Positions 1 to 61,221 of a stretch of 61,221 bases of DNA are shown here, in pieces. The stretch comes from a virus (Duplodnaviria; Caudoviricetes). The notes under the pieces were generated by a model, which had not been told where the DNA came from, searched no databases, and saw only the letters and a program-made list of their open reading frames with translations. The stretch is from positions 1-61,221 of the IMG/VR virus record IMGVR_UViG_3300049790_000015. The stretch is one strand, 5' to 3'. Within the stretch, counting starts at the first letter, position 1. Every line of letters begins with the position of its first letter. Position numbers and translations under genes: made by a program.

Positions 1-33
1 CTCGCGGGGGGTGGGGACCCGCCCCCCCCCCCC
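1..33. repeat. Terminal overlap with 61194-61221 (circular assembly junction)
   Basis: ctcgcgggg..ggggacccgccccccccc occurs at both ends and differs only around the G/C homopolymer runs. The promoter at 34-72 (-) reads across the junction into the RBS/ATG at 61183. Confidence 0.8.
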
Positions 34-72
34 GTTACTTCAATTAAACCATGCGTTTGCCTGGGAGTCAAG
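34..72 (-). promoter_or_regulatory. Conserved phage promoter (family A), drives gene 61016-61183 across the junction
   Basis: Minus strand TTGACT-N17-(TGG)TTTAAT. Confidence 0.8.
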
Positions 73-113
73 GGACGGGAGCCGCCTCGCGGCGACCCCC
101 GCCCCCTCCGGGT

Positions 114-266
114 CTAGTACCGGCCGGTCGCGTACGCCACGATCGCGTAGGTGGACGCGAACGCCCAGAACACAAACCACGGCGACGTCCACCAGGCCAG
201 GACCACCCGGGTCCAGAACGCGCGACGCGCCTCGCGGCGCCTCGCCTTCCGGCTCCCGTTCCGCAT
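114..266 (-). CDS. Small membrane protein, 50 aa (not in ORF track)
   Basis: Manual translation MRNGSRKARRREARRAFWTRVVLAWWTSPWFVFWAFASTYAIVAYATGRY; GAGAGGAG RBS; own promoter. Confidence 0.75.
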   Translation of the reverse strand: MRNGSRKARRREARRAFWTRVVLAWWTSPWFVFWAFASTYAIVAYATGRY

Positions 267-302
267 TTTGTCTCTCCTCTCCGAGGGAGCCCCCGCCCCC
301 TG

Positions 303-341
303 CTATACTTCTATTTTATCACGTCCGTGCCTCGCGGTCAA
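303..341 (-). promoter_or_regulatory. Family A promoter
   Basis: TTGACC-gcgaGGCACGGacgtga-TAAAAT. Confidence 0.8.
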
Positions 342-374
342 AACAACGCGTCACCACGCAGACCCCAAACACGC

Positions 375-424
375 CACTGCCGGACCACCCCGCCTCGGCT
401 CGCGGGCAGGATGGTTCGGCAGTG
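375..424. repeat. Inverted pair of family B ~19-bp repeat
   Basis: cactgccggaccaccccgc ... gcaggatggttcggcagtg. Confidence 0.8.
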
Positions 425-433
425 TCGGTTCGG

Positions 434-757
434 TCAGCGGTCGCTGTGCTGGCCCGGTCGCGGAACATCGTGGACGTCAGCTGCGCGAGCGAGCCGCCTC
501 GTCACTTTGCGCGCGTCAAGCCACGCCCGGTTTGCGACCGTGCCGAGGTGGCGAGCCGCCCAGCCAGGCATGCCGTGGTCGTGTACGCGAATCTCGATCG
601 CGTGGCCGTCCAACTCCGCCTCGATCTTCCAGGTCCGCGCGTCCTCGCGGACGAGCCGCTCAACGGTCGCTCCCGGAACGTAGAGCGCGATCGCGGACGT
701 GACCTCGGCTGCGATCAGGTCGTTACCGCTGGGATCGTGCTTCTGTAGGTGCACCAT
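434..757 (-). CDS. Hypothetical protein, 107 aa
   Basis: MVHLQKHDP... start preceded by GGAGG. Confidence 0.7.
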   Translation of the reverse strand: MVHLQKHDPSGNDLIAAEVTSAIALYVPGATVERLVREDARTWKIEAELDGHAIEIRVHDHGMPGWAARHLGTVANRAWLDARKVTRRLARAADVHDVPRPGQHSDR

Positions 758-819
758 GCTGCCTCCTGTCGTGGGGGCCGACCCCCCGCCCGTGGGGGCG
801 GGGAGCCGGCCGGTTGGGT

Positions 820-942
820 TTACGGCAGCTTCTCGCATTCCGCGCAGCGACCGCGCTTGCTCAGTCCCGAGCCGTCCAGGACGGCGAGTCCGCACACGGA
901 GCAGAACGCCTCCGCGAGCCGGATCAGGAACCGAGTAACCAT
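820..942 (-). CDS. Small zinc-ribbon protein, 40 aa (not in ORF track)
   Basis: MVTRFLIRLAEAFCSVCGLAVLDGSGLSKRGRCAECEKLP; two CxxC motifs; GAGAGGAG RBS; promoter at 981-1019. Confidence 0.75.
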   Translation of the reverse strand: MVTRFLIRLAEAFCSVCGLAVLDGSGLSKRGRCAECEKLP

Positions 943-980
943 GTGGTCTCCTCTCGTCTGGGCAGAGCCTCCGCCCTGCC

Positions 981-1019
981 TGTATCTCTATTAAACCATA
1001 CGCGTGCCGCCCAGTCAAG
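981..1019 (-). promoter_or_regulatory. Family A promoter
   Basis: TTGACT-gggcGGCACGcgtatgg-TTTAAT. Confidence 0.8.
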
Positions 1020-1081
1020 CCCGACCTCAAACACGGCGACGCCCCCCGCCGTTTCCGGACAGGGGGCGCCTTCCGGCTCGG

Positions 1082-1342
1082 TCAGCCGGCCGTCGCCGCG
1101 AGACCGGCCGCCATCGACGCGCCGATCTGCGCCACGGCCGAGATCGCCCAGGCGTTCTGCTCGTCGCCAGGTCCGGCGAGGTCCACGGCGCGCTGGATGA
1201 TGGTGACCATCGCGTCCTTGACGGCGGGGTCGAGGAACACGGCCGCCTGGTATCCGGTCAGGTCCGCCTCGACGTTCCCGGTCGGGTTGCCGTCAGCCCA
1301 GTCTCGGGCGAGCTGGCCAATGCGCTCGTCGATGAACTGCAT
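1082..1342 (-). CDS. Hypothetical protein, 86 aa
   Basis: MQFIDERIGQ...; GAGAGGA RBS; own promoter. Confidence 0.75.
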   Translation of the reverse strand: MQFIDERIGQLARDWADGNPTGNVEADLTGYQAAVFLDPAVKDAMVTIIQRAVDLAGPGDEQNAWAISAVAQIGASMAAGLAATAG

Positions 1343-1375
1343 GTGGTTTCCTCTCGTTGGGGCGCCCCTCGCGCC

Positions 1376-1415
1376 ATCTTCTCCATTAAAGCATCCCGCA
1401 CGCCCGGCAGTCAAG
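1376..1415 (-). promoter_or_regulatory. Family A promoter (left arm of divergent pair)
   Basis: TTGACT-N18-TTTAAT with TG extension. Confidence 0.75.
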
Positions 1416-1556
1416 CCCAACCCCCGGCTCGGCTCCGGTGTGCCGCTAGGGGAAGGAACGCGCCCGCACGCGTATCACGTCCCTCGTTTTCGGTCAAGCT
1501 CCCTGGCTCTCGGACCGATGTGACGCACACCACATAGGCAAACCCCAGCTCTCGGC

Positions 1557-1594
1557 TTGCCTCGTCGGCACGGCCATGGTTTAATAAAATTACA
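1557..1594 (+). promoter_or_regulatory. Family A promoter (right arm of divergent pair)
   Basis: TTGCCT-cgtcGGCACGGCCATGG-TTTAAT-aaaattac. Confidence 0.85.
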
Positions 1595-1632
1595 CCCGGG
1601 GCGGCCCGCCCCGGACACGAGAGGAGCCCGAA

Positions 1633-2277
1633 ATGGCCCGCTTCAACGCCACCAAGTACAACCCGGCGCACGACAGCTCGGTCGACACCGACGACCTGCG
1701 GACCCAGAGCGACGACGAGCCCGGTTACGATGGCGTCATCCTGGTGCAGGTCCGCGAGGGTGACACCGCCGAGACCGTCGGCCAGCTGATCCAGACCTGC
1801 GCGTGCGGCTGCCTGGCCGCCGTCCGCGAGGGCCGGACGTTCGTGCAGGGCCATGACCAGCGGCTGCGCGGCATCCTCACCCGGGCGCACCTGGCCGGTG
1901 TCGAGGTCACCCGGATGGACGGCTCGGCGATCACGTCCAGCGCGATGCAGTACGCGATCGAGCTGGACGCCGAGCGGACCGGCGGCAAGAGCTGGGCGGC
2001 TGGCCTCGGCACGGCAGGCGCCGCGCAGGCCGCGAAGGTGGCCGGCAAGCTGCAGGCCGACGCCGAGGCGAACACCCCCGCGATCGAGGCGGCCGTCACG
2101 GACGCTGTCGAGATCGCGGTCTCGGTGGAGCCGACCGGCTACCAGGCCGGTACCGTCAAGGTCGGCCGCTGGGTCTACCCGGCGCGCAACTGGGACGGTG
2201 GCGTCCTGGAGCGCAACGAGAAGCGTGACGGCAGCGGCGCGTGGGTCGAGACCACGGCGCAGTTCACCGCCGTCTGA
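1633..2277 (+). CDS. Hypothetical protein with CACGC...FVQGHD metal-binding-like motif
   Basis: 214 aa; GAGAGGAG RBS; high GC3. Confidence 0.8.
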   Translation: MARFNATKYNPAHDSSVDTDDLRTQSDDEPGYDGVILVQVREGDTAETVGQLIQTCACGCLAAVREGRTFVQGHDQRLRGILTRAHLAGVEVTRMDGSAITSSAMQYAIELDAERTGGKSWAAGLGTAGAAQAAKVAGKLQADAEANTPAIEAAVTDAVEIAVSVEPTGYQAGTVKVGRWVYPARNWDGGVLERNEKRDGSGAWVETTAQFTAV

Positions 2278-2422
2278 GCCCGACCCGCCGCACGAGACCC
2301 CGCCCCTCCGCGAGGAGGGTAGCGGGGTCTCGGCACGTCCGCCCCGACCGGACGCCCCACCGAGCCGCCTCGTTTTCATACATCTGTTGTGTGATTGTTG
2401 TGTTCCGGGCCCTCCGATCGGC

Positions 2423-2461
2423 TTGCGTCTTGCCCCTCCGGCATGGTTTAATTTTATTACA
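2423..2461 (+). promoter_or_regulatory. Family A promoter
   Basis: TTGCGT-N18(..ggcatgg)-TTTAAT. Confidence 0.75.
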
Positions 2462-2499
2462 GGGCCGGGGGGACCGGCCCACGCGAGAGGAGAACGAAA

Positions 2500-2685
2500 A
2501 TGGACACCACCCGCGCGCCCCACACCTGCATCGCGGACTGCGGCAACCACGTCAGCGTGGACGGCGACATCTGCTGGGACTGCGAGTTCGAGATCGACGC
2601 GACTGGCTACTGCGTCGTCCGGTTCGGCGCGGACGACCTCCCCCGCCTCGACGCGGATGGCTTCGTCATCACCGAGGAGAACTGA
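2500..2685 (+). CDS. Small Cys-rich acidic protein, 61 aa
   Basis: CxxxC...CxxC; GAGAGGAG RBS. Confidence 0.75.
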   Translation: MDTTRAPHTCIADCGNHVSVDGDICWDCEFEIDATGYCVVRFGADDLPRLDADGFVITEEN

Positions 2686-2737
2686 CCCACCCCACATCCC
2701 GACCCCCGCGCTCCCCGAGCCGGGGGTCGAGTTGTAT

Positions 2738-2775
2738 TTGACAGCCAGGCACGGGCATGGTTTAATAGAAGTATA
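2738..2775 (+). promoter_or_regulatory. Family A promoter
   Basis: TTGACA-gccaGGCACGGgcatgg-TTTAAT. Confidence 0.85.
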
Positions 2776-2813
2776 GCAGGGAGCCGGCTCCCTGCCCGAG
2801 AGAGGAGACCAAG

Positions 2814-2990
2814 ATGGAGAACCTCACCACCACCGAGCGGATGGCCCTCGCCGAGCTGGCTTCGAACGCGCTCTGGACCCACGACCCCGCCGAGGTCCCG
2901 GAGCTTGACGCAGCCCTCCGGACCGCGCTGCCGAAGCTGCGTGGCCAGGCCGCGACCCCCGAGGCCACGGCGGACGTCAAGCGCCGGTAG
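2814..2990 (+). CDS. Hypothetical protein, 58 aa (not in ORF track)
   Basis: MENLTTTERMALAELASNALWTHDPAEVPELDAALRTALPKLRGQAATPEATADVKRR; RBS, promoter and downstream hairpin. Confidence 0.75.
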   Translation: MENLTTTERMALAELASNALWTHDPAEVPELDAALRTALPKLRGQAATPEATADVKRR

Positions 2991-3069
2991 TTCCGCCTCG
3001 ACCCGCGACCCCCCGACCCGAAAGGGAAGGGGGGTCGCGCTATGTCCAGGCTCCGGTGCCGAAGCCCAC

Positions 3070-3107
3070 TTGCCTCCGTGGCACGGCCATGATTTAATGG
3101 AATTACA
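3070..3107 (+). promoter_or_regulatory. Family A promoter
   Basis: TTGCCT-ccgtGGCACGGCCATGa-TTTAAT. Confidence 0.85.
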
Positions 3108-3144
3108 GACGGACGCGAGGTCCGTCCCGCGAGAGGAGCAGAAC

Positions 3145-3837
3145 ATGGCGATCACCTTCCAGGCCGGGCGGAACACCAGCGACGCGCAAGCTGCCCTGAT
3201 GACCCGCCTCGTCAGCGAGAGCCCGAAGGTCGCAGCCCTGGTCGACACGATCGGCGAGAGCATGACCGAGGGCAAGACCCGCCCGATCCGGACCTGGACC
3301 CCCCGCGAGGTCCGCGCGCTGATCGACCTGATGATCGCCACGTCGAACACCGACCCGGCTCGGGTCGAGACCCGGATCACCCCGAACCGCTACGCCGGGG
3401 CCTGCGCGGACTGCAAGGGCAACGTCGAGGTCGAGGCCGGTCGGGTGCGCAAGGAGAACGGCCGCTGGGTCACGCGCCACCTCGACGGGCAGTGCCCCCC
3501 GAAGGCCACCCCGGTTGAGCCGGCCGCGCGGCTGCAGGGCAGCCCGGAGGGCTTCTGGACCCTGGACGGCCTGCACTTCAAGGTGCAGCTCGCCGTGCAC
3601 GGCAGCGGCCGTCCGTACGCGAAGGTCCTGGACGAGGACGGTACCTGGACCCGCGACGACCGGACCCGGGGCGTGCTGGCTCGGATCCAGGCCGGCGAGG
3701 CGACTCGGATGACCAAGGACGAGGCGGGCGCGCTTGGCCGGCTCTACGGCCGGTGCGTTGCCTGCTCCGCGACGCTCACCGACGAGACGTCGATCGAGGT
3801 CGGCATGGGTCCGATCTGCCGGGGCAAGTTCGCCTAA
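3145..3837 (+). CDS. DUF6011-like zinc-binding domain protein
   Basis: C-terminal RCVACSATLTDETSIEVGMGPIC motif; central CADC. Confidence 0.75.
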   Translation: MAITFQAGRNTSDAQAALMTRLVSESPKVAALVDTIGESMTEGKTRPIRTWTPREVRALIDLMIATSNTDPARVETRITPNRYAGACADCKGNVEVEAGRVRKENGRWVTRHLDGQCPPKATPVEPAARLQGSPEGFWTLDGLHFKVQLAVHGSGRPYAKVLDEDGTWTRDDRTRGVLARIQAGEATRMTKDEAGALGRLYGRCVACSATLTDETSIEVGMGPICRGKFA

Positions 3838-3851
3838 GCCGCAAGCCGGCT

Positions 3852-3900
3852 CACTGCCGGACCACCCGCCCCCGAGAGGGGAGCCGGGTGGTCCGGCAGT
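3852..3900. repeat. Inverted pair of family B repeat (hairpin after gene)
   Basis: cactgccggaccaccc ... gggtggtccggcagt. Confidence 0.8.
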
Positions 3901-4054
3901 TCCGTGTCCGGGGTGGGGTCGTCGCGGGGTCTCCTGTCCACGGGGAGACACGAGAGCCCGCCTCCGGGCCGTGAGTGCCCGAGCCGGCTCCGAGGCAGCG
4001 GGAGACCCCACGGAGCCCCGTCGCCGGTTTTGTGCGTTCGTTGGGTTGTGAGGC

Positions 4055-4092
4055 TTGTCTTTCGGGCACGGGCATGGTTTACTGGTTTCAGA
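4055..4092 (+). promoter_or_regulatory. Family A promoter
   Basis: TTGTCT-ttcgGGCACGGgcatgg-TTTACT. Confidence 0.75.
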
Positions 4093-4134
4093 CGGGCGGA
4101 CAAGCCGCCCTAAGCCCGGAAGGGGGCGGTTCAA

Positions 4135-4356
4135 ATGGAGAAGCTGGACCTGGAGGTCGTGACCCAGCTCCGCGACGGCGGCTCGATCGTGGAGCCGATG
4201 AGCGCGGTTCCGGACCCGATCTGCCTGGAGGCGCTGTTGCACCTGCGGCGCCAGTTCGGCACGCCGAGCCTGCCGGACCCGAGCCTGGCTTGGGCGATGA
4301 CCGTCCGGTACGCCGGAGTCCCGGCTGGCGACCCGATCGCGGCGATCGTCTTCTAG
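4135..4356 (+). CDS. Hypothetical protein, 73 aa
   Basis: ORF directly after promoter; high GC3. Confidence 0.65.
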   Translation: MEKLDLEVVTQLRDGGSIVEPMSAVPDPICLEALLHLRRQFGTPSLPDPSLAWAMTVRYAGVPAGDPIAAIVF

Positions 4357-4439
4357 AACCGCCCCCGTGAGCCCGCTTCCCGACCAGGGGGGTGGGCTCG
4401 CGGCTTGTTTGGGCGTTGTGCGAGCCGGCCGCCTCGGGC

Positions 4440-4477
4440 TTGCCAGGGCGACACGGCCATGGTTTAATAGAGGTACA
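4440..4477 (+). promoter_or_regulatory. Family A promoter
   Basis: TTGCCA-gggcgaCACGGCCATGG-TTTAAT. Confidence 0.85.
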
Positions 4478-4514
4478 GGGGCGGACGGGACCGCCCCCCA
4501 CGAGAGGAGCCAAA

Positions 4515-4859
4515 ATGGCCGAGACCACCGCCTCCGCGAAGTGCCGCCGTTGCGGGCGCAAGCTCACCTCGGCTGCGAGCGTGGCGCGGGGTCTCGGCCC
4601 GACCTGCGCGAAGGCGGTCAGCAAGACCGACCTCGGCCGGCTGGACCCGTGGCAGGCCGCGCGGGTCGCCGCGATCTTCCAGACCGGCGTGGTCGAGATC
4701 GTGAAGTATGGCAACACCCGGGTGGTCAAGGTGCAGGAAGCACCATACTTGACCGACTGGGCCGACCTCGACGAGTGCGGCTGCTCGGAATTCCGCCACG
4801 AGGGGGCGTGCCCGCACTTCGGCGTCGCCCAGATCGTCCTGGCGGGCCGCGCGGCCTGA
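4515..4859 (+). CDS. DUF6011-like plus SWIM-type zinc finger protein
   Basis: CRRCGRKLTSAASVARGLGPTC and CGC...CPH motifs. Confidence 0.75.
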   Translation: MAETTASAKCRRCGRKLTSAASVARGLGPTCAKAVSKTDLGRLDPWQAARVAAIFQTGVVEIVKYGNTRVVKVQEAPYLTDWADLDECGCSEFRHEGACPHFGVAQIVLAGRAA

Positions 4860-4926
4860 CCTGCAAGACCCCCCGCAACACCCCCGGGGGGCGGCTGGAC
4901 GGCCGCCCCCCTGCGAAGGAGGAGCG

Positions 4927-5379
4927 ATGACGCTCGACCCCACCGCCGCCCCCGTGCCGGTGACCTCGACCGAGGACCAGCCTCGCCCGTCGTGGATGCC
5001 CGCGCCGCTCGGCGACACCATCCGGGTTCGCACGTCCGGCTGGTCCGGTGAGCAGGTGCACGAGTACCCACAGGCCGTGGCCGCGTTCAGCGACCACCTG
5101 GCCACGGGCGGGTTGGTGGTCTCGCTGTTCGCCGCGATGCGGGAGACCGCCGAGGCGGCTCGCGAGAACCGCCCCGGCTCGTTCGACACGGCCGGCTGGT
5201 CCACGCTCGGATACTGGGTGACCATGGACGACAGCGGCCTGGTCTACGCGATCGAGATCAACCGGAACGGCGACCGCCGGATCTTGGGCGCGAGCCCGGA
5301 GCGCTGGGTCCGCGCCGAGTACCACGCGAGCGGCTACGACGACCCGAAGCCGGGCGAGGTCCGGCGGGTCCGGCTCTAA
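4927..5379 (+). CDS. Hypothetical protein, 150 aa
   Basis: AGGAGG RBS; high GC3. Confidence 0.7.
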   Translation: MTLDPTAAPVPVTSTEDQPRPSWMPAPLGDTIRVRTSGWSGEQVHEYPQAVAAFSDHLATGGLVVSLFAAMRETAEAARENRPGSFDTAGWSTLGYWVTMDDSGLVYAIEINRNGDRRILGASPERWVRAEYHASGYDDPKPGEVRRVRL

Positions 5380-5446
5380 CACCGACCTCAACCCGCGAGG
5401 CGGCTCCGGAGCCACGGGAGCCGCCTCGCTGACCGAAGGAGAGAAC

Positions 5447-5689
5447 ATGCAGCAAATCCCCCGCATTCCGGTCTGGCCCGTGTGGTTCCAGTGCCGGCTG
5501 TCCCGAGTCCGCCCGGTGGTCAAGCCAGTTGACATTACCGATGTCGACATGTACGGCCGGACGCTGATCGTCTGGTCGAATCGGCTCCACGTCAACGTCC
5601 GCATCCCGTTCTGGGTCCGGACCTCGACGATGCGCACCTGGGTCGGCCTGTGGAAGGTCGGGCAGGAGGAGACCGGCCCGCTGGCCTGA
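5447..5689 (+). CDS. Hypothetical Trp/Arg-rich protein, 80 aa
   Basis: AAGGAG RBS. Confidence 0.65.
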   Translation: MQQIPRIPVWPVWFQCRLSRVRPVVKPVDITDVDMYGRTLIVWSNRLHVNVRIPFWVRTSTMRTWVGLWKVGQEETGPLA

Positions 5690-5731
5690 AACAACGCTAA
5701 CACAACGCACGCTCCGTGCCCCCGGGGGGAT

Positions 5732-5769
5732 TTGCCTCGGGGGCACGGCCATGGTTTAATAAAATTACC
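5732..5769 (+). promoter_or_regulatory. Family A promoter
   Basis: TTGCCT-cgggGGCACGGCCATGG-TTTAAT. Confidence 0.85.
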
Positions 5770-5807
5770 GGAGCGCGAGGGGCGCTCCCCCCGAGAGGAG
5801 AAGCAAA

Positions 5808-6068
5808 ATGACCGGAATTTTCACCCTCCGCCTTTCCCACCCGATCAGCACCGGCAACGGCGAGTTCCTCGACGTCGCGCTGACCGAGCACCCCCACGAT
5901 GTCCTGGTCGCGCGTGGCTTCGTCCCCGAGCCCTACGGGGACGAGGACGACGACCGCATCTCGATCGTCAACTACCGCGACGCGCAGGGCCGTGACGCGG
6001 AGGTCACCGAGTGGTACACCGAGCCCAGCGACTTCGCGCCGATCAGCCTGGCGCAGATCGCGGGCTGA
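5808..6068 (+). CDS. Acidic hypothetical protein, 86 aa
   Basis: GAGAGGAG RBS; own promoter. Confidence 0.75.
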   Translation: MTGIFTLRLSHPISTGNGEFLDVALTEHPHDVLVARGFVPEPYGDEDDDRISIVNYRDAQGRDAEVTEWYTEPSDFAPISLAQIAG

Positions 6069-6141
6069 CCCCCCTCGACACGCCCCCTCCCGCCTCGCGG
6101 GCAGGGGGCGTTGTCGTGTCCAGGCTCGTTTCGGGTCGAGC

Positions 6142-6179
6142 TTGACGCGCAGGCACGGCTATGGTTTAATGGAATTACC
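6142..6179 (+). promoter_or_regulatory. Family A promoter
   Basis: TTGACG-cgcaGGCACGGctATGG-TTTAAT. Confidence 0.85.
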
Positions 6180-6216
6180 GCAGGGGACAAGCCCCCTGCC
6201 GCGAGAGGAGCCCAAA

Positions 6217-6453
6217 ATGCAGGACATGACCAGCGCCATCGAGGTCCGCATCACCGAGCAGGGCCACGACGTGCTGGACCTGGCCGACGCGGACCGCGCG
6301 CTCACCGCGATCGCCGAGACCTGGACCATCGAGATGAAGATCGGCGACGGCTCGTGGCTCGTCACCCTCCCGACCTCGCTCTGGACCGAGGTGCAGGAAC
6401 TGGGCGGGGTCGTCCTGCAGGCTGGTCAGTACCAGGTCGAGATCCCGGTCTGA
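6217..6453 (+). CDS. Hypothetical protein, 78 aa; probable paralogue of 60265-60537
   Basis: MQD start and WLVTLPTS motif shared with 60265-60537 (WLVELPTS). Confidence 0.75.
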   Translation: MQDMTSAIEVRITEQGHDVLDLADADRALTAIAETWTIEMKIGDGSWLVTLPTSLWTEVQELGGVVLQAGQYQVEIPV

Positions 6454-6518
6454 ACACGACAGGAGCCCGCCCCCGGTCACCCCGGGAGGCGGGCTCCAGC
6501 GTTCCTGCTCCTTGACAA

Positions 6519-8360
6519 CTACACTGCCGGACCACCCTGCGAGCCGGCTCCGGCCTGGGCGGGAATCGGGATCTCCGGCCCGTCGTCCTCCGGAAGCGGC
6601 AGCGGGTCGGTCTCGCCCGGCTCGGCGACCTCGCCATCGAGGTACGACCGACGACGTCGACCGACCAGCCGAGCCGCCTTGCCCAGCCAGCGGCGCCCTG
6701 GGTCGGTGAACTCCGGCGGGTCGTCCTCGTCGATCGAAGGCAGCGCGTCCGGGTCGGCCACGACCCCCCGCTGGATCAGGTCGTCCAGCAGGACACCCCG
6801 GGCGATCAGGTCGATAGTGTCGTCCGGGACATATGCCCCACGGAATCGGGCATATCCCCTGCTGCCGGCATAGTACCGGTACCCTACCCCCGGCATATCC
6901 TCCGCGATCTCATGGCACAGGGCGCCCTGCGCGGACGCACCCGAGCCGAGAACCGCGTCGGTCAGCTCGCGGCTGCGCAGCGCCAGCCCCACCCGCTGTG
7001 GGAACAGGTCCCGGATCTCCCCCAGGGTCTCCTTCTGGGATAGCTGGGAGCAGGCCCAAATGAAGAACGCGGCCTTACGCCCAACCGCGAGGATCTCCCC
7101 CATGGGAGAATCGATGCCCTTCTTCAACATCGACTTCAGCAGGAGAAGCTCGTCGATCACCGTCAGGTCCAGCGGCTCCGCCCGGGTCGGATGGTGCTTC
7201 CTGGTCTTGGACGACATCGACCGCAGCCGAGCGTCCATCGCCGTGTGCTGCTCCTCGACTATCCCCGCCGCCCCGGACGGCCGGTCCGTGTACGCATGCA
7301 CATGGAACAGCGGCCGATCCTGCCGCAGGCAGCTCAAGCAGATCCGCACCGGGTTCTCATCTCCGGCCGCCTTCTGCACAGCCGACGGGATCCCGCCGAC
7401 CGGCTGCGCGACCTCGATCACCCGACGCAGCCCGCCCCGGTACGGGAAGACAAGCTCGCCGTCCGGCTTGTCCCCCTCCTGACCGAGCACCGTCCACACC
7501 CACGAGCCCGCCTCGCGAAGCTGCGCCAGCTCGACCCCGCCCGCCGGATCGATCACCCGGAGCCGGGTCGGAACCCGCGCGAGCTGCAACCCCGCGAGCC
7601 CAGCCCAGATCAGGTACGACTTCCCCGAACCGGTCTCGCCGGCCGCCAGCAGCGACCTCCGGTAATTCGCCTCTGCTGGCCGACCTCGGTCGGTCAACCC
7701 GACCGTGATCATCGGCGAACTCGGCCCACCTCGCTCACCCGGCGCGACCTCGCGGAGCTGCGCCGGGGGGTGGTCCGCCAGCAGCTTGTCCAGCTCGACC
7801 ACCGTCGCCAGCTCATCCACCCACTCGAACGTCACCAGCGCTTCGGACGGTAGCGAGCCCGCCACTCCGCGTATGTGGCGCATCCTCATCGACGAAATCA
7901 GCTTCGGCAGCGCGCCGCTAAGGTCAGCCAGAGTCAGGCCGCAACCGCCGAGGTCGACAACGCCGATGACGTTCGGGCCGTCTGCGCGGACCGCGACCAA
8001 GTGCGGCTCGGCGTGCGTGTTGCGATCAAGCAGCCTGGCGTGGGCGCAACCGCGCGGCCAACGTCGCCGTACCTTGCGCACTCTTGACCACGCTGTTATA
8101 CTGGCGCGGAGGCCCGCCACTCGGGACGAGTGGCGGTACACCCACCAGATGGCGAAGGCGGTCTTGACCGCCAAAGGCACGAACGCGCAGACCAGCGCGA
8201 GCGGCCACACGCCGCAGGCGTGCTGGACGTACAACGCGAACGCGAGCCCGCAACTCAGCAGCGGATGCCGCCAGCAGAACGCGCCGAACCGCCACAGGAC
8301 GGCGCCGAGCGTCCGCAGGTCAGCGAACGTAACGCCGCTGGACGCTCCTTTCTTACCCAC
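6519..8360 (-). CDS. ftsK: FtsK/SpoIIIE (TraB-like) DNA translocase
   Basis: N-terminal TM segments; Walker A AGETGSGKS; Walker B TVIDE; GRKAA..SQ; C-terminal PGVGY..ARFRGAYVPDD as in actinomycete plasmid FtsKs. Confidence 0.85.
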   Translation of the reverse strand: MGKKGASSGVTFADLRTLGAVLWRFGAFCWRHPLLSCGLAFALYVQHACGVWPLALVCAFVPLAVKTAFAIWWVYRHSSRVAGLRASITAWSRVRKVRRRWPRGCAHARLLDRNTHAEPHLVAVRADGPNVIGVVDLGGCGLTLADLSGALPKLISSMRMRHIRGVAGSLPSEALVTFEWVDELATVVELDKLLADHPPAQLREVAPGERGGPSSPMITVGLTDRGRPAEANYRRSLLAAGETGSGKSYLIWAGLAGLQLARVPTRLRVIDPAGGVELAQLREAGSWVWTVLGQEGDKPDGELVFPYRGGLRRVIEVAQPVGGIPSAVQKAAGDENPVRICLSCLRQDRPLFHVHAYTDRPSGAAGIVEEQHTAMDARLRSMSSKTRKHHPTRAEPLDLTVIDELLLLKSMLKKGIDSPMGEILAVGRKAAFFIWACSQLSQKETLGEIRDLFPQRVGLALRSRELTDAVLGSGASAQGALCHEIAEDMPGVGYRYYAGSRGYARFRGAYVPDDTIDLIARGVLLDDLIQRGVVADPDALPSIDEDDPPEFTDPGRRWLGKAARLVGRRRRSYLDGEVAEPGETDPLPLPEDDGPEIPIPAQAGAGSQGGPAV

Positions 8361-9111
8361 CGGACCCGCCTCCGTCCTTGTAGAAATGGAAACCGGCCGG
8401 TCCCCACTCGCCCACCTTTACCGGCTTCCAGTGCGGGTGTTCCCGCCTGGCGTCAAGCCAAATCCCCCCTTGCCTGGTAAACCGCACCTGGTGCGGCAAC
8501 ACCGGGTCTTTGTTCTTCGCTGTCCGCCGGAGGATCGTCCCCCGGATGGCGTCCGCGTCGGGCGGCTCGAACTGCGACTGCGGCTTAGTCGCCGTCCTCC
8601 GCACGCCAGCCGCCTCGGCTCCGGCCTTCCCCGCGCCCGTCCCGCGTCCCTTGGTCGAGGCAACCACGGTCTCGCCGAGCGGCCGGCTCGCCTTCACCCC
8701 GGGCGGTCGACGTCCCGAGCCAGAACCCCCGCGCCCCCAGGTCGGCTTCTTCGCCGAGCTGGCACGGTTCAGGCCGATTGCGCCCGTGGATAGGAGGACG
8801 GCCACCAGACCCAGCCCGAGACCCAGCCCACGGAGCATGAGCCAGACCACCAGCTCTCCCACGCCCAGTGCGACCACCAACGCGGTCTTTTTCTTCGACC
8901 AGCGGTTGCGACCCCGCGAGGAGGGCCGTTTCCCCTTCGCGGGACGCCCGGTCGCATGCCGGGTTGCCCTACTCAGGGAGAATACCCCCCTACCCCAGGC
9001 GCCCCCCGGTCCGCCATAGGTCACCTGCTTGGTGTGCTGCCGGATCTGGACGACCCTACCCCCGCGCCGCTGGGCATATGCCCCTACCCCAATGCGCCGT
9101 TGTCCCGGCAT
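8353..9111 (-). CDS. Basic membrane protein
   Basis: Arg/Lys-rich with two hydrophobic segments; overlaps the ftsK start. Confidence 0.65.
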   Translation of the reverse strand: MPGQRRIGVGAYAQRRGGRVVQIRQHTKQVTYGGPGGAWGRGVFSLSRATRHATGRPAKGKRPSSRGRNRWSKKKTALVVALGVGELVVWLMLRGLGLGLGLVAVLLSTGAIGLNRASSAKKPTWGRGGSGSGRRPPGVKASRPLGETVVASTKGRGTGAGKAGAEAAGVRRTATKPQSQFEPPDADAIRGTILRRTAKNKDPVLPHQVRFTRQGGIWLDARREHPHWKPVKVGEWGPAGFHFYKDGGGSGG

Positions 9112-9181
9112 ATCCCATTCTCCTTTCTCCTCATGTCCCATGGGGGGACACGGGGGTGTGTCCGCTCGGCCCTACCCTGCC

Positions 9182-9628
9182 CTACCGGGCGACCAGGACC
9201 AGGATAATCAGCGCCCATACCGGTATGTACAGTGCCCAGCGTCCGAGGTAGGTCACGAATGCGTGGGCGTATGCCTGCCGGTGCCTGCGCATGCCAGGCC
9301 GGACCATCCTCGTGATCTTGGTCTCGATTGCGTGGCAGGTGGGGCACATCGGCCGAAGAACGATCAGCGGCGCGTCGCCGACCCCCCACCGGTAGGTGAG
9401 ATGGTTCAACTGCAGCGACCGCTGGACTGACCAGAAGCCGACCCCGCGTCCGCGCCTCCGGCACCAGAAGCACCGACGTCGCATCCATGGGCGCCGAGCC
9501 GCCTTACGCCAGTACTCGGCCTTGGTCCGCTCCCAGGCCGGTCCGTACTGTGCCGACCACTCGTCCCACCCACCTCCCTGCCCGCGTGATCGAGCCCGGG
9601 TCAGCCCCGGTCGGGTTCGCGTGCTCAT
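9182..9628 (-). CDS. HNH-like zinc-binding protein with C-terminal TM anchor
   Basis: CFWC...NHLTY...MCPTCH followed by a hydrophobic C-terminus. Confidence 0.65.
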   Translation of the reverse strand: MSTRTRPGLTRARSRGQGGGWDEWSAQYGPAWERTKAEYWRKAARRPWMRRRCFWCRRRGRGVGFWSVQRSLQLNHLTYRWGVGDAPLIVLRPMCPTCHAIETKITRMVRPGMRRHRQAYAHAFVTYLGRWALYIPVWALIILVLVAR

Positions 9629-9759
9629 GAGATGAAGATCCCGATGAACACGCCCACGATGAACACGACCAACAGGCCCGTGAACACCGCCCCGAGCGCG
9701 ACCTCGATACGCGCCTCCGATCGCGGGTGGTACTCGACCGGCCGGCTCAATCGCGGCAT
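9625..9759 (-). CDS. Small membrane protein, 44 aa (not in ORF track)
   Basis: MPRLSRPVEYHPRSEARIEVALGAVFTGLLVVFIVGVFIGIFIS; AAGGAG RBS; ATGA overlap with next gene. Confidence 0.7.
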   Translation of the reverse strand: MPRLSRPVEYHPRSEARIEVALGAVFTGLLVVFIVGVFIGIFIS

Positions 9760-9792
9760 TTCTGTGCTCCTTTCGTTGTCGACCCCGCCCGC

Positions 9793-10083
9793 CTACCGGG
9801 TGGGGATGATGAGCCCGGACGGCGCGACGTGCGGCCGTCCGCGCAGCTTCGCGGCGTGCTGCTTGAACAGGTCGCCGAGCTGGTCGACGTAATCCGGCGG
9901 AGCGAACAGGATCGTCGACCCGCAGGGCGTGTCGAACCGGAGAACCGCGATCGGCGACCCGTCCGGCCCGGCCATCTGGGCCAGCGAGGTCGTGAACTGC
10001 ACCGGCTGTGGGGTCACCGCGCCCTGCGGAGCCTCGCCCGGGGTCGCCCCCTGCTGCTGCCCCGCCTGCATCTCGCCTTCCAT
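9793..10083 (-). CDS. Hypothetical protein, 96 aa
   Basis: GAGGAGG RBS. Confidence 0.7.
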   Translation of the reverse strand: MEGEMQAGQQQGATPGEAPQGAVTPQPVQFTTSLAQMAGPDGSPIAVLRFDTPCGSTILFAPPDYVDQLGDLFKQHAAKLRGRPHVAPSGLIIPTR

Positions 10084-10145
10084 GCTGCCTCCTCATTTAC
10101 GGTGTCTTCGAGACACGCCGTGTTACTGGACTAGCAAAACACGAC

Positions 10146-10183
10146 GGAGCCGGCTCCCACAACCTCTGGGAGCCGGCTCCGTT
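10146..10183. terminator. Strong hairpin, probable terminator
   Basis: acggagccggctccca-caacctc-tgggagccggctccgt. Confidence 0.6.
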
Positions 10184-10212
10184 ACGTGACGGGAGTTACC
10201 CGTTGTCGGTTG

Positions 10213-10461
10213 TCACCACGTCCGCTCCCGTCGCTTGCAGGTCACACGGTACTTGCGGCGCAGACCGAGAGCCGCCTCGATCCGGACGTCGATGTCGCCG
10301 TCCTCGAACCGGAACTGGGACGCCCAGACCGCGAGCTGCGGAATCGGCCATCGCGTCTCCACCAGGACGTCGCGGTTGCCGGGCCGCCCGCCCTCGTTCA
10401 CGCGCCGGGCGACCCCCTTCCGGTGTGCCCAGTTCCGAACGGCGGTCTCGGCCCGATTCAC
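10213..10461 (-). CDS. Hypothetical protein, 82 aa
   Basis: GTGA-coupled to the upstream gene. Confidence 0.6.
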   Translation of the reverse strand: MNRAETAVRNWAHRKGVARRVNEGGRPGNRDVLVETRWPIPQLAVWASQFRFEDGDIDVRIEAALGLRRKYRVTCKRRERTW

Positions 10462-11225
10462 GTCCGGGTCCGCCCTTCAAGCCAAGCCAGCGCCGTGGCT
10501 ATCGCATTTTGCGTCATGGTTGTTGCAGTCGTGCTAGCGTCAGAAGGTCGCATCGGAAGCCAAGCCCGAGCCGCCCCCACCAGCACCTGCAGCGCATCCG
10601 CCAACTCGCGCTCCTCGTCGAGCGATTGCCGCAGATAGACAGCGAGATCGAGAATCTCTTCATACGCGTCTTGGGTCGAGTTCCGGCCGTTGAACGCGCG
10701 TAGCGGCGTGCCGTACCGGCGCACTCCGAGCGCGAGCCGCCCGCTCAGGTCGCGCATCACCTGCTCGTGAACGACCGGCCCGGTCCCGGTCTGGCGCGGC
10801 ATCGGCTGGCTGTCCCCCGCGCGGCCGGCTCGGGTGGGGGTCGTCCGGCCCTCTCCCTTGGCCGTGGTGAACACGGCGGGGCGGCTCCGGCTACCCGAGC
10901 CGCCCTCCTCGGAGAGCCGCATCCCGCCGCTGCCGTCACCGTGCAGGAAGATCCGGTCGTAATGCGCCTGCGCGTCCTCGTACGTGAGCGCGTGGACAAC
11001 CGCCGGACCATCCTGCGGCTTGGCCGCCTCCGGGTGGGTCTCGGTCGCGAGCTGGTGGGGAGTGCAACCGCACAAATAGGCAGGGTTGAGGTCGCCCACC
11101 GTGGTCACATCCACCGCGTTCGGACACATCCGCCCGTTCGCGTGCCGGACCTCACGTCGGTTCCCCACCGCGTCCGCGATCCGATCGATGACCGACCGTG
11201 TGTCTTCCGGGTCGTCGCTGGTCAC
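10458..11225 (-). CDS. MazG/all-alpha NTP pyrophosphohydrolase-like protein
   Basis: C-terminal GVRRYGTPL...AYEEILDLAVYL (EExxD metal motif). Confidence 0.6.
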   Translation of the reverse strand: MTSDDPEDTRSVIDRIADAVGNRREVRHANGRMCPNAVDVTTVGDLNPAYLCGCTPHQLATETHPEAAKPQDGPAVVHALTYEDAQAHYDRIFLHGDGSGGMRLSEEGGSGSRSRPAVFTTAKGEGRTTPTRAGRAGDSQPMPRQTGTGPVVHEQVMRDLSGRLALGVRRYGTPLRAFNGRNSTQDAYEEILDLAVYLRQSLDEERELADALQVLVGAARAWLPMRPSDASTTATTMTQNAIATALAWLEGRTRT

Positions 11226-11431
11226 CGTGTCCCCCCGATGAATCGCTTCCGGACCCAGAACGCCGCGATGGTGAGTCCGAATGCAGTGTACAGGCCGGCG
11301 ACCACGCCGTATGTCACGTCCTGTCGGTCGATCGAGGACCACACCCCAATTGCACCCCACGCGATGAACCACGTGGCGATAATCGCCTCGATCGCGAGCC
11401 CGATCCGGGTCGGCTTTCCCTTTTGTGTCAC
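11222..11431 (-). CDS. Small two-TM membrane protein
   Basis: 69 aa; two hydrophobic helices; coupled to the polymerase stop. Confidence 0.7.
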   Translation of the reverse strand: MTQKGKPTRIGLAIEAIIATWFIAWGAIGVWSSIDRQDVTYGVVAGLYTAFGLTIAAFWVRKRFIGGTR

Positions 11432-13467
11432 AGTCTGGCCCCTTCTGACTCCAATGTGATGTCGGTCCCGCCCACTACGTCAAACATCGCCTCGAACAGA
11501 CGGGCGCCTTCCTTCGCGATGTCCTCGACCCGCCACTCCTCCCCGTGCGGGACCTCCAGGTAACACGCGTCGTGCACCCAGTTGACCAGGATGCCGGGGT
11601 GGCTGTCCTCGACGTACAACATCCACTCGGTTCCCAGTTCGGCCAGGCTCGCTTGCACGAACCGGTTGAAGGCTTTGTGCAGGTCGTGGGCGCGCTCGTC
11701 CGGGAGGAACCAGCACAGCCGGCCGTTGATCAGCCGGACGTACCCGCGCTGCTCGGCCGATTCCATCGCGGCCATGACCGCATGCCGGAACTCGGGGTAC
11801 AACTCGTACTTCCACTTTGACACCATCGGCTCGATCTTGGCAAGGGGCCACTCGATGCCGATCTTGCTCAAGCTGGCTTGGAACGTCTTCGCCCCGACAT
11901 CGAAGATCAGCGAGAAGTTGCCTCGCTTCGCGACGTTCCGCATCATCTTCCACTCGGGCGAGTCCGGCGTCACCCCGAACAGCGACGTCGCGGTGATGCC
12001 GTGCGCGTCCGCGCCGGAGGTCACCAGGTCGAGCATGCGTGGGCAGGGAGCCCACCGGGCGGCCACTCGCAGTTCGGCTTGCGCGAGGTCGATCGAGTAG
12101 AGCGAATGCCCCGGCGTCGCGACAATGCAATTGTGGATCGTCGGGCAGCCCGAGGGCAGCCGGTCGGTGAGCTGGTAGTCGTTGGGGATCGCCTGCAGGT
12201 TCACCCGCGAAACCGAGGTCCGGCCGCTCCGCACGCTGGTCTGGTTGAACGACTGCCGGAGCCGGCCGTCGGAGCCGACCATGCCCGGGTATGCCTCGTA
12301 CCACTTCGACAGCGCGTCGTCCAGTTGCTTCCACAGAAAGTAGTCGGCCGCATGCGGTATCTTCCGTTTCGCCATCTTCCGGGCGATCTCGGCATCGAGC
12401 TTGGGCTTGCCGGTCTCGGTCGTGTCCAACGGCTCCAGGCGCGGCCCGTTGCCGCCCGGGTTTCCGGCTGGATCAAACCAATACCGCTTCGCATGATTCA
12501 AGTTCAGGTCGTTTCCGGGCTGCCCGGGCCGGAAGCCGAACGGCAACCGAGCCGCGACCTCGGACTTATATGCGTGGATCTGCGCGGCGCCCTCCAAGCA
12601 TTTCTGCGCGTCGAATGGCATGCCGCGTCGCTCCATCAAGTGCAACACCCGTGCTTTGCGGAACTCGCGCCGGATCCAGCCCTCGACCTTGCGCCGGTCC
12701 TCCTCGCAGTGATCGCGCCACTCGGCGAGCTTGCGCGCCTGCAGCACCCGCTCCCGCGCGGTCAGTTCCGCGTCGAGCGTCGCGTACCCGCGCATCAGGT
12801 CCCACTCAACCAGGTCGTATCGCTTCGGGAGCTTGCGCTTGGAAAGCGCCGCGAGGTCGCGCTTGAGCCGCTCCTCGTCGTCCTTCTCCATCCCGGCCTT
12901 GTACCCGCCTCGGACCTGCACTAGGTCGGGGGTGGTCCGCCAGTTCGCGGGGTCAAGCGCGCGCAGCCTGACGGCCGCCTCCTTGAGCGCCGGGCTGTAG
13001 GTCGGCCAGATCTCCTTGTTGGCGATGATCACGTCCCACACGACCTGGTCGAACAGGTCGAAACTGCCGGACCATCCTGGCCTGTCTACCCCGACTTCCA
13101 TCACAGTGCTGTCGAACGTCGCGTTGGCCATGACCAGTTTGCGCCTGTCGAGCCACACCCACAGAGCGTCCCACTCAGACCGAGGCAGGCAGAACGGGCC
13201 TTCCTGCTCCCAGAGCGACGCCTGCCCGGTCCATTCGCGCTTGTGCTGGGTCAGGCCCTGGTTGAACGGGAACGCGGCCGTCTGCACCCAGTCGGGTTTG
13301 CCCGGGATGAACCAGGCCATGGTGACTGTGGAAACGCGGGCGCCATCGTCGACGTGCAGGCCCGAGCCTTCTGTGTCTAGGCTGATTTCGACGTAGGGCG
13401 GCAGGTTGGGCAGGTCCGACGGCCGCTCGATCACAGGCAGCATCGCGGCCGGTAGCGCGGTGGCCAT
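11428..13467 (-). CDS. polA: Family A DNA polymerase with 3'-5' exonuclease (DpoZ candidate)
   Basis: Exo I LDTEG; SGRTS..NLQAIP; motif A DLAQAELR; motif B RNVAKRGNFSLIF; motif C VHDA. Confidence 0.95.
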   Translation of the reverse strand: MATALPAAMLPVIERPSDLPNLPPYVEISLDTEGSGLHVDDGARVSTVTMAWFIPGKPDWVQTAAFPFNQGLTQHKREWTGQASLWEQEGPFCLPRSEWDALWVWLDRRKLVMANATFDSTVMEVGVDRPGWSGSFDLFDQVVWDVIIANKEIWPTYSPALKEAAVRLRALDPANWRTTPDLVQVRGGYKAGMEKDDEERLKRDLAALSKRKLPKRYDLVEWDLMRGYATLDAELTARERVLQARKLAEWRDHCEEDRRKVEGWIRREFRKARVLHLMERRGMPFDAQKCLEGAAQIHAYKSEVAARLPFGFRPGQPGNDLNLNHAKRYWFDPAGNPGGNGPRLEPLDTTETGKPKLDAEIARKMAKRKIPHAADYFLWKQLDDALSKWYEAYPGMVGSDGRLRQSFNQTSVRSGRTSVSRVNLQAIPNDYQLTDRLPSGCPTIHNCIVATPGHSLYSIDLAQAELRVAARWAPCPRMLDLVTSGADAHGITATSLFGVTPDSPEWKMMRNVAKRGNFSLIFDVGAKTFQASLSKIGIEWPLAKIEPMVSKWKYELYPEFRHAVMAAMESAEQRGYVRLINGRLCWFLPDERAHDLHKAFNRFVQASLAELGTEWMLYVEDSHPGILVNWVHDACYLEVPHGEEWRVEDIAKEGARLFEAMFDVVGGTDITLESEGARL

Positions 13468-13581
13468 GGCGTAGTCTCGTGTCCTTTCCGTGGACGGGGG
13501 GCGGTCTCGTGGGGCTGTCCTGCGGTACGGCGACGGGCGCCCCCGTTAATGTTGGAGGCGCCCGTGCCGGTCAGCGGGAGG

Positions 13582-14025
13582 TCACTCCCACGGGTTCGCG
13601 TCGTCGCCCTTCGCGCTGGCCGCCTTCGCGACGGCGCCGTCAGCCGGGAGCCACGCCCGGATCTTGTTGTTCTGCCTGCCCTGGTAGGTCGACACCGTCA
13701 CGTCGACCTGGACGATCTCGTCGACGAACTCGCTCTCGTCCGAGTCGAGCGTCAGGCCGCACGCGACGAACGGCGCCTTGAGCAGACCGGCCGCCTCCGG
13801 CTTGTGGCTCGCGGTGTACCACAGCCGCGCCTCGCGGACGCCCTGGTCGGGGAGCACGACCAGCTCCCACTCGGCGTTGGTGCTGTTGCCGTCCTTGCTC
13901 GGCTTGGACAGCGTGGCCTTGGTGATCCGCGCCCGGTAGATCCCGGCCTTGATCGGCTCGAACCCGCCGGTCGACACGTCGGCCGTCTCGGCAGTGGCCG
14001 CGACCGCACTGGGAAGCTTCGCCAT
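13582..14025 (-). CDS. Single-stranded DNA-binding protein (DUF669-like)
   Basis: GGFEPIKAGIYRARI...NNKI motif; acidic C-terminus DDANPWE; next to AAA ATPase. Confidence 0.7.
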   Translation of the reverse strand: MAKLPSAVAATAETADVSTGGFEPIKAGIYRARITKATLSKPSKDGNSTNAEWELVVLPDQGVREARLWYTASHKPEAAGLLKAPFVACGLTLDSDESEFVDEIVQVDVTVSTYQGRQNNKIRAWLPADGAVAKAASAKGDDANPWE

Positions 14026-14190
14026 GATGTGTTGCTCCTTTGGTTGATTTGCCCCGTGTCGGGCTTCTTCTCTTCTCCTACGCGGCCAGGTTGGTTTTAC
14101 CCCGCTCCCCTGACCATGCGGCACTCCCCGTAGCAGCCGGCCGCAGCCCCACTCACCCGCACCCGCGACGAATCGCGGGGTATTGGGAGT

Positions 14191-15150
14191 CTACTCGGCG
14201 TCCGGCTCGGGCGCCGTGGTCGGAGGGGCCTCGACGGGCGCCGTCCCCGCCTTCGCGGCCTGGAACAGCTCGTCGGTCTCCTTGGTCAGCTCGCCATCGA
14301 CGTACGCGCGGAGCCGGCTGAACGTCGGGTCGGGCAGGCACTTCGGCAGCACGCCATCCCGGTCCTTCGCGCGGTACTTCCCGCCGTGCGCGGCCGTCCA
14401 GCCGACGTACAGCCCCTGTGGGTTGATCTCGGTGTGGATCAGCATGTCAACGAACCCCGGGATGTCGCCCATGAGCGCCGGGGTGACCGACGGGCCGTAC
14501 GCGACCTTGCCGTCATGGTCGGTGTCGCGGCGCATGAGCGCCGTCATCCCGAAGTGGCACTCCAGGTCCCGGAACCACCGTAGGAGCGTGCCGACCTGCT
14601 TGGCGACCACGCCGTAGTCGTTCCGCTCGGTCGCCCAGCGATCGCGCGGCTTGCCGCTGCCCTGCGCGGCCCGGAAGGCGCGCGCCCCCTCGTTCGCGAG
14701 CAGGACCCGCACGATCTCAGTGATCGAGTCGAACGTGACCCCAGCGACCGAGCCCGGGTTGTGCTGTAGCTGCAGTTTGGTCTGGAAGTACAGTGTCTCC
14801 AGGCCGTTGAACGTGAGCTTCTCGCCCGGTCGCGGCCACACCATGATGTTGTCGACCTCGACCCCGCGACGAGCCAGCGCCCGCGACTTGAGCCCCGCCT
14901 CGGCGTTGATCGCGAGAATCGGACCGAGGTTCGCCATGTACGCCAGGTGGGTGCTCTTGCCGGTGCCCTCCTCGCCGTAGAGGCAGACCGACATGTACTC
15001 GCGCTCCGGCGCGAGCGGAGCCGGGTCGTCCCAGAACGAGCCGGCCAGGTTCTTGTCGCCGCTGTATTCGTCCGGACCGAGATCAACCACGCGCTCCGCG
15101 ACCGCCGAGCCCGCCATGACGGCGGGTGTTGCAACTGCGCCCTTGGGCAT
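14191..15150 (-). CDS. AAA ATPase (Sak4/AAA_24-like recombination protein)
   Basis: LYGEEGTGKS Walker A; TFDSIT Walker B; AKDR near the C-terminus. Confidence 0.8.
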   Translation of the reverse strand: MPKGAVATPAVMAGSAVAERVVDLGPDEYSGDKNLAGSFWDDPAPLAPEREYMSVCLYGEEGTGKSTHLAYMANLGPILAINAEAGLKSRALARRGVEVDNIMVWPRPGEKLTFNGLETLYFQTKLQLQHNPGSVAGVTFDSITEIVRVLLANEGARAFRAAQGSGKPRDRWATERNDYGVVAKQVGTLLRWFRDLECHFGMTALMRRDTDHDGKVAYGPSVTPALMGDIPGFVDMLIHTEINPQGLYVGWTAAHGGKYRAKDRDGVLPKCLPDPTFSRLRAYVDGELTKETDELFQAAKAGTAPVEAPPTTAPEPDAE

Positions 15151-15169
15151 TGGGTGCCCTCCCTCTCTC

Positions 15170-15209
15170 TTATATCTCTATCTAATCACGCGCCGTGCCG
15201 CTCGGTCAA
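15170..15209 (-). promoter_or_regulatory. Family A promoter variant
   Basis: TTGACC-gagcGGCACGGcgcgtga-TTAGAT. Confidence 0.7.
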
Positions 15210-15273
15210 TACCCACCTAACGTGGCGCCCCGGGTGGTCCGTGTCACACCACCCGGAGCGCCTGCGGTTCCCG

Positions 15274-15567
15274 TCAGTTCATCGCGCCATGCAGGCCAAT
15301 CGGGAGCCCCATCCGGTCTTGCGGTCCGAAGAACAGCATCGGTCGAACCTGCCGCCCATCCGGCGGTTGCGGGCAGTCGGGCGAGGTCGGCAGAAGAACC
15401 ATGATCGTGCCGGTTCCCTGCCAGTAGATGACGTCACACCCATCAGGGTGGTTTCGCACGAGCCCGCCGGTCTTGTTCTCCACGCCATCGACCTCGCGGT
15501 CACAGGAGGACTCGTGAGATAGCCAGGTCCAGGCCGGTCCGTGCACCTCGACCTCGTCGCCGGTCAC
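15274..15567 (-). CDS. Hypothetical protein, 97 aa
   Basis: Translationally coupled ORF. Confidence 0.55.
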   Translation of the reverse strand: MTGDEVEVHGPAWTWLSHESSCDREVDGVENKTGGLVRNHPDGCDVIYWQGTGTIMVLLPTSPDCPQPPDGRQVRPMLFFGPQDRMGLPIGLHGAMN

Positions 15568-15893
15568 CGAACAGGCCCGACCCTCATGGTGATGGTCGTG
15601 GTCGCCACGATCCGGACGAGCGTCGAATTGGCGACCTCGACTCTGGTCGACGTGACGCGCGGCTCCGACACGCCGTGCACGTGGAACCGGCCGCCGTCAG
15701 GCACGCCCACGTTGAACCCCGCTTCGATGTCCTTCGCCAGCTCCCAGTCCAGCGCCGGATCGTGACCGCCGAGCCCGATGAAGGACGGCCGCTCCCGCTC
15801 CGCCCGATCGAGCGCCGAGTCCGGGTCGGGCACGATGTCGTCGTCGTACGAGGGGCGGGCCGGCACTGCCGGACCATCCTGCGCTGTGCTCAC
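15564..15893 (-). CDS. Hypothetical protein
   Basis: GTG start overlaps the upstream stop; carries a family B repeat (QDGPAV). Confidence 0.6.
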   Translation of the reverse strand: MSTAQDGPAVPARPSYDDDIVPDPDSALDRAERERPSFIGLGGHDPALDWELAKDIEAGFNVGVPDGGRFHVHGVSEPRVTSTRVEVANSTLVRIVATTTITMRVGPVR

Positions 15894-16330
15894 AACAGAA
15901 CCGCCTTCCATAGCATTCCGTTTTCGTCACGGAGCACGATCGCCCCGTCCGTTGATGTGCCGATCCGCTCGAACTGGAACGGCAGCGGCAGTTCGGCCGG
16001 CTTCGGGTCCGCCTCCAACGCGCGTAGCGCGGGCGTCTGCTCGTAGAACCACGCCTGCCCCGCGATCACCACGTGGATCTTGCCGACCCCGCTGTCCTCG
16101 ACCCGCGTGATGAGCCCGCGAACGGCGGCGCGCATGGACGCCGGAGCGAAGTTGGGGAAGTGCGCCTCCAGGGCCGTCATGTTGACGACGGCGCCCTCTC
16201 GCGACTGTAGGTACGCCAACACGGCGGAACTGATACCGTGCGTCCGGGTCCGCTTCACGGCCGGCTCGGGCATCCCGATCGGAGCGGGCCGCAACGCGCG
16301 GGGGTCAGTCGATCTTGGTCGGTCCGGCAT
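15890..16330 (-). CDS. Putative winged-helix DNA-binding protein
   Basis: AVLAYLQ...MTALEAHF...SMRAAVRGL helical pattern; GGAGG RBS. Confidence 0.55.
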   Translation of the reverse strand: MPDRPRSTDPRALRPAPIGMPEPAVKRTRTHGISSAVLAYLQSREGAVVNMTALEAHFPNFAPASMRAAVRGLITRVEDSGVGKIHVVIAGQAWFYEQTPALRALEADPKPAELPLPFQFERIGTSTDGAIVLRDENGMLWKAVLL

Positions 16331-16595
16331 CGCCGTCCTCCTGGTTCTGTCGCACCCAGTATGCGACGAGCCGCACTGTGCAGGCTGGGCAGAACCAGCC
16401 GACCCCGCGCGGGATCTGGGTCTTTCCGGGGGTGACGTCCGCGACGAAACGCGGCTCGGTGGGCATGATGAGCCGAGTCGCGTTGTCGTCACCGTGCTCG
16501 GCCGAGATGCACCGGACGGCCTGCGAAAACGCCACGGTCCTCGCAGGCTCGACCATCCGGTTCACCTGGACCCGAGCGTCCGGGTAGTAACGCAC
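16305..16595 (-). CDS. Hypothetical protein with C..H...CPAC
   Basis: AAGGAG RBS; 96 aa. Confidence 0.6.
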   Translation of the reverse strand: MRYYPDARVQVNRMVEPARTVAFSQAVRCISAEHGDDNATRLIMPTEPRFVADVTPGKTQIPRGVGWFCPACTVRLVAYWVRQNQEDGDAGPTKID

Positions 16596-16604
16596 GTAGT
16601 CTCC

Positions 16605-17549
16605 TTAGTGCCGGGTTGGATCCTGCTGATACCCGGTGTCGGTCAGGTAGGCGCGGAGCGGCACGGTGCCGCGCCGGGCCGCGATGTGCGCATTTGCGTA
16701 GTCGCACATCCGCTTGCACTGCATCGGGTCCGGAGCCGACGGGGCGTCCCGCCAGTCCGCGTGCCACTCGTACGCGGTCATCGCCGTCTTGACGGCGTCA
16801 ACCGCGATTGCGTGCAGCTCGCCCGGCGTCCGGTCGATCGGCGCGTCCTCAATGTACTCGGCTGGGTCGTGCTTGCCGGTCTTGTGCTGGTACGTCGAGG
16901 TCCACTGGTAGCGCGACCCGAGAACGGGGATGAGGTTCTTCGCGAGCACCCAGGTGTACAGACCGAACTGATCATCCAGTTCGAGCAGCCGGTTTCGGGG
17001 CGCCCCCTGCGGAGCGCCGGTCTTGTGGTCGATCAGCCAGACCCCGCCCGTGATGATGTCGGTGACCACCAGGTCGATCCGGGTCTTGAGCTGGTACCGG
17101 TACTTCCCGCCGAGGTCAGGCAGCGCGAACGTCGGGTCCCACTCGACGTGATGGACGCGCCACCGCTCCTGCAGACCCCGGACGATCAGGTGATTCCGGT
17201 ACATCCACAGGATCGTGTTCAGCGTGTCGTCGTCGGGCTGGGTCGTCAGCTCGTCGATGACGGCCTTGTTGATCTCGGCCCGCTCGTCGACGTCGAACTG
17301 ACGTACCTTGCCCCGCTCGCCGAGCAGCCACGGCGCGGCGCCATCCCACCTGGTCTGGATCTCGGCGATCTTCCCGTAGTGGACCTGCATGACCCGATGC
17401 CAGCGCACGCCGAGCCACCGCGCTCCGCCAGCTGGCTCGGGCTGGCGCCACCGCTCAATGTACGCGAGCTGGTGCTTGAGCGGACACTGTCGCGCGGCGG
17501 CTATCTCCGAATACGAGACGATCTTGACCTCACGAGCGTCCTCACTCAC
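16605..17549 (-). CDS. Cas4/RecB-like PD-(D/E)xK exonuclease
   Basis: SYSEI..QCP, RIDLV, IDHKTG, QFGLY and C-terminal CKRMC. Confidence 0.85.
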   Translation of the reverse strand: MSEDAREVKIVSYSEIAAARQCPLKHQLAYIERWRQPEPAGGARWLGVRWHRVMQVHYGKIAEIQTRWDGAAPWLLGERGKVRQFDVDERAEINKAVIDELTTQPDDDTLNTILWMYRNHLIVRGLQERWRVHHVEWDPTFALPDLGGKYRYQLKTRIDLVVTDIITGGVWLIDHKTGAPQGAPRNRLLELDDQFGLYTWVLAKNLIPVLGSRYQWTSTYQHKTGKHDPAEYIEDAPIDRTPGELHAIAVDAVKTAMTAYEWHADWRDAPSAPDPMQCKRMCDYANAHIAARRGTVPLRAYLTDTGYQQDPTRH

Positions 17550-18334
17550 CGGCCGTTCTCCTCTTCCCACCGGTCGATCTTGTCGTCGGTCACCAGCTCC
17601 GGCGGGTCGTCGTTGTCTCCCTCGTCGTACGCCGGGCCGTCCTCCGCGTCCGCCTCACGCCGGGCGCGCTCCTCGTCCTCGTCCGCGTCCGCCTCGATCT
17701 CGGCGTACGTCTCGGGGTCGTCATCCGGGTCCGGCGCGACCCATCCCGTCTCGCTCACCGGGGTGTTGTCGACGTAGATGGAGGGAGACGGCGGCCACAA
17801 GTCGAGCAGCGGGTTGCCGGTGATCAGCCGGTCGAGTTCGCGGCCAATCCTCCGCTCCGGATACGGACGCTCGCCAATCAGCGGAAGCTCGTCGTCGAAC
17901 AGCGGGATCTTGGGCTGAATCGGCGGGAACACCCGCACCATCGAGTTGCGAGCCGCGATCCGAGCCTGATTCACACGCGCACGGTCCATGGACAGGACAT
18001 AGAGCAGGCCCGTCCGGAGTGTCGAAGTCATGTCCTCCTCGTCGATGCCCGCGATCGAGCCAAGCAGCTCCATCGACTCGTCCAGCTCAGCCGACATGAC
18101 CTCTGCGAACATGGCGTGCGCGAAGTAGACCTCGTGCAGGCCGTACTTCTCGGCCAGCTCCAACCCGCGCTCGTACGTGTAGCAGGACGCCCAGTTCCGG
18201 CCGAACACCGCGAACATCCGGATACGCGCCTGGTCCTCGGACATCGAGGTGAACCGCACGTACGACTTGCCGAGCGAGTCCCCGGTCTGCGGATGCTTGT
18301 GGTCCGGGCCGAATGTGAAGATCCAATCCGCCAT
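17546..18334 (-). CDS. Hypothetical protein with acidic tail
   Basis: GGAGG RBS; own promoter. Confidence 0.7.
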   Translation of the reverse strand: MADWIFTFGPDHKHPQTGDSLGKSYVRFTSMSEDQARIRMFAVFGRNWASCYTYERGLELAEKYGLHEVYFAHAMFAEVMSAELDESMELLGSIAGIDEEDMTSTLRTGLLYVLSMDRARVNQARIAARNSMVRVFPPIQPKIPLFDDELPLIGERPYPERRIGRELDRLITGNPLLDLWPPSPSIYVDNTPVSETGWVAPDPDDDPETYAEIEADADEDEERARREADAEDGPAYDEGDNDDPPELVTDDKIDRWEEENGR

Positions 18335-18367
18335 CTGTACCTCCGGTGGTGGGGGCGGTCTGTCGAT

Positions 18368-18405
18368 CTATCTCCAGTTAACCACACGACGTGCCGTCGG
18401 GGCAA
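18368..18405 (-). promoter_or_regulatory. Family A promoter variant
   Basis: TTGCCC-cgacGGCACGtcgtgtgg-TTAACT. Confidence 0.7.
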
Positions 18406-18520
18406 GACAGGGGCGTGTGGCGTACGCCACGGGCTCGAGCCGTTCCCCGAACATGGAGCGACCCCCGACCCGGGATTTGCTCAACCGGGGCGGGGGTCCG
18501 CTTCTGGGCCTTGCCGTGCG

Positions 18521-19378
18521 TCAGACGGTGGCGGCTTCCCACTCCGGGTCGGTCGCGACCAGACCGTGCCAGGTCAGGTCCCGATCGAGCCGGTTCTCGG
18601 TCAGCTGGCGAATGACCGCCTCGGCGCCGTCCTTCTCGACCCGCGTCTTCGCCTCCTCGACCAGCGCGGCGTACTGCTCGATCCGCGCGGTCGACACCAC
18701 CTCCTCCTTCGCGCCCTTGAGCAGGCGCGACGGGATCGCGGTCTCGTCCTTGAGCCAGCCCCGGGCGATCTGCTCGGCCAGCGCGTCGGTGCGGTCACCG
18801 GCCTGCGCCTCCGGGTCGGACGCGGTCTTCATGAGCTGGGACTTGAGCCGCGCGTCCGAGCCCGGCGCGAACTGGCCGCCGCGCGTGGCCAAGCCGGAGA
18901 AGTGGCAGACGCCCACCTTCGGCTTGGCCGACTGACGGGGCTTCCGCTCCTTGGGCTCCGTCACGGCGCCGTCGGTGTCGGTCATGAGTGTTTCCCTCCT
19001 GTCACGCCGGGCGTTCGCTCCGGCGGCTCGTGAAGCCAGCAGGCTCGCCATGAGCGGGCTGGTGCTTGCCTTGTTCTCTACGATCTCATCACACGCGATG
19101 GTGTCCACACAACGTCCCGTGCGAGACGAGACGTTACCCGGCTCGTTGCCGAGCGGCAGGTACTGAGAACACCGCGAGCACTTGTAACCGTGCTCGTGCT
19201 TGCAAGTCGGGCAGGTGCAGACCACGACATCGACTCGCCCACCCGGACGAGCCTGCGCGGTCAACCCCGGGCAGGACAGATGCCAGTTCTTCGCGCTCTG
19301 CGTCTGAATGCCGGTGAGCCGGCCAGCGTCCATGTCGTTCGCGATCCCACACGGACCGAACACGCGCCCAACGGCCAT
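18521..19378 (-). CDS. Cys-rich hypothetical protein (possible second in-frame start at 18985)
   Basis: N-terminal Cys clusters; GVCHFSG..GGQFAPGSD motif; internal AGGAGG RBS before MTDT. Confidence 0.7.
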   Translation of the reverse strand: MAVGRVFGPCGIANDMDAGRLTGIQTQSAKNWHLSCPGLTAQARPGGRVDVVVCTCPTCKHEHGYKCSRCSQYLPLGNEPGNVSSRTGRCVDTIACDEIVENKASTSPLMASLLASRAAGANARRDRRETLMTDTDGAVTEPKERKPRQSAKPKVGVCHFSGLATRGGQFAPGSDARLKSQLMKTASDPEAQAGDRTDALAEQIARGWLKDETAIPSRLLKGAKEEVVSTARIEQYAALVEEAKTRVEKDGAEAVIRQLTENRLDRDLTWHGLVATDPEWEAATV

Positions 19379-19407
19379 ATCGCCACTCTCCTCGGTGTCG
19401 TCGCTGT

Positions 19408-19445
19408 CTTGTCCCCATTAAATCACATCCGTGCCGCCGGGGCAA
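19408..19445 (-). promoter_or_regulatory. Family A promoter, abutting an inverted family B pair at 19451-19498
   Basis: TTGCCC-cggcGGCACGGatgtga-TTTAAT. Confidence 0.8.
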
Positions 19446-19516
19446 GACAGGCCGGACCATCCTGCGGTGGCGTTGCTCACCAGCAAGGATGGTCCGGCCT
19501 GCGATGGGTCTAGCGA

Positions 19517-20995
19517 CTAGAGCAGTTCGGCGTACTCGCGGGCAGGCAAGGCCCGGATTTGGTGGTCGGTCTTCGCCGCGATCGCGCCTTGCATGTTCGC
19601 GTCGATCCCGGGCGAGACGAGCCGCACCACGGTGACCGGGCGGGTCTGCCCCGGGCGGTGAAGCCGCCGCATCACCTGCAGGTTCTTGTCTGGCCGCCAG
19701 CTATGTTCGACGATAATCAGCATGTCGCCGGCCGTCAGGTTGAGCCCTTCGGCGACGGTGTCGACCTGGCCGACCATGACATCCAGCTCGCACGCCTGGA
19801 ACCGCTCCTTGGCGCGCTGCCGGTGCTTCTGGCTCGGGGTCCGGCCGCTGATCTCGACCCAGCGAAGGCCCATCTCGGTCAACCGCGCCTCGATCGCGTC
19901 CAGCGTGGACGTGAAGTGCGCCACGACCAGAGCCGGCCGGCTCCGGTTCTGCAGCAGCTCGCACATGACGTCGAGCTTACCCGAGCCGACCTTGCCGGTC
20001 TCGGAGATTGCCTCCAGCGCGGTACTGACCTTGCGCAGCTTGACCTGCAACCCGGGCTTCGACCAGGCCACGACCTTCTCGGCTGGCTCGTCCGGGTGCT
20101 CCTGTAGAACCGCGATCAGCTCCTTCTTGAGCTGGTCATAGGCGCGCTTCTGGGCGGGCACCATCGCGACCTCGTGCAGGTCATTCGCGCCGGTCAGCTC
20201 GGGCAGGTCGGTGAGCACGTCGTCGCGCAGACGCCGGAGCCACCGCGAGCCGAGTTCAGCTTCGCGGAATGCCGCCCAGTGCTCACACCCACCGGACAGC
20301 GGCCCGTCGCCCCAGTAGCACTCCTCGGTGCATGCCTTGAGCGTACCGTCGGTGTGGTACTCGGACAGGACGCGCCCGGTGTTCGAGGTGAGCGGCGTGA
20401 TCTCAAACCACTGGCCGACCCAACGCCAATACGAGCCAAGCGGACCGCCCGGTCGGTCGTCTTCGGGGCGGAGCATCCGCAGAAGCGTAAACAGCTCGTA
20501 CGCCCAGTTGGGGATCGGCGTGCCGGTGAGCAGCCAGGTGCGGTCCGCGTCAATCATGCGGGCGGCTTCGGTCCACTTGGCCTTGCGGTTCTTGAGGTAG
20601 TGCGCCTCGTCGAAAATCACCGTGTCCCAGTGGCCGAGATACGCGGGGTCGAGCCGCGCCTCGTAGGTGACCACGGTGCGGACACGCTGCACGCCGTTCG
20701 CGTCGAGGACGGGCGCATTGGTGGTCTTGTCGAACACCGGGCGCTTCTCGGTCACACGCTCGCGAAGGTCGTGATAGGAAGCCAATGTGGCGTCCAGCTC
20801 GGGGCGCCACTTCGCGATCTCGTCATGCCACGTGTGCATGTCGTGAATCATCGCAGGGGCCACAATCAGCGTGCGCCCCTCTGCGGCCAGCAGGGCCTGG
20901 CGGGACTTCCCAAGGCCCGGCTCGTCGCCGAGGAGCGCACGCGGATTGCGACGCAGGAACTCGATCCCGTCGTCTTGGTAAGCGTAGCTCGGCAT
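19517..20995 (-). CDS. SNF2-family helicase
   Basis: DEPGLGKS, DEAH, LTGTPIPN, EGLNL, RLHRPGQ. Confidence 0.9.
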   Translation of the reverse strand: MPSYAYQDDGIEFLRRNPRALLGDEPGLGKSRQALLAAEGRTLIVAPAMIHDMHTWHDEIAKWRPELDATLASYHDLRERVTEKRPVFDKTTNAPVLDANGVQRVRTVVTYEARLDPAYLGHWDTVIFDEAHYLKNRKAKWTEAARMIDADRTWLLTGTPIPNWAYELFTLLRMLRPEDDRPGGPLGSYWRWVGQWFEITPLTSNTGRVLSEYHTDGTLKACTEECYWGDGPLSGGCEHWAAFREAELGSRWLRRLRDDVLTDLPELTGANDLHEVAMVPAQKRAYDQLKKELIAVLQEHPDEPAEKVVAWSKPGLQVKLRKVSTALEAISETGKVGSGKLDVMCELLQNRSRPALVVAHFTSTLDAIEARLTEMGLRWVEISGRTPSQKHRQRAKERFQACELDVMVGQVDTVAEGLNLTAGDMLIIVEHSWRPDKNLQVMRRLHRPGQTRPVTVVRLVSPGIDANMQGAIAAKTDHQIRALPAREYAELL

Positions 20996-21031
20996 GTCTC
21001 GATTGAATCATCGGACTTGCCTCGCCGTCAA
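20996..21031 (-). promoter_or_regulatory. Promoter for a probably leaderless helicase mRNA
   Basis: TTGACG-N18-TTCAAT followed 7 nt later by ATG, no SD. Confidence 0.6.
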
Positions 21032-21333
21032 GCCCCCGTGGGGACCTCGACCGGGGGCTCCGACTCCAGCGACGGGTCTACTTCGACAGTGCCATCAGTT
21101 GCGGCGCGCTGCGAAAGCCGCGCCAGGTAGTCCCGTATGAGCTGCGAGAAATACAGCCCGAAGGACGCGCGCCCCTTGCCGTGTTCAGCGAGCAGAACCC
21201 CACCGTCGACACCGAACGCTTCCGCAATCCTCCGCATCGTGTCCGGCGACGGCAGGCGCTCACCCGAGCGAAGGCGGGACGCCATCGAGTGGTCGACCCC
21301 AATGAGGTCGCCGAGTGCCTGGTTCGTCATCAT
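21028..21333 (-). CDS. XRE-family helix-turn-helix regulator
   Basis: TNQALGDLIGVDHSMASRLRSGERLPS. Confidence 0.85.
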   Translation of the reverse strand: MMTNQALGDLIGVDHSMASRLRSGERLPSPDTMRRIAEAFGVDGGVLLAEHGKGRASFGLYFSQLIRDYLARLSQRAATDGTVEVDPSLESEPPVEVPTGA

Positions 21334-21369
21334 GCTCCCAGGTTAGCACTCGTCGTGCCCGCCAGTCAA
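21334..21369 (-). promoter_or_regulatory. Promoter for a probably leaderless HTH mRNA
   Basis: TTGACT-ggcgGGCACGacgagtgc-TAACCT followed 6 nt later by ATG. Confidence 0.6.
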
Positions 21370-21385
21370 TGTGGGGTCGGCTACG

Positions 21386-22330
21386 TCAGGTGCCGGAACC
21401 GCCGGTCTGGGTCGCGAGCTGCGCGAGCAGAGCCGCCGCGAGCTGAGCGTAGTCGATCTCCACCGACACGACCCCGCCGAGCGCGGTCACCTTCGCGTCC
21501 AGCGCCGCGACGTCGGCCGCCAGCGACCCGAGCGCCTCGTTCGCCTGCGCGACCGCGACCCCGACCAGACCGACCTGCTGGTTGCGAGCCACGCCGGAGT
21601 TGACGTCCGCGAGTGTCCGGACGAGTGAGATCAGGTACGGGAACTGCACGGAGAACTTGCTCGGGTTCAGTCCCGGTACCTGGTCGTCGCAACCCGCGAT
21701 CTCCGCGTCCGCACGGCCGAGATTGATGGCCACGTTAGATACCCCTCCTGCGCTGACGCCGAACCAGGCGCCTGTGTCGCCGGTTCGCACGTCGTTCTTG
21801 TCCACGGCGACGGACGCCACCGTGACTTGACCGAGCTGCTGAAACAGATCGGTCGCGGTGACTCGACCTCGCGACCATGCGGTGGTCTGCCACCGGTACT
21901 TGATCAGGTGGTTGGCGTACAGATCGTCGATGACGTCCGCCTCGCCGTACCCCCCGATATGGCTGAACCCGAGCACCGTCCCGATGCCCTGGAAATAGGC
22001 GCGGACCGTGGCCGCCTGGGTGGCCATGTCGATGTCACGATCGACCGCGAAATAGAGGCAGCCGGAGCCGTCCCAGCCGAGCCCCAGCGCCTGCTGCTTC
22101 GCGAACTGGGCGTCCGCGATTCCCGCGCTGAAACCGGACAGCGCCCGGTTGGCGCTGTCCTCGAACACGGCGTGGATCGCGAGCCCGCCCGCCCGATAGT
22201 CCTGGACCTCGGTTCGGTCGAGCGTCTTGGTGAGGTCGTGTGACAGGTACCGGGCGACGCCCGTGAATCCGGCCGCCTTGAGCGCCCGCGCGCCGGGTCG
22301 CCCCCAACCCCAGTCAGCCACTAGCGGCAT
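21386..22330 (-). CDS. Endolysin, DUF1906/Rv2525c-like glycoside hydrolase
   Basis: GVARYLS, VFE, LYFAVD, GGYGE, WQTTAWS motifs. Confidence 0.8.
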   Translation of the reverse strand: MPLVADWGWGRPGARALKAAGFTGVARYLSHDLTKTLDRTEVQDYRAGGLAIHAVFEDSANRALSGFSAGIADAQFAKQQALGLGWDGSGCLYFAVDRDIDMATQAATVRAYFQGIGTVLGFSHIGGYGEADVIDDLYANHLIKYRWQTTAWSRGRVTATDLFQQLGQVTVASVAVDKNDVRTGDTGAWFGVSAGGVSNVAINLGRADAEIAGCDDQVPGLNPSKFSVQFPYLISLVRTLADVNSGVARNQQVGLVGVAVAQANEALGSLAADVAALDAKVTALGGVVSVEIDYAQLAAALLAQLATQTGGSGT

Positions 22331-22907
22331 CGTCCCCTCCTTCGGTCGGCGTCACGGGGTCGCTGGGTGGGCAAACCACCGTGCCGCCTTCGCTGATGCA
22401 TGGCGTGCGGATCGTGGGATCCAAACACGCCGGGTTTGGGTGATTGATGTCGATCGGCGAGCAGGGGTCGGACGGCGTGCCGCTCGGGCTCGTCGACTCC
22501 GAGTCAAGCACGCTAGGCTCGGACGCTGGAACCTGCAGAGCCGGAACCTGCAGAGCCGGAACCCCCGGGACCGAAGTAGCGACGGTAGTACTCGACGAGG
22601 GCGCGGAAATGGTCGTTTCCGTCCCGGTCGACGGGGGCGCATAGGGGGGAGTCGAATTGAACATGGACTCGAACACTGGCGTAGTCGGAATGGACGAGCC
22701 CCCCGGGACCACCGTCATCGGCGGACTCGACATCGAGCCGCTCGTCAGCGCCAACAGCAGGGCACCCGCCCCCGCGAGCAGGCTCGCCCCGGTCGCTCCC
22801 ACAACCGCCGTCCAGTTCCGTGACCACCAGCCGTCCTCCTCGTCCGGTCGGGGGAATTCGAGCGTGTCCGCCACCGTGGGCGCCTTGCTGTGCCGGCCGG
22901 TACTCAC
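22314..22907 (-). CDS. Membrane protein with Ser/Pro/Thr-rich extracellular tail
   Basis: One TM helix; adjacent to the lysin. Confidence 0.6.
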   Translation of the reverse strand: MSTGRHSKAPTVADTLEFPRPDEEDGWWSRNWTAVVGATGASLLAGAGALLLALTSGSMSSPPMTVVPGGSSIPTTPVFESMFNSTPPYAPPSTGTETTISAPSSSTTVATSVPGVPALQVPALQVPASEPSVLDSESTSPSGTPSDPCSPIDINHPNPACLDPTIRTPCISEGGTVVCPPSDPVTPTEGGDDAASG

Positions 22908-23275
22908 ACTGCCGGACCATCCTGCTCAGCGCCAGGTCCCTCGTAGGAGAACTGCGCGCCGTGCAGTAGGTCGAACTCGGTGATGAGCCGCTCGTTGATC
23001 TCGGAAACAGCCGCGTCGACCCGCCGCTGGACCCACGCGGGCAGCGCCCCCGCCCCGGTGCCCTGGGCGCCCCCTCGTGTCGCGGGCTGGCCAGCGGGGT
23101 ACCGCGACGGGGGCATGGGGCGGGCAGGGCCGGTGCCCACGGCGCGCGCCCGGGCTGTCGACTGGCTGCCCACGTGCCGCACGGCGGCTGTCCCGAAGAT
23201 GTTGGCGTCGCACCGGCACGAGATGCACGCGCCCGCCTCCGGACACGGCCGGTCGTCACGCCCCGTAGTTGTCAC
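22904..23275 (-). CDS. Hypothetical protein
   Basis: AGGAGG RBS; ends in a family B repeat (QDGPAV-stop). Confidence 0.55.
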   Translation of the reverse strand: MTTTGRDDRPCPEAGACISCRCDANIFGTAAVRHVGSQSTARARAVGTGPARPMPPSRYPAGQPATRGGAQGTGAGALPAWVQRRVDAAVSEINERLITEFDLLHGAQFSYEGPGAEQDGPAV

Positions 23276-23291
23276 TTCCAGTTACCTCCTG

Positions 23292-23388
23292 TCACTCCCA
23301 GTAGCGTGTAGCCCGAGTACTATCGTCCATATGGCGGATCCCATACGCGCTATGAGACACCATACGGCAGCTAGTACTCGGCCTACAC
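23292..23388. repeat. Palindromic ~100-bp element, copy 1
   Basis: Inverted arms gtgtagcccgagtacta / tagtactcggcctacac around a core shared with 54727-54823. Confidence 0.8.
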
Positions 23389-23412
23389 CCTGACTCTCCG
23401 TATAATCTGCGA

Positions 23413-25752
23413 TCACTCGCCGTTGAACAGCGTTTCCTCGGGCAGCAACTCGAGGTTATTGTACGCTTTCCCCGAGTTATAGCGCTTGGAAACGAACCCC
23501 GCGCGCTGGAGCCGACCCGCGAACTTAGGCTCGGTGTCCGGGTCTTCGCCGAGCGCCTGGCACCACGCGCAGTAATCCAGGTAGACGATGCGCGCGGCCG
23601 TCCTCTTGCCAGGGGTGGTCCGCGTCCGCTCGCCCAGCCACCGCCCGATGTTGTCCTGGTCGAGCCGGTACTGTGCGGTCTCCTCCGCGATCGCGTCCGG
23701 CTCCGCGCCGAGCCCGGATTCGAGGTACATCCGGGCGCCTTCGACCAGCCAAGCCAAGATCCCGCGCTGCTCCTGTGGGGTCCCCAGCTTCTCGGCCAGG
23801 TGCTCGTCCTTCTCCGCGTCCGGGATCGTCACCCCCCACCGGATCGCGCGGATGCGGCGCCAGATGCCGTCATCAGTACCCCGGATATGGGGGAGGTGGT
23901 TCGTGTGCATGAACGCGGTGTGGGTCGGGCGGAACGTCCACTCGTCCTCGCGCATCCGCCGAGCCCGGATCGCGTCACCTCCGGTCAGGTTCTTGATCCC
24001 GTCCTCGTTCAGAAAGTCCCCCGCGCCGGTTTCGGCCGCGACCACCATACGCGCGCCAAACAGCGAGGCCAGGTGGGTCGGGTGGCTTTCGTGCCGCTGC
24101 GCGACGAGCAGGCTCTTGTGGGGGACGACGTAGTACGGGCCGAGTGCCATCTCGATGGCGCCGTAGAACTTCGACTTCCCGTTGCCGCCGTCACCGACGT
24201 TAATGAACAGGCGCTCCACCGGATACCCGGTGAGACCCGAGCCGAGCGCGCGCTGCAGGTAGGCGCGGACCGCCGGATCTGGCTGCCACCGCTCCACGCA
24301 CTTGAGCCATAGCGGCGCCTCGGCTTCCGGGTCGTAGTACACCGGAGCCTGCATGGTCAGGAGGTGGTCCGGGTTGTGGGGGATCAGCTCGCCGGTCCGT
24401 AGGTTGATCTCGCCGTTCTGGACGTTGAGCAGATGCGGGTGGTTGTCGAGCTGGTCGTGCTCGACCAGCGTCCGCGTGTCGCCTCGGGCCAGCGTCAACA
24501 TCGCGCCGATCGCGCCCTTGGTCTCGCTGCCGGTCGCGTGCTTCCAGATCAGCTTCCTGACATCGGGGTCGCCGTGGTCGGCCGCGAGCCGGAACAGCGC
24601 CCGGGGCACCTCCTTCGCGATCTCCGATGCGAGCGTCGAGCCGGGGTCCACCTTCCAGACCCCGCCGGAATAGACAGCCCACTTGCCCCAAATGCGGACA
24701 AACCGCATCCGAGGCTCGCCGATCGCGACCAGCCGCTGGGCGTTGCCGACGTCGGTCGGCCGGAAGCCGTCGGGGAGCGAGCCCAACTCCTTCTCGGATA
24801 GCTGGCGCCCGCGCTCCAACCCCCAATGCCGGCCGCTCTCGATGGTCGCCTCGATGCGGTACCGTGCCTCGGCGTCGCCCTTCTCCGCGTACATGCCCGC
24901 GTCGAGGGCCATCTTGATCAGCGCCTCGCGAGTCGGCTCGTCCGCGAGTTCGCCACCTGCCACCAGCTCGAAAATACGCTTGGCCGACGCGAACAGGGCG
25001 TTGTTCCACCCATGCTGCTCGCGCATTCTCGGCCAGTCGACTTCGATCTCGCGCTGCAGAACCGTGACCCCGCGTTCGGTGCCGACCTGGCCAGCGTCGT
25101 ACTTGATACCGGCCGCCTGGTCCGCGTCGTGGTCGTCGCGGGTGGGCTTGCGCAGCAGGAAGGCAACCCACGCATCTGGCAGGGTAGGCAGCCCCCCGGG
25201 CGTGGGCGCCGTGTCCAGGGCGGTACCGTCGGGGGCCAGCCAGCGGTACGCGGCGCCCGCCCCCTGGTGCCACGACGGGGCCACCACGGCGTATCGGTTC
25301 CCGGCGCAGATGACCTCGATGTCCTTGTGCGCCTTGGACACCCACGTCATGCCGTCGGGAACCCGGAAGAACCGGATGCCCGAGATGCCGTCGGTGCGGG
25401 CTGTCGAGATCGGCGTCTCGGGAAGCTCCCCGATCTCCGCCTCCAGCTCGGCGAGCTGGTCGTCTCCGTGCTTGTCGTCGTATGCGTCGACGTCGATCCC
25501 GATAACGTCGCTCGGCATCCGGAGCGCGACGTTCGCGTCAGGGAACCGCGAGGCCCACTGGGCGATCTCGGATTGCTTCGGGTACCGGCCGCTCTTCCCG
25601 TGGAACCCCGACACCAGCGGGGTCTTGTCGCGGGCTCGGATGGGGATCGGCGCCCATCCCTGGCCGAAGTAGGCGAGGGCTCCTCGCAAGTAGGGCTGCT
25701 GCACCTCAGTTGCCGGGATGGTCCGGCTTGTGGTACCGTTTACGGACGGCAC
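23413..25752 (-). CDS. Bifunctional primase/polymerase fused to D5/P4-family SF3 helicase
   Basis: Prim-pol IGIDVD, YAVVAPS; D5_N TDVGNAQRL, LNVQNG; Walker A GDGGNGKS; TNHLP. Confidence 0.9.
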   Translation of the reverse strand: MPSVNGTTSRTIPATEVQQPYLRGALAYFGQGWAPIPIRARDKTPLVSGFHGKSGRYPKQSEIAQWASRFPDANVALRMPSDVIGIDVDAYDDKHGDDQLAELEAEIGELPETPISTARTDGISGIRFFRVPDGMTWVSKAHKDIEVICAGNRYAVVAPSWHQGAGAAYRWLAPDGTALDTAPTPGGLPTLPDAWVAFLLRKPTRDDHDADQAAGIKYDAGQVGTERGVTVLQREIEVDWPRMREQHGWNNALFASAKRIFELVAGGELADEPTREALIKMALDAGMYAEKGDAEARYRIEATIESGRHWGLERGRQLSEKELGSLPDGFRPTDVGNAQRLVAIGEPRMRFVRIWGKWAVYSGGVWKVDPGSTLASEIAKEVPRALFRLAADHGDPDVRKLIWKHATGSETKGAIGAMLTLARGDTRTLVEHDQLDNHPHLLNVQNGEINLRTGELIPHNPDHLLTMQAPVYYDPEAEAPLWLKCVERWQPDPAVRAYLQRALGSGLTGYPVERLFINVGDGGNGKSKFYGAIEMALGPYYVVPHKSLLVAQRHESHPTHLASLFGARMVVAAETGAGDFLNEDGIKNLTGGDAIRARRMREDEWTFRPTHTAFMHTNHLPHIRGTDDGIWRRIRAIRWGVTIPDAEKDEHLAEKLGTPQEQRGILAWLVEGARMYLESGLGAEPDAIAEETAQYRLDQDNIGRWLGERTRTTPGKRTAARIVYLDYCAWCQALGEDPDTEPKFAGRLQRAGFVSKRYNSGKAYNNLELLPEETLFNGE

Positions 25753-25925
25753 TGATCCTCCGGAGTTGGGGTCAGGGCGCGAGGTTGCCGGGCGGATGTG
25801 GCAAAGGGCGTCGCAGCGCCTTCGTCCGCCCGGCAAACACCCAAGATCGCGCCTGTGGGCGTGCTACGTCCGACCAGTAGATCACGCCCTACACCCCGCA
25901 CGTCACCCCCGTTGGGACGCTGTTG

Positions 25926-26147
25926 CTACTCGGGTTCGGTGGCGAGCACCGTCGCGACCAGGTCGCCGGTCGCCACCTCGTAGATGAACACCGATCGCGT
26001 GGTGTCGTCCGCCGCGATAATCTCCGCGCATGTCTGCACGGATGGCGGGTCGAGGACCACGAAATCGGTCGATCCGTTCTGGTACACCCCCCGCTCGTCG
26101 TAGGTCAGTTCCGTGCCGCTGCATCGCAACACGACGTACAGTGTCAT
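25926..26147 (-). CDS. Small protein, tandem paralogue of 26155-26370
   Basis: Shared C.GT..TYD..G...NG and TRS.FIY....G.L...VLATE. Confidence 0.7.
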   Translation of the reverse strand: MTLYVVLRCSGTELTYDERGVYQNGSTDFVVLDPPSVQTCAEIIAADDTTRSVFIYEVATGDLVATVLATEPE

Positions 26148-26154
26148 TTCGCCC

Positions 26155-26370
26155 CTATTCTGTTGCGAGAACGCTGGTGATCAGCTCGCCGTTCTCGGCG
26201 TCGTAGATGAAAATCGACCGCGTCAGGTCGCCGCTAGCGATGAACGCGGCGTACGATTCCACTTCCAGCAGATCGAGGACCTTCAAAACGGCGGTCCCGT
26301 TGTCCATCTCGCCGTGGGCGTCGTAGGTGACGGCAGTCCCGCCGCAGTTGACCACGAAACAGAACGCCAT
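26155..26370 (-). CDS. Small protein, tandem paralogue of 25926-26147
   Basis: Same shared motifs as its paralogue. Confidence 0.7.
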   Translation of the reverse strand: MAFCFVVNCGGTAVTYDAHGEMDNGTAVLKVLDLLEVESYAAFIASGDLTRSIFIYDAENGELITSVLATE

Positions 26371-26381
26371 TTCTGTGTCTC

Positions 26382-26819
26382 CTATGTTGTGACTTCGAGA
26401 CTAGCCTTACACCAGATCTGGTCCGAGGTCGCCCATGTCCACGGCACCGTCGACGTCCAGAAGTTGGACACAGCGCCGTAGAACCGGTCGATCTGGGTGC
26501 CGCCTCCGGATTGCAGCAGGCCGATAGCCGGGATACCCGTCGGTCCGCTGTTGTCGAACGCGCCCGCCTGGATGATCTGTCGAGTTGACGCCCCCTCGCC
26601 GGAGAGGCCGCCCGGGACCGTAAGCCCGATCGTGCCCGTGACCGAAGTCGTGGAGCCGAACAGGATCTGGGCTCGGAACTCGATGGTGAACGAGCCGACG
26701 CGCCGGTACCGGCCACCGACGCTGCCGTTCCCGACCGTGATGTTGAGCCAGGTCGGAGTGAACGTGGTCCATGTGGTGTACGCATCCGACGCCCGGACGA
26801 TGTTTCCCGCGAGTACCAT
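26382..26819 (-). CDS. Minor tail / receptor-binding-like protein
   Basis: WTTFTPTW..ITVGNG..GRYRRVG beta-rich tail-fibre-like pattern; position after large tail gene. Confidence 0.65.
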   Translation of the reverse strand: MVLAGNIVRASDAYTTWTTFTPTWLNITVGNGSVGGRYRRVGSFTIEFRAQILFGSTTSVTGTIGLTVPGGLSGEGASTRQIIQAGAFDNSGPTGIPAIGLLQSGGGTQIDRFYGAVSNFWTSTVPWTWATSDQIWCKASLEVTT

Positions 26820-26828
26820 GTCCCCTCC

Positions 26829-29800
26829 TTATGCTAGCGCCGAGTCTTCGCTGAAAATCGGGCCGACCGCGTAGTACGAGCGCCGGAATAGCTGGATCTC
26901 CGCGCCCTCGTCGTGTGCCTTGGATATCCCATTGATCGCCCGAGTGACCGTGAACGTCTGGGGAGATGCCGACCCCGATACGGCCGTGACCCGTATCCGT
27001 TCGCCGTCGATCATGATGTCATATGGGAGATCCGAGTTCGCCCACACCGGCCCGCTCGGCACGGTCACCGTGAGCGAGGTCGCGCCGGAGGTCGCATCTG
27101 CGCCGAGCCACGACCCGTCGCTCTCATATCGGGTGTCGCTGTCCTCGTAGATGCCGGTGTCGTAGACCGAGGCTGGCGCGCAGTTCACCGTGATTTGCCA
27201 TGCGAAGTTGTGCAGGTACTCGGACGCGCCGATCACGACCTGGCGGATTGTCTCGGGCGGCAACCACGCGGGCGGGTCGGTAACCAAAATCCAGTCGCCC
27301 ACGTCGAGCCCGGTCGCGGCGGCCGTCAGCGAAGCGGACGCGACGAACTGCGGACGCTCCATCCAGAGCGCGAAGTTCGGATATCTTGCCTCGTCGGTCG
27401 TGCCCCGATGCAGCGCCCATGACGCCTCATGGGGCAGCCACCCATCCGGCCCCACATTGACCGTGATTTCGTCATCGTACCGACCCACTACATCAACCGA
27501 CAGTGGCCCGCCGGTCTCGTCAGACACGCGGGCCGACGAACCTCGCGGTACCTTAGCCGTGACGTCGTTCCGGGTGTATTGGTCGTCGTCGGTCGGCTCG
27601 ATCGAGGACAGGTGCGCACTGTTGTAGTCGAATGTGGCCGGGGTGATGATCTGGTCTAGGGCGTACATCGAGCCCCGGGTCCGATACTGCAACCCCAGGT
27701 GGTCGCGTGCCTCGTGAAGTATCCCACCGTCGGTCGCCTCGCACTCACGCAGCAAGTCGACGAACGACGCGGGAAGCTGGAACCCCATGGGTACGCTGTC
27801 GTTGGCGCTCCCCTTGATGTTCATCAGCTCGCCGTTTTCGGCGCACAGCCGGACCATCCTGTCAGTCGCGTACTCGCCCTTGTAGGCGTTCAGCTCGGAC
27901 AGCAGGTTGAACAACCCGACGTCGCGCCGGAATATGCTAAACTGGCCGACCGCCACGCCGTCCAGGTTCTTCCCGAAGCTGACGTCGAGCCGGCTCGCCT
28001 TGCCGAGCGTGACCGAGCTGACCGTACCCGAGCTGATATTGCCGAACCCGATGCCGACTTCGAGCGTGGCGATCGTCCAATCGATATCCGCGCCGTTCTG
28101 CGACATTGTGACCGAGATGCGCAGGTCGCGATCGAGCACACCGAACCCGATCAGCCCAGTGTCGAGGACAACCGACAGGAACGCGTTCACCGCGAGCAGG
28201 CGTAGATTACCAGATGTGTCAACCGATAGCTGCCAAATCGGCACGGTCGCGTTCGACGTCCAGACCCGGAAGATCACCTCCTCTCCGGCGGGCGCCGCGT
28301 CGCTCGGGATGTTCAGCAGGCACCAGCATCCTATTTGCTGGTAGATGTCGCTGTAGTTAGGGATGTATCCGGTCCATGAGCTGTTCTTGAGCGTCGGGAT
28401 CGGCTGCGAGCACGCGAACTTGTCGTACGACGCGAGATCGGGTCGGTTCGGCAGGTTGATACCCATGGCGGGGTGGTCCGGCAGTGCGGATGCCAGCGAG
28501 GTCGCGTTCTCGCCGTCCTCGCAGGGCCAATAGGCGATGACGTCCGGCCCGAACGTGGTGAGTCCGCGATTCAGCGTCGACTGCAAAGGCGCCGTGCCTT
28601 GCCCGAGCCGCCGGAGGATACCGGCCGCCTCGACCGGCGTCCGCACGTCCTTGCCACTGTTGTCCCATTTCTGCGGCCATTCGCTGACCTCGCCAGCGAA
28701 CCGGCGGTTCTGGCTCGTGATCTCGGCCTGGCCGCATAGGAACCACTGATTGCCTAGGCTGTCGATGACGAGCCGGCTCCCGGGCGTCGCCTGGGAAGCG
28801 GACTTGAAATCGACGTTGGCAACCAGCGTGCCGTTGAGCCCGTCTCGCATTTCGAACGAGTACCACTGTCGGAACGCGGGACCCGCGAACGTCGCGTTGC
28901 CTCCGCCGATTACGACTTCCGAGGACGAGTCGAATAGCGCGAATGTGCCCGACCCGACGATCGTGTCGCCGAGCTGCACGAACGGACCCGCGTTCGTCGG
29001 GGCGGTGTAGAACGCGACGGTGCTGTTACCGGAGTTGTTGGTGTTGAGGACGGCCGCGACGCACCGACGCCCGTAGTCCGGGAGCGGCAGGGCCACGGTC
29101 GACGTGGCGGAGCGCAGGTTGGCGGCCGTCCCGTCGGAGGACCACTGGAAGAACAGCGTGCCATCGTCGTTGGTCGCAAACAGCCACGACCGCTGATTGC
29201 TGGTGGTCCTGCGCTTTGATGCGAGGATCGCGGCCTGTCCGTTCCAGCAGGTCATTTCCAGGTCACAGCGGACATCGAGGTTGGTCGTCCCTGCGATGTC
29301 GTTGTCATACGCGAACGCGTAGTCCTGGTCCGGGCGGGATAGGGTCATGCGCTGCAGGGCGCCCCCGAGCCCGGACCCTACCGACACTCGCATGCCGGTG
29401 TTTCGGCCGAGAATCCCGTAATACGACGATCGCGGGTTGCGCGGGGAGTAGGCGCCCGTCCGGTTATCGAGCGTGAACGAGCACGAGGACGGACCGCCGG
29501 TGCTCGCCTCGTTCTCCTGTCCGCGCGAGCTGATCTGGATGGCGTCCGACTCGCGGGGATCGCCGCTGACGTCGACGTACGCCCGTTGGATGCCGGCCGT
29601 CAGCTCGGTAAACCAGGTGTTGCCTTCGAGGTCGGTGTACTCCTCCGCGCCAGGCGTGACCTTGCTAAAGTCGATCGCGGCGACCCGGGTGCCGCCGATG
29701 CCGTTCCGTAGCTGAAATGCGTGGATGGCGCCGATGAATGGCGCGGCGAACGCGAGGCCAGGCGCCCGGTCGTTGGTGGTGCCGACCTCCAGGTCGGCCG

Positions 29801-30323
29801 CCGTTGACGCGATCGAGCTTGTCGGGGTGCTGGTCTGGGTGCTCCCGAGTTGGGTGTACGTCCCGTTGATGTCGCTCGCAGTGTAGAAGATCACGCTGAC
29901 GCCGGACGCGCCGTTGTTCACGTCGATGGTGGCTCGGACCGCATGCCGTGTTCCGTCGGTGAATCCGGTGGCCACACTCGATGTCGCGGTACGGATGTTG
30001 CCGAATGTGCCGTCCGGGCTCCACTGCACCTGCAGTTTGCCATCGAACGTGAGGAAGAACACCCACGACATGTTCGCCGAAGTCAGCCCGAACGAGCGGT
30101 TCTTCGACGCAATGAACATCCCGTATTGCGGGGTCCAGTCGAGCGGCGTGATCTCGGCCCTAACGTCGAGGTCGCCCGTGATGTCATAGCTGTTCTGGTC
30201 GGTGCTCCAGGTCCCGGAATGGGACGACTCGTTGACCTGGGTCGGGACCGAGCCGGAAACGAAAGCCGCCTCGCCGATCTGCAGCTCGGTGACGATTGGT
30301 AGGGTCGACTGTGGGAATGCCAT
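26829..30323 (-). CDS. Large minor tail (hub/baseplate) protein with duplicated LamG/ConA-like domains
   Basis: Follows the tape measure gene; two internal repeats (LDVR..ASK..SW..DG.L..QWS.DGT..FYTA..QLG). Confidence 0.75.
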   Translation of the reverse strand: MAFPQSTLPIVTELQIGEAAFVSGSVPTQVNESSHSGTWSTDQNSYDITGDLDVRAEITPLDWTPQYGMFIASKNRSFGLTSANMSWVFFLTFDGKLQVQWSPDGTFGNIRTATSSVATGFTDGTRHAVRATIDVNNGASGVSVIFYTASDINGTYTQLGSTQTSTPTSSIASTAADLEVGTTNDRAPGLAFAAPFIGAIHAFQLRNGIGGTRVAAIDFSKVTPGAEEYTDLEGNTWFTELTAGIQRAYVDVSGDPRESDAIQISSRGQENEASTGGPSSCSFTLDNRTGAYSPRNPRSSYYGILGRNTGMRVSVGSGLGGALQRMTLSRPDQDYAFAYDNDIAGTTNLDVRCDLEMTCWNGQAAILASKRRTTSNQRSWLFATNDDGTLFFQWSSDGTAANLRSATSTVALPLPDYGRRCVAAVLNTNNSGNSTVAFYTAPTNAGPFVQLGDTIVGSGTFALFDSSSEVVIGGGNATFAGPAFRQWYSFEMRDGLNGTLVANVDFKSASQATPGSRLVIDSLGNQWFLCGQAEITSQNRRFAGEVSEWPQKWDNSGKDVRTPVEAAGILRRLGQGTAPLQSTLNRGLTTFGPDVIAYWPCEDGENATSLASALPDHPAMGINLPNRPDLASYDKFACSQPIPTLKNSSWTGYIPNYSDIYQQIGCWCLLNIPSDAAPAGEEVIFRVWTSNATVPIWQLSVDTSGNLRLLAVNAFLSVVLDTGLIGFGVLDRDLRISVTMSQNGADIDWTIATLEVGIGFGNISSGTVSSVTLGKASRLDVSFGKNLDGVAVGQFSIFRRDVGLFNLLSELNAYKGEYATDRMVRLCAENGELMNIKGSANDSVPMGFQLPASFVDLLRECEATDGGILHEARDHLGLQYRTRGSMYALDQIITPATFDYNSAHLSSIEPTDDDQYTRNDVTAKVPRGSSARVSDETGGPLSVDVVGRYDDEITVNVGPDGWLPHEASWALHRGTTDEARYPNFALWMERPQFVASASLTAAATGLDVGDWILVTDPPAWLPPETIRQVVIGASEYLHNFAWQITVNCAPASVYDTGIYEDSDTRYESDGSWLGADATSGATSLTVTVPSGPVWANSDLPYDIMIDGERIRVTAVSGSASPQTFTVTRAINGISKAHDEGAEIQLFRRSYYAVGPIFSEDSALA

Positions 30324-30324
30324 G

Positions 30325-32283
30325 TCAGCCGGTCCCGAGGACAACCTGCGCATTGCCGCCGCGCACCTTGACCGACTTCCGCACGAACTCCAAGATCAGG
30401 TCGCCCATCTTCGACCCATCCGACCCGAAGATGACCTGGGTGCCCCCGCCCCCGCTTCCGCCGCTCTGCATCATCCGCCTGCTGTCGTCGTTCGAGTACA
30501 CGTGGCTGCCCATGGGGAGCGCGGCCAGCTCCGGCCCGCGCTCGCCCACCATGGTCAAACCCCGCCGCAGACCGCCGGAGGCAGCCGCGCCAACGCGACC
30601 CATCATACCGACCACGCCACCGCGCGCAAAGCCGAGGAACCGCTGCGCCGGTCCTGGGATGATCGACTTGAGCGCCGAGCCGACCGAGCCGGCCAGCGAC
30701 TTGATGCCCCCGACGATACCGTTCACGATCGACCTGCCGAGGTTCCACGCCCAGTTGCCGATACCGGACAGCGTGTTCATGATCGCGCTGCCGATCTCGT
30801 TGGCGCCCTGGATGATCATCGAAATCCCCGACCGGATGGCGCCGAGGATGGCCGCGCCGATCAGGGAGAAGATCGTGGTCGCCTGGTTCAGTATCTGGTT
30901 GAACAGCCCGATGATGACCTGGACAGCCCCACCGAGGATGAGCTTGACGCCCTCCCATACCATGGACCAGTCGCCCGTGAGGATGCCCGTGAACACCTTG
31001 ATGATGCCGACAATAATGTCGATTGCGCCCTTGATGACGGTGACGATATTGTTGAACGTTGCCACCACATAGGGACCGAGCACGTCGATGAGGAACGCGA
31101 CCACGGGGGCCATCGCGTTTATGAAATCGGTCAGCGCGGGGATGACCTCGTTTTGGATCTTATCCGCGATGTCGTGGACAGCCGGACCTATCGCATCCGA
31201 TAGGGCCTTCCATTGCGTCTCGATGTGGGGTAGGACCGTGTCCGCGAAGTTGCGGAGCGCATCCATGAACCCCATGCCCTGGGGCGTCTCGGTGAAGAAC
31301 GAGACGAACGCGCTATATGCTTTCTTGAGGTCGTCCCAGTGCCGGATGACGAGGCCGACAGCGGCGATGACCGCCGTGACCGGACCACCGAACGCGATAG
31401 CCACCACGGCCAGCGCGTCCGCGAGGTACCAGAACTGCTGCTGGTATGTCTTGTACCACCCGATCAGGGTCTTCAGCACGCGGACGACCGTGGTAACCGC
31501 ATCGGCTACCGAGTGGTAATATCCCTTGAGCTTCTCGATCCCGCCGGTTACCGTGCTCGCGTTGACCTTATCCATGGCCGCCGCGAGCTTGTACAGGATG
31601 CCGGAGAGCCCCTGCTCGCCTGCCTCCATCGAGACGCCCATGATCCGGGACAGCATCTCGGCAAACGCGATGCCGACTTGCAGGATCGACTCGTCTAGTC
31701 CGTCGATTGCCTGCCAGATCGGGTGCACGATCCCGTTGATCGTCTGCAGGCCCTCGGCGGACGCGCCCCACGTGAGGAACCCATCAGCGACGGAATTGAC
31801 AGTCTTGCCGATCTGCACGAAGCTGTGATTAAGCTCCGGCCACGCGACCTTCTTGAACGCGGCGACTAGCGGTTCTAGACCATGCGCAGCCGCCTTGCTC
31901 GCGTTCTCCCCCGCGAGGTTGAAGCCATCGGCGAGCGGCTGCAGCACCGTCCGCATGGCGCTGCCTTCTTTGAAGATAGCGCCGAGTGCGGTCTTGACAT
32001 ACAACGCTCCCGCGCCCATAGCTATAAGCGCGGGCCCTGCCGCTATCGCGGCTTGCCCGAAGTGGACGATCGCCATCCCGGCTTTGGCAATGTATGGCGC
32101 AGCCGTGATGAACGCCGAGCCGAAGGCGGCCACCTTGGGGACCGCCCCGGCTAGCGCCGCACCGATACCTTTGAGCTTGTTTCCGATGCCGCGCGCCATC
32201 GCGGCGGCTGCGCGGTCAACCCGGAGGAACGTGCGGGACGCGAGGTCGCGCGCCCGGACGATGATATCGACGCTGTTGGTCAC
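30325..32283 (-). CDS. Tape measure protein
   Basis: Ala/Gly/Ile amphipathic repeats (LTGDWSMVWEG); MVGERGPE; follows the tail chaperones. Confidence 0.85.
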   Translation of the reverse strand: MTNSVDIIVRARDLASRTFLRVDRAAAAMARGIGNKLKGIGAALAGAVPKVAAFGSAFITAAPYIAKAGMAIVHFGQAAIAAGPALIAMGAGALYVKTALGAIFKEGSAMRTVLQPLADGFNLAGENASKAAAHGLEPLVAAFKKVAWPELNHSFVQIGKTVNSVADGFLTWGASAEGLQTINGIVHPIWQAIDGLDESILQVGIAFAEMLSRIMGVSMEAGEQGLSGILYKLAAAMDKVNASTVTGGIEKLKGYYHSVADAVTTVVRVLKTLIGWYKTYQQQFWYLADALAVVAIAFGGPVTAVIAAVGLVIRHWDDLKKAYSAFVSFFTETPQGMGFMDALRNFADTVLPHIETQWKALSDAIGPAVHDIADKIQNEVIPALTDFINAMAPVVAFLIDVLGPYVVATFNNIVTVIKGAIDIIVGIIKVFTGILTGDWSMVWEGVKLILGGAVQVIIGLFNQILNQATTIFSLIGAAILGAIRSGISMIIQGANEIGSAIMNTLSGIGNWAWNLGRSIVNGIVGGIKSLAGSVGSALKSIIPGPAQRFLGFARGGVVGMMGRVGAAASGGLRRGLTMVGERGPELAALPMGSHVYSNDDSRRMMQSGGSGGGGTQVIFGSDGSKMGDLILEFVRKSVKVRGGNAQVVLGTG

Positions 32284-32300
32284 TCGATATCACCGCCCTT

Positions 32301-32525
32301 TCAGATGCCCACGTCAACCCCGGCGTCGTCCCCTGCTCGGGCCGAGATCGCGGCCCATTTGAGTAGCTGGGCGTCCTCCCGCATCAGTTGGCTCGGCGGG
32401 CAAGAGAACGCCCGACAAAGCGCCATGATCGCCCGTGCGTGTTCTAGTTCGACAGGGGGACCGACAATGGCACCATCGGCATCGATACCTCCGGCAAAGT
32501 CCCGCCAGAGGTCGATCCTTTTCCC
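32301..32525 (-). CDS. Tail assembly chaperone, -1 frameshift extension (gpGT-like)
   Basis: Slippery G GGA AAA at 32519-32525 (-); the -1 frame stays open to 32301. Confidence 0.7.
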   Translation of the reverse strand, partial: GKRIDLWRDFAGGIDADGAIVGPPVELEHARAIMALCRAFSCPPSQLMREDAQLLKWAAISARAGDDAGVDVGI

Positions 32526-32980
32526 AGGTCGTCCTCGACCCCCGCGATTGCGTCCATCCATACCATGATCAGCGGGAAGATGAAAGAGAAGTCCTGGTCG
32601 TTCACTGCCTCGCGGGTACACGGCACCGGGACCAGCCGGACCCCGCCTTCGGCCGTCTCGTCCGGGACCTCGTCCTCGACGTTCCACGAGACCAGGGCGT
32701 CGGCGAAGCTGTTCATCAGTTCGACGATCGCGGCCTGCTGCTCCGCCGTGAACTCGGCGTGCTCACCCTCGGCGAGGTCGCGCCCCTTGAACTCGGACGA
32801 CATGAGCATCAGCTCGAACATGCGACCGACCGAGATCGACCTGACGCGGACCTCCAGGCCGACGCCCTCGTCGTCGACGTCCAGCTCGGTCCCCGTGAAA
32901 TCGAGGGAGATGGTCCGGCGGCTCCGGTAGCCGCCTGTTCGACGTGCGGCTCGGTTCGAGCCGGCTGCTTGTTTCGGCAT
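32444..32980 (-). CDS. Tail assembly chaperone (gpG-like)
   Basis: LVSWNVEDE..PVPCT motif; DLGK slippery site; position before the tape measure gene. Confidence 0.8.
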   Translation of the reverse strand: MPKQAAGSNRAARRTGGYRSRRTISLDFTGTELDVDDEGVGLEVRVRSISVGRMFELMLMSSEFKGRDLAEGEHAEFTAEQQAAIVELMNSFADALVSWNVEDEVPDETAEGGVRLVPVPCTREAVNDQDFSFIFPLIMVWMDAIAGVEDDLGKGSTSGGTLPEVSMPMVPLSVPLSN

Positions 32981-32983
32981 GTG

Positions 32984-33394
32984 TCACGGACCCCACGTGG
33001 GAACGGCGCCATCGGCCAGCGAGCCGGGCGCCGTCCACGTGAGTTCGCCCGTGTCGGACCGCGAGAGCTGATAGTCCGAGAACAGGCACTCGCAGGACAG
33101 CGTCTGGCTCGCGATCGCCAGCGACACGGTACGGATGACGGACGTCGAGGGCACCGTACGAAGAACCGCGTGGCTCTTGTTGGCGCTCGGGTTGAACACG
33201 CCGTTGAGCGTGATCGAGAAATCGGCGAGCAGGAGCAGGCGCTCGATCGCGCTCTTGTCGACACCCGTGATCTCCTGCACCCCCCGTGGGGTGCTGAAAT
33301 CGAACGACGTGACGTCGTTGCGAATGTCCTGCAGCGAGGGGGACGCGTCGTCGACCGATAGCGTCGTCCAGCCGAGGCCGCTCTGCTTGGCCAC
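32984..33394 (-). CDS. Major tail (tube) protein
   Basis: 136 aa; directly upstream of the chaperones; similar to the N-terminal part of 34231-34995. Confidence 0.65.
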   Translation of the reverse strand: MAKQSGLGWTTLSVDDASPSLQDIRNDVTSFDFSTPRGVQEITGVDKSAIERLLLLADFSITLNGVFNPSANKSHAVLRTVPSTSVIRTVSLAIASQTLSCECLFSDYQLSRSDTGELTWTAPGSLADGAVPTWGP

Positions 33395-33437
33395 TGTTTC
33401 CTCCTACCGGCCGGCGAACTGCCGGACCATCCTGCGG

Positions 33438-33893
33438 CTACCCGCGACCAAGCGCGGTCGCCAGCCGGTCCTGGTGGGCTGAGAAGTCGTCGACCCAGTC
33501 GGCCGCCGCGTTCCGGCCCTGGAACTGGCGACGTGGGCCGGTCTTCATCCGGAAGTCACCGCGCCGGACGATGTACAGCTCCGGCCGGTCGAGACGGACC
33601 CGATGCTCCTGGAAGCATCGCTGGCCCGCCTCGAACGTGAACTGGACGAGCCCGGTCGGCATCCGCTCCTGGGAGAACCGGCGGCCGGATTCGCGGGTGA
33701 TGTACGCCATCTGGCGTCGGCCGAGTTCGGTTGCGGGATCGACCTCGGTCATCCATCCGCGAATGTAGTACTCGCACTCGATTTCCGCGCAGGTGGCCTT
33801 TCTCCAATGTGTCGCGTTGGGCGCAACGACCTGGTACGTCTTGTACTCGGCTGGGCCGAGATGCGGCTGAATCCGGGTCACCTGCGCGGGCAT
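33438..33893 (-). CDS. Hypothetical protein (Cys/His-containing)
   Basis: 151 aa ORF in the tail module. Confidence 0.6.
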   Translation of the reverse strand: MPAQVTRIQPHLGPAEYKTYQVVAPNATHWRKATCAEIECEYYIRGWMTEVDPATELGRRQMAYITRESGRRFSQERMPTGLVQFTFEAGQRCFQEHRVRLDRPELYIVRRGDFRMKTGPRRQFQGRNAAADWVDDFSAHQDRLATALGRG

Positions 33894-33900
33894 GACCGGA

Positions 33901-34122
33901 CTACCGGTACGACGGGTCGTCGGCGACCTCGGTCGGGGTCGCGTGGTTGCCGCCCCCGATGAGTGAGAACACGAGCGAGATCGCGCCGAGGACGATACCC
34001 GACACGATGTTGACGGTGTCGTTGCTCGGCACGGTCGCGCCGAGGACGGCTAGCGCCGCGAACAGCGAGCTGACATAGTCCTTGACGAGCCGGACCTTGC
34101 TGAGGACGGTCGTACTGTCCAT
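33901..34122 (-). CDS. Holin-like two-TM protein
   Basis: 73 aa with two hydrophobic helices. Confidence 0.5.
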   Translation of the reverse strand: MDSTTVLSKVRLVKDYVSSLFAALAVLGATVPSNDTVNIVSGIVLGAISLVFSLIGGGNHATPTEVADDPSYR

Positions 34123-34230
34123 TTCCGTTCCTTCCGTTGCCCCTCGTAGCACGCCCCACGCGGGCGCGCAAGCGTGGCAAGGGTACCGCGTGCCGGCCGG
34201 CTTCGGGAAGCTTGGCAGCGGCGCCCCGAC

Positions 34231-34995
34231 CTAGAACACCGTGTCGCAGATGTTCTTCTGTACCATCACCGCGAAGTCCAGCGAGCTGAACGTCCCGGTA
34301 ACGTTGACCCGAAGCCACCGTTCGATGGCGGTGGTCCGGCCTGTCTCGATCCGCTGGAATTGCGGCCCGGACGTGACGGCGGAGAACGAGCCGCCGCTGA
34401 TCGTGGCGTAGGCGTCGCCCACGGCGTTGTCGGTGCTGCTCTGGACGTTGATCGTCGCGGACGTGCCGGTGAACCCGAACACGTGCAGATACGCCTGCAT
34501 GCCGAAACTGAGCGTGCCGACGGAGCCGAGGATCGTGTCGAAATCGACGCCCGTGGTCGAGCCGGCTCCGGTGAGCGTCACCCGCCCGTTGGTGAGCTGG
34601 TCGGTCCACTCCAGGCCGTATGCGTTCGAGACCGAGGCCACGGCGAACGTAAACGCGCCGTCGTCCCCTCGGCTACCGTCGTAGTTCGGCTGCTTTGCGT
34701 TGAGGCAGGCAGCCGGGGCGCCGTAGCCGACTCCGCGAGCGTACGTGATCAGGACGTCCGCAGTTGGCAGCGCGCCGAGTGTCCGGTGCGCCTTGCCGGT
34801 CGCTGGGTTGAACCAGGTGTCCATCTCGATAGCGCCGGTCCGGAGCCCGCCGGTCCGCTCGTACGCGCTCTTGTCGATGCCGGTCAGTTCGAGTAGCGCC
34901 GGACCTCCGCCCACGTTCCCGAGACTGCTGATGTCGCCGCTGAGGTCGACGCCCCCGATCCACAGGTTGTCGCCCAGGCCGCTCTGCTTTGCCAT
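34231..34995 (-). CDS. Tail tube paralogue with C-terminal extension
   Basis: Shares MAKQSGLG, E.TG.DKSA.ER and FNP with 32984-33394. Confidence 0.65.
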   Translation of the reverse strand: MAKQSGLGDNLWIGGVDLSGDISSLGNVGGGPALLELTGIDKSAYERTGGLRTGAIEMDTWFNPATGKAHRTLGALPTADVLITYARGVGYGAPAACLNAKQPNYDGSRGDDGAFTFAVASVSNAYGLEWTDQLTNGRVTLTGAGSTTGVDFDTILGSVGTLSFGMQAYLHVFGFTGTSATINVQSSTDNAVGDAYATISGGSFSAVTSGPQFQRIETGRTTAIERWLRVNVTGTFSSLDFAVMVQKNICDTVF

Positions 34996-35465
34996 CAGGC
35001 CACCTGCTCCCATGCGTCGTTGATGATCACGGGCACGGTGACCGTGCAGACCCGGAGGATCACGCCCTGGATTTCGAGGTACCCCATCTGGGCGGAGAGC
35101 GGTTGCCCGTTCGAGCCGAGCAGGTCGACCATGCGGACGTCGTTTGCCTCGTCGTCGCCGAGCTGGAAGTCACCGCAGTAGGCGCCCATGAGGTCGGACG
35201 CGCCGTCCATGAGCACAGTATCGATGTCGTCAGCCGGCTGGTAGTTGATGTTCAACATCAACATGACCTTGAACACGGCGATGATCGATGTCTCGTCGAG
35301 CCCGCTCTGGCGGATCGCCTCGAACTTATCGGCCCAGATCGCGACGTTCACGCCCCCGGCTGGTGGGCTGGCGCTCGGCTGGCGCTTGAGCACCTGGTTG
35401 AACCGGCCGGTCTTCTGGGCGTGCTCGGCGATGCGGTTCTGGATGTCGGAAACCGGGAAGCTCAC
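34995..35465 (-). CDS. Tail terminator-like protein
   Basis: Size and position in the neck module. Confidence 0.55.
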   Translation of the reverse strand: MSFPVSDIQNRIAEHAQKTGRFNQVLKRQPSASPPAGGVNVAIWADKFEAIRQSGLDETSIIAVFKVMLMLNINYQPADDIDTVLMDGASDLMGAYCGDFQLGDDEANDVRMVDLLGSNGQPLSAQMGYLEIQGVILRVCTVTVPVIINDAWEQVA

Positions 35466-35857
35466 TGCATCCTCCGCAGATACTTGAGTCGCAGGAGCGC
35501 CTCGGCCACGAGATCGGCCCGTCTCTTAATGCGCGGGGTCATGCGCCGGAAAGTGTGGTAGCCCCGGAATTGAGTAACCGGGGCGTTCCGCGAGCCGACG
35601 CCCTCCAGCCACGGACCGTAGACGATCCGGCCGTCGGTGATCGCGTAGTACGAGCCGCGCGGCTCGTGACGGATATGGCTTCGGTACACGCCGGTCGGGT
35701 GCTTTAGCACGCGGTCAAGCTCGCGCTGGATCATGTCGACCCCGGCCTTTGCCGCGTCCTCCTGTGACTGGCCGCAAAGCCCCATGACTGCCTTGACGGC
35801 GCGGCCGTTGAACATCGGCCCGTTCAGCTCGACATCATACGAAACCCGGGCGGCCAT
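35462..35857 (-). CDS. HK97 gp10-like tail completion protein
   Basis: PTGVYRSHI...VYGPWLEG. Confidence 0.6.
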   Translation of the reverse strand: MAARVSYDVELNGPMFNGRAVKAVMGLCGQSQEDAAKAGVDMIQRELDRVLKHPTGVYRSHIRHEPRGSYYAITDGRIVYGPWLEGVGSRNAPVTQFRGYHTFRRMTPRIKRRADLVAEALLRLKYLRRMQ

Positions 35858-36963
35858 CAGACCGCCCCGATCCGGGAGCCGCGCCCGAACAGCTCGTACA
35901 CGTCATCCGCCTTCGAGATGACCTGGCGCGGACTGACCTGGCGCTCGTTGTCGCCCGAGCCCGCGACCCGCGCGTATCCGGCCGGCTCCGCGAGGATGGT
36001 CATGATGGCCAGCGCCCGGCATAGTTCGCGGATCTGGCCGGGCGCCTTGTGCAAGTAGACCGGGCCGCTCTCGGTGTGCGGGGCCGCGATCGTACCGGCA
36101 ACCCCGCGCTCGATCTCGGCCCGTCGAGGGGCGTACAGTGCCGCGCCGGTCGTGTGCGCTGCGAGTGCCGTCCCGTCGTAGGCGCGGACGACGAGGCAGG
36201 TCGAGCCGGCCACCTCAACGACCAGCAGCTTCTCGCCGTCGATCATGATGATCTCGTCCTCGAACACCGGATCTCCGGTGATCGTGATCGACTGCGCGTT
36301 GGCGGTTCCCGCGAGGTCGGCCGCGAGCGTCGCCCCGGTGTCGACCTGGCGCTTTTCGGTGACGACCATCCGCTCGTTGTCCATGCGGATGAGATCCCCG
36401 ACGCCGATCTCGGCGGAGTTCGACAGCACCAGCGCGCCGTCGGTGTCCGAGATCGACTCGTCGAGGTCGGCTGCCTGGGTCTCGGAAGCCGGCCAGACGA
36501 ACGTGCCCGTGATCGCGACCGAGCGCTGGAACGTGCCGGTGATCTGGAAGGCCGCACTCGACTGGGCCGCGAGGTTGATCGAGAGCTGGTCGTAGGGTGG
36601 TCCGGCGTTGAGCCCGCCCGCGTCGCCTACGACGTACTGGCTCGGGTCGAGTGTGATTCCGGCGGTCTGCCCCCCGGTGGTCACCGCGTCGACTTCCACG
36701 ACCTCGTTTTCGTCAAGCCACAGACGCCAGGTCGTCCCGAGCTGGGAGGTCGGCCAATCGTAGTACCGGGTCCCGATCTGCGGATAGAACTGCCGGTGGC
36801 AGTTCGCATCGATCAGGTCGGTTGCGGCTTCGAGTGCGTCATCGATCTGGCGTCGCCTGCGCGCGGTCGCCTGCACGTCGAGTGCGGACATCACCGACTC
36901 ACGTGTGGCGTAGAAAGGCGCGCGCATAGGCGCATCAAACCGTGTGATTGCCCTCGTGGGCAA
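35857..36963 (-). CDS. Head-to-tail adaptor with inserted beta domains (start may be 36928)
   Basis: YATRE..LEAAT.LID..C.RQF adaptor-like N-terminus; repeated ID.E and RG..GT.AA.H. Confidence 0.6.
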   Translation of the reverse strand: MPTRAITRFDAPMRAPFYATRESVMSALDVQATARRRRQIDDALEAATDLIDANCHRQFYPQIGTRYYDWPTSQLGTTWRLWLDENEVVEVDAVTTGGQTAGITLDPSQYVVGDAGGLNAGPPYDQLSINLAAQSSAAFQITGTFQRSVAITGTFVWPASETQAADLDESISDTDGALVLSNSAEIGVGDLIRMDNERMVVTEKRQVDTGATLAADLAGTANAQSITITGDPVFEDEIIMIDGEKLLVVEVAGSTCLVVRAYDGTALAAHTTGAALYAPRRAEIERGVAGTIAAPHTESGPVYLHKAPGQIRELCRALAIMTILAEPAGYARVAGSGDNERQVSPRQVISKADDVYELFGRGSRIGAV

Positions 36964-37052
36964 CTACGGGACAAACCCACTATCGAACCATGGGCATTGG
37001 CATGCCGACAATTAGGCAAATTCAACGGCTTTGCCTTGCCGGCCAGTTCGAC

Positions 37053-37364
37053 CTACGCGGGTATCTTCGCCTCGACCGGGAGGGGACGCGGGCAGTTCAG
37101 CGAATCCGGGCCAGGGCCGTATGCCCTGAGATACTCGCGCCGTGCCTCAAGCTGCGCCGGAGTCGACTGCGACGGCGGACGAGACAGCGCCGTGTACATG
37201 ATCGCGCACACCGGCTGACGTATCTTGTCGACTTTGGCCTGTGTCCGGTCGTTCTCGGTCAGGGAGCTGGACACCAACCAGGCCAACACCGCGAGGACGC
37301 TGACCAGAGAAACCGAGATCCAGCGGCGAGACCACCACAGACGAAACCGAGCCCGCGCGTTCAT
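37053..37364 (-). CDS. Membrane protein
   Basis: Single N-terminal TM and two Cys. Confidence 0.6.
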   Translation of the reverse strand: MNARARFRLWWSRRWISVSLVSVLAVLAWLVSSSLTENDRTQAKVDKIRQPVCAIMYTALSRPPSQSTPAQLEARREYLRAYGPGPDSLNCPRPLPVEAKIPA

Positions 37365-37642
37365 TGATCTCCCTCAACGGGCGTTACAGAGGACGAGCCA
37401 GACGACAAGGAGGAGGAGGGGGAGGAGACAGATGGTGGCGTGGTCGTGGACGAATCGCGCCGCTTGCGCCGCTCTCGACGGGCGTTGTCCGTCGCGATCG
37501 CCCCCGGAATCCCGAGCAAGCCGACCACTACCGTGATGAACACGGGGTTGGTGTTGTCCGTCGCCACTAGATAGATGAATACCCCCGCGCCGAGCAGCCA
37601 GCACATCGGGTCTCGGGCACGATCCCAGCTCGGAAGCTTCAT
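37361..37642 (-). CDS. Two-TM membrane protein (holin-like)
   Basis: MKLPSWDR..; two hydrophobic helices; coupled to 37053-37364. Confidence 0.55.
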   Translation of the reverse strand: MKLPSWDRARDPMCWLLGAGVFIYLVATDNTNPVFITVVVGLLGIPGAIATDNARRERRKRRDSSTTTPPSVSSPSSSLSSGSSSVTPVEGDQ

Positions 37643-37661
37643 CCATCCAACCCAACCTCTA

Positions 37662-39872
37662 TCACCATTCGGGACCCCACCCGGTCCATTGCGGGTCAGG
37701 TGCATCGAGCAGCCCGTCGTCGATCGGAACCAACGGCACGAAATGCGGGACGCGAGGACTCGCCGTCCAGCCATCGAACGGACAGAACCGGACGCCATCG
37801 ACGTTGGTCTGGAGTGTCGTCCCGCAATCGGGGCAATCGATCCGTTCCGTCGTCGCTTCGAGTTGGGCTTCGCGAATACCCTCGTCGAGGATCGCCTTGT
37901 AACCCCACCACCCAGGCACGGGGAGCGGGTTCGAGTTCACCACAGCTCGTGCGTCGTACGCACGCCCAGAACCGCGCGCCGTGTTTGCGGGCGCGTCGAC
38001 TTCCTGCCCCTGCGTCGCGACCGTGGCATTGAACGCCGCGCCGGAGCCAGCCGCCGAGCCAGCGGCCTGCGAGACCGACACTGCCGGACCACCCGCCGCG
38101 CCTGTAGCCGAGGCGGCATTTGCGGTTGGCTTGACCTGGGCTGTCGGGTCGAACGCTGCGCCCATCGCGGAGGCGGCTTGCGCGGGCGCGTCGGTCGGGA
38201 TGGTGGACGTCGCGTCGTATGCCGTGCCGGCCGCCGTCGCGGCCTGCGCGTGCGTGACGATGTCCGTGTGCCCGTCGTTCGCGGCACCCGAGCCAGCGGC
38301 TGGTCCGGCAGTGGGCGAAACCCGGGGGGTTGCGTCCTGGCCGGCTCCGCTGGCCGCCCCCGCGCCCGCGTGCGGCGCGATCGAGGGGGCACCGTCGTAC
38401 GCCCCCGCTGCCCCGCCCGCGACCCCGGCAGCCGGGGCGGTAGCCGGGGCGGGTGCCTGCGCCGCGCCGGTCGCCGTGGCCGTGTCCGCGAACGCGCTCA
38501 CGTTGCTCTGGCCGGCGACGGTGGCGTTGTTCGCCGTGCCGGTCGCGGTCGCCGTGCCGGCTCCGCCCGTGCTCACGTTCGCGGTCGCGTTGTTCGCCGC
38601 GCCGGTCGCCGCGCCCGCCGTCGCGGCAGGCGCGACCGATGGTGCCGCGTTCGAGGCGGTTCCGCTCGCGGCAGCCTGGCCGGCTGTTGGCTTGACTGAC
38701 GGCGCCGCGTCCGAAGCCGCGCCGGAGCCCGAGCCCGCCCCGGCGTTCCCGACCGCGCCCGTTACGGCGGTCGCGTTGTTGGCCACGCCGGAGGCAGCCG
38801 CCGCGCCCGCCGTCGGGCTTATCTTCGAGGTCGCGTCCTGGCCGGCTCCGGCCGCCGCTGCCTGGCCGGCGTTCGGCCCGACCAAGGGCGCCGCGTTGTT
38901 TGCGGCTCCAGTGGCTGCTGCCGCGCCGGTCCCACCGACCGAGGTCCGCCCGGTCGCGTCTTGTGCGGTTCCGGTGGCCGCTGCTTGGCCTGCCGTCGGC
39001 TTGAGTGACGGGGCGGCATTCGAGGCCGCGCCGGAGCCGGCCGCCTGTCCGGCGGGCGGCTTGATCGATGCTGCCGGGTTCTGTGCCGCGCCGGTCGCGG
39101 CCGGCTGCTCCGCGTGGGGCGCAACCTGCGTGGTGGCGCTGTTGGCATCACCCGAGCCGGCTGCCTGCCCCGCGTTGGCGTTGGTGCCCGGGACTGCCGA
39201 TCCGACGTAGCCGGTGTCCGAGAAACCGAAGTCGTCCTCGTAGACCGTGAACGAGCCGATACTGGTCTGGATCCCGAACCGGCACTGGTCGACGTTGTTT
39301 GCGGACCCGACGGTGGTGCTCGACTGCGAGATTGTCTCGTCGGCCGTGTTGCTGTCCTTGGACAGGAACAGCTTCAACTCGACTGCGCCGTTGGTCCCGG
39401 TGCCGGCCTGGCATTTCACCTCGACCCGGAACCACGCCCCGGTGGTGATGGTGGCCGTGGTGGTCGCCGCGACGGTGGTGCCATTCCTCAACAGCGAGAT
39501 GGTACCATCGGTGTTGACCCGGGCGGACGCCACCTGAGTTGGCGTGATCGAGCCCGCGAACATCGCCATGACGACGGTGGACGTGCCCGGCAGCGAGCCG
39601 ACGTACACGTAGGCTCGACAATAGGACGTCGTTCCGGATACGCCAGCGCCCGACGTCCATCGGACATCGGACGTCGAGGCGGTTGTGGTGGCGAATGCGA
39701 CGGACAACGTGCCGTGCGCGGCCTGCGCGGTCGCGAACTTGCACGTTGAGATGACGGCGTTGACAGAGTTCCACGCGGTACCCGCGCTCGGGGTACCGTC
39801 GTCCGAGTTCCCGGTCGTGACGTTGGTGCCGTCAGATAGACCGGTCTCGGCGGTGTTGGTGATCGTGGTCAC
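37662..39872 (-). CDS. Ala/Gly-rich repeat virion fibre protein
   Basis: N-terminal beta-sandwich-like domain; many ~22-aa repeats (AGQAAASGAA.NA..S..P); C-terminal CPDC..CPFD. Confidence 0.75.
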   Translation of the reverse strand: MTTITNTAETGLSDGTNVTTGNSDDGTPSAGTAWNSVNAVISTCKFATAQAAHGTLSVAFATTTASTSDVRWTSGAGVSGTTSYCRAYVYVGSLPGTSTVVMAMFAGSITPTQVASARVNTDGTISLLRNGTTVAATTTATITTGAWFRVEVKCQAGTGTNGAVELKLFLSKDSNTADETISQSSTTVGSANNVDQCRFGIQTSIGSFTVYEDDFGFSDTGYVGSAVPGTNANAGQAAGSGDANSATTQVAPHAEQPAATGAAQNPAASIKPPAGQAAGSGAASNAAPSLKPTAGQAAATGTAQDATGRTSVGGTGAAAATGAANNAAPLVGPNAGQAAAAGAGQDATSKISPTAGAAAASGVANNATAVTGAVGNAGAGSGSGAASDAAPSVKPTAGQAAASGTASNAAPSVAPAATAGAATGAANNATANVSTGGAGTATATGTANNATVAGQSNVSAFADTATATGAAQAPAPATAPAAGVAGGAAGAYDGAPSIAPHAGAGAASGAGQDATPRVSPTAGPAAGSGAANDGHTDIVTHAQAATAAGTAYDATSTIPTDAPAQAASAMGAAFDPTAQVKPTANAASATGAAGGPAVSVSQAAGSAAGSGAAFNATVATQGQEVDAPANTARGSGRAYDARAVVNSNPLPVPGWWGYKAILDEGIREAQLEATTERIDCPDCGTTLQTNVDGVRFCPFDGWTASPRVPHFVPLVPIDDGLLDAPDPQWTGWGPEW

Positions 39873-39891
39873 GGACGCGACCCCCCGTGAC

Positions 39892-40374
39892 TCAAGTCAC
39901 GGTGATGCGGAACAGGCCGTTCGCGTTCCAAACCACGGTGAACGTACCGGACACGACCGAGTTGGAGCCACCCAGGTAGTTGAAGCACACACCCTGGTCG
40001 GCAACCGGCGAGGCCAGCGTGTCGTCGTAGACCAGCACGCCGAACACCGAAGACAGCGTCGCTGTCGAGCCGGACGCGGTGTCGCTCGCGTCCCACATCA
40101 CCACGCCGCTGCTCGGGTTCGACAGCGCGGGGGAGGTGAGCGCCACGCCACCGGCCGCCCACTGACCCGAGGACGTCACCTCGTTGGTGTTCGCCCACTG
40201 GCCCGCGTTGTACGCCGAGTTCGCGGAGGTCGCGTCCTTGTCCGGAGTGATGCTGTTGTTGTATAGCGCGGCCTTGAACGTGTCGACGCCGGTAGCGTCG
40301 AGGTCGAATGCCGCCAGGTTCGCGAGGGCGTCCGTGACGAACGGCCGGAAAATGCTACTCGCTGACCAGGCCAT
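39892..40374 (-). CDS. Virion structural protein
   Basis: DTFKAALY..EV..G..AGG..L..GTFTVVWNA.G pattern typical of phage structural proteins; GAGGAGG RBS. Confidence 0.65.
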   Translation of the reverse strand: MAWSASSIFRPFVTDALANLAAFDLDATGVDTFKAALYNNSITPDKDATSANSAYNAGQWANTNEVTSSGQWAAGGVALTSPALSNPSSGVVMWDASDTASGSTATLSSVFGVLVYDDTLASPVADQGVCFNYLGGSNSVVSGTFTVVWNANGLFRITVT

Positions 40375-40480
40375 TGCCGTCCTCCTCGGTCTCTGCGGCC
40401 GGCGCGGGCTGGGCGTTCTCTGCCACAACCACGCTGGCGTTGAACGCCGAGCCCGCGCCCGCGCCTGCGGTGTCAGGCAT
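40355..40480 (-). CDS. Possible 41-aa peptide resembling one repeat unit of the fibre protein
   Basis: MPDTAGAGAGSAFNASVVVAENAQPAPAAETEEDGNGLVSE fills the intergenic gap. Confidence 0.4.
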   Translation of the reverse strand: MPDTAGAGAGSAFNASVVVAENAQPAPAAETEEDGNGLVSE

Positions 40481-40802
40481 GAATGCCCACCTTCGCGGTT
40501 GCGCACGGTGCGAACGCCGTGCAGTCCTGTCCGTCGTCGCGGGTGGTCACAATCGACATAACTGGCCGCCCGTTCTCGTCGAGCGTGACGTTACCCGCGT
40601 CCGCCCCGACGTAGTCCTCTCGCTCCCGCGCCTCGACCTTGGCCTTCACACCGACGCGCAAGAACGGCGCGGTGAGACCGCGCAGGCCACTACACGCGTG
40701 AAAAGGAAGATGCGGGTTCTGAACCCGGGTCACGTGGGTTTGCGGGCAGTTTGGGCAGTACCACCCGCACGGGACCGCCTCCAAGATCAATGGCCGGACC
40801 AT
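40473..40802 (-). CDS. Zinc-binding hypothetical protein
   Basis: WYCPNC...FHAC; GGAGG RBS; start overlaps a family B repeat. Confidence 0.65.
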   Translation of the reverse strand: MVRPLILEAVPCGWYCPNCPQTHVTRVQNPHLPFHACSGLRGLTAPFLRVGVKAKVEAREREDYVGADAGNVTLDENGRPVMSIVTTRDDGQDCTAFAPCATAKVGIHA

Positions 40803-40849
40803 CCTGCCTCCCTCCCAACGCGTCAGCGGGGTCGATGTACGGGAGCTTG

Positions 40850-41335
40850 CTACGAAGACGTTCCCGTGCTCTTGCGGCGAGTCCGGCGAGGTGCGCTACC
40901 GGCGAGTCCGGTCTCGGGCTCTCCAGGTCCTCCGGCGTCGCTGCCAGCATCCGCAGACCCTGCAGCCGCCTCCGGATCGCCGGATCCGTCGGTGCTTGAA
41001 CGAACGTCACCGTCGGTTCCGCTCGGCTCATCCGGTGCGTCGTCGGGTCCACTCCCAGATCTCCCAGGAGTTTCGCCGTCAGCGGATCCGGCTCCGGCTT
41101 CTGGCCCGGCAGGTCCAGTGGCATCGGCCGGCTCCGTCTCCTGCTCGCCGTCGGTCTCGTCCTCGTCCGGATGCGGCTCGCCGTCGGGGCGCCCCGGCTT
41201 CGCGTCCGGGTCGGGCTCGCGCCACGGCACATCGTTCGGCGGGGGGAGCATCACAGCGAGATGGTCCGGCGGTGCCGGGTCGTTCGCGACCTCCGCGTGC
41301 GTCGCGCCTTCCCATGCGTTGATCTTAGGGGACAT
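40850..41335 (-). CDS. Acidic, disordered head-associated protein
   Basis: AGGAGG RBS; MSPKIN start. Confidence 0.6.
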   Translation of the reverse strand: MSPKINAWEGATHAEVANDPAPPDHLAVMLPPPNDVPWREPDPDAKPGRPDGEPHPDEDETDGEQETEPADATGPAGPEAGAGSADGETPGRSGSGPDDAPDEPSGTDGDVRSSTDGSGDPEAAAGSADAGSDAGGPGEPETGLAGSAPRRTRRKSTGTSS

Positions 41336-41404
41336 TCCGGTTTCCCTCCTACGGGCGGCCGGCTCGGGACGAGGGGCTACCCCGAGCCGGCCGCGTACGC
41401 GGGA

Positions 41405-41872
41405 CTAGACGGCGGAGAGAACAGCGCCGCTGTCGAGTGGGATCCAGAAGAACACCCACGTGATGTTGCCGTCGGTACCAGCCGAGTTGGACTCGATCTG
41501 GCCGACCGGCAGCGGGATAATGCCGCTCGGCATCACCGGGGCGACGGCGCCCGTGCCCTGCCCGACCAGCGCCGAGCCGGGACCCGCCGAAGTCAGGACG
41601 GCGCCAGCGGGGGTGTCCGTCGTACCGATGTCGGTGGCCGTGAACAGCACCTGCGTGGTGAGGCTCGCGGCCGTCGGGTTGGACTGCAGCACGTACGAGT
41701 TGGCCACGGTCACCGGGGCGGTGACCTTGCCGTACCACGCGGTGATGCCGACCGTGCCGCCTGTGATGTTGAACAGGGGGACGACGGTGGCCGCGAGCGT
41801 GCCGGTCGCCTTCTCGACGCGCTGGCCGAGGTTGATCAGCCGAAGCTGGTCGGCCTGGATGAGGACGCTCAT
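41405..41872 (-). CDS. Putative capsid decoration protein
   Basis: Beta-rich; downstream of the major capsid gene. Confidence 0.55.
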   Translation of the reverse strand: MSVLIQADQLRLINLGQRVEKATGTLAATVVPLFNITGGTVGITAWYGKVTAPVTVANSYVLQSNPTAASLTTQVLFTATDIGTTDTPAGAVLTSAGPGSALVGQGTGAVAPVMPSGIIPLPVGQIESNSAGTDGNITWVFFWIPLDSGAVLSAV

Positions 41873-41888
41873 GTCAGGTCAGGTCCTC

Positions 41889-42320
41889 TCAGCCCGAGCA
41901 GACGGCCGGCAGGTTCGCGGGCGCACGCTGCGACTTGAGGTCATGCGTGATCGCGAACACCGTGCCCGACGAGGACGAAGTGACCTGGACGTGCGAGAAG
42001 CCGTCCGACAGCTCGCTCTCGTGGACGGTGAACACCGCGACCGGGTTGGCCGTGGTCGTGGTCACCACCGCGCCGGACGTCGGGGCGTTGTCCCGCGTCC
42101 ATGCGGTGGCACCCGCGCTGCCGGTGCTCTTGTAGTAGTGGTCGAGCGGCGCGAGCGAGGTGCTCCCGGAACCGCCGGAGCTGCGCGCCTGCGTCAGCGT
42201 GAAGGTCTCGGAGTTGGCGCCCACGCAAACGAACGTGACGGCGCTCGCCTCCAGGAGCGAGACCCACGGCGAGTCGGCCGCGACCGGGACCACGTTGAAA
42301 ACGCGCCCGAGTCCGTCCAT
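41889..42320 (-). CDS. Putative capsid decoration protein
   Basis: AAGGAGG RBS; directly after the major capsid gene. Confidence 0.55.
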   Translation of the reverse strand: MDGLGRVFNVVPVAADSPWVSLLEASAVTFVCVGANSETFTLTQARSSGGSGSTSLAPLDHYYKSTGSAGATAWTRDNAPTSGAVVTTTTANPVAVFTVHESELSDGFSHVQVTSSSSGTVFAITHDLKSQRAPANLPAVCSG

Positions 42321-42362
42321 CTTGCTGCCCTCCTTCGGGGGGTTTATTGCCCTCTGGAACCG

Positions 42363-42393
42363 ACCGGGGCGGGGGTTTTAATGCCCGCCCCGG
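42363..42393. terminator. Hairpin after the capsid gene
   Basis: ccggggcggg-N11-cccgccccgg. Confidence 0.5.
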
Positions 42394-42417
42394 CTGGCGT
42401 CTTCGGAGCGGCCCGGA

Positions 42418-43821
42418 CTACCGGTCCGCCATCTGCACGAACGGCGACAGCGTCGGGCCGCTGTTCTTCGGCGTGATGGCCGACTTGAGCCACGGCTGGC
42501 CGTCGATCCGCTCAATGATCCGGTACGCCGTCTCGTCGTTCTGGAACCGGAAGTGCGGGCTCGACATGGCCGACATGACCTGCCGGTCACCGATCAGGTA
42601 GTAGCCGAGGTCGACGAAGTTGATGTCGCCGTCGTTGCCGAGCGCGGGAGTCTTCTCGGTGAAGACCACCGGACGACCGAGGATCGTCGCGGGCGGTCCC
42701 TCGACGCCATTGTTCAGCCACACCGCCGAACCCCCGGTGCCGACCGACAGCGCCATGGTCGCCAGCTCGGGGAAGGTGTCGATGCTGCAGATCCACACCG
42801 CCCGCGACAGCGAAGACGGGAGCATCCGGGCGTACATCTTGACGATGTTCTCCCAGACGATCGTCGCGCTCGCCTGGCCGGCTTCCTTCGCGACCTCGAT
42901 CATGGCCACCGCGTTGAGGAAGCCGAGCGGCATCCCGACGCCGTTGCCATTGATGAACGCGTCGTCCTCGTACCAGCCGAGCGCCTCGGGGAACATCTGG
43001 TCGATGAACGCCTGGAACGACGAGATCGAGTCCGAGATCAGCTCGTTCGGGACCTGCGTGTACGCGGTGAGCTTCTTCGCCTCCAGGACGATCCGGGAGA
43101 ACGCGGCCTGGCTCTGCGTGAGCTGGCCACCCTCCTCGGTCCAGTAGGCGGTGATACCGCCGAACACCGAGCTGACGTTCGACGTCGCGTCGATTGCGGG
43201 AAACGGAACCCGCAGCGTCTCCATCGGGATGACGCGGGCGCGCGGCCGGACGATGCTGGTCTCCAGCGACACCCGCAGCAGCTCGGATCGCAGCGTCTCG
43301 GGGATCAGGAAGCCGCCCTCGGACGGTACCGTCGAGGAGAACGCGTTCCGGATCCGAGAGATCCGCGCCTGGTCCTGCGCGGTCCGGTTCCGGTTGTGCC
43401 AGATGAGCTGGAAGAAGTCGGCCGAACTGAGCTTCTCCGCGTCGAGCTGTGCGCCCATCGCACGCGGGCTGAACAGGCCGGCTCGCGCGTTGATCTTCGC
43501 GTCCGGGTTCATGCCCCGCGCGAATCCGGCGATGTCGCCGTTCCCGCCGATGTTCAGGTTGACCGGCGTGAGCCCGCCGTCCTTCTGCTCCTGCAGCCAC
43601 GAGCCGAGCACCCGCTGGGTCTCGTCCCGCACCTGGGTCGCGATCTCCTGGTCCTTGTCGAGGACCACCTTCGCGTAGTTGCGGATGAACGTCGCGAAGC
43701 CTTCCTTCGACTGGAACAGCTTCTGCATCCGCGCCGGGTCGCCGAGGAACTCCTCCAGACCGGCGGGGGTGTCGGGAACGACGATCCGGTCGACGTCGTC
43801 CGCGTTCACAGGTGCCGTCAC
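42418..43821 (-). CDS. Major capsid protein (HK97 fold)
   Basis: GGFLIPE, WTEEG, KKL, FINGNG..PLG, TILGRPV, YRIIERIDG. Confidence 0.95.
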   Translation of the reverse strand: MTAPVNADDVDRIVVPDTPAGLEEFLGDPARMQKLFQSKEGFATFIRNYAKVVLDKDQEIATQVRDETQRVLGSWLQEQKDGGLTPVNLNIGGNGDIAGFARGMNPDAKINARAGLFSPRAMGAQLDAEKLSSADFFQLIWHNRNRTAQDQARISRIRNAFSSTVPSEGGFLIPETLRSELLRVSLETSIVRPRARVIPMETLRVPFPAIDATSNVSSVFGGITAYWTEEGGQLTQSQAAFSRIVLEAKKLTAYTQVPNELISDSISSFQAFIDQMFPEALGWYEDDAFINGNGVGMPLGFLNAVAMIEVAKEAGQASATIVWENIVKMYARMLPSSLSRAVWICSIDTFPELATMALSVGTGGSAVWLNNGVEGPPATILGRPVVFTEKTPALGNDGDINFVDLGYYLIGDRQVMSAMSSPHFRFQNDETAYRIIERIDGQPWLKSAITPKNSGPTLSPFVQMADR

Positions 43822-45455
43822 TGCAGCGCCTCCCTAAGCGCATCCGCCAACTCGGCAGCCGAGATAGAGCGGGATGTCGTCGGCCGTGAACCGAGGTCCG
43901 GTTCCGCCGGTCGGTGCGTGATCTCCTCCAGGAGAATGGCGGAGATCGCCCCGGCGTCAAGCGAGCCGGGGGGGTCTGCGGAGTTGGCGGCCGTCCGCAC
44001 GGGCACGTCAACCAGGCCGTCCTGGGACACCGCCTGCTGGATCGCGCCTGCCACCGTGTCCGCCTGCGGCGCGGCATTCGCAGGCCGGTTGTTCAGCTCG
44101 CCGAGCAGGATCGTCCGGAACGTATCCGCGTCGTAACCTGCGATCGAGCCAGCCGGCTGGTCGGCCGCTGTGTTCGTCGGAGCGTCGTGCTCGGCTGCTT
44201 GCTGGATCGCGCCCGCGATCAGGTCGCCCGTGAGCCACGCGCCGAGCTGAACAGCCGGACCACCCTGCGCGCCTGCGCTTTGGGCAGGCTCTGTGGCCGG
44301 CGACGTTGCAGGGTGGTCCGGCTGGTCGGTGGCGACCGGCGCGTCAGGCGACTTGTCGTCGTGTCCGGGCAGCTTGTCGAGGTGCGCGTTGAGGTGCCGT
44401 TCGATGGTGGCGCGTTCCGCGTCGGACAGGCCCTTGGTCTGCGGCAGCCGGGATAGTGCGTTGCGGACTCCGGCTGCCGAAGCAGCGCCCGGCGTGCCGT
44501 CGGTCCCGACGAAGTGATGCGGGAGTTTGCACGCGCCCTTGACGATCTCGCCATTCTCGACCTGATCGCCGTCGTACCAGCCGTAGACCCGCTTGACGAT
44601 GCTGAGGTCGAGCGGGGAGCCGAGCCGACTAACGTTCGCGTTGGCGTCCCACGTCCCCTCCTCGCACGCGGTGTCGTGCGGGCTGACAGCGGTGTCTGCG
44701 ATTAGCGGGATGTCGTCCTCGATGCTCTTACGAACAGCGTCGCCGTTCTTGATCTCGTGGACGATCCGCGCGCCGAGGCGGGTCGGGTCGAAATTGCGCC
44801 ACTCGAACTGGGCGGCCATGGCCGCGATCGTCCGGGCGTTCGTCGCGTGGTCGGTGGTCTTGTCCGAGGCGGCCGGAGTCGCCATCCGGTCGACCAACCC
44901 GGCGTCTACCGCCTCCTGGCCGTAATACCAGGTCTCGGCGCGCATCGTGTCGCGCCAGTCGGCTCGGGTACCGCCCGCCTTGTTCGCGTACGCGTCCGCG
45001 ATGTTGTCGCTGGTCTTGTCGAGCAGGTCGGCCGTCTGCTGCATGTCGGCCGCGTTCCCGATGCAGAGTCCGGACGCGTCGTGGATCATGACGGCCGCAT
45101 GGTCGCCGATCGTGACCTCGTCGGCTGCCAGCATGATAAACGACGCGATCGAGGCGGCCAGGCCGTCGACCTGGGAGGTAACGTGGGCGGGGTGGTTCTT
45201 GATCGCGTTGTAGATCGCGATGCCCTCGAAGACCTCGCCTCCGGGGCTGGAGATCCGGAGGCTCATCCGCTTCGCGGTGACGCCCTGCAGGTCCCGCACG
45301 AAGTCAGCCGCCGTGATGCCCCAATAGCCGATCTCGTCGTAGACGAGGACCTCGGCCGGCATGTCGCCTTCCCCTGCCGCGTTCCGGATCTCATATCCGG
45401 CACGCGGAGCACGCGCAGCCGACTCCCGCATGACCGGGAACGAGCGCCGTGTCAT
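43818..45455 (-). CDS. ClpP-type (S14) head maturation protease with scaffold-like extension
   Basis: ISSPGG, GLAASIAS, MIHDAS, ETWY..EAVDAGLVD. Confidence 0.9.
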   Translation of the reverse strand: MTRRSFPVMRESAARAPRAGYEIRNAAGEGDMPAEVLVYDEIGYWGITAADFVRDLQGVTAKRMSLRISSPGGEVFEGIAIYNAIKNHPAHVTSQVDGLAASIASFIMLAADEVTIGDHAAVMIHDASGLCIGNAADMQQTADLLDKTSDNIADAYANKAGGTRADWRDTMRAETWYYGQEAVDAGLVDRMATPAASDKTTDHATNARTIAAMAAQFEWRNFDPTRLGARIVHEIKNGDAVRKSIEDDIPLIADTAVSPHDTACEEGTWDANANVSRLGSPLDLSIVKRVYGWYDGDQVENGEIVKGACKLPHHFVGTDGTPGAASAAGVRNALSRLPQTKGLSDAERATIERHLNAHLDKLPGHDDKSPDAPVATDQPDHPATSPATEPAQSAGAQGGPAVQLGAWLTGDLIAGAIQQAAEHDAPTNTAADQPAGSIAGYDADTFRTILLGELNNRPANAAPQADTVAGAIQQAVSQDGLVDVPVRTAANSADPPGSLDAGAISAILLEEITHRPAEPDLGSRPTTSRSISAAELADALREALQ

Positions 45456-45486
45456 TGCGCCTCCAAAACGCGGGGATTGGCGCCGA

Positions 45487-47730
45487 TCAAACCGTGGGCC
45501 TGCCCGCACTGGCAACTACGGCATCGGCCAGTGCCCCACGAGCCGCCTCGGCAATATCCCGCCAGGATAGGGCGGCCGGCTCGGGCCGTACCCCACGCAC
45601 CGGGGGTAGGGTCAGGCCGTCCTCGGTTCCAGCGGGCCAGACCAGCCGGAAAGTGCCCCGGCAGCGGACCCCACCCAGACAATCCAGGTAGCTCCCCGTG
45701 CCGTATGCCGCCTGCGCAGCAGCCATATCCGCGAAGACCTGCCCGTCGATCTGCCTGCAGGGCTCGCAGGTCCGGGTGTCGTTCTGCTCGGTCGCGGTGA
45801 GCTGGCCGCCGGTCTTGACCCGCATCGCGACCTTGGCGACCGCAAACCGGCCGGTGTTGATCGCGCGGTGGAGCGCCCCGCCGAGTTGAGTCCGCGCGAA
45901 GTTGTCACTGAGTTTCGCCAGATGACTGCGAACCCGCTGGCCGATCTCCGATCCGGTGACGCCCGGGAGGTAAACCCGTACTGCCTCGGTTGAAGCCGAG
46001 CCCGCGATCTGCCCCGCGATCATGTTCGCGACCGCAGTAGCGATGTCGACCAGCTCGCCACCGAACATGACCACGCGCCGGGATAGTGCGGCCTGAATCT
46101 CCGGATCCAGCGCAGGCACCTCGACCTGGACGCCCTGTCCGGCGCACTCCTGCGCCATTCGGTAGGCGGACGTCAAGGCCAGCCGCCCGAGCCCGCCCCG
46201 AATCGTCTCGGCCATGTCCGCGACGATATCGGCGCTCACATCAAGGTCACCGAGCTGGTCCGGCTTGCGGCTGTTCACCAGGTCCCGCACGGTCGACTCA
46301 AGGTCACCGGCCGCGCGCTCCTCCTCCGGCCCGAGCTGGTTCAACAGCCGGTCCAGTTCGACGTTGAGATCGAGCAGCAGGCCGGACAGATCTGGGTCGG
46401 CCGCCGCGCGGAGTTGACGCGCCCGATTCCGCTGCGCCTCCGGGTCTTGGGTGTTCGGCGCCTCATCCGGTGCCCCGGGAGCGTCGTCAGGCTGGGTGTC
46501 CGGAGCCGGCTCGATCGCGGGGGTGCCAGGCTGGTTCGGCTTTGTGGCCGGGACGGCGGGCGGATTGTACGCCATGTCCGGCATGCCCGCCCATTCGAGG
46601 ACGGCTGTCGAGTCGAGCCCGAGCGGGAGCAGCAGCGAGACGGCGGTGGCTTGGGAGGTCCGCTTCCGGTCGGCCGCCTCTTGGTCCTCCTTGACCGGGC
46701 TCTCGTAATCGAAATACAGATCGCGGGCGCCCGGACCGAACATCGGCAGGTAGTCGTGGTTGAGCGCCTGCTTCCAACGCTCAAGGCGCGGAACGAGCAG
46801 CCACTGCGCGAAAACGACCTCGGCCGCCTCCGCGTTCGCGCGGTTGACGTCGGTCACCGTGCCGAGCAGCGGGGTCGGGAAACCGAACGCCTCTCGGATC
46901 ATCTCACCCGAGAGTGACCGCAGTTCCGTGAACTGCATGTCGCGGTTCGTGTACTTGCGGTCGACCCATTTGCCTTCTTCGAGGATCGCCACCCGGTGCG
47001 CCTGGGCGACGCCCTTGTGCTGCTCAGCCCACCGCGAGACGAGCCGCCGGAAGTCGCCGTCACTGAGCTTCTTACTGACCTCGACGATGCCACCCGGCTC
47101 GGCGCTGTTGTAGAAGAAATTCCGGTTCCACTCGGCAGCCAGCCGCGCCGAGTCGACGTCGGTGAGGACGGCCTGCACCGGACCCATGCCGCGATACGGA
47201 GACAGCGGGTCAGGCATCCGGATCTGGATGACATCCTCGACCGCGAGCGGCACGAGTTCGCCTTCCGGCCCACGGTAGATGTAGCCCCGGATGAAGTCGT
47301 TCGCGTCCGGGATAACCTCCATGCGGTCCGGGCGCACTGGCCAGATGCCGACCGGGAGTCCGCCGCGCCGATTGATCACGAGCCACGCTTCGCCGGTCAG
47401 GTCATTGTGCTGCTGCCCGACCTCGATCAGTTCCTGCCGCGTGTAGAACGGGTTCGGGTTGTTCCACAGATCGAGCGCCCAGTGGGACGTGACCTCCGGC
47501 CACTCCTCGCGCGGCTTGCCGGCCTGCCTCCGGTACAGATGCCACTCGGGCATCGAGGTGCCGTTGCTGGTCTTGTTGACGATCGCAAACAGCGTCCCGA
47601 CTGTGCCCATGGCCCGGAGTTCCACGGTCATGTTCGAGTTCGGCATCGCGGGCATGCTGACGTTCGTTCGCTGAGGAGCGAACGGAACCGGCGTCAGCGC
47701 GTTCCGGATCGTGCCGAGTAGCGACCTCAC
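45487..47730 (-). CDS. Portal protein fused to a MuF-like minor head domain
   Basis: LTGEAW, PVRPDRM, YRGMGP, DMQFTE; C-terminal DTRTCEPC..IDG..CLGGVRCRG. Confidence 0.85.
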   Translation of the reverse strand: MRSLLGTIRNALTPVPFAPQRTNVSMPAMPNSNMTVELRAMGTVGTLFAIVNKTSNGTSMPEWHLYRRQAGKPREEWPEVTSHWALDLWNNPNPFYTRQELIEVGQQHNDLTGEAWLVINRRGGLPVGIWPVRPDRMEVIPDANDFIRGYIYRGPEGELVPLAVEDVIQIRMPDPLSPYRGMGPVQAVLTDVDSARLAAEWNRNFFYNSAEPGGIVEVSKKLSDGDFRRLVSRWAEQHKGVAQAHRVAILEEGKWVDRKYTNRDMQFTELRSLSGEMIREAFGFPTPLLGTVTDVNRANAEAAEVVFAQWLLVPRLERWKQALNHDYLPMFGPGARDLYFDYESPVKEDQEAADRKRTSQATAVSLLLPLGLDSTAVLEWAGMPDMAYNPPAVPATKPNQPGTPAIEPAPDTQPDDAPGAPDEAPNTQDPEAQRNRARQLRAAADPDLSGLLLDLNVELDRLLNQLGPEEERAAGDLESTVRDLVNSRKPDQLGDLDVSADIVADMAETIRGGLGRLALTSAYRMAQECAGQGVQVEVPALDPEIQAALSRRVVMFGGELVDIATAVANMIAGQIAGSASTEAVRVYLPGVTGSEIGQRVRSHLAKLSDNFARTQLGGALHRAINTGRFAVAKVAMRVKTGGQLTATEQNDTRTCEPCRQIDGQVFADMAAAQAAYGTGSYLDCLGGVRCRGTFRLVWPAGTEDGLTLPPVRGVRPEPAALSWRDIAEAARGALADAVVASAGRPTV

Positions 47731-47903
47731 TGGGCGCGCTCCAACATCAGGTCGAGGAACAGCAGCGACAGGCCGACCGCGACAAACCCCACGGGGACCA
47801 GCCACATGAACGCGGCAATGTCGAGACAGGACAAGCCCGCGATCGACAGCCAGCCCCGGAAGGTGTCGGGCGTGAGCCGCACGCGCAGGCTCCGTAGCTT
47901 CAC
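47727..47903 (-). CDS. Small membrane protein, 58 aa (not in ORF track)
   Basis: Two hydrophobic segments; GGAGG RBS; start lies within a family B repeat; GTGA overlap with the portal gene. Confidence 0.65.
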   Translation of the reverse strand: MKLRSLRVRLTPDTFRGWLSIAGLSCLDIAAFMWLVPVGFVAVGLSLLFLDLMLERAQ

Positions 47904-47931
47904 TGCCGGACCATCCTCCCTGCCGCCTCGA

Positions 47932-49296
47932 TCACATCCAGCGGACGTTCGGGCGCACGCCGAGGTCGATTTCCGCGACGAAATACCGCATCGCGTCCGC
48001 CCCGTGGTCGTGCAGTTTCAGGGGCATGTCCCGCTCAACGGTAGCACCACCCGGGTTCGCTTTGAATGCCCAGACATACGAGGGCAGTTCGTCCTGCGTC
48101 GACGTCGGGAGTTTGTTGTCGAGGAGCGCGGGATCACGGCGCACCACCGCGTCCCGCATAATGAAGATCCGGTCCTCTTTCATCCGGACCTGCACTGCCT
48201 CGATGCCCTCGGTCACGGTCTTGAACGCGGCTTCGGTCGAGATCCCGATCTCACGTTCGAGCGTGGCCCTGCCTTCGGCGTCGTGGTCGCACACTATCCA
48301 TTGCGGCGTCGGTTCGTGCCAGATCCGGCCCTGATATGCGTACCGGTCCTCTCCGGCGGGGTGCACGTAATCCGGGTCCTCGTCCGAGACCAGCGCCATG
48401 ATCTCCTTGGCGTGGTCCTCGACGATGCGATTGGTCATGTATATTTCGCGATACAGGATCAGCCGGCCGTCGGGGTCTTGCGCCCAGAACTGGCAAACGA
48501 ACGGATTGCGGTACCCAAAGTCGATAGACCAGAACCGAGGCCAGTCGTCCGGGATCTTGACCTGGTTGATGAGGTGCTTTCCCTCGTCCCAGTCCGCGTA
48601 CACGATCCCCTCGGCTGCCGTCCATTTGCCCTCAAGCAAGCGCAGCCGTCGGACGCCGGTCAGTGCCTCCAGTTTCGCGAAGTAGTCGGCTCCGATCGCG
48701 GTCGGGGTCCCGTCGAGCCGCATGTACGCCGGGTTGTCGACATGACGCGAGATCAGGATGCGGAGCTTGCCGGTCGCGGCCCGAAACTGCATCCAGTGCG
48801 TGGGTGCGTTCGGATTGCACGCCCCGACTAGCTGGGTCCACCCGCGCACGTAGTTGCGGAGCCGCGTGTTTGCGTACTCCCAGTCCTGCTCGGTCAGCTC
48901 GGTCGCCTCGTCGACGAAGATCATGTCGTATTCCGATGACATGATCTTCTCGGGCTTGTCCATCCCGCCCACGACGATCGTGCTTCCGTTCGAGTACCGG
49001 TAGGCGGCCGGCTCCTCGCCCGAGCCGCCGTACCAGGTCACGGTGCCGTTCGCCAGAGCGCCCGGGATGACCTTGTTCTTGAACGTAACGAGCGTGGTCG
49101 CGGTCAGCGACACGTGGGTTTTCCGCAGGACGAGCCCGCGATAGCCAGGTTGCAGCAGGCAAATCAGGTGCAGCCGGAACAGGCAGACCACCGACTTGCC
49201 GGTACCGGCCGGTCCGGAGATGACCACCTCGCCCGAGTGGTCGGTCATCAGGTCCCGTGCGGCGCCGCGCGTCTCGAACCGCACGAGTTGGGTCAT
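47932..49296 (-). CDS. terL: Terminase large subunit (PBSX/SPP1-like)
   Basis: GPAGTGKS, FVDEATE, CNP, IDFGY, DHGADAMRY. Confidence 0.93.
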   Translation of the reverse strand: MTQLVRFETRGAARDLMTDHSGEVVISGPAGTGKSVVCLFRLHLICLLQPGYRGLVLRKTHVSLTATTLVTFKNKVIPGALANGTVTWYGGSGEEPAAYRYSNGSTIVVGGMDKPEKIMSSEYDMIFVDEATELTEQDWEYANTRLRNYVRGWTQLVGACNPNAPTHWMQFRAATGKLRILISRHVDNPAYMRLDGTPTAIGADYFAKLEALTGVRRLRLLEGKWTAAEGIVYADWDEGKHLINQVKIPDDWPRFWSIDFGYRNPFVCQFWAQDPDGRLILYREIYMTNRIVEDHAKEIMALVSDEDPDYVHPAGEDRYAYQGRIWHEPTPQWIVCDHDAEGRATLEREIGISTEAAFKTVTEGIEAVQVRMKEDRIFIMRDAVVRRDPALLDNKLPTSTQDELPSYVWAFKANPGGATVERDMPLKLHDHGADAMRYFVAEIDLGVRPNVRWM

Positions 49297-49586
49297 CCGA
49301 GGTACGCCCCCGGGCGGAGAAGCCACACCATGTCCGCGCCCGCTGGAGTCCCGAGGACCACCAGCACCTCGTCGAGCAGGCCGTCGACCCGCGTCAACTC
49401 CGCCATCGCAACCGGGGCGTTGAGGTGCCCCCGCGCGTATGCGTAGGAAGCGCCGTGCACCTTGAGCGACTTCACCAGCCGGACCAGCACCCGATGTATC
49501 TCGTCTTCGGACGAAAACAGCTCGATCGGGGGGACGCTCGGGTCTGGCTCCATCGCGTCCGGGCGCCGTCTCTTGTCACTCCGCAT
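49293..49586 (-). CDS. Hypothetical protein
   Basis: Coupled between terS and terL. Confidence 0.55.
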   Translation of the reverse strand: MRSDKRRRPDAMEPDPSVPPIELFSSEDEIHRVLVRLVKSLKVHGASYAYARGHLNAPVAMAELTRVDGLLDEVLVVLGTPAGADMVWLLRPGAYLG

Positions 49587-50181
49587 CGTCGCCCCCGGGT
49601 AGTTCCGGCGGGCCGACCGGCCCGTTTCCGAGCTGGCCTTCGATCACCTCGTCCGGACGAGCCGGACCGAGCAGCGCCCCGACGTCGACCCCGAGGACCT
49701 CATACCGCACGGTCTCGACCTGGATCTGGTGCTTTGCGGGCGCGTTCAGTCCGAGCAAGGCGGCTTCCTGCCGGTCGATCGCGAGAATCCGGTCGATCGC
49801 GGACAGGATCGGCCCGGCATCTTGCATCGGTTTGCCGTCGGGCGTGTCCGGAGTCACCGAATCCGGGTCGATCACGACCTTCCCATTTTGCGATACCGTG
49901 GGATGGTCCGCTTTGAGGATCTCGTACGCCGCGCGCCGGAGTTCCGCGAACCGATCGAGCTGCTCGGCTCGGTATGCGTTGATCTCCGCAATCGGGATCT
50001 CGCGCATTGCCTTGTAGTAGATCTCCCGAGCCCGGTGGCCCGAGATCCCATACTGCGCGCCGATCGTCTCGAAAGTGAGGTGCTCCTTTTGGCGCAACGA
50101 CACGATACCGAGCTGCCGCTCTTCGAGCTGGTGGGCCGACAGAGTGCCCCCACCCGGGTTAACGTCCGGATTCCACGCCAT
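49576..50181 (-). CDS. terS: Terminase small subunit
   Basis: N-terminal HTH (TFETIGAQYGIS); AIDRIL..ALLGLNAP; upstream of terL; TTGCTT-N17-TACGCT promoter just before the ATG. Confidence 0.75.
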   Translation of the reverse strand: MAWNPDVNPGGGTLSAHQLEERQLGIVSLRQKEHLTFETIGAQYGISGHRAREIYYKAMREIPIAEINAYRAEQLDRFAELRRAAYEILKADHPTVSQNGKVVIDPDSVTPDTPDGKPMQDAGPILSAIDRILAIDRQEAALLGLNAPAKHQIQVETVRYEVLGVDVGALLGPARPDEVIEGQLGNGPVGPPELPGGDDAE

Positions 50182-50232
50182 GATCCGAGCGTACCGGGCG
50201 GGCACGCCCCAAAGCAAGGTCGACATACAGCG

Positions 50233-50271
50233 ACGCCCCGCCCTCCCAGGCCCGGTAGGAGGACGGGGCGT
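50233..50271. terminator. Hairpin terminator after the nucleotide metabolism cluster
   Basis: gacgccccg..cggggcgtc. Confidence 0.55.
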
Positions 50272-50284
50272 CTGTCTGTGGGTG

Positions 50285-51214
50285 TTACTTGCCGGACGAG
50301 CCGAAGCCGTTCGAGCCCCGAGCCGACGGCGCCAACTCCGGCACCTGAACCGGCGTGAGACCGGCGGCCAGCGCGGGAAGCACGATGAACTGCGCGATCC
50401 GCTCCCCCGCCTCGATCACGACCGGACGGTCGGTCATGTTCTGGCACGCCGCGAAGTAGGTGCCCCGGTAACCCGCGTCGATGATCGAGTTGACCACCAG
50501 GAGCCCGCGCTTCCGGATGGTCGACGACCGGCCGGTGATCAGCGCCCACGTACCGGCCGGTAGCTCGACTGACACCGCGCACGGGACGTCGACGAACGCC
50601 GGATTGACGACGTCCGGGTCGTCCGACGCCGAGCCGCGCGCCGGGATCTCGGTACGTTCCGAGACGTACAGATCGAATCCGGCGTCATCCGGGTAGCCCT
50701 GGCTCGGCATCCGCCCGCCCGCACCGACCAGCACCGGGAGCGGCGCGGTCTTGTTGAGCGGGTTGGCCGCCTCCTTGAACGCCGAGATCAGCGCGTCACT
50801 GAGATCCTCAATCTCGGTGATCACCGTGCCCAGGTCGCCAAAGAACGCGACGTGCCCCGGCGTGTGGTCCGAGTAGACAATGACCGGCGTGCCGGTCTGC
50901 TTCGCCTGGTAGATCTCCGCGACCACGCCGATGGTCGGGATGTCGTACGGCAGGACGGCCACCAGGACGTCACACTGAGAAGCCGCGTAGCGGCAGACGT
51001 CGCGGATGGTCCGCATCTGGTCGTCGGTCATAAGCGGCGGTCGCTCGTCGCCGAACCGCCCGCTCCCGCTGACGATCCAGGAACGCCCCGGGTCGTAGAC
51101 CACGGCGCCCAGGTTCTCCAGCTCGGTCCGAGCCGCGTTCACCATCGAGACCACGCGCATGCTGGCCATGCGGCCCCGGACCTGATCTATTGGGTAGGCC
51201 AAGTACACTGTCAC
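50285..51214 (-). CDS. dut: Fusion: nucleoside 2-deoxyribosyltransferase/N-glycosidase-like domain + trimeric dUTPase-like domain
   Basis: N-terminal VYLAYP..DVLVA..GVVAEIYQA..PVIVY; C-terminal DAGFDL, GRSS, IDAGYRG, GERIAQ, RGSNGFGSSG. Confidence 0.85.
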   Translation of the reverse strand: MTVYLAYPIDQVRGRMASMRVVSMVNAARTELENLGAVVYDPGRSWIVSGSGRFGDERPPLMTDDQMRTIRDVCRYAASQCDVLVAVLPYDIPTIGVVAEIYQAKQTGTPVIVYSDHTPGHVAFFGDLGTVITEIEDLSDALISAFKEAANPLNKTAPLPVLVGAGGRMPSQGYPDDAGFDLYVSERTEIPARGSASDDPDVVNPAFVDVPCAVSVELPAGTWALITGRSSTIRKRGLLVVNSIIDAGYRGTYFAACQNMTDRPVVIEAGERIAQFIVLPALAAGLTPVQVPELAPSARGSNGFGSSGK

Positions 51215-51765
51215 TGGTGCTGCTCTCCTTCTCCGGCCGGTACCGGCCGCTTGATGACGTCCGCCGGAAGGCGGATGCCGTTGTCCTGCAGGAACACGAC
51301 GAGCGCCCGCTCGGTCTCGGGGTCGGGCGGTCCCCAGATTCGGAACTTCACGCCCGGCTCGCGGTAGGTGAGCTGGGACCCGCGCTGCTCGGGCGACAGG
51401 ACCGTGACTTCCGCCTCGCCCCCGACGTACAGAAACCGGACCACCCTGCGGTCCCGCCAGGTGCGGGGGTGGGACAGCACGACCTGATCCGCGCCGGGCG
51501 GCTCGATCTCGTTCTCGCGCCACCGGACCCAGCCGGCCGCCTCCAACGTCAACTTGAGCGCGTGACCGAGGTCGATGGCGAACTCGCGAGCCGCCTCGGT
51601 CGCATTTGCGGACGCGGTGAGTTCGGCCCACCGCTCGGGGTCGGTCTCGGCCATCTTCCCGTACAGTGGCATTGCCTGCGCCTTCCGGAGAGCCGCCGTG
51701 GTCCGGCGGCCAGCCGGCCGCGAGGTCTCCCCCACGGCCGGCTGGTTCTGGGTCGTCTCGGTCAC
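51211..51765 (-). CDS. Hypothetical protein in the purZ cluster
   Basis: Translationally coupled on both sides. Confidence 0.6.
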   Translation of the reverse strand: MTETTQNQPAVGETSRPAGRRTTAALRKAQAMPLYGKMAETDPERWAELTASANATEAAREFAIDLGHALKLTLEAAGWVRWRENEIEPPGADQVVLSHPRTWRDRRVVRFLYVGGEAEVTVLSPEQRGSQLTYREPGVKFRIWGPPDPETERALVVFLQDNGIRLPADVIKRPVPAGEGEQHQ

Positions 51766-52502
51766 TCGGGCCATCCGCCGAACTCCCGGATCCGCGCCAG
51801 CATGGTGCTGTAGATGCGCAAATCGAAGATCGTGTCCGGGCTCGGCTCCTTGCCGTTCTGCCACGCGGAGAACAGCCGCCCGACCTTGCCGAGTAGGTAG
51901 AACGCAACCGCGATCTCCTGCCCGATCCGGTCGAGGTCGGCACCCTCCGGCATCGGGTAGGCGGCCACCAGCGTGCGCCCCATGATCTCCAGGTCGTGGC
52001 TGCCGTACTCGGCCGTCTTCGGGGCAGTCTTCTCGATGTCGGTCTCGGTAAGCCGCCTCCACCACGGCTCCAGGTCGTTGGGCAAGTCGCCCGGGGCGAA
52101 CTCGGCCATCAGCCCTCTCAACATCGCGTCGTCCAGCCGGCCGCCAGCCTGCAGCACCTTCCGCACCTCGGACGCCACCGCGTCCAGCTCCGGCCGGCTC
52201 ACGCCCTGCGGCAGGTCCTCCGGGTAGGAGCACATGTCGCGGTGTCGCTGACCGTACCGGGTGCACTGCGCGTTCGCGCATCTCGGGGTCTGGCCGATGT
52301 CGTCCGGCTCCGGGTGGCCGGTGACGTTCCGGTCGATCCGCGTCTCGCGGGAGACCGCCGGATGCGGGCCGGTCGCTTCCCGCGCGGCGCGCTCGATCGG
52401 GCCGGTGTCCGCCTCGCCCGGAGGCGGGGTGATCGGAACGGGCACGAGGATGGCGCGCGTCCCCGTCCCGTTCACGCTGTCGAGGTCGGTCGGCCGCTTC
52501 AT
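51762..52502 (-). CDS. DUF1599/Nmad1-like all-alpha nucleotide pyrophosphohydrolase
   Basis: C-terminal KTAEYGS...GKVGRL...DTIFDLRIY; ATGA-coupled to purZ. Confidence 0.6.
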   Translation of the reverse strand: MKRPTDLDSVNGTGTRAILVPVPITPPPGEADTGPIERAAREATGPHPAVSRETRIDRNVTGHPEPDDIGQTPRCANAQCTRYGQRHRDMCSYPEDLPQGVSRPELDAVASEVRKVLQAGGRLDDAMLRGLMAEFAPGDLPNDLEPWWRRLTETDIEKTAPKTAEYGSHDLEIMGRTLVAAYPMPEGADLDRIGQEIAVAFYLLGKVGRLFSAWQNGKEPSPDTIFDLRIYSTMLARIREFGGWPE

Positions 52503-53605
52503 GTGCGAACGACCGTGGTGGGTCCGGTGCCGAGCAGGCTCGGCATGATCCCGAGCTGCTCCTGCACCTCCTCGCGGAGCCAGGTCCGACCGACGTCGGT
52601 CACGCGGTCCCACGTGGTGGCGCCCGCCGCGTCCGAGTCGATGTAGTCGAGCATCGTGATCGCGAGGTGGACCGACGGCGAGTTGATGCCGCCGTTCGCG
52701 TCGATCGCCTTGCGCACCAACTCAACATCCCAGCCACCGACCCGCCGCACCTTGTTGGTGACGGTGGTTCGCTCGGCGGGGAGACCGAGGTTGGCCCACG
52801 ACGTCTCGTCCTGCAGCTCGCCGGAGTTGCCGGCCACCCGGATCGGGTAGGTCCGCGCGACCACCCAGACGTCGAGCCCACGCACCCCGGACATCCATGG
52901 CGAGATGCCGGCCATCGCCAGGAAGTCGATCGCGCGAGCGTCCGACGAGGTGCAGTGCGGGTAGAACTCGCCGTGCAGGCCGAGTCCGAAGCCCTGCGTG
53001 CCCTCGATCTGGACCGTGACACCGGCCTGCCGGAGTGCGCTCCGGAGGATCTCCCCCGTGTCGACACGACCGCCGAACAGATCGGCCTGTCGCCAGATCC
53101 GCTCCGCCCGCGCGGCTCCGATGCCCTTCCCGGTCGACCCGATCTTCGCGGTGAGCCGCCTGGTCGCCTCCTGGTCCTTGTGGTCGTCGGTGATCACGGT
53201 GGCGCTCCGGTCGACGTACAACCGCGACGAGACGTCGTAGCCGGCCGCGTTCAGAGCCATGGTCTCGTCGTCGAGCACCTGTGGGTCGATTTCCGAGCCG
53301 GCCGCGATGATCAGCGCCGAGTTCGGCGCGGTGACGGCCGCGACCGGGATCGAACGGAGCTTCCACGGGTGCATCTGCGAGTCGAACGCGACCGCGCTCT
53401 TCGGGTTGTCGCGGCAGTCCGCGTTGTCGCAGACCAAGGGCCACGGGCACCGGCCGTAGACGGTGTGCCCCGCGTTCGGTCCGGCGACGCGCACGCCGTA
53501 CACCGCGAATCCGCTCTCCTCGTCGACCCGGGCAAGGTGCCCCGCGATCGCGCCCTTGCCCTCGGAACCGAACTGGCCGCCCACGACCACCTGGATCTTG
53601 CTCAC
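52499..53605 (-). CDS. purZ: PurZ0-type adenylosuccinate synthetase paralogue (candidate dGMP to dSMP, Z-base pathway)
   Basis: GGQFGSEGKG (Ser where PurA has catalytic Asp), GPNAGHT, GSTGKGIG, EGTQGF..YPHCTS, TTVTNKVRR, TMLD. Confidence 0.88.
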   Translation of the reverse strand: MSKIQVVVGGQFGSEGKGAIAGHLARVDEESGFAVYGVRVAGPNAGHTVYGRCPWPLVCDNADCRDNPKSAVAFDSQMHPWKLRSIPVAAVTAPNSALIIAAGSEIDPQVLDDETMALNAAGYDVSSRLYVDRSATVITDDHKDQEATRRLTAKIGSTGKGIGAARAERIWRQADLFGGRVDTGEILRSALRQAGVTVQIEGTQGFGLGLHGEFYPHCTSSDARAIDFLAMAGISPWMSGVRGLDVWVVARTYPIRVAGNSGELQDETSWANLGLPAERTTVTNKVRRVGGWDVELVRKAIDANGGINSPSVHLAITMLDYIDSDAAGATTWDRVTDVGRTWLREEVQEQLGIMPSLLGTGPTTVVRT

Positions 53606-53709
53606 TTGGTCTTCTCCTCTTTCTTCGGGTCCGCTCCGCCACCCTGGCCCGACCGAAGCTTCTCGATCAGGTCATTGACGTCCTTGCGGATCCGCTCTGG
53701 CTCTGCCAC
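53602..53709 (-). CDS. Small peptide, 35 aa (not in ORF track)
   Basis: GTG start after GAGGAG; stop overlaps the purZ start. Confidence 0.5.
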   Translation of the reverse strand: MAEPERIRKDVNDLIEKLRSGQGGGADPKKEEKTK

Positions 53710-53720
53710 CGCGTCTCTCC

Positions 53721-53816
53721 TCACTTGCGCCGGTTACGGCGCCTGCTTACCTTGCTGACTCTGCGGCGAGCCCGCCGCTGGTCCTTGGTTCTACGCACCT
53801 TCCCCGTCGGTGCCAT
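53721..53816 (-). CDS. Arginine-rich peptide, 31 aa (not in ORF track)
   Basis: MAPTGKVRRTKDQRRARRRVSKVSRRRNRRK; GAGAGGAGG RBS. Confidence 0.6.
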   Translation of the reverse strand: MAPTGKVRRTKDQRRARRRVSKVSRRRNRRK

Positions 53817-53932
53817 CTGCCTCCTCTCGTTCGACGAGCGCGCCCCCCGCCGTCACCACACGTGCGGGGGGCGCCTCGCCGATGGGTGGCGCCATCTGCA
53901 GCCGAGCCCGGGGGCTACACCCCGCCCCGGCT

Positions 53933-53970
53933 GCTAATACCAGTTAATCATGCCGGTGCCCTCTTGTCAA
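53933..53970 (-). promoter_or_regulatory. Family A promoter for the purZ operon
   Basis: TTGACA-agagGGCACcGgcatga-TTAACT. Confidence 0.75.
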
Positions 53971-53985
53971 GGCCAAGCGCGGTCT

Positions 53986-54687
53986 CTACAGGGCGTAGGC
54001 GTGGATCGTGTTCGCGGGCTCGGACAGACCGGCGTCCCAGGCAGCTGGCTTGATCCCGGTCAGCAAACCACGCTGGCCCATCACAAAATGCCACCAGTGC
54101 AACTGAGCGTCGCGGGCATGGACCGAGTTCCCGCACGGCTCGGGTTTCACGCCCATGCTGCGCAGGATCGATTGCTGGGTCGCCTTGATGCTCGGCTGCT
54201 GGTAGAACGGATAGATCGGCACTGCCGGACCACCCCCGTCCGGCAAGGCGCCTCCATTCTCGGCCGCCTGGCTGATCGCGTAGTCGACCTCCAGGTTGTG
54301 GTCCGCGACGAGCCAGCCCATCGCGCCGAGCAGCCGCGCCGTGTGCATCCGCGAGCCGGACTGCTGCATCGCCCGATCGGGGATCAGCACGAAGTCTTCC
54401 ATCACCAGGACGTCCACCCACCCACAGATCGCGAGCGACCGCAGGGTCAGCATCCACGCGGACGGCGTGGTCTCGAACGACACCAGTAGTTCGTCGTCGG
54501 TCACCGCCCCCTGACCGAGCCCGACCCCCGCCGCTACCCCCACGTGATCGTCGCCCGGGTCGACAGCCAACACGCGCTTACCGCCCGTAGCCTTGGCCGC
54601 CTCGACTATGCTTGCCAGCTTGTCAAGCGCCGCGTCAGCCCCCAACACACTCGCCGTGTTCGCCTTGCTACCATCCGCTCTCGGCAT
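53986..54687 (-). CDS. RuvC-like Holliday junction resolvase
   Basis: VLAVDPG..GVA, LVMEDF, HARDA. Confidence 0.7.
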   Translation of the reverse strand: MPRADGSKANTASVLGADAALDKLASIVEAAKATGGKRVLAVDPGDDHVGVAAGVGLGQGAVTDDELLVSFETTPSAWMLTLRSLAICGWVDVLVMEDFVLIPDRAMQQSGSRMHTARLLGAMGWLVADHNLEVDYAISQAAENGGALPDGGGPAVPIYPFYQQPSIKATQQSILRSMGVKPEPCGNSVHARDAQLHWWHFVMGQRGLLTGIKPAAWDAGLSEPANTIHAYAL

Positions 54688-54726
54688 GTCTACTCTCCGT
54701 GTTCTCTCGGTTACTGTTCGTGGGGC

Positions 54727-54823
54727 GTGTAGGCCGAGTACTAGCTGCCGTATGGCGAGGCTTGTACGCGCTATGAGACACCATACGGAACGCAATGCAC
54801 GAGCTACACGCTACGGGGAGTGA
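54727..54823. repeat. Palindromic ~100-bp element, copy 2
   Basis: 29-nt perfect inverted match and 24-nt direct match to 23292-23388. Confidence 0.8.
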
Positions 54824-54826
54824 TCG

Positions 54827-54864
54827 GGCGATTACTCGGCTCGTGGTGACTCCGAGTAATCGCC
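54827..54864. terminator. Hairpin after the DUF2637-like gene
   Basis: ggcgattactcgg..ccgagtaatcgcc. Confidence 0.55.
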
Positions 54865-54879
54865 GGTCGCCTCTCGTTC

Positions 54880-55980
54880 CTACTGCTCCAGCATCCGCAG
54901 GTTGTCCCGCCAGCGGCGGGCCGACTTGCGGGCCGTGTCGATCTCGGACGTCCGGACGATCCCGCGCTCCATCGCGAGCCGGGCGAGGTCGCTCACCGTC
55001 ATGGTTCCCGTGACAACCGCCCGGATCTCGGTCTCCAGCTCCGCAGGGTAGCTGCGCCCGGGGGTGCTGGCGCGGCGCGGCAGGGCCGTGACGGTACTCC
55101 GCTGGCCCTCCGTCGAATCGGAGCCCCCGCCCGGGTACTCTCGGGGGGGTGCGGGCTCGTCGCTGTCCAGGAGGACCGTGGCGACGATCGGCGGCTCGGT
55201 TTCCGCCGGAGCCTCCTGGACCTCGCTGCGTTCGATGGAGATGGTCCGGCTGTCGACCGTGCGCACGACCACCGGGGCGGCCGGAATCGCCGTGATCGCG
55301 GAAACCGGGCGGGTCGCCTCGACCTCCAGCTCGCGGGGGTTGGGCGAGTCGAGCAGCGGCAGCGGGTCAGTGATCGCGAGGCCCGCCGCGCGCCATTCGG
55401 TGACCGCCCAGCGTCCGGCGAACACAACCCTCAGGACGCGGAGCGCCGGAGGCGCGACCTCGGCAGGCAGCCCGCGCTGGATCCGCACCCGAAGCCGGAT
55501 CTCGGCCAGGACCAGGTGGAACAGCCACATCAGGATCAGCGGCACCATGGCGGCCACGATCACGGCCGAGATGCCGCCGTCGCGGAGGTAGGCGCCCAGG
55601 CCGTTGGTCGAGGCGGATACCAGATTGATCGCGAACGAGAACATCCGGGCGGACGAGGACGCGCGGCCGGACAGCGAGATCGCGGTTGCGAGCAGAGCCG
55701 CCGCGAACATCGAGCCGTCCACGATCGCGGGCAGCGCGGCCGGTACCTCGAAGCCGAGATGGGTGGCCAGCCGCGCCTGCTCGGCGCACAGCCACGCGAC
55801 GCCGAGTCCCCACAGGGCGCCGATGATGCCGATGGCGACCCAGATGAGCCAGTGGACCTTGCCGGTGTCGACGACCTGCCGCGAGGCAAGCAGCCGAGCC
55901 CGCTGGTCGATTTCCACGCGCCGCGCCTCGTTTGCGGCCCGTCGTGCCTCCTTACTGGCCGGTTGGCCCTTTCCGAACAT
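54880..55980 (-). CDS. DUF2637/Spd-like multi-TM protein with C-terminal helix-turn-helix-like end
   Basis: About four TM helices; LPAIVDG, SASTN, AAMVPL pattern typical of actinomycete plasmid/AICE proteins. Confidence 0.65.
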   Translation of the reverse strand: MFGKGQPASKEARRAANEARRVEIDQRARLLASRQVVDTGKVHWLIWVAIGIIGALWGLGVAWLCAEQARLATHLGFEVPAALPAIVDGSMFAAALLATAISLSGRASSSARMFSFAINLVSASTNGLGAYLRDGGISAVIVAAMVPLILMWLFHLVLAEIRLRVRIQRGLPAEVAPPALRVLRVVFAGRWAVTEWRAAGLAITDPLPLLDSPNPRELEVEATRPVSAITAIPAAPVVVRTVDSRTISIERSEVQEAPAETEPPIVATVLLDSDEPAPPREYPGGGSDSTEGQRSTVTALPRRASTPGRSYPAELETEIRAVVTGTMTVSDLARLAMERGIVRTSEIDTARKSARRWRDNLRMLEQ

Positions 55981-56018
55981 CGCAGTCTCCTCTCACGGGC
56001 GCCCACCGTCGGGCGTCG

Positions 56019-56055
56019 GTAATTCCATTAAATCAGGTCCGTGCCCCCGAGTCAA
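56019..56055 (-). promoter_or_regulatory. Family A promoter
   Basis: TTGACT-cgggGGCACGGacctga-TTTAAT. Confidence 0.8.
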
Positions 56056-56091
56056 GTAGCGTCCGTCACATAACGGGCGCGAACCTCGTAC

Positions 56092-56129
56092 TTGACGTCG
56101 GGACACGGGCATGGTTAACTGGTCTTAGT
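56092..56129 (+). promoter_or_regulatory. Family A promoter (divergent)
   Basis: TTGACG-tcgggaCACGGgcatgg-TTAACT. Confidence 0.75.
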
Positions 56130-56164
56130 CGCCCGGCAGGCGGGCGCGACGAGAGGAACACAGC

Positions 56165-56308
56165 ATGGCGGACAAGCAGCCGAAGCGGACCGAGGGCACG
56201 CCCACGGGCGGCACGGCCGCCGGTTGGGGCAGCCAGACCGGCCAGCCAGCCGACTCGGACGGCTCGCGGGACCTGGTCCCGGGCGAGCACACCAGCGGCG
56301 CGCGGTAG
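56165..56308 (+). CDS. Small hydrophilic protein, 47 aa (not in ORF track)
   Basis: GAGAGGA RBS after the promoter. Confidence 0.6.
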   Translation: MADKQPKRTEGTPTGGTAAGWGSQTGQPADSDGSRDLVPGEHTSGAR

Positions 56309-56408
56309 GCCCAACTCCCATCCAACGGGGGCGGGTTCCTTCGGGGGCTCGCCCCCCTGGCATGTCCGAACATTCCCGCGCTCAAATCATCAGTGCTGCG
56401 CTCATCTT

Positions 56409-57059
56409 ATGACCACCGAAACCGAGCCCGCGCCGGACGGCGCCCAGGCTCCGCCCTCGATGCCCGCCCGGTTCCAGACCATCGTGGCCGACCCGCCGTG
56501 GCCGGTTTCGACCGTCGGCAACGGGAAGTACATGGAATATCCGCTGATGCCGTACGACTGGATCAAGGCGCTCCCGGTCGCGGACATCGCCGAGGACAAC
56601 GCCCACCTGTACATCTGGACGATCAACGCGGCGATCCCGCAAACATACGCGACGGCGATCGCGTGGGGTTTCCAGCCGAGCCAGCTCCTGACGTGGGGCA
56701 AGCCACCGCACGGGTCCGGGCTCGGCGGGGTGTTCGTCTCGACCTCCGAGTACATCCTGTTCTGTCGTCGCGGAAAGTCGGTCCACAAGGCGCGGGCGCT
56801 GTCGACCTGGTACGAGTGGCCGCGCCAGAAGCGACACAGCGAGAAGCCGCGCGAGTTCTATGACCTGGTCGAGAAGGTGAGCCCGGGTCCGTATGCCGAG
56901 CTGTTCGCGCGGACCGAGCGGCCAGGGTGGTTCGGTTGGGGCGACGATGACGGCCTGATGGCCCGGATCGGCATGCCGGCTCCGAGCCGCCAGGAGATCC
57001 GCGCCGCTCGCGTCCTGGAGGAGCAGGCCGCGTCCGGGAACATCGAGGTGACGGAATGA
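56409..57059 (+). CDS. MT-A70 family N6-adenine methyltransferase
   Basis: IVADPPW, LYIWT, SEYILF..RG, HSEKP, ELFAR..RPGW. Confidence 0.9.
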   Translation: MTTETEPAPDGAQAPPSMPARFQTIVADPPWPVSTVGNGKYMEYPLMPYDWIKALPVADIAEDNAHLYIWTINAAIPQTYATAIAWGFQPSQLLTWGKPPHGSGLGGVFVSTSEYILFCRRGKSVHKARALSTWYEWPRQKRHSEKPREFYDLVEKVSPGPYAELFARTERPGWFGWGDDDGLMARIGMPAPSRQEIRAARVLEEQAASGNIEVTE

Positions 57060-57511
57060 CCGCGCCCTATCAGCCGTGGCCGCCTATGCCGAAGCCGCCT
57101 CGACGTCGGGGTCGGCTCGTGGCGCTGATCGCGGCGGGGGTGTTCATCGGGGTTCTTGCCGTTTCCTGCATGGCGTCTGCGATGGACACCAGCGCCGATC
57201 CGTCGGGCTCGGTCGCGACCGCCGGTATCGACATCCCGAGGCAGAGTACGGCGCCCGCGTCGGCCACTTCAACCAGCGCCAGCCCGACATCCGCGTTCGT
57301 AATCGCGGACTACACCGGGAGGAGCCTGCTCGACGCATTTGGGGACCTCGACAAGGCGGGCATGGCGGTGGATCAGATCGACGCGTCGGGGCAGGGTCGT
57401 GCCGTCCTGTGGGCGCCGCATTGGCGGGTGGTCCGTCAGGAGCCCGCCCCGGGTACGATCATGAAGCCGGGCGACAAGGCCGCATTCTACGTCGTCCAGA
57501 CCGACGAATAA
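57056..57511 (+). CDS. Membrane-anchored PASTA-domain protein
   Basis: TM helix, Ser/Thr linker, DYTGRSL..A..L..AG...VVRQEPAPG. Confidence 0.65.
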   Translation: MTAPYQPWPPMPKPPRRRGRLVALIAAGVFIGVLAVSCMASAMDTSADPSGSVATAGIDIPRQSTAPASATSTSASPTSAFVIADYTGRSLLDAFGDLDKAGMAVDQIDASGQGRAVLWAPHWRVVRQEPAPGTIMKPGDKAAFYVVQTDE

Positions 57512-57521
57512 GGGAGGCAAG

Positions 57522-57830
57522 GTGAAGAAGCCCACCACGGGACGGAGCCGGCTTTCGGGCAGGCTCGGCGCGTCGATGGAAGGGAAGGCGATCAACGCGC
57601 TTCGGGTCCGGCCGGCCATGATCCACGAGAACCGGCCGCTCCTGCGCGGGAAGCCCGGACACTCCCGGGTCGGCTCGGACGCGGTGATCTATCGGAAAAC
57701 CGAGACAGCCGAGGTCGGCACCCACCGGAGCGGCCGGACTCGACGTCGGGAGCGCCCCCGCTGGGCGCGTACTCCGGAGTCGACCGCGCGGCACCTCGCC
57801 AGGAACTTGGCCACCCTGCAGAACGTCTGA
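57522..57830 (+). CDS. Basic hypothetical protein
   Basis: GGAGG RBS; followed by a hairpin at 57844-57879. Confidence 0.55.
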   Translation: MKKPTTGRSRLSGRLGASMEGKAINALRVRPAMIHENRPLLRGKPGHSRVGSDAVIYRKTETAEVGTHRSGRTRRRERPRWARTPESTARHLARNLATLQNV

Positions 57831-57892
57831 CCTCGGGCAAGCCGACGCCCCGGTCTCCCTCCTCGGGAGCCGGGGCGTCTGCGTGTTTCCGG

Positions 57893-58090
57893 TCAGACCC
57901 GACGCAGCCGGTTGACGTGGACCACGGCGGGCGCCTTGCTGTCGTCCTGCGCGAGGTGGACGCGGGCACTCAGCTTGTCCAGGTAGACGGCCGTGACGAT
58001 CACGTCAGCCGGGCCGTTCGCCGAGCCGGCCGTGGTCAGCTTCGCGGCGAACGGGACGTTCTGCGCGTCGGCTGGGATCAGGGCTCGCAT
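57893..58090 (-). CDS. Hypothetical protein, 65 aa
   Basis: GAGAGGAG RBS; own promoter. Confidence 0.7.
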   Translation of the reverse strand: MRALIPADAQNVPFAAKLTTAGSANGPADVIVTAVYLDKLSARVHLAQDDSKAPAVVHVNRLRRV

Positions 58091-58125
58091 TTTGTGCTCC
58101 TCTCGACGGGCCGCCCCTCGCGGCC

Positions 58126-58162
58126 GTAATTTTATTAAACCATGGCCATGCCTCGACGTCAA
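58126..58162 (-). promoter_or_regulatory. Family A promoter
   Basis: TTGACG-tcgaGGCAtGGCCATGG-TTTAAT. Confidence 0.85.
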
Positions 58163-58407
58163 GTCCAACGTCCGGACACAGCGAGGCCCGCCCGCCAGGT
58201 TCCACGCCGCGCGAGAGGAGGAGCGCGGCCCGTTCCCTAACGGGCGGGTCTCGGTCGTGCGCCTGCGCGCCATGGCGCTTGGGTCGGCCCGCACGGCGGG
58301 AGGTCGACCGACAGGCCACAGGCTCGGCCTGTTGCACGGAGCCGACTCGGCGGGGGACCGAGCCGGCCTTCGCTCCGCCACTGGGAGCCGGGCGCCGTGC
58401 CGCCCTC

Positions 58408-58500
58408 GTGGGTGGGCGGGATTCGAACCCGCGACCAGGAGTCGGCACCCTTGCGGGCGGGTACCATCCGCTCCTTGCTCTGCCTCTGAGCTACCACCCT
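58408..58500 (-). ncRNA. tRNA-like RNA with canonical D and T arms but an extended, anticodon-less arm
   Basis: GGGTGG TA GCTC-AGAGGCA-GAGC A AGGAG-[29 nt hairpin]-CTCCT GGTC GCGGG-TTCGAAT-CCCGC CCACCC ACGA. Confidence 0.7.
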
Positions 58501-58641
58501 CCGCGTGGGGCTACGCCGGGGTCCGGGTGCCCCTACTGCGCGCCTACCTCGCGGTTGCACGGGATTCGGGGAACCTTTGGTCGAGTCGGGGCGGGCCGAC
58601 CTGCGGAACGCCCCTCGACCTCGCTGCCGTGCCAGCGATCG

Positions 58642-58787
58642 TGCGTGGCCAGGGCTCGAACCTGGCCCCCTGCTCGGGCAGTACGCGGAACGAGCGTTCG
58701 GCCCCCTGCCGGGGGTTGCGCGCCCTGATGCCGCCTCTTAGCCGGAGCCCCGGGGTGACCTGCCGCCCTGCCGGGCGGCCCCCACGC
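58642..58787 (-). ncRNA. Second tRNA-like RNA with a ~90-nt insert replacing the anticodon arm
   Basis: GCGTGG/CCACGC acceptor; CCGCCC-GGCA-GGGCGG hairpin; T arm CCAGG-TTCGAGC-CCTGG; 3' ACGA. Confidence 0.55.
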
Positions 58788-58899
58788 GGTCTTGCCTTAC
58801 CTTGCGCAGGTCGCCCCCCACAGTGCCCGAGCCACCCGTCGGCAGCTCGGTCCCCGAGCGTCCCCGCGCCCGACCGAGTCGGACGTGCGGGGGGTCCCC

Positions 58900-58974
58900 T
58901 GGTAGCGGCGACGGGGGTCGAACCCGCGTCTCTGGCTTGAGAGGCCAGCGAACGTTCCTCTGTTCCACGCCGCT
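58900..58974 (-). tRNA. tRNA-Glu (CTC)
   Basis: AGCGGCG/CGCCGCT acceptor; GAAC/GTTC D stem; CTGGC-CTCTCAA-GCCAG; TTCGA T loop; encoded ACCA. Confidence 0.92.
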
Positions 58975-59096
58975 ATATGGTTGGTGGTAGGTCCCGGGCG
59001 GGCGAGTCGCCGCGCCCGGGGTTGTAGGGTGGCCGCCTCGGCAGCCCTGACCTCGTAGGGTGCGCCGCGCACGGCGCCTGTCTCGTGTTCCAGCGC

Positions 59097-59208
59097 GGGG
59101 GGCGGCTCCGCTCGCCTGTCAGGCGTTCCCTTGGGGCCAGGCGTTCCGGGCGTTAGCTCCGGCTGGGCGTTCCCCTCGGGCTGGGCCAGGGCGGTTGACC
59201 CGCCCCCC
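59097..59208 (-). ncRNA. Candidate structured RNA with three hairpin-AACGC units
   Basis: 5' GGGGGGCGG can pair with 3' CCGCCCCCC; begins right after a strong promoter; no RBS or ORF. Confidence 0.45.
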
Positions 59209-59212
59209 TTGC

Positions 59213-59251
59213 TGTATCTCTATTGTATCACGGGCCTTGCCCCCGTGTCAA
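59213..59251 (-). promoter_or_regulatory. Strong family A promoter driving the ncRNA/tRNA cluster
   Basis: TTGACA-N18(..gtga)-TACAAT. Confidence 0.85.
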
Positions 59252-59254
59252 GCC

Positions 59255-59397
59255 CCCCGTGGTGGCGGGTCTTGGTCGATCTTCCAAGCCGGATTTATTG
59301 TTAACGCAGGGCCGGTCCCCTGCTATTTAGTTGAGAAAGAGCCCCCGTGTGGAGCGGGCCAGACGTTCCCTTTCGGGCTGGACCCCCGCTCCCCTGC
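59255..59397 (-). ncRNA. Candidate small RNA cassette (promoter without ORF)
   Basis: GGAGCGGG..CCAG-CCC-GAAA-GGG-AACGT-CTGG-CCCGCTCC hairpin; no SD/ATG. Confidence 0.45.
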
Positions 59398-59398
59398 G

Positions 59399-59436
59399 GT
59401 AATTTTATTAAATCACATCCCGTGCCCCCGAGTCAA
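59399..59436 (-). promoter_or_regulatory. Family A promoter
   Basis: TTGACT-cgggGGCACGGgatgtga-TTTAAT. Confidence 0.85.
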
Positions 59437-59464
59437 GTACCCGGGCGATGTGATCTGCGCCACA

Positions 59465-59773
59465 TCAGGCGTAGCTCGGGCCGCGCGCCGCCATCGCGTC
59501 GACCCACGCCGAGCCGGCCTGGGTCTTCGCGTTCGAATGCGCAGGCTGCGCGAGGTCGAGTGCCGTAGCGACCGCCCGCGAGCGGAGCAGCAACGTGGCA
59601 GCCACGCCCTGGCGACGCCACGCGGGGAGCACGCGAACCATCGCGATCTCGCCCGTCTTCGGGTCCCAACGCAGGTAGCCGATGCGGTCACCCGCGCCCG
59701 TGTACGCAGCAAGCTCGTGGACGAACGGGCCGTGTCGGAGATCGAGCCGCGCCTGCTTGACCCGGAACTCCAT
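59465..59773 (-). CDS. GNAT-family acetyltransferase-like protein
   Basis: VRVLPAWRRQGVAATLL (GNAT motif A); AAGGAG RBS. Confidence 0.7.
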   Translation of the reverse strand: MEFRVKQARLDLRHGPFVHELAAYTGAGDRIGYLRWDPKTGEIAMVRVLPAWRRQGVAATLLLRSRAVATALDLAQPAHSNAKTQAGSAWVDAMAARGPSYA

Positions 59774-59812
59774 CTCGGTCTCCTTTCGCGGCGGGCGCCC
59801 CCTGGCGCTCGA

Positions 59813-59851
59813 TGTACCTCCATTTTATCACACGGCTTGCCCCCCTGGCAA
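59813..59851 (-). promoter_or_regulatory. Family A promoter
   Basis: TTGCCA-N18(..gtga)-TAAAAT. Confidence 0.8.
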
Positions 59852-59878
59852 GTAGCACCAGGGGGGCGGCTGGCTCGG

Positions 59879-60157
59879 CTACCGAGCCCGCGCGGCGACC
59901 ATGTCATCCGTGCGGTAGAAGAACACCGCGTCGCCACCGAGCGCCTTGCAGAACGGCGTGTCCGCGTACTCTGCGTCACCGTCGGTCACGTAGCCGTCCA
60001 TGACCCGGACCACGGCCGCGAGCGTCTCGCCGAACTCGCGCGGCGGGACGACCACGATGGCCAGGATGAGGAAGGTCGCGAACGGACCCTCGATGACGTC
60101 GTGGCCGTTGCCGAGCAGGAACCGGGCCGCGATCCGGGGGCTGTCGACGACCTGCAT
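59879..60157 (-). CDS. Hypothetical protein, 92 aa
   Basis: GAGAGGAG RBS; own promoter. Confidence 0.7.
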   Translation of the reverse strand: MQVVDSPRIAARFLLGNGHDVIEGPFATFLILAIVVVPPREFGETLAAVVRVMDGYVTDGDAEYADTPFCKALGGDAVFFYRTDDMVAARAR

Positions 60158-60197
60158 TTTGGTTCTCCTCTCGTGGGGGCGGGTTCCCTGCCCGCCC

Positions 60198-60235
60198 TGT
60201 ACTTCTATTAAACCATAGCCGTGCCCGCGAGGCAA
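60198..60235 (-). promoter_or_regulatory. Family A promoter
   Basis: TTGCCT-cgcgGGCACGGctATGG-TTTAAT. Confidence 0.85.
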
Positions 60236-60264
60236 GTAGCACTAGGGGGGCGAGCCGAGCCGGC

Positions 60265-60537
60265 TTACTCCTCGATGGTGGCCTCGACCGTGACGTGGTC
60301 GGCCGTGTGGTAGTAGAGCTGGCCGGTCTCGCGGGCCGCCTCGACGTCGGACGTCGGCAGCTCGACCAACCAGAGCCCGGGGGCGCTGCCCTCCTCGATC
60401 TCCAGCTCGCCGGCAAGCGTGCCGGTCGCGTCGGCCAGCGCAGACCGCGCCTCGAAGATGGTCGCGATCGCGTTGCTCGGGAACGGCGCGTTCTCGCGGT
60501 ACATCTCGACCTCGACGCCCTTGATGGTGTCCTGCAT
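60265..60537 (-). CDS. Acidic hypothetical protein, probable paralogue of 6217-6453
   Basis: MQD start; WLVELPTS. Confidence 0.75.
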   Translation of the reverse strand: MQDTIKGVEVEMYRENAPFPSNAIATIFEARSALADATGTLAGELEIEEGSAPGLWLVELPTSDVEAARETGQLYYHTADHVTVEATIEE

Positions 60538-60577
60538 TTTAGTTCCTCTCTCGCGGAGGCGGGTCCCCTGGCCGCCC

Positions 60578-60615
60578 TGTATTTCTATTAAACCATGGCC
60601 GTGCCTGGTTGTCAA
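60578..60615 (-). promoter_or_regulatory. Family A promoter
   Basis: TTGACA-accaGGCACGGCCATGG-TTTAAT. Confidence 0.85.
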
Positions 60616-60680
60616 GCCGGGCCCCGGACACAGGCGAGCCCCCACCCCGGTCTCCCGGTTTGGGGGCTCTCCTGCCTCGG

Positions 60681-60875
60681 TCAGGGGGCCGTCTCGCTGT
60701 CGATGTGCGCGAGGATCGCGTCCCGGTCGTCGCGGTTCCCGAGCATCCGGGTCACCTCGGCGAGGATCTTGGCCAGCGCGTCCGCGTCCTGGCCGTTGGC
60801 GCCCTCGGTGGAGCCCCACTCCTCGATGTCGCTGGCGATCTCGTCCGCGCTGCGCCCGGTGCTCTCGTCCGCCAT
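60681..60875 (-). CDS. Acidic hypothetical protein, 64 aa
   Basis: GAGAGGGAG RBS; own promoter. Confidence 0.7.
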   Translation of the reverse strand: MADESTGRSADEIASDIEEWGSTEGANGQDADALAKILAEVTRMLGNRDDRDAILAHIDSETAP

Positions 60876-60912
60876 TTTCGTCTCCCTCTCTCGCAGGGCG
60901 CCCCCGCCCTGG

Positions 60913-60950
60913 TGTAATTCCATTAAATCATAGCCGTGCCCGCGAGGCAA
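60913..60950 (-). promoter_or_regulatory. Family A promoter
   Basis: TTGCCT-cgcgGGCACGGctATGa-TTTAAT. Confidence 0.85.
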
Positions 60951-61015
60951 GTTCCCGGCTCGTGTGACCTGAAACACAGCGGCGCCCCCGACCCGAGAGC
61001 CAGGGGGCGCTGCGT

Positions 61016-61183
61016 TCACTCCGCGAACAGCGTGTCTCCTTCCACGCCGTAGTCCTCGACCAGCGTCACACCAGCCGGGAAGTCCGCCTCGTCGCCGAAC
61101 GCGGCCTGGATCGCGGCGTTCACGTCGGTGCCCAGGGGCACTTCCAGGTCGCGGACCCAGGACACCCGGATCTGTCGGCTCAT
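61016..61183 (-). CDS. Acidic hypothetical protein, 55 aa (not in ORF track)
   Basis: MSRQIRVSWVRDLEVPLGTDVNAAIQAAFGDEADFPAGVTLVEDYGVEGDTLFAE; GAGAGGAG RBS. Confidence 0.7.
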   Translation of the reverse strand: MSRQIRVSWVRDLEVPLGTDVNAAIQAAFGDEADFPAGVTLVEDYGVEGDTLFAE

Positions 61184-61221
61184 TTCCGCTCCTCTCGCGG
61201 GGAGGGGACCCGCCCCCCCCC

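Follow-up and report, generated by a model that had tools for sequence, protein, structure and literature searches.

A 19-bp asymmetric repeat is spread over the whole of the 61,221-nt stretch of DNA analyzed here (the window), which is a complete 61-kb high-GC siphovirus genome from a soil phage. This phage encodes PurZ and therefore probably has a 2-aminoadenine genome. The repeat copies most likely belong to the class of binding sites for a phage protein. We put at roughly 35% the probability that they are sites on the DNA, specific to this phage lineage, which are recognized by a phage protein that works with a DNA-tracking machine. The strongest feature of the repeat is its spacing.

Using GCAGGRTGGTCCGGCAGTG as the 19-mer and allowing up to 3 mismatches, 20 matches were found in the window, 14 on the minus strand and 6 on the plus strand; 100 dinucleotide shuffles gave a mean of 0.04 matches and none of them reached 20. 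The 11-bp core GRTGGTCCGGC has 26 exact matches (16 minus, 10 plus), and the control, the core pattern read backwards, gave 0 and 1 matches. In a codon-preserving shuffle, synonymous codons were permuted within each of the 82 called genes and intergenic bases were shuffled, the genes having been called with our own GC3/codon-score caller, without curated annotation. Over 300 such shuffles cores averaged 2.1 and 19-mers 2.4, and no shuffle exceeded 6, compared with 26 and 20 observed. The repeat noted in a preliminary description of this DNA is thus real, being enriched over both kinds of shuffle, and all 23 copies listed there (17 called forward, 6 reversed) lie at most a few bases from the positions given. 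Several match in the core only, namely 9294 and 51431 (5 mismatches each) and 19447 (4 mismatches) among the forward copies, and 19484 and 25713 among the reversed ones. Five exact-core plus-strand copies were absent from that list (32909, 34330, 36596, 41260 and 55240).

The 16 to 18 minus-strand copies are separated by gaps of 1.7-6.3 kb, about one copy per ~3.4 kb across the whole genome. These gaps have a coefficient of variation (CV) of 0.36 when 16 copies are counted and 0.27 when 18 are, whereas random placement has a median of 0.92 and was as even in 0 of 100,000 simulations; 16 random gene boundaries were as even in 0 of 50,000 draws. The even spread first described therefore holds strongly for the minus-strand set, but not for the plus-strand set, which is uneven overall (CV 0.81). 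The term polarised was likewise too strong: there is a minus-strand majority, but it is not significant (cores 16:10, binomial p=0.33), and the polarity is weaker than claimed because of the five extra reversed copies. For the 19-mer set the ratio is 14:6 (p=0.12), or 11:3 (p=0.057) with three inverted pairs removed. All 7 single plus copies lie to the right of 25.7 kb, and the single copies to the left of that point are 6 minus and 0 plus, a post hoc and marginal contrast (Fisher p=0.044). At ~24 kb the mean GC skew at four-fold sites shifts from -0.13 to -0.03 (p=0.007, also post hoc and marginal), and the direction of transcription is unchanged there. Copies that match well mostly point the same way as the surrounding genes; the minus array also extends through the plus-transcribed left arm, where it includes the copy at 3852.

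Copies occur between genes, at gene junctions and within ORFs. Nine of the 26 cores are intergenic, a class of DNA that makes up 13% of the genome (p=0.005), and another 4 are at most 25 nt from an ORF end; 13 lie deep within ORFs. No copies lie in either of the two divergent intergenic regions (1343-1632 and 55981-56164), which are the expected location of early promoters. The four inverted pairs that had been proposed were confirmed, each folding into a long hairpin; three are downstream of genes and one is within a protease gene. Pair 1, downstream of g2, consists of 375..393 (minus, 1 mismatch) and 406..424 (plus, 1 mismatch, core GGTTCGG), with a hairpin mfe of -59.1. Pair 2 consists of 3852..3870 (minus, 2 mismatches), 15 nt past the plus-strand gene g8, and 3883..3901 (plus, 2 mismatches); its arms are complementary beyond the motif (21 nt, 90%, 6-nt loop, mfe -66.5). 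Pair 3, between the SNF2 helicase gene g33 and g32, has exact cores at 19447..19465 (minus, 4 mismatches) and 19484..19502 (plus, diverged flanks), and its arms are 100% complementary over 16 nt with a 22-nt loop (mfe -61.5). In pair 4, inside the ClpP-type prohead protease gene g60, 44250..44268 (minus, 2 mismatches) and 44308..44326 (plus, 3 mismatches) are 39 nt apart and 95% complementary over 20 nt.

Perfect minus-strand copies encode the last six residues, QGGPAV, of the FtsK-like g15 followed by its stop codon (6522..6540), and the C-terminal QDGPAV of g37 followed by its stop, the latter overlapping the predicted g36 start (22907..22925). A third perfect copy (15864..15882, minus) lies 7 nt past the g28 stop, and its last GTG is the predicted g27 start. 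Likewise the copy at 47901..47919 (minus, 1 mismatch), 12 nt past the TerL stop, ends in the GTG predicted to start g62, and that at 40789..40807 (minus, 3 mismatches) has an internal ATG predicted to start g56. Three or four copies in all contain a start codon, and most lie away from gene starts. Other copies are at 33417..33435 (minus, 1 mismatch), 2 nt past the g46 stop and 22 nt ahead of the g45 start, and at 41256..41274 (plus, 3 mismatches), where no gene was called over 602 nt.

Further minus-strand copies within genes are located at 9294..9312 in the small ORF g17 (exact core, diverged flanks; peptide RMVR), 10998..11016 in g21 (2 mismatches), 13062..13080 in the family A DNA polymerase g23, adjoining an indel-rich loop (2 mismatches; PGWSGS), 27844..27862 in the large tail protein g42 (2 mismatches; DRMVRLC, retained by 98% and 83% relatives), 38079..38097 in a low-complexity segment of g53 (2 mismatches; GGPAV) and 54220..54238 in a segment of g71 that is missing from its homologue in the related genome G006 (3 mismatches). 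The copy at 51431..51449 (minus, within g67) has the core variant GGTCCGGT, also recorded as GGTGGTCCGGT, with the 5' flank GCAG. A doubtful member at 31375..31393 (minus) shares only the core variant GGTGGTCCGGT, has unlike flanks and encodes FGGPVT, which is also present in G006. Plus-strand copies antisense to genes occur at 25713..25731, 25 nt into the predicted 5' end of the PrimPol-D5 gene g38 (exact core, diverged flanks), 28468..28486 in g42 (1 mismatch; ALPDHPA, ALPNHPA in relatives), 32905..32923 in g44 (exact core, diverged flanks), 34326..34344 in g48 (only the core exact), 36592..36610 in g51 across a conserved GPP[YF] peptide (3 mismatches) and 55236..55254 in the DUF2637 protein gene g72 (exact core, diverged flanks).

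The 12 same-strand intragenic copies are divided 7, 1 and 4 among the reading frames, in agreement with the observation that all three frames are used, and the peptides QDGPAV, QGGPAV, PGWSGS and RMVR were all recovered. The intragenic sites fall mostly in variable loops, low-complexity segments, segments inserted relative to relatives, or C-termini. The enrichment survives the codon-preserving shuffle, and this, together with the use of three frames and the location in variable protein segments and C-termini, supports the proposal that selection acts on the nucleic acid.

On sequence comparison, the array is lineage-specific. The motif is absent from relatives with capsid identity of 72% or less; in closer relatives (75-89% identity), which were compared at the protein level only, motif-encoded peptides are kept at three sites. 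The 85% homologue of g15 retains SQGGPAV and the stop, with the preceding ~16 residues diverged. Homologues of g42 retain DRMVRLC, and more distant ones carry other residue pairs in place of MV. In a 75% PolA homologue AGWSGS, the consensus-encoded peptide in that frame, stands beside a 7-aa indel. G006 encodes a homologue of g15 (46%) as well as homologues of PolA, the XRE protein and the TerS-like protein; k-mer scans of that genome found no dispersed polar repeat.

We suggest that the copies act as genome tags, which would be maintained through selection on the DNA itself. The primary set consists of 16-18 minus-strand copies that recur every ~3.4 kb independently of gene boundaries and local transcription direction, and the secondary set comprises 10-11 reversed copies, four of which pair with a minus copy as long hairpins. 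A sequence-specific phage-encoded protein would bind the asymmetric site and load or orient a machine that tracks along DNA in one direction, possibly g15, a membrane-anchored pump of FtsK/SpoIIIE type, or g38, the PrimPol-D5 primase-helicase. DNA translocation or replication is favored because the copies are distributed in line with DNA-strand asymmetry and not with transcription. Against this reading stand the non-significant overall strand bias and the presence in G006 of the four homologues named above without an array. Known translocase-guide words are also shorter than the present motif (11-19 bp).

Three proteins are candidate partners. The FtsK module recognized earlier was upheld for g15 (6519..8360, minus), which has a PHROG match and homologues carrying PF01580. 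An ~85-aa C-terminal extension with a basic helix is common only to g15 and its 85% homologue, and G006-type homologues lack it; searches of g15 itself gave no Pfam family and no recognizable sequence-reading domain, and its tail is proline- and acid-rich. The XRE HTH assignment also stands, g34 (21028..21330, minus) matching Pfam HTH_3 with E=9e-9. For g28 (15890..16273, minus), which adjoins a perfect copy, the winged-helix likeness is present but weak (TM about 0.5, model pLDDT 0.64), and no homologues were found in G001-G008.

A rather unlikely, though real, possibility is that the sites serve as stoperators: an HTH or winged-helix protein (g34 or g28) would block or modulate RNA polymerase as it transcribes the minus-strand genes, a block of ~49 kb, in the way known for the L5 repressor and its 13-bp sites. 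In the portions of the literature consulted, actinobacteriophages are the sole group with established stoperator arrays, of more than 20 asymmetric, transcription-oriented sites (PMC9283540, PMC6550527, PMC5721134). The copy number here is similar (20-26), well-matching copies are mostly co-oriented with neighboring genes, cores are enriched at intergenic positions, 4 more are close to ORF ends, a perfect copy lies directly behind g28, and an XRE HTH gene is encoded. However, half of the cores are deep in ORFs, the minus-transcribed block holds 7 single reversed copies, and neither divergent region has a copy. The ~70 proteins scanned included neither an integrase nor a partition protein nor a two-domain repressor of L5 type, and G006 has the XRE homologue without the array. 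Our scan of L5 gave 21 sites with uneven gaps (CV 1.04) and an orientation matching transcription in 20 of 21; even spacing characterizes genome-wide tags and not the L5 stoperators. Promoters for an unrecognized phage RNA polymerase or sigma-like factor, in a T7-style co-oriented set and possibly giving leaderless mRNAs from the terminal GTG, are highly improbable. The copies are ~19 bp long, conserved, co-oriented and a few kb apart, g27 and g62 take their start codon from the terminal GTG, and a 2-aminoadenine genome might need unusual transcription signals. Yet no RNA polymerase was detected in the ~70 of 82 proteins scanned, which included every ORF of at least 300 aa; the sole sigma-like match, g65 (Sigma70_r4), occupies the expected small-terminase position and is represented by homologues in relatives that lack the motif, and many copies are mid-gene.

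The start-codon junction copies (g27, g62, g56) and the hairpin pairs suit a role in RNA or transcription equally well. A processing, stability or translation signal in long minus-strand transcripts, with reversed copies as the complementary arm, is improbable. It would account for the strong hairpins with variable loops of the four pairs, the mismatches of pair 1 that are G-U compatible on minus-strand RNA, the start codons supplied to the next gene, and the fact that each reversed copy precedes a minus copy in the transcript. But single copies have no consistent fold (motif pairing probability 0.45-0.80, like the flanks), an Rfam search gave zero matching families, and the A/G variable position precludes a constant Shine-Dalgarno-like reading. 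Regular spacing within ORFs has no obvious RNA rationale, and minus copy 3852 sits in a plus-transcribed region. No likelier is a phage nickase that would cleave a single strand of virion DNA at the motif, as in T5, phiKMV-like phages and Pseudomonas phage tf. Their nick words, as far as the cited text describes them, are asymmetric, 7-20 bp long, 4-14 per genome and on one strand, and within a phage group the word evolves together with its positions (PMC3517423), which suits a lineage-specific motif; here, though, 10 of 26 cores are on the opposite strand, no nickase-like domain was found, and the tf nicks are described as unevenly distributed (PMC3517423). That the word is read by a host factor is very improbable indeed, whether it served to attenuate a nuclease as Chi does, to bind a host regulator, or as an uptake-type tag taken over from the host chromosome: even spacing, coding and non-coding sites and gene-end inverted pairs resemble uptake sequences, but scans of genomes and metagenome contigs gave single matches per stretch in unrelated taxa, with no multi-copy genome among the matches listed, and the word is absent from relatives with similar structural genes.

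Recognition sites for a DNA-tracking system, the reading preferred here, have several analogues, among them L5 stoperators, KOPS and uptake sequences, and the array lacks defining features that we tested for each. KOPS (read by FtsK), SRS (read by SpoIIIE) and the TraB repeats in clt are asymmetric words that occur on the G-rich strand, both in coding DNA and outside it. The present phage similarly encodes an FtsK/SpoIIIE-family ATPase (g15) and has a scattered asymmetric word on the G-rich strand, but the word is much longer and the strand skew modest. The KOPS/clt analogy drawn earlier is further weakened in that g15 has no visible sequence-reading C-terminal winged helix and the G006 ATPase occurs without an array. 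The USS and DUS of Haemophilus and Neisseria have an invariant core of ~10 bp with weaker flanks, are spaced over-evenly, and lie between genes and within ORFs in several frames, with inverted pairs forming hairpins behind genes. Core and flank structure, multiple frames, hairpin pairs and over-even spacing are all shared by the array; it differs in belonging to a phage genome, in having ~26 copies with no involvement of competence machinery, and in that no cellular genome with a multi-copy word was among the matches listed. As the excerpted reports describe them, the stoperators of Cluster A (L5 gp71) and of Cluster CA Rhodococcus phages are, like the present repeat, short asymmetric words in 20-30 copies per actinobacteriophage genome, with orientation bias, gene-junction enrichment and lineage differences (PMC9283540, PMC6550527, PMC5721134). 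The stoperator analogy fails in several defining features, since half of the copies here are within ORFs, none is at a likely promoter, and no integrase or cognate repressor was found among the proteins scanned; in addition, the word is 19 bp rather than 13, its orientation is not strictly tied to transcription, and its spacing is even compared with L5 (CV 0.27-0.36 versus 1.04). The single-strand interruptions of T5, phiKMV-like phages and tf, in the part of the account cited, share a lineage-specific asymmetric word in a handful to 14 copies per genome, but are on one strand and uneven in tf (PMC3517423), whereas 10 of 26 sites here are reversed. The start-associated sequences of Cluster K mycobacteriophages recall the three or four copies that overlap start codons, although copies here are mostly away from starts. 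The relatives G001 and G007 carry a polar 8-9-mer adjoining Shine-Dalgarno sites and starts, which we liken to those Cluster K sequences.

The array of a 19-bp asymmetric word in this phage genome is real, strongly non-random, unusually regular and under selection at the level of the nucleic acid. Matches to the 19-mer GCAGGRTGGTCCGGCAGTG with at most three mismatches numbered 20 (14 on the minus strand, 6 on the plus), where 0.04 were expected, and its 11-bp core, GRTGGTCCGGC, was matched exactly at 26 sites (16 minus, 10 plus); the core read backwards, used as a control, gave 0 and 1. Lack of enrichment over a codon-preserving shuffle had been set beforehand as grounds for giving up the array. 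When synonymous codons were permuted within genes (n=300), the means were 2.1 cores and 2.4 19-mers and the maximum was 6, so the enrichment survives this comparison. All 23 copies listed in the preliminary description are present in the window, although five of them (9294, 19447, 51431, 19484 and 25713) retain the core alone. Five reversed copies with exact cores, at 32909, 34330, 36596, 41260 and 55240, had been overlooked there, and the polarity is therefore weaker than first stated: 16:10 for the cores (p=0.33), 14:6 for the 19-mers (p=0.12) and 11:3 after removal of three inverted pairs (p=0.057). A second frequent word of the window, the 9-mer GAGCCGGCC, was set aside because its flanks were not conserved.

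The window is a complete IMG/VR virus record, designated 'linear' with a CheckV completeness of 100%, and has a G+C content of 63-72%. Our own caller, which uses GC3 and codon scores, gave 82 genes, whose identities were taken from Pfam and PHROG scans. A block of minus-strand genes of about 49 kb runs from 55,980 down to 6,519, and genes on the plus strand are found at 1.6-6.5 kb and 56.1-57.8 kb. The genes identified include those for TerL (g63), portal (g61), a ClpP-type protease (g60), the major capsid protein (g59), tape measure protein (g43), a tail protein of 1,164 aa (g42), endolysin (g35), a PrimPol-D5 primase-helicase (g38), an SNF2 helicase (g33), a PD-(D/E)XK nuclease (g30), a Sak4-like annealing protein (g25), a family A DNA polymerase (g23; 11428-13467, minus), an FtsK/SpoIIIE-like ATPase (g15; 6519-8360, minus), an MT-A70 methyltransferase (g74), a PurZ-type synthetase (g69; 52499-53605, minus; phrog_1211, E=4e-78) and a dUTPase/dCTP-deaminase-like fusion (50285-51214, minus). 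The last two, together with the family A polymerase, suggest that this phage probably makes 2-aminoadenine (Z) DNA; a PurZ gene is absent from all of the relatives' whole genomes (G001-G008). Neither an integrase nor a partition gene was found in Pfam and PHROG scans of about 70 window proteins. Among cultured phages the nearest is Streptomyces phage Dagobah, at a capsid identity of 55%. Homologues of the tail protein are present in several actinomycete genomes, with prophage-borne examples in several genera.

Several other features of the genome were recorded. The MT-A70 DNA methyltransferase gene (56409-57511, plus) is followed by that of a PASTA-domain protein. Two tRNA genes on the minus strand, Thr-GGT (58407-58501; 95 nt, ARAGORN only) and Glu-CTC (58900-58974; also Rfam), lie within a 1.4-kb stretch without called ORFs, and the Rfam scan of the window found no RNA family except a tRNA. 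A small zinc-ribbon-like domain, DUF6011, occurs in two left-arm proteins (3145-3837 and 4515-4859, both plus; E=2e-9 and 2e-13), and the motif pair at 3852/3883 stands directly behind the first of these genes. The sole sigma-70-like promoter match in 1-20 kb (313-341, minus; 10/12, extended TG) is just downstream of the motif pair at 375/406 and upstream of g1.

The minus-strand copies are as evenly spread as had been claimed. Gaps between the 16 exact cores range from 1,704 to 6,319 bp (CV 0.36); when two GGTCCGGT variants (31379 and 51435) are added, the 18 copies have gaps of 1,704-4,937 bp (CV 0.27). Random placement gave a median CV of 0.92 and in 0 of 100,000 simulations a value as low as that of the minus set; likewise, 0 of 50,000 draws of 16 random gene boundaries were as even. 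The plus copies are uneven overall (CV 0.81), with a fairly regular run of seven from 25.7 to 44.3 kb (CV 0.40, p=0.02 with ends fixed, post hoc). Between 379 and 54224, seven of the 17 minus-copy gaps measure 3,460-3,651 bp and five measure 2,670-2,802 bp, a weak and post hoc clustering (p=0.012 for the 18-copy set, 0.06 for the 16-copy set). The two doubtful variant copies divide large gaps into those sizes (3,531+2,042 and 3,530+2,789 bp).

By our own gene calls, 13 of the 26 exact cores lie deep in ORFs, four are within 25 nt of an ORF end and nine are intergenic, an excess (p=0.005) given that intergenic DNA makes up about 13% of the genome. The use of all three frames, also asserted earlier, was confirmed for same-strand copies within genes (7, 1 and 4 of 12). 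The C-terminal hexapeptides of two unrelated proteins, QGGPAV of the ATPase g15 and QDGPAV of g37, are each encoded by a perfect copy that the stop codon follows at once. Translation of g27 and g62 is predicted to begin at the GTG that ends the motif, and that of g56 at an ATG within it; a start-codon role was nevertheless rejected, since it holds for three to four copies only and most copies lack it. When homologues in relatives are compared, the segments of PolA, g17, g53 and g71 that carry a copy prove to be indel-rich, of low complexity or lineage-specific; at the g42 copy, which reads RMVR, different residue pairs occur in more distant homologues. Two others, the weak copy at 31375 and the reversed one at 36592, coincide with peptides that are also present in relatives; protein constraint may partly account for these two.

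No near-identical phage was found in the phage collection. The exact 17-mer matched four IMG/VR contigs once each and occurred more than once only in the window's own record; 15-mers compared with genome and metagenome contigs gave a single match per stretch among the matches listed, the genome-contig matches comprising at least 120 such stretches. The core was not enriched in the 80 capsid relatives kept (206 found; 52-74% identity), and both the motif and g15 were absent from the whole genomes G001-G005. In the closest complete relative, G006 (capsid 72%, g15 46%, PolA 49%, XRE protein 49%, TerS-like protein 43%), a polar dispersed repeat was not found, only palindromic words, and none was found in G007 or G008. 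Queried singly, neither g15 nor PrimPol led to a close viral relative. Closer relatives, known here as proteins alone, keep the motif peptides: the 85% g15 homologue retains SQGGPAV and the stop after diverged residues, g42 homologues at 98% and 83% retain DRMVRLC but carry N instead of D where the reversed copy lies, and a 75% PolA homologue has AGWSGS, the exact consensus encoding in that frame, beside a 7-aa indel. The lack of the motif in wider relatives and, at the protein level, the persistence of its peptides in closer ones point to an array that is young, lineage-specific and maintained. One contig of a relative at about 90%, from a sequencing-run assembly compared with 1-20000, breaks within the copy at 10998, with 67 letters for 28.

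Words of other kinds were seen in the relatives. G001 and G007 share a different over-represented polar 8-9-mer, ATCGCACAG (complement CCTGTGCGA), which is 12:1 polar in G001, often stands between a Shine-Dalgarno-like GGAG and the start codon, and looks like a start-associated sequence. At 28.9-32.5 kb and 41.5-49.3 kb, G006 has a near-palindromic, operator-like 15-mer with the core GACCCCTGGTC, found nine times with at most one mismatch; G006 also has the palindrome GCGAGCTCGC in 12 places. A strong 'polar repeat' in G004 (7240-7690) was discarded, being 28 tandem 15-bp coding units that mimic a dispersed repeat in k-mer counts; it reads like a pentapeptide-repeat protein.

In the four inverted pairs (375/406, 3852/3883, 19447/19484 and 44250/44308) the minus copy always has the lower coordinate, and the loops are 6 to 39 nt; in the second pair, complementarity runs past the motif. 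The three pairs downstream of genes fold at -59 to -66 kcal/mol with 94-99% of the motif paired, as an element acting at the RNA level might, and the fourth is within the protease gene g60. Single copies have no consistent fold, and we regard an RNA-level element as quite improbable. The pairs are without a T-run and none was flagged by a terminator scan that requires one; any terminator role for them is therefore putative.

Genes are uniformly leftward from 56 to 6.5 kb, and the minus-strand array continues beyond them through the plus-transcribed left arm. Among single copies, minus and plus number 6 and 0 left of about 25 kb and 6 and 7 right of it (Fisher p=0.044, post hoc), with all seven single reversed copies right of 25.7 kb, within the minus-transcribed block. 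At four-fold sites, GC skew moves from -0.13 to -0.03 around 24 kb (p=0.007) and is still negative in the left arm. The orientation contrast and the skew shift, both post hoc and marginal, together with the left-arm continuation, the even spacing and the presence of copies within ORFs, favour a process linked to the DNA strand over one linked to transcription. The genome's longest inverted repeat, at 23303-23391, has 32-nt arms of 81% complementarity around a 25-nt loop. It occupies the gap immediately downstream of the PrimPol-D5 gene, close to the change in four-fold GC skew, and is a candidate origin or terminator.

The copies are likely recognition sites for a lineage-specific protein, and the process that they serve may be DNA translocation or replication, to which we assign a probability of about 0.35. 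The array's indifference to gene boundaries, its overwriting of protein sequence and a spacing far more even than chance argue for a process needing a site on one strand every few kb; such a need was not described for any phage in the literature retrieved. As a narrower and rather unlikely proposal, the minus copies may serve the phage's own strand-tracking DNA machine as loading sites, hard-wired at regular intervals. In one version they would be fixed sites of lagging-strand priming or helicase loading for the PrimPol-D5 primase-helicase, spaced at about one Okazaki fragment (about 3.5 kb), and the opposite fork would use the plus copies right of the candidate origin near 23.3 kb. In the other, they would act as self-recognition and direction tags for the membrane-anchored FtsK-like pump. 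Either, if true, would operate on DNA in which 2-aminoadenine probably stands in for adenine, and to our knowledge the replication, transcription and handling of such genomes are little understood.

Control of the stoperator type, in which protein bound at the copies would block elongation according to their orientation, is somewhat unlikely. Like stoperators, the word is non-palindromic and has more than 20 copies per genome. Passages of PMC9283540, PMC6550527 and PMC5721134 place L5-type stoperators in promoters and short intergenic gaps and make them dependent on the monomeric two-domain repressor of a temperate phage. Recovered de novo, the L5 stoperators numbered 21 sites in 50 kb, were unevenly spaced (CV 1.04) and, with one exception among the 21, were oriented alike relative to transcription within each arm. 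In contrast, seven single reversed copies lie in the minus block here (16:10 overall), and 13 of 26 cores are deep in ORFs rather than in short gaps. Some stoperator-type sites are operators within promoters; the divergent regions 1343-1632 and 55981-56164, presumed to contain promoters, have no copy with two or fewer core mismatches. The cognate immunity repressor and temperate life style of stoperator phages have no recognised counterpart here: when about 70 proteins were scanned against Pfam and PHROG, a search that a remote homologue could escape, an L5-type repressor was not found and the scans gave a 100-aa XRE HTH only.

Translocation guides of the KOPS, SRS and clt type show a strong strand skew that switches at the origin or terminus. 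The phage has an ATPase of the corresponding FtsK/SpoIIIE/TraB family, g15 (phrog_1358, E=3e-12; Walker A aligned to FtsK 2iuu; homologues with PF01580), but in the relative G006 the ATPase was found without an array. Within g15, which matched 0 Pfam families, no sequence-reading winged-helix domain was recognised; its C-terminal extension of about 85 aa is acidic and proline-rich with one basic helix, is common to the 85% homologue and is absent from G006-type homologues. The N-terminus of g15 is hydrophobic, and distant homologues on phage contigs of about 50 kb have a C-terminal GIY-YIG nuclease in place of the extension. With the nick sites of T5, phiKMV and tf, as they appear in passages of PMC3517423, the array has an asymmetric lineage-specific word in common, but those are on one strand alone and here 10 of 26 exact cores are plus, and we think it quite improbable that the copies are such sites. 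As for T7-type promoters, the phage RNA polymerase family was absent in Pfam and PHROG scans of about 70 of the 82 proteins, all ORFs of at least 300 aa included, scans that detect recognisable families and that a novel polymerase could escape. Other readings of the process are less probable still. The best anatomical likeness is to the uptake sequences USS and DUS, which have a core with flanks, occupy ORFs and gaps, form hairpin pairs and are evenly spaced; these are, however, a property of cellular genomes, present in hundreds of copies in the genome of the cell that takes up the DNA. Once identified, the reader of the word could bring to light a novel step in how phages handle their DNA, as well as a novel sequence-specific DNA-binding module. 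A few phage groups are known to have dispersed asymmetric words, in the form of stoperators or of nick sites whose function has resisted explanation for decades, and the array is separated from these known words by its regular spacing and its disregard of gene boundaries.

Follow-up and report, generated by a model that had tools for sequence, protein, structure and literature searches.

Which function can be assigned to a phage protein that joins an NDT-like domain to a dUTPase-like domain, and whose gene lies in one cluster with purZ? This arrangement is found in a record of an uncultured virus, analysed here over its whole length (the window: 61,221 bases, linear, with a G+C content of 67.7% and a CheckV completeness of 100%). 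For this protein an earlier note had suggested a two-step route, in which the dUTPase-like half converts dATP or dGTP to the monophosphate and the NDT half then removes adenine or exchanges bases. The idea is not new, since it was published in February 2026, when Poubanne et al. described DmtZ-DutZ in Nucleic Acids Res with gp53 of the Arthrobacter phage Wayne (ALY10777.1) (PMC12884076), and the link of the NDT and dUTPase domains to PurZ is found in a 2025 preprint, which independently ties them to PurZ phages without DatZ (10.1101/2025.10.22.683976). As reported in the text of the former, the biochemistry was done on the Wayne fusion and on the split enzymes of the Gordonia phage Ghobes: Wayne DutZ hydrolyses dATP, dGTP and dUTP to the monophosphates, and DmtZ converts dAMP to adenine and can transfer deoxyribose-5-phosphate to the Z base (PMC12884076). 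Both steps have been shown for these homologues, and by analogy with them the route suggested for the present protein is supported. We therefore ask how closely this copy, its active sites and its surroundings agree with the published enzymes.

The gene is real and has the two-domain architecture, NDT followed by dUTPase, as confirmed by the observations that follow. Its coordinates, and those of the other features discussed, are collected in Table 1. The GTG start codon shares bases with the stop of the upstream orfB, in the form GTGA. The entry for this gene in the protein collection, P0002, has a length of only 294 aa (coverage 95%); since the 15 residues that it lacks include the in-frame and conserved Tyr4 and Asp10, the 309-aa reading is the right one. 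In PHROGs the whole protein was assigned to phrog_135, dUTPase, with an E-value of 3.5e-37. The AlphaFold2 model, built with 120 homologues, reached a mean pLDDT of 90.3 and a pTM of 0.73, and was weak only at residues about 51–60 and in the C-terminal tail. A near-identity DNA search with positions 49500–54000 gave 0 matches in the phage collection, and the locus is, therefore, without a close cultured relative.

Table 1. Positions of the features discussed in the text, numbered along the window.
Feature	Position	Strand	Remarks
dmtZ-dutZ fusion gene	50285..51214	minus	309 aa + stop; GTG start at 51214
DutZ-like trimeric-type dUTPase domain	50288..50749	minus	residues 156–309
DmtZ-like NDT-fold domain	50765..51214	minus	residues 1–150
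orfB	51211..51774	minus	187 aa; no family; stop overlaps the fusion start
Shine-Dalgarno-like GGAGAAGGAGAG	51223..51234	minus	end 8 nt 5' of the fusion GTG
orfA	51762..52502	minus	246 aa; directly after purZ; Cys/His-containing N-terminal part
PurZ (2-aminoadenylosuccinate synthetase), PurZ0-like	52499..53605	minus	phrog_1211, E 4.4e-78
Family A DNA polymerase	11428..13467	minus	PF00476, E 6.2e-35; candidate DpoZ-1

In the N-terminal part the sequence signature of the NDT fold, from which the earlier note had started (YLAYP, DVLVA and GVVAEI), is present, and the predicted fold was confirmed for residues 1–150 by modelling and by profile comparison. The Pfam family NDT (PF05014) matched residues 24–118 with an E-value of 0.0034 and 18 bits, under the cut-off of 28.8 bits; a profile of 18 N-terminal domains matched solved NDT, Rcl/DNPH1 and MilB chains with E-values from 6.5e-6 to 7e-4. 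Both domains were also compared with solved structures by Z-score structure alignment, a method independent of Foldseek. The modelled residues 1..150 aligned best with the NDT 6evs_B (Z 16.0, rmsd 2.7, 131 aligned), followed by other NDT structures (7m5h, Z 14.8; 7o62, 14.5; 1f8x, 14.1) and by MilB (4ohr, Z 13.8), whereas unrelated Rossmann and TIR rows stayed well under these scores, at Z 11.3 or less. Rcl/DNPH1 and MilB are N-glycosidases of 2'-deoxynucleoside or nucleoside 5'-monophosphates. These enzymes, and the type I and type II nucleoside 2-deoxyribosyltransferases, resemble the DmtZ domain in fold and in the Tyr...Glu arrangement of the nucleophile, but they share with it only 13–21% identity, have Asp at the position of Cys74 and stand alone, with neither a dUTPase fusion nor a linkage to purZ.

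Most of the site expected for this chemistry is conserved. In an alignment of 120 full-length homologues Glu100 is kept in all sequences, as are Asp10, Pro42 and Gly96, and Tyr4 is kept in 119. The predicted uncharged pocket for the 5'-phosphate is complete in the fusion, with Ile9, Gln11, Ile95 and Gly96 as the counterparts of Ghobes V11, Q13, V98 and G99, and the corresponding columns hold I in 116, Q in 86, V or I in 96 and G in 120 of the homologues. The residues Y6, D12, P57 and E103 of the Ghobes enzyme, mutated according to the published text (PMC12884076), match Tyr4, Asp10, Pro42 and Glu100 of the fusion, and Ghobes G99 matches Gly96; these equivalences were derived via the relative Sapo, whose numbering is off by 2.

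As for the C-terminal half, the claim that it is a dUTPase carrying all five motifs stood up well. The Pfam dUTPase family (PF00692) covered residues 168–308 with an E-value of 4.4e-21, the five motifs read DDAGFDL, GRSS, IIDAGYRG, GERIAQ and RGSNGFGSSG, and their core residues are kept in 120/120 homologues. The modelled residues 156..281 aligned with trimeric dUTPases at Z-scores from 16.2 to 13 (24ok, 16.2; 3zez, 14.9; 7pwx, 14.9), and the Foldseek list for the fusion model was filled by dUTPases, with E-values of about 1e-11. An insertion of 12 aa at residues 194–205 is found in four of the 120 homologues, namely the fusion and three relatives. The further claim that motifs 2 and 3 are altered holds only weakly: with respect to the solved dUTPase of a Chlorella virus (PRSG, IDSDYRG) there are indeed differences, but at non-catalytic positions only, and GRSS and IDAGYRG are the norm of the clade. 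On the other hand, activity on purines cannot be read from the sequence alone, because Wayne DutZ, which does hydrolyse dATP, still favours dUTP by kcat (16.4 against 5.9 s-1 for dATP, as the text of PMC12884076 gives them).

Five canonical motifs that are all intact, nearest solved structures that are bona fide dUTPases, and the high dUTPase activity that Wayne DutZ is reported to keep (PMC12884076) would also suit an ordinary housekeeping dUTPase, which excludes uracil from the phage DNA and carries an N-terminal domain unrelated to adenine exclusion. The surroundings of the gene and the relationships of its two halves speak against such a role. The purZ gene, lying two genes upstream of the fusion on the same strand, encodes the motif GQFGSEGKG, with Ser14 at the position of the catalytic Asp of PurA. 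Its product is 41–52% identical to PurZ of Streptomyces, Arthrobacter and Microbacterium phages and 27–33% identical to PurZ of Vibrio, Acinetobacter and Klebsiella phages, a similarity ranking that fits a PurZ nearer to the PurZ0 than to the PurZ branch. purZ, orfA, orfB and the fusion are on one strand and their stops and starts overlap, so that the fusion is translationally coupled inside the purZ cluster. As the earlier note had stated, this purZ operon comes without DatZ: the DatZ families HD, YfbR-like and HD_3 were not found when the entire 61-kb record was searched in six frames, and the families searched gave no further dATP-removing enzyme in this genome. DUF5664 was likewise not found in the six frames of the whole record, the same search being positive in the control Wayne; DUF550 was not found in the six frames either, a weaker negative, as its search gave no match in any of the control genomes either.

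The record also encodes a family A DNA polymerase, a candidate DpoZ-1, 34.6% identical to gp47 of Wayne. At an E-value of 1e-20 or better it matched 143 phage records, all of actinophages (Arthrobacter 105, Microbacterium 18, Streptomyces 12, Gordonia 6, Micrococcus 1 and Curtobacterium 1), and nearly all of them belong to genera that have PurZ matches too, an overlap that holds at the genus level.

A comparable distribution was observed for the fusion. When it was searched by tblastn against 50,697 phage records, 661 had a match and 111 had a match covering at least 80% of the query; the latter, among the matches listed, are Arthrobacter phages with 34–38% identity. Wayne gp53 matched residues 2–309 with 35.7% identity and an E-value of 4e-51. 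The N-terminal 155 residues, searched alone, matched 112 phage records (Arthrobacter 105, Streptomyces 4, Gordonia 3), and this domain was thus seen only in actinophage groups that carry PurZ. To these records we added 80 IMG/VR loci, fetched by the dUTPase patterns of the fusion, whose six-frame open reading frames were scanned with custom HMMs. PurZ was detected in 30 of the 80 loci; 24 of these 30 also have DmtZ, which in 17 shares one open frame with DutZ. DmtZ was likewise found in three of the 50 PurZ-less loci (L021, L031 and L085), all of them at contig ends.

A maximum-likelihood tree of 83 dUTPase domains, obtained by a quick search with SH-aLRT support alone and with L002, L012 and L082 left out, placed all the 34 PurZ-linked rows, the fusion included, on one side of a branch with an SH-aLRT of 91. 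The same side holds 6 rows without PurZ in the locus, three of which are at contig ends, and the other side is made up of 43 unlinked rows. Within the tree the fusion is nested with L010, L024 and L009. The dUTPase half of the fusion, hence, belongs to the PurZ-linked clade; in the published work, too, PurZ-linked dUTPases are described as monophyletic (PMC12884076). A half that clusters with PurZ-linked enzymes and apart from the 43 unlinked phage dUTPases, together with an N-terminal domain confined to PurZ-carrying groups, the coupling inside the purZ cluster and the lack of another detected dATP-removing enzyme, leaves a housekeeping dUTPase very improbable.

The likeness to the characterised systems is instead extensive. 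Wayne gp53 has an NDT-like domain followed by a dUTPase-like one, as here, and is of almost equal length (307 aa as given in PMC12884076, against 309). In Wayne, too, the fusion gene follows a PurZ0-type purZ that is encoded on its own strand, DatZ is missing and the genome carries a related family A polymerase. The two proteins share the complete set of dUTPase motifs and, in the DmtZ site, Tyr, Asp, Pro, Gly and Glu. In Ghobes the homologous domains, compared via gp53 and gp55 of its relative Sapo, are encoded by two genes, DmtZ (AOE44404.1) and DutZ (AOE44406.1), rather than by one fusion. In S-2L, phiVC8 and SH-Ab 15497 the same task, i.e. removal of dATP and provision of dGMP for PurZ, is carried out by DatZ with MazZ (or DUF5664-DUF550), as described in the text of PMC12884076; the folds of these proteins, an HD phosphohydrolase and an all-alpha MazG-like fold, are unrelated to those of the fusion, and none of them was detected in this genome.

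On the basis of homology and gene context, we consider that the product of the gene is probably a DmtZ-DutZ fusion, the enzyme that purges adenine in PurZ0-type phages, in whose DNA 2-aminoadenine (Z) replaces adenine. By analogy with the Wayne and Ghobes homologues, the DutZ domain, with its homotrimeric dUTPase fold, would hydrolyse dATP, dGTP and dUTP to monophosphate and pyrophosphate, which would take dATP out of the pool available to the polymerase and provide dGMP to PurZ. In the DmtZ domain, Glu100, positioned by Tyr4, would attack dAMP, with Asp10 reading the 6-amino group; this step would free adenine and deoxyribose-5-phosphate, or move the latter to a free Z base to give dZMP. The polymerase would then meet dZTP instead of dATP.

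The third residue of the catalytic triad is Asp in most NDTs. In the fusion this position, which aligns with the catalytic Asp of the solved cyanobacterial NDT (CtNDT) and corresponds to N77 of Ghobes, is occupied by Cys74 (codon TGC). The column holds Asn in 116 of the 120 homologues, Cys in two, Thr in one and His in one; the second Cys is that of P0003, the closest relative, with 70% identity. Among 18 more diverse DmtZ domains Asn is found in 17, the exception being the fusion itself. Asp72 was considered as a stand-in for the triad Asn and rejected, as in every alignment the spacing to the next strand fits Cys74. Two other positions depart from the family. The lid Trp (W124 in Ghobes) is missing and replaced by Gly120/His121, in a column with W in 90, Y in 14, F in 10 and G in 2 of the 120 homologues; this Trp also varies among the diverse DmtZ domains and is a weak criterion. 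The Pro of GVPxE, found in 115/120 homologues, is Val98. Moreover, a 14-residue loop is inserted at about residues 50–63, with low confidence in the model, and is common to the fusion and P0003. Wayne gp53, by contrast, has Asn, Trp and Pro at the three positions and lacks both the loop and the 12-aa insertion of the dUTPase half, and Asn and Trp are also found in Ghobes and Sapo. Cys74, the absent lid Trp, Val98 and the sub-cut-off Pfam NDT score were all counted against assigning the protein to DmtZ-DutZ.

A different reading would follow from these substitutions, namely a DutZ half that functions like that of Wayne, joined to an N-terminal domain that is, in this subclade, attenuated or retuned: this domain might be a poor dAMP hydrolase, have another nucleotide (dZMP, dGMP or else a nucleoside) as its substrate, or be mainly a structural or regulatory appendage. 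Cys74, Val98 and the absence of the Trp are common only to the fusion and P0003, and in Ghobes DmtZ the exchange N77D lowers kcat/Km about 100-fold (PMC12884076, Table 2). Since a Cys stands here in place of that Asn, the glycosidase half may be slower or retuned, and the activity of the NDT half in this particular copy is less certain. As the text of PMC12884076 reports, some PurZ0 phages use DutZ alone, with dutZ in 98 of the 98 PurZ0 genomes surveyed and dmtZ in 85, fused in 77 of the latter, and six of our 30 PurZ-linked loci are without DmtZ. The preprint states that NDT-M2 acts on nucleosides and not on monophosphates (10.1101/2025.10.22.683976). On the other hand, all the other catalytic and binding residues are in place (Tyr4, Asp10, Pro42, Gly96 and Glu100), the N-terminal domain is confidently folded in the model, and although 30% of the positions differ between the two proteins, both have retained the Cys, which fits selection for a working site. 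We thus regard an attenuated or retuned N-terminal domain as unlikely, and the DmtZ-DutZ assignment as the probable one. This copy is best described as a divergent variant of DmtZ-DutZ, carrying Cys74 and coming from an uncultured high-GC phage; it is filed as a variant rather than as a plain member because one named residue of the triad is replaced.

The stretch between purZ and the fusion is occupied by DUF5664 in Wayne, whereas here it holds orfA and orfB, neither of which belongs to a Pfam or PHROG family. For orfB we found no homologue at the same position in Wayne, in Hiyaa (gp68) or in Sapo (gp52), and none by tblastn in the 80 IMG/VR loci. The C-terminal helical domain of orfA, of about 105–120 aa, instead has homologues in the C-terminal parts of Hiyaa gp68 (E 1e-15) and Sapo gp51 (E 7e-16), whose genes hold the same position as orfA; in Sapo the orfA-like gene stands straight after purZ, as in the present genome. 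A profile of this domain, searched against 1.84 billion representatives, retrieved 927 clusters (at 50% identity) with E-values up to 0.001, of which 679 had 1e-10 or better. A scan of 30 members yielded neither a Pfam family nor an informative PHROG for any of them, and a Pfam scan of 140 aligned members with E-values up to 1 gave no consistent family (YqeY in 7, DUF6378 in 4). Matches in the Atlas were viral hypothetical clusters only, one of them with DUF1599 on 14% of its members.

The model of the orfA domain (pLDDT 92.4) has four main helices. Foldseek returned 0 matches at an E-value of 0.001 or better, and the sub-threshold ones were iMazG chains (E 3–4) and DCTPP1 (5.3); the wide search with VIA-align gave a best Z of 6.9, with helical hairpins only, and the orfA profile found nothing relevant among the PDB sequences. 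An identity with a MazG-like protein is thus unsupported by Pfam, PHROGs, the profile search of PDB sequences, Foldseek and VIA-align alike. DUF5664 was not supported as an identification either, as hhalign of orfA-family profiles against the Wayne DUF5664 gave a probability of 0.1–0.2.

In the 30 PurZ-linked loci the orfA domain was found in 20, DUF5664 in 3, which are Wayne-like, and neither within the locus in 7. The two can be considered strict alternatives only in part. In the 20 loci the domain lies between PurZ and DmtZ/DutZ, except in L019, where PurZ is on the opposite strand. When loci were retrieved via the orfA domain alone, all nine (two of which were contigs already found by the earlier search) had PurZ just upstream and DutZ downstream. 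A word search for an orfA-type gene in the main text and in one supplementary text of PMC12884076 came back empty, and the figures and other supplements of that paper may draw it. In the literature searched we found no publication on the orfA component or on the Cys74 subclade of DmtZ, which comprises this copy and one relative. Tentatively, and with more doubt than confidence, we propose that the orfA-type domain is a third component of the PurZ0 module and that the Cys74 subclade has a different leaving-group chemistry or specificity. The domain may be a new enzyme of the nucleotide pool, or it may regulate PurZ or DutZ.

As regards the biology of these phages, the fusion extends the DmtZ-DutZ family by a divergent representative from an uncultured phage, and the general picture of Z-genome biosynthesis is unchanged by it; the reasoning of the earlier note, from sequence only, had reproduced the result published in 2026. 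The natural Cys at the triad position, to be compared with N77D, offers a ready-made test of the role of that residue. The purZ-linked orfA domain is a better lead than the fusion itself: its linkage to purZ0 is tight, it has, in the texts searched, no place in the published pathway schemes, and should it prove enzymatic, the pathway would have a missing step or regulator. Both the Cys74 variant and the orfA domain are relevant to the engineering of Z-containing DNA in bacteria.

The product of orfA, the gene following purZ in the predicted 2-aminoadenine (Z) cluster, ends in a helical domain for which no relative was found in Pfam, PHROG or the PDB. This domain lies between purZ and dmtZ/dutZ and carries the conserved patterns K..EYG..DL..MG, G.E.A.AFY.LGK..R and G..PS.DT..D..Y..M..R..G.W; its family comprises 927 clusters at 50% identity. 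Outside the window it was observed in two related IMG/VR loci (L002:4651-5910 and L003:3977-4621) and, among loci L006-L085, in 20 of the 30 linked to PurZ. In all the loci retrieved by means of the domain (9/9), PurZ was encoded upstream and DutZ downstream. By contrast, in Wayne-like phages the same position is occupied by DUF5664. In the N-terminal part of orfA, Gly84 and His87 are invariant in Hiyaa, Sapo and the metagenomic relatives, and the Cys/His pattern found there is possibly a small zinc-binding element.

Features of the window discussed in this part
Feature	Position	Strand	Remarks
DUF6011-domain ORF	2905-3837	+	E 2.7e-9
DUF6011-domain ORF	4392-4859	+	E 2.4e-13
Sigma70_r4-containing ORF (phrog_645) and large terminase	47932-50226	-	packaging genes
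Fusion N-terminal segment without counterpart in P0002	51170-51214	-	15 residues
orfB	51211-51774	-	187-aa ORF
orfA	51762-52502	-	unnamed C-terminal helical domain, ~105 aa
orfA Cys/His element (residues ~70-95)	~52220-52295	-	C..N..C..YG..H....C
MT-A70 family methyltransferase	55932-57059	+	PF05063, E 4.4e-17

The next gene, orfB, is translationally coupled at both ends, overlapping the orfA stop by 13 nt and the start of the DmtZ-DutZ fusion by 4 nt; it matched no family, and homologues were absent from Wayne, Hiyaa and Sapo and from the 80 related loci. The packaging genes, namely the 216-aa Sigma70_r4 ORF and the large terminase, directly adjoin the cluster, which is separated from the polymerase by ~37 kb, whereas in Wayne the purZ cluster immediately follows the polymerase. 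The left arm, elsewhere poorly annotated, contains both DUF6011 ORFs.

MT-A70 enzymes are a family of N6-adenine methyltransferases, and the presence of one encoded 2.3 kb from purZ, on the opposite strand, is odd because the phage DNA is predicted to lack adenine. Similarly, a methylase is annotated close to the Z cluster of Sapo.

P0002, the protein-collection entry for the fusion gene, measures 294 aa, 95% of the 309-aa reading, and the catalytic Tyr4 and Asp10 of the DmtZ half would fall within the residues absent from this entry. Automatic assignment of start codons may likewise conceal the DmtZ site in further records.
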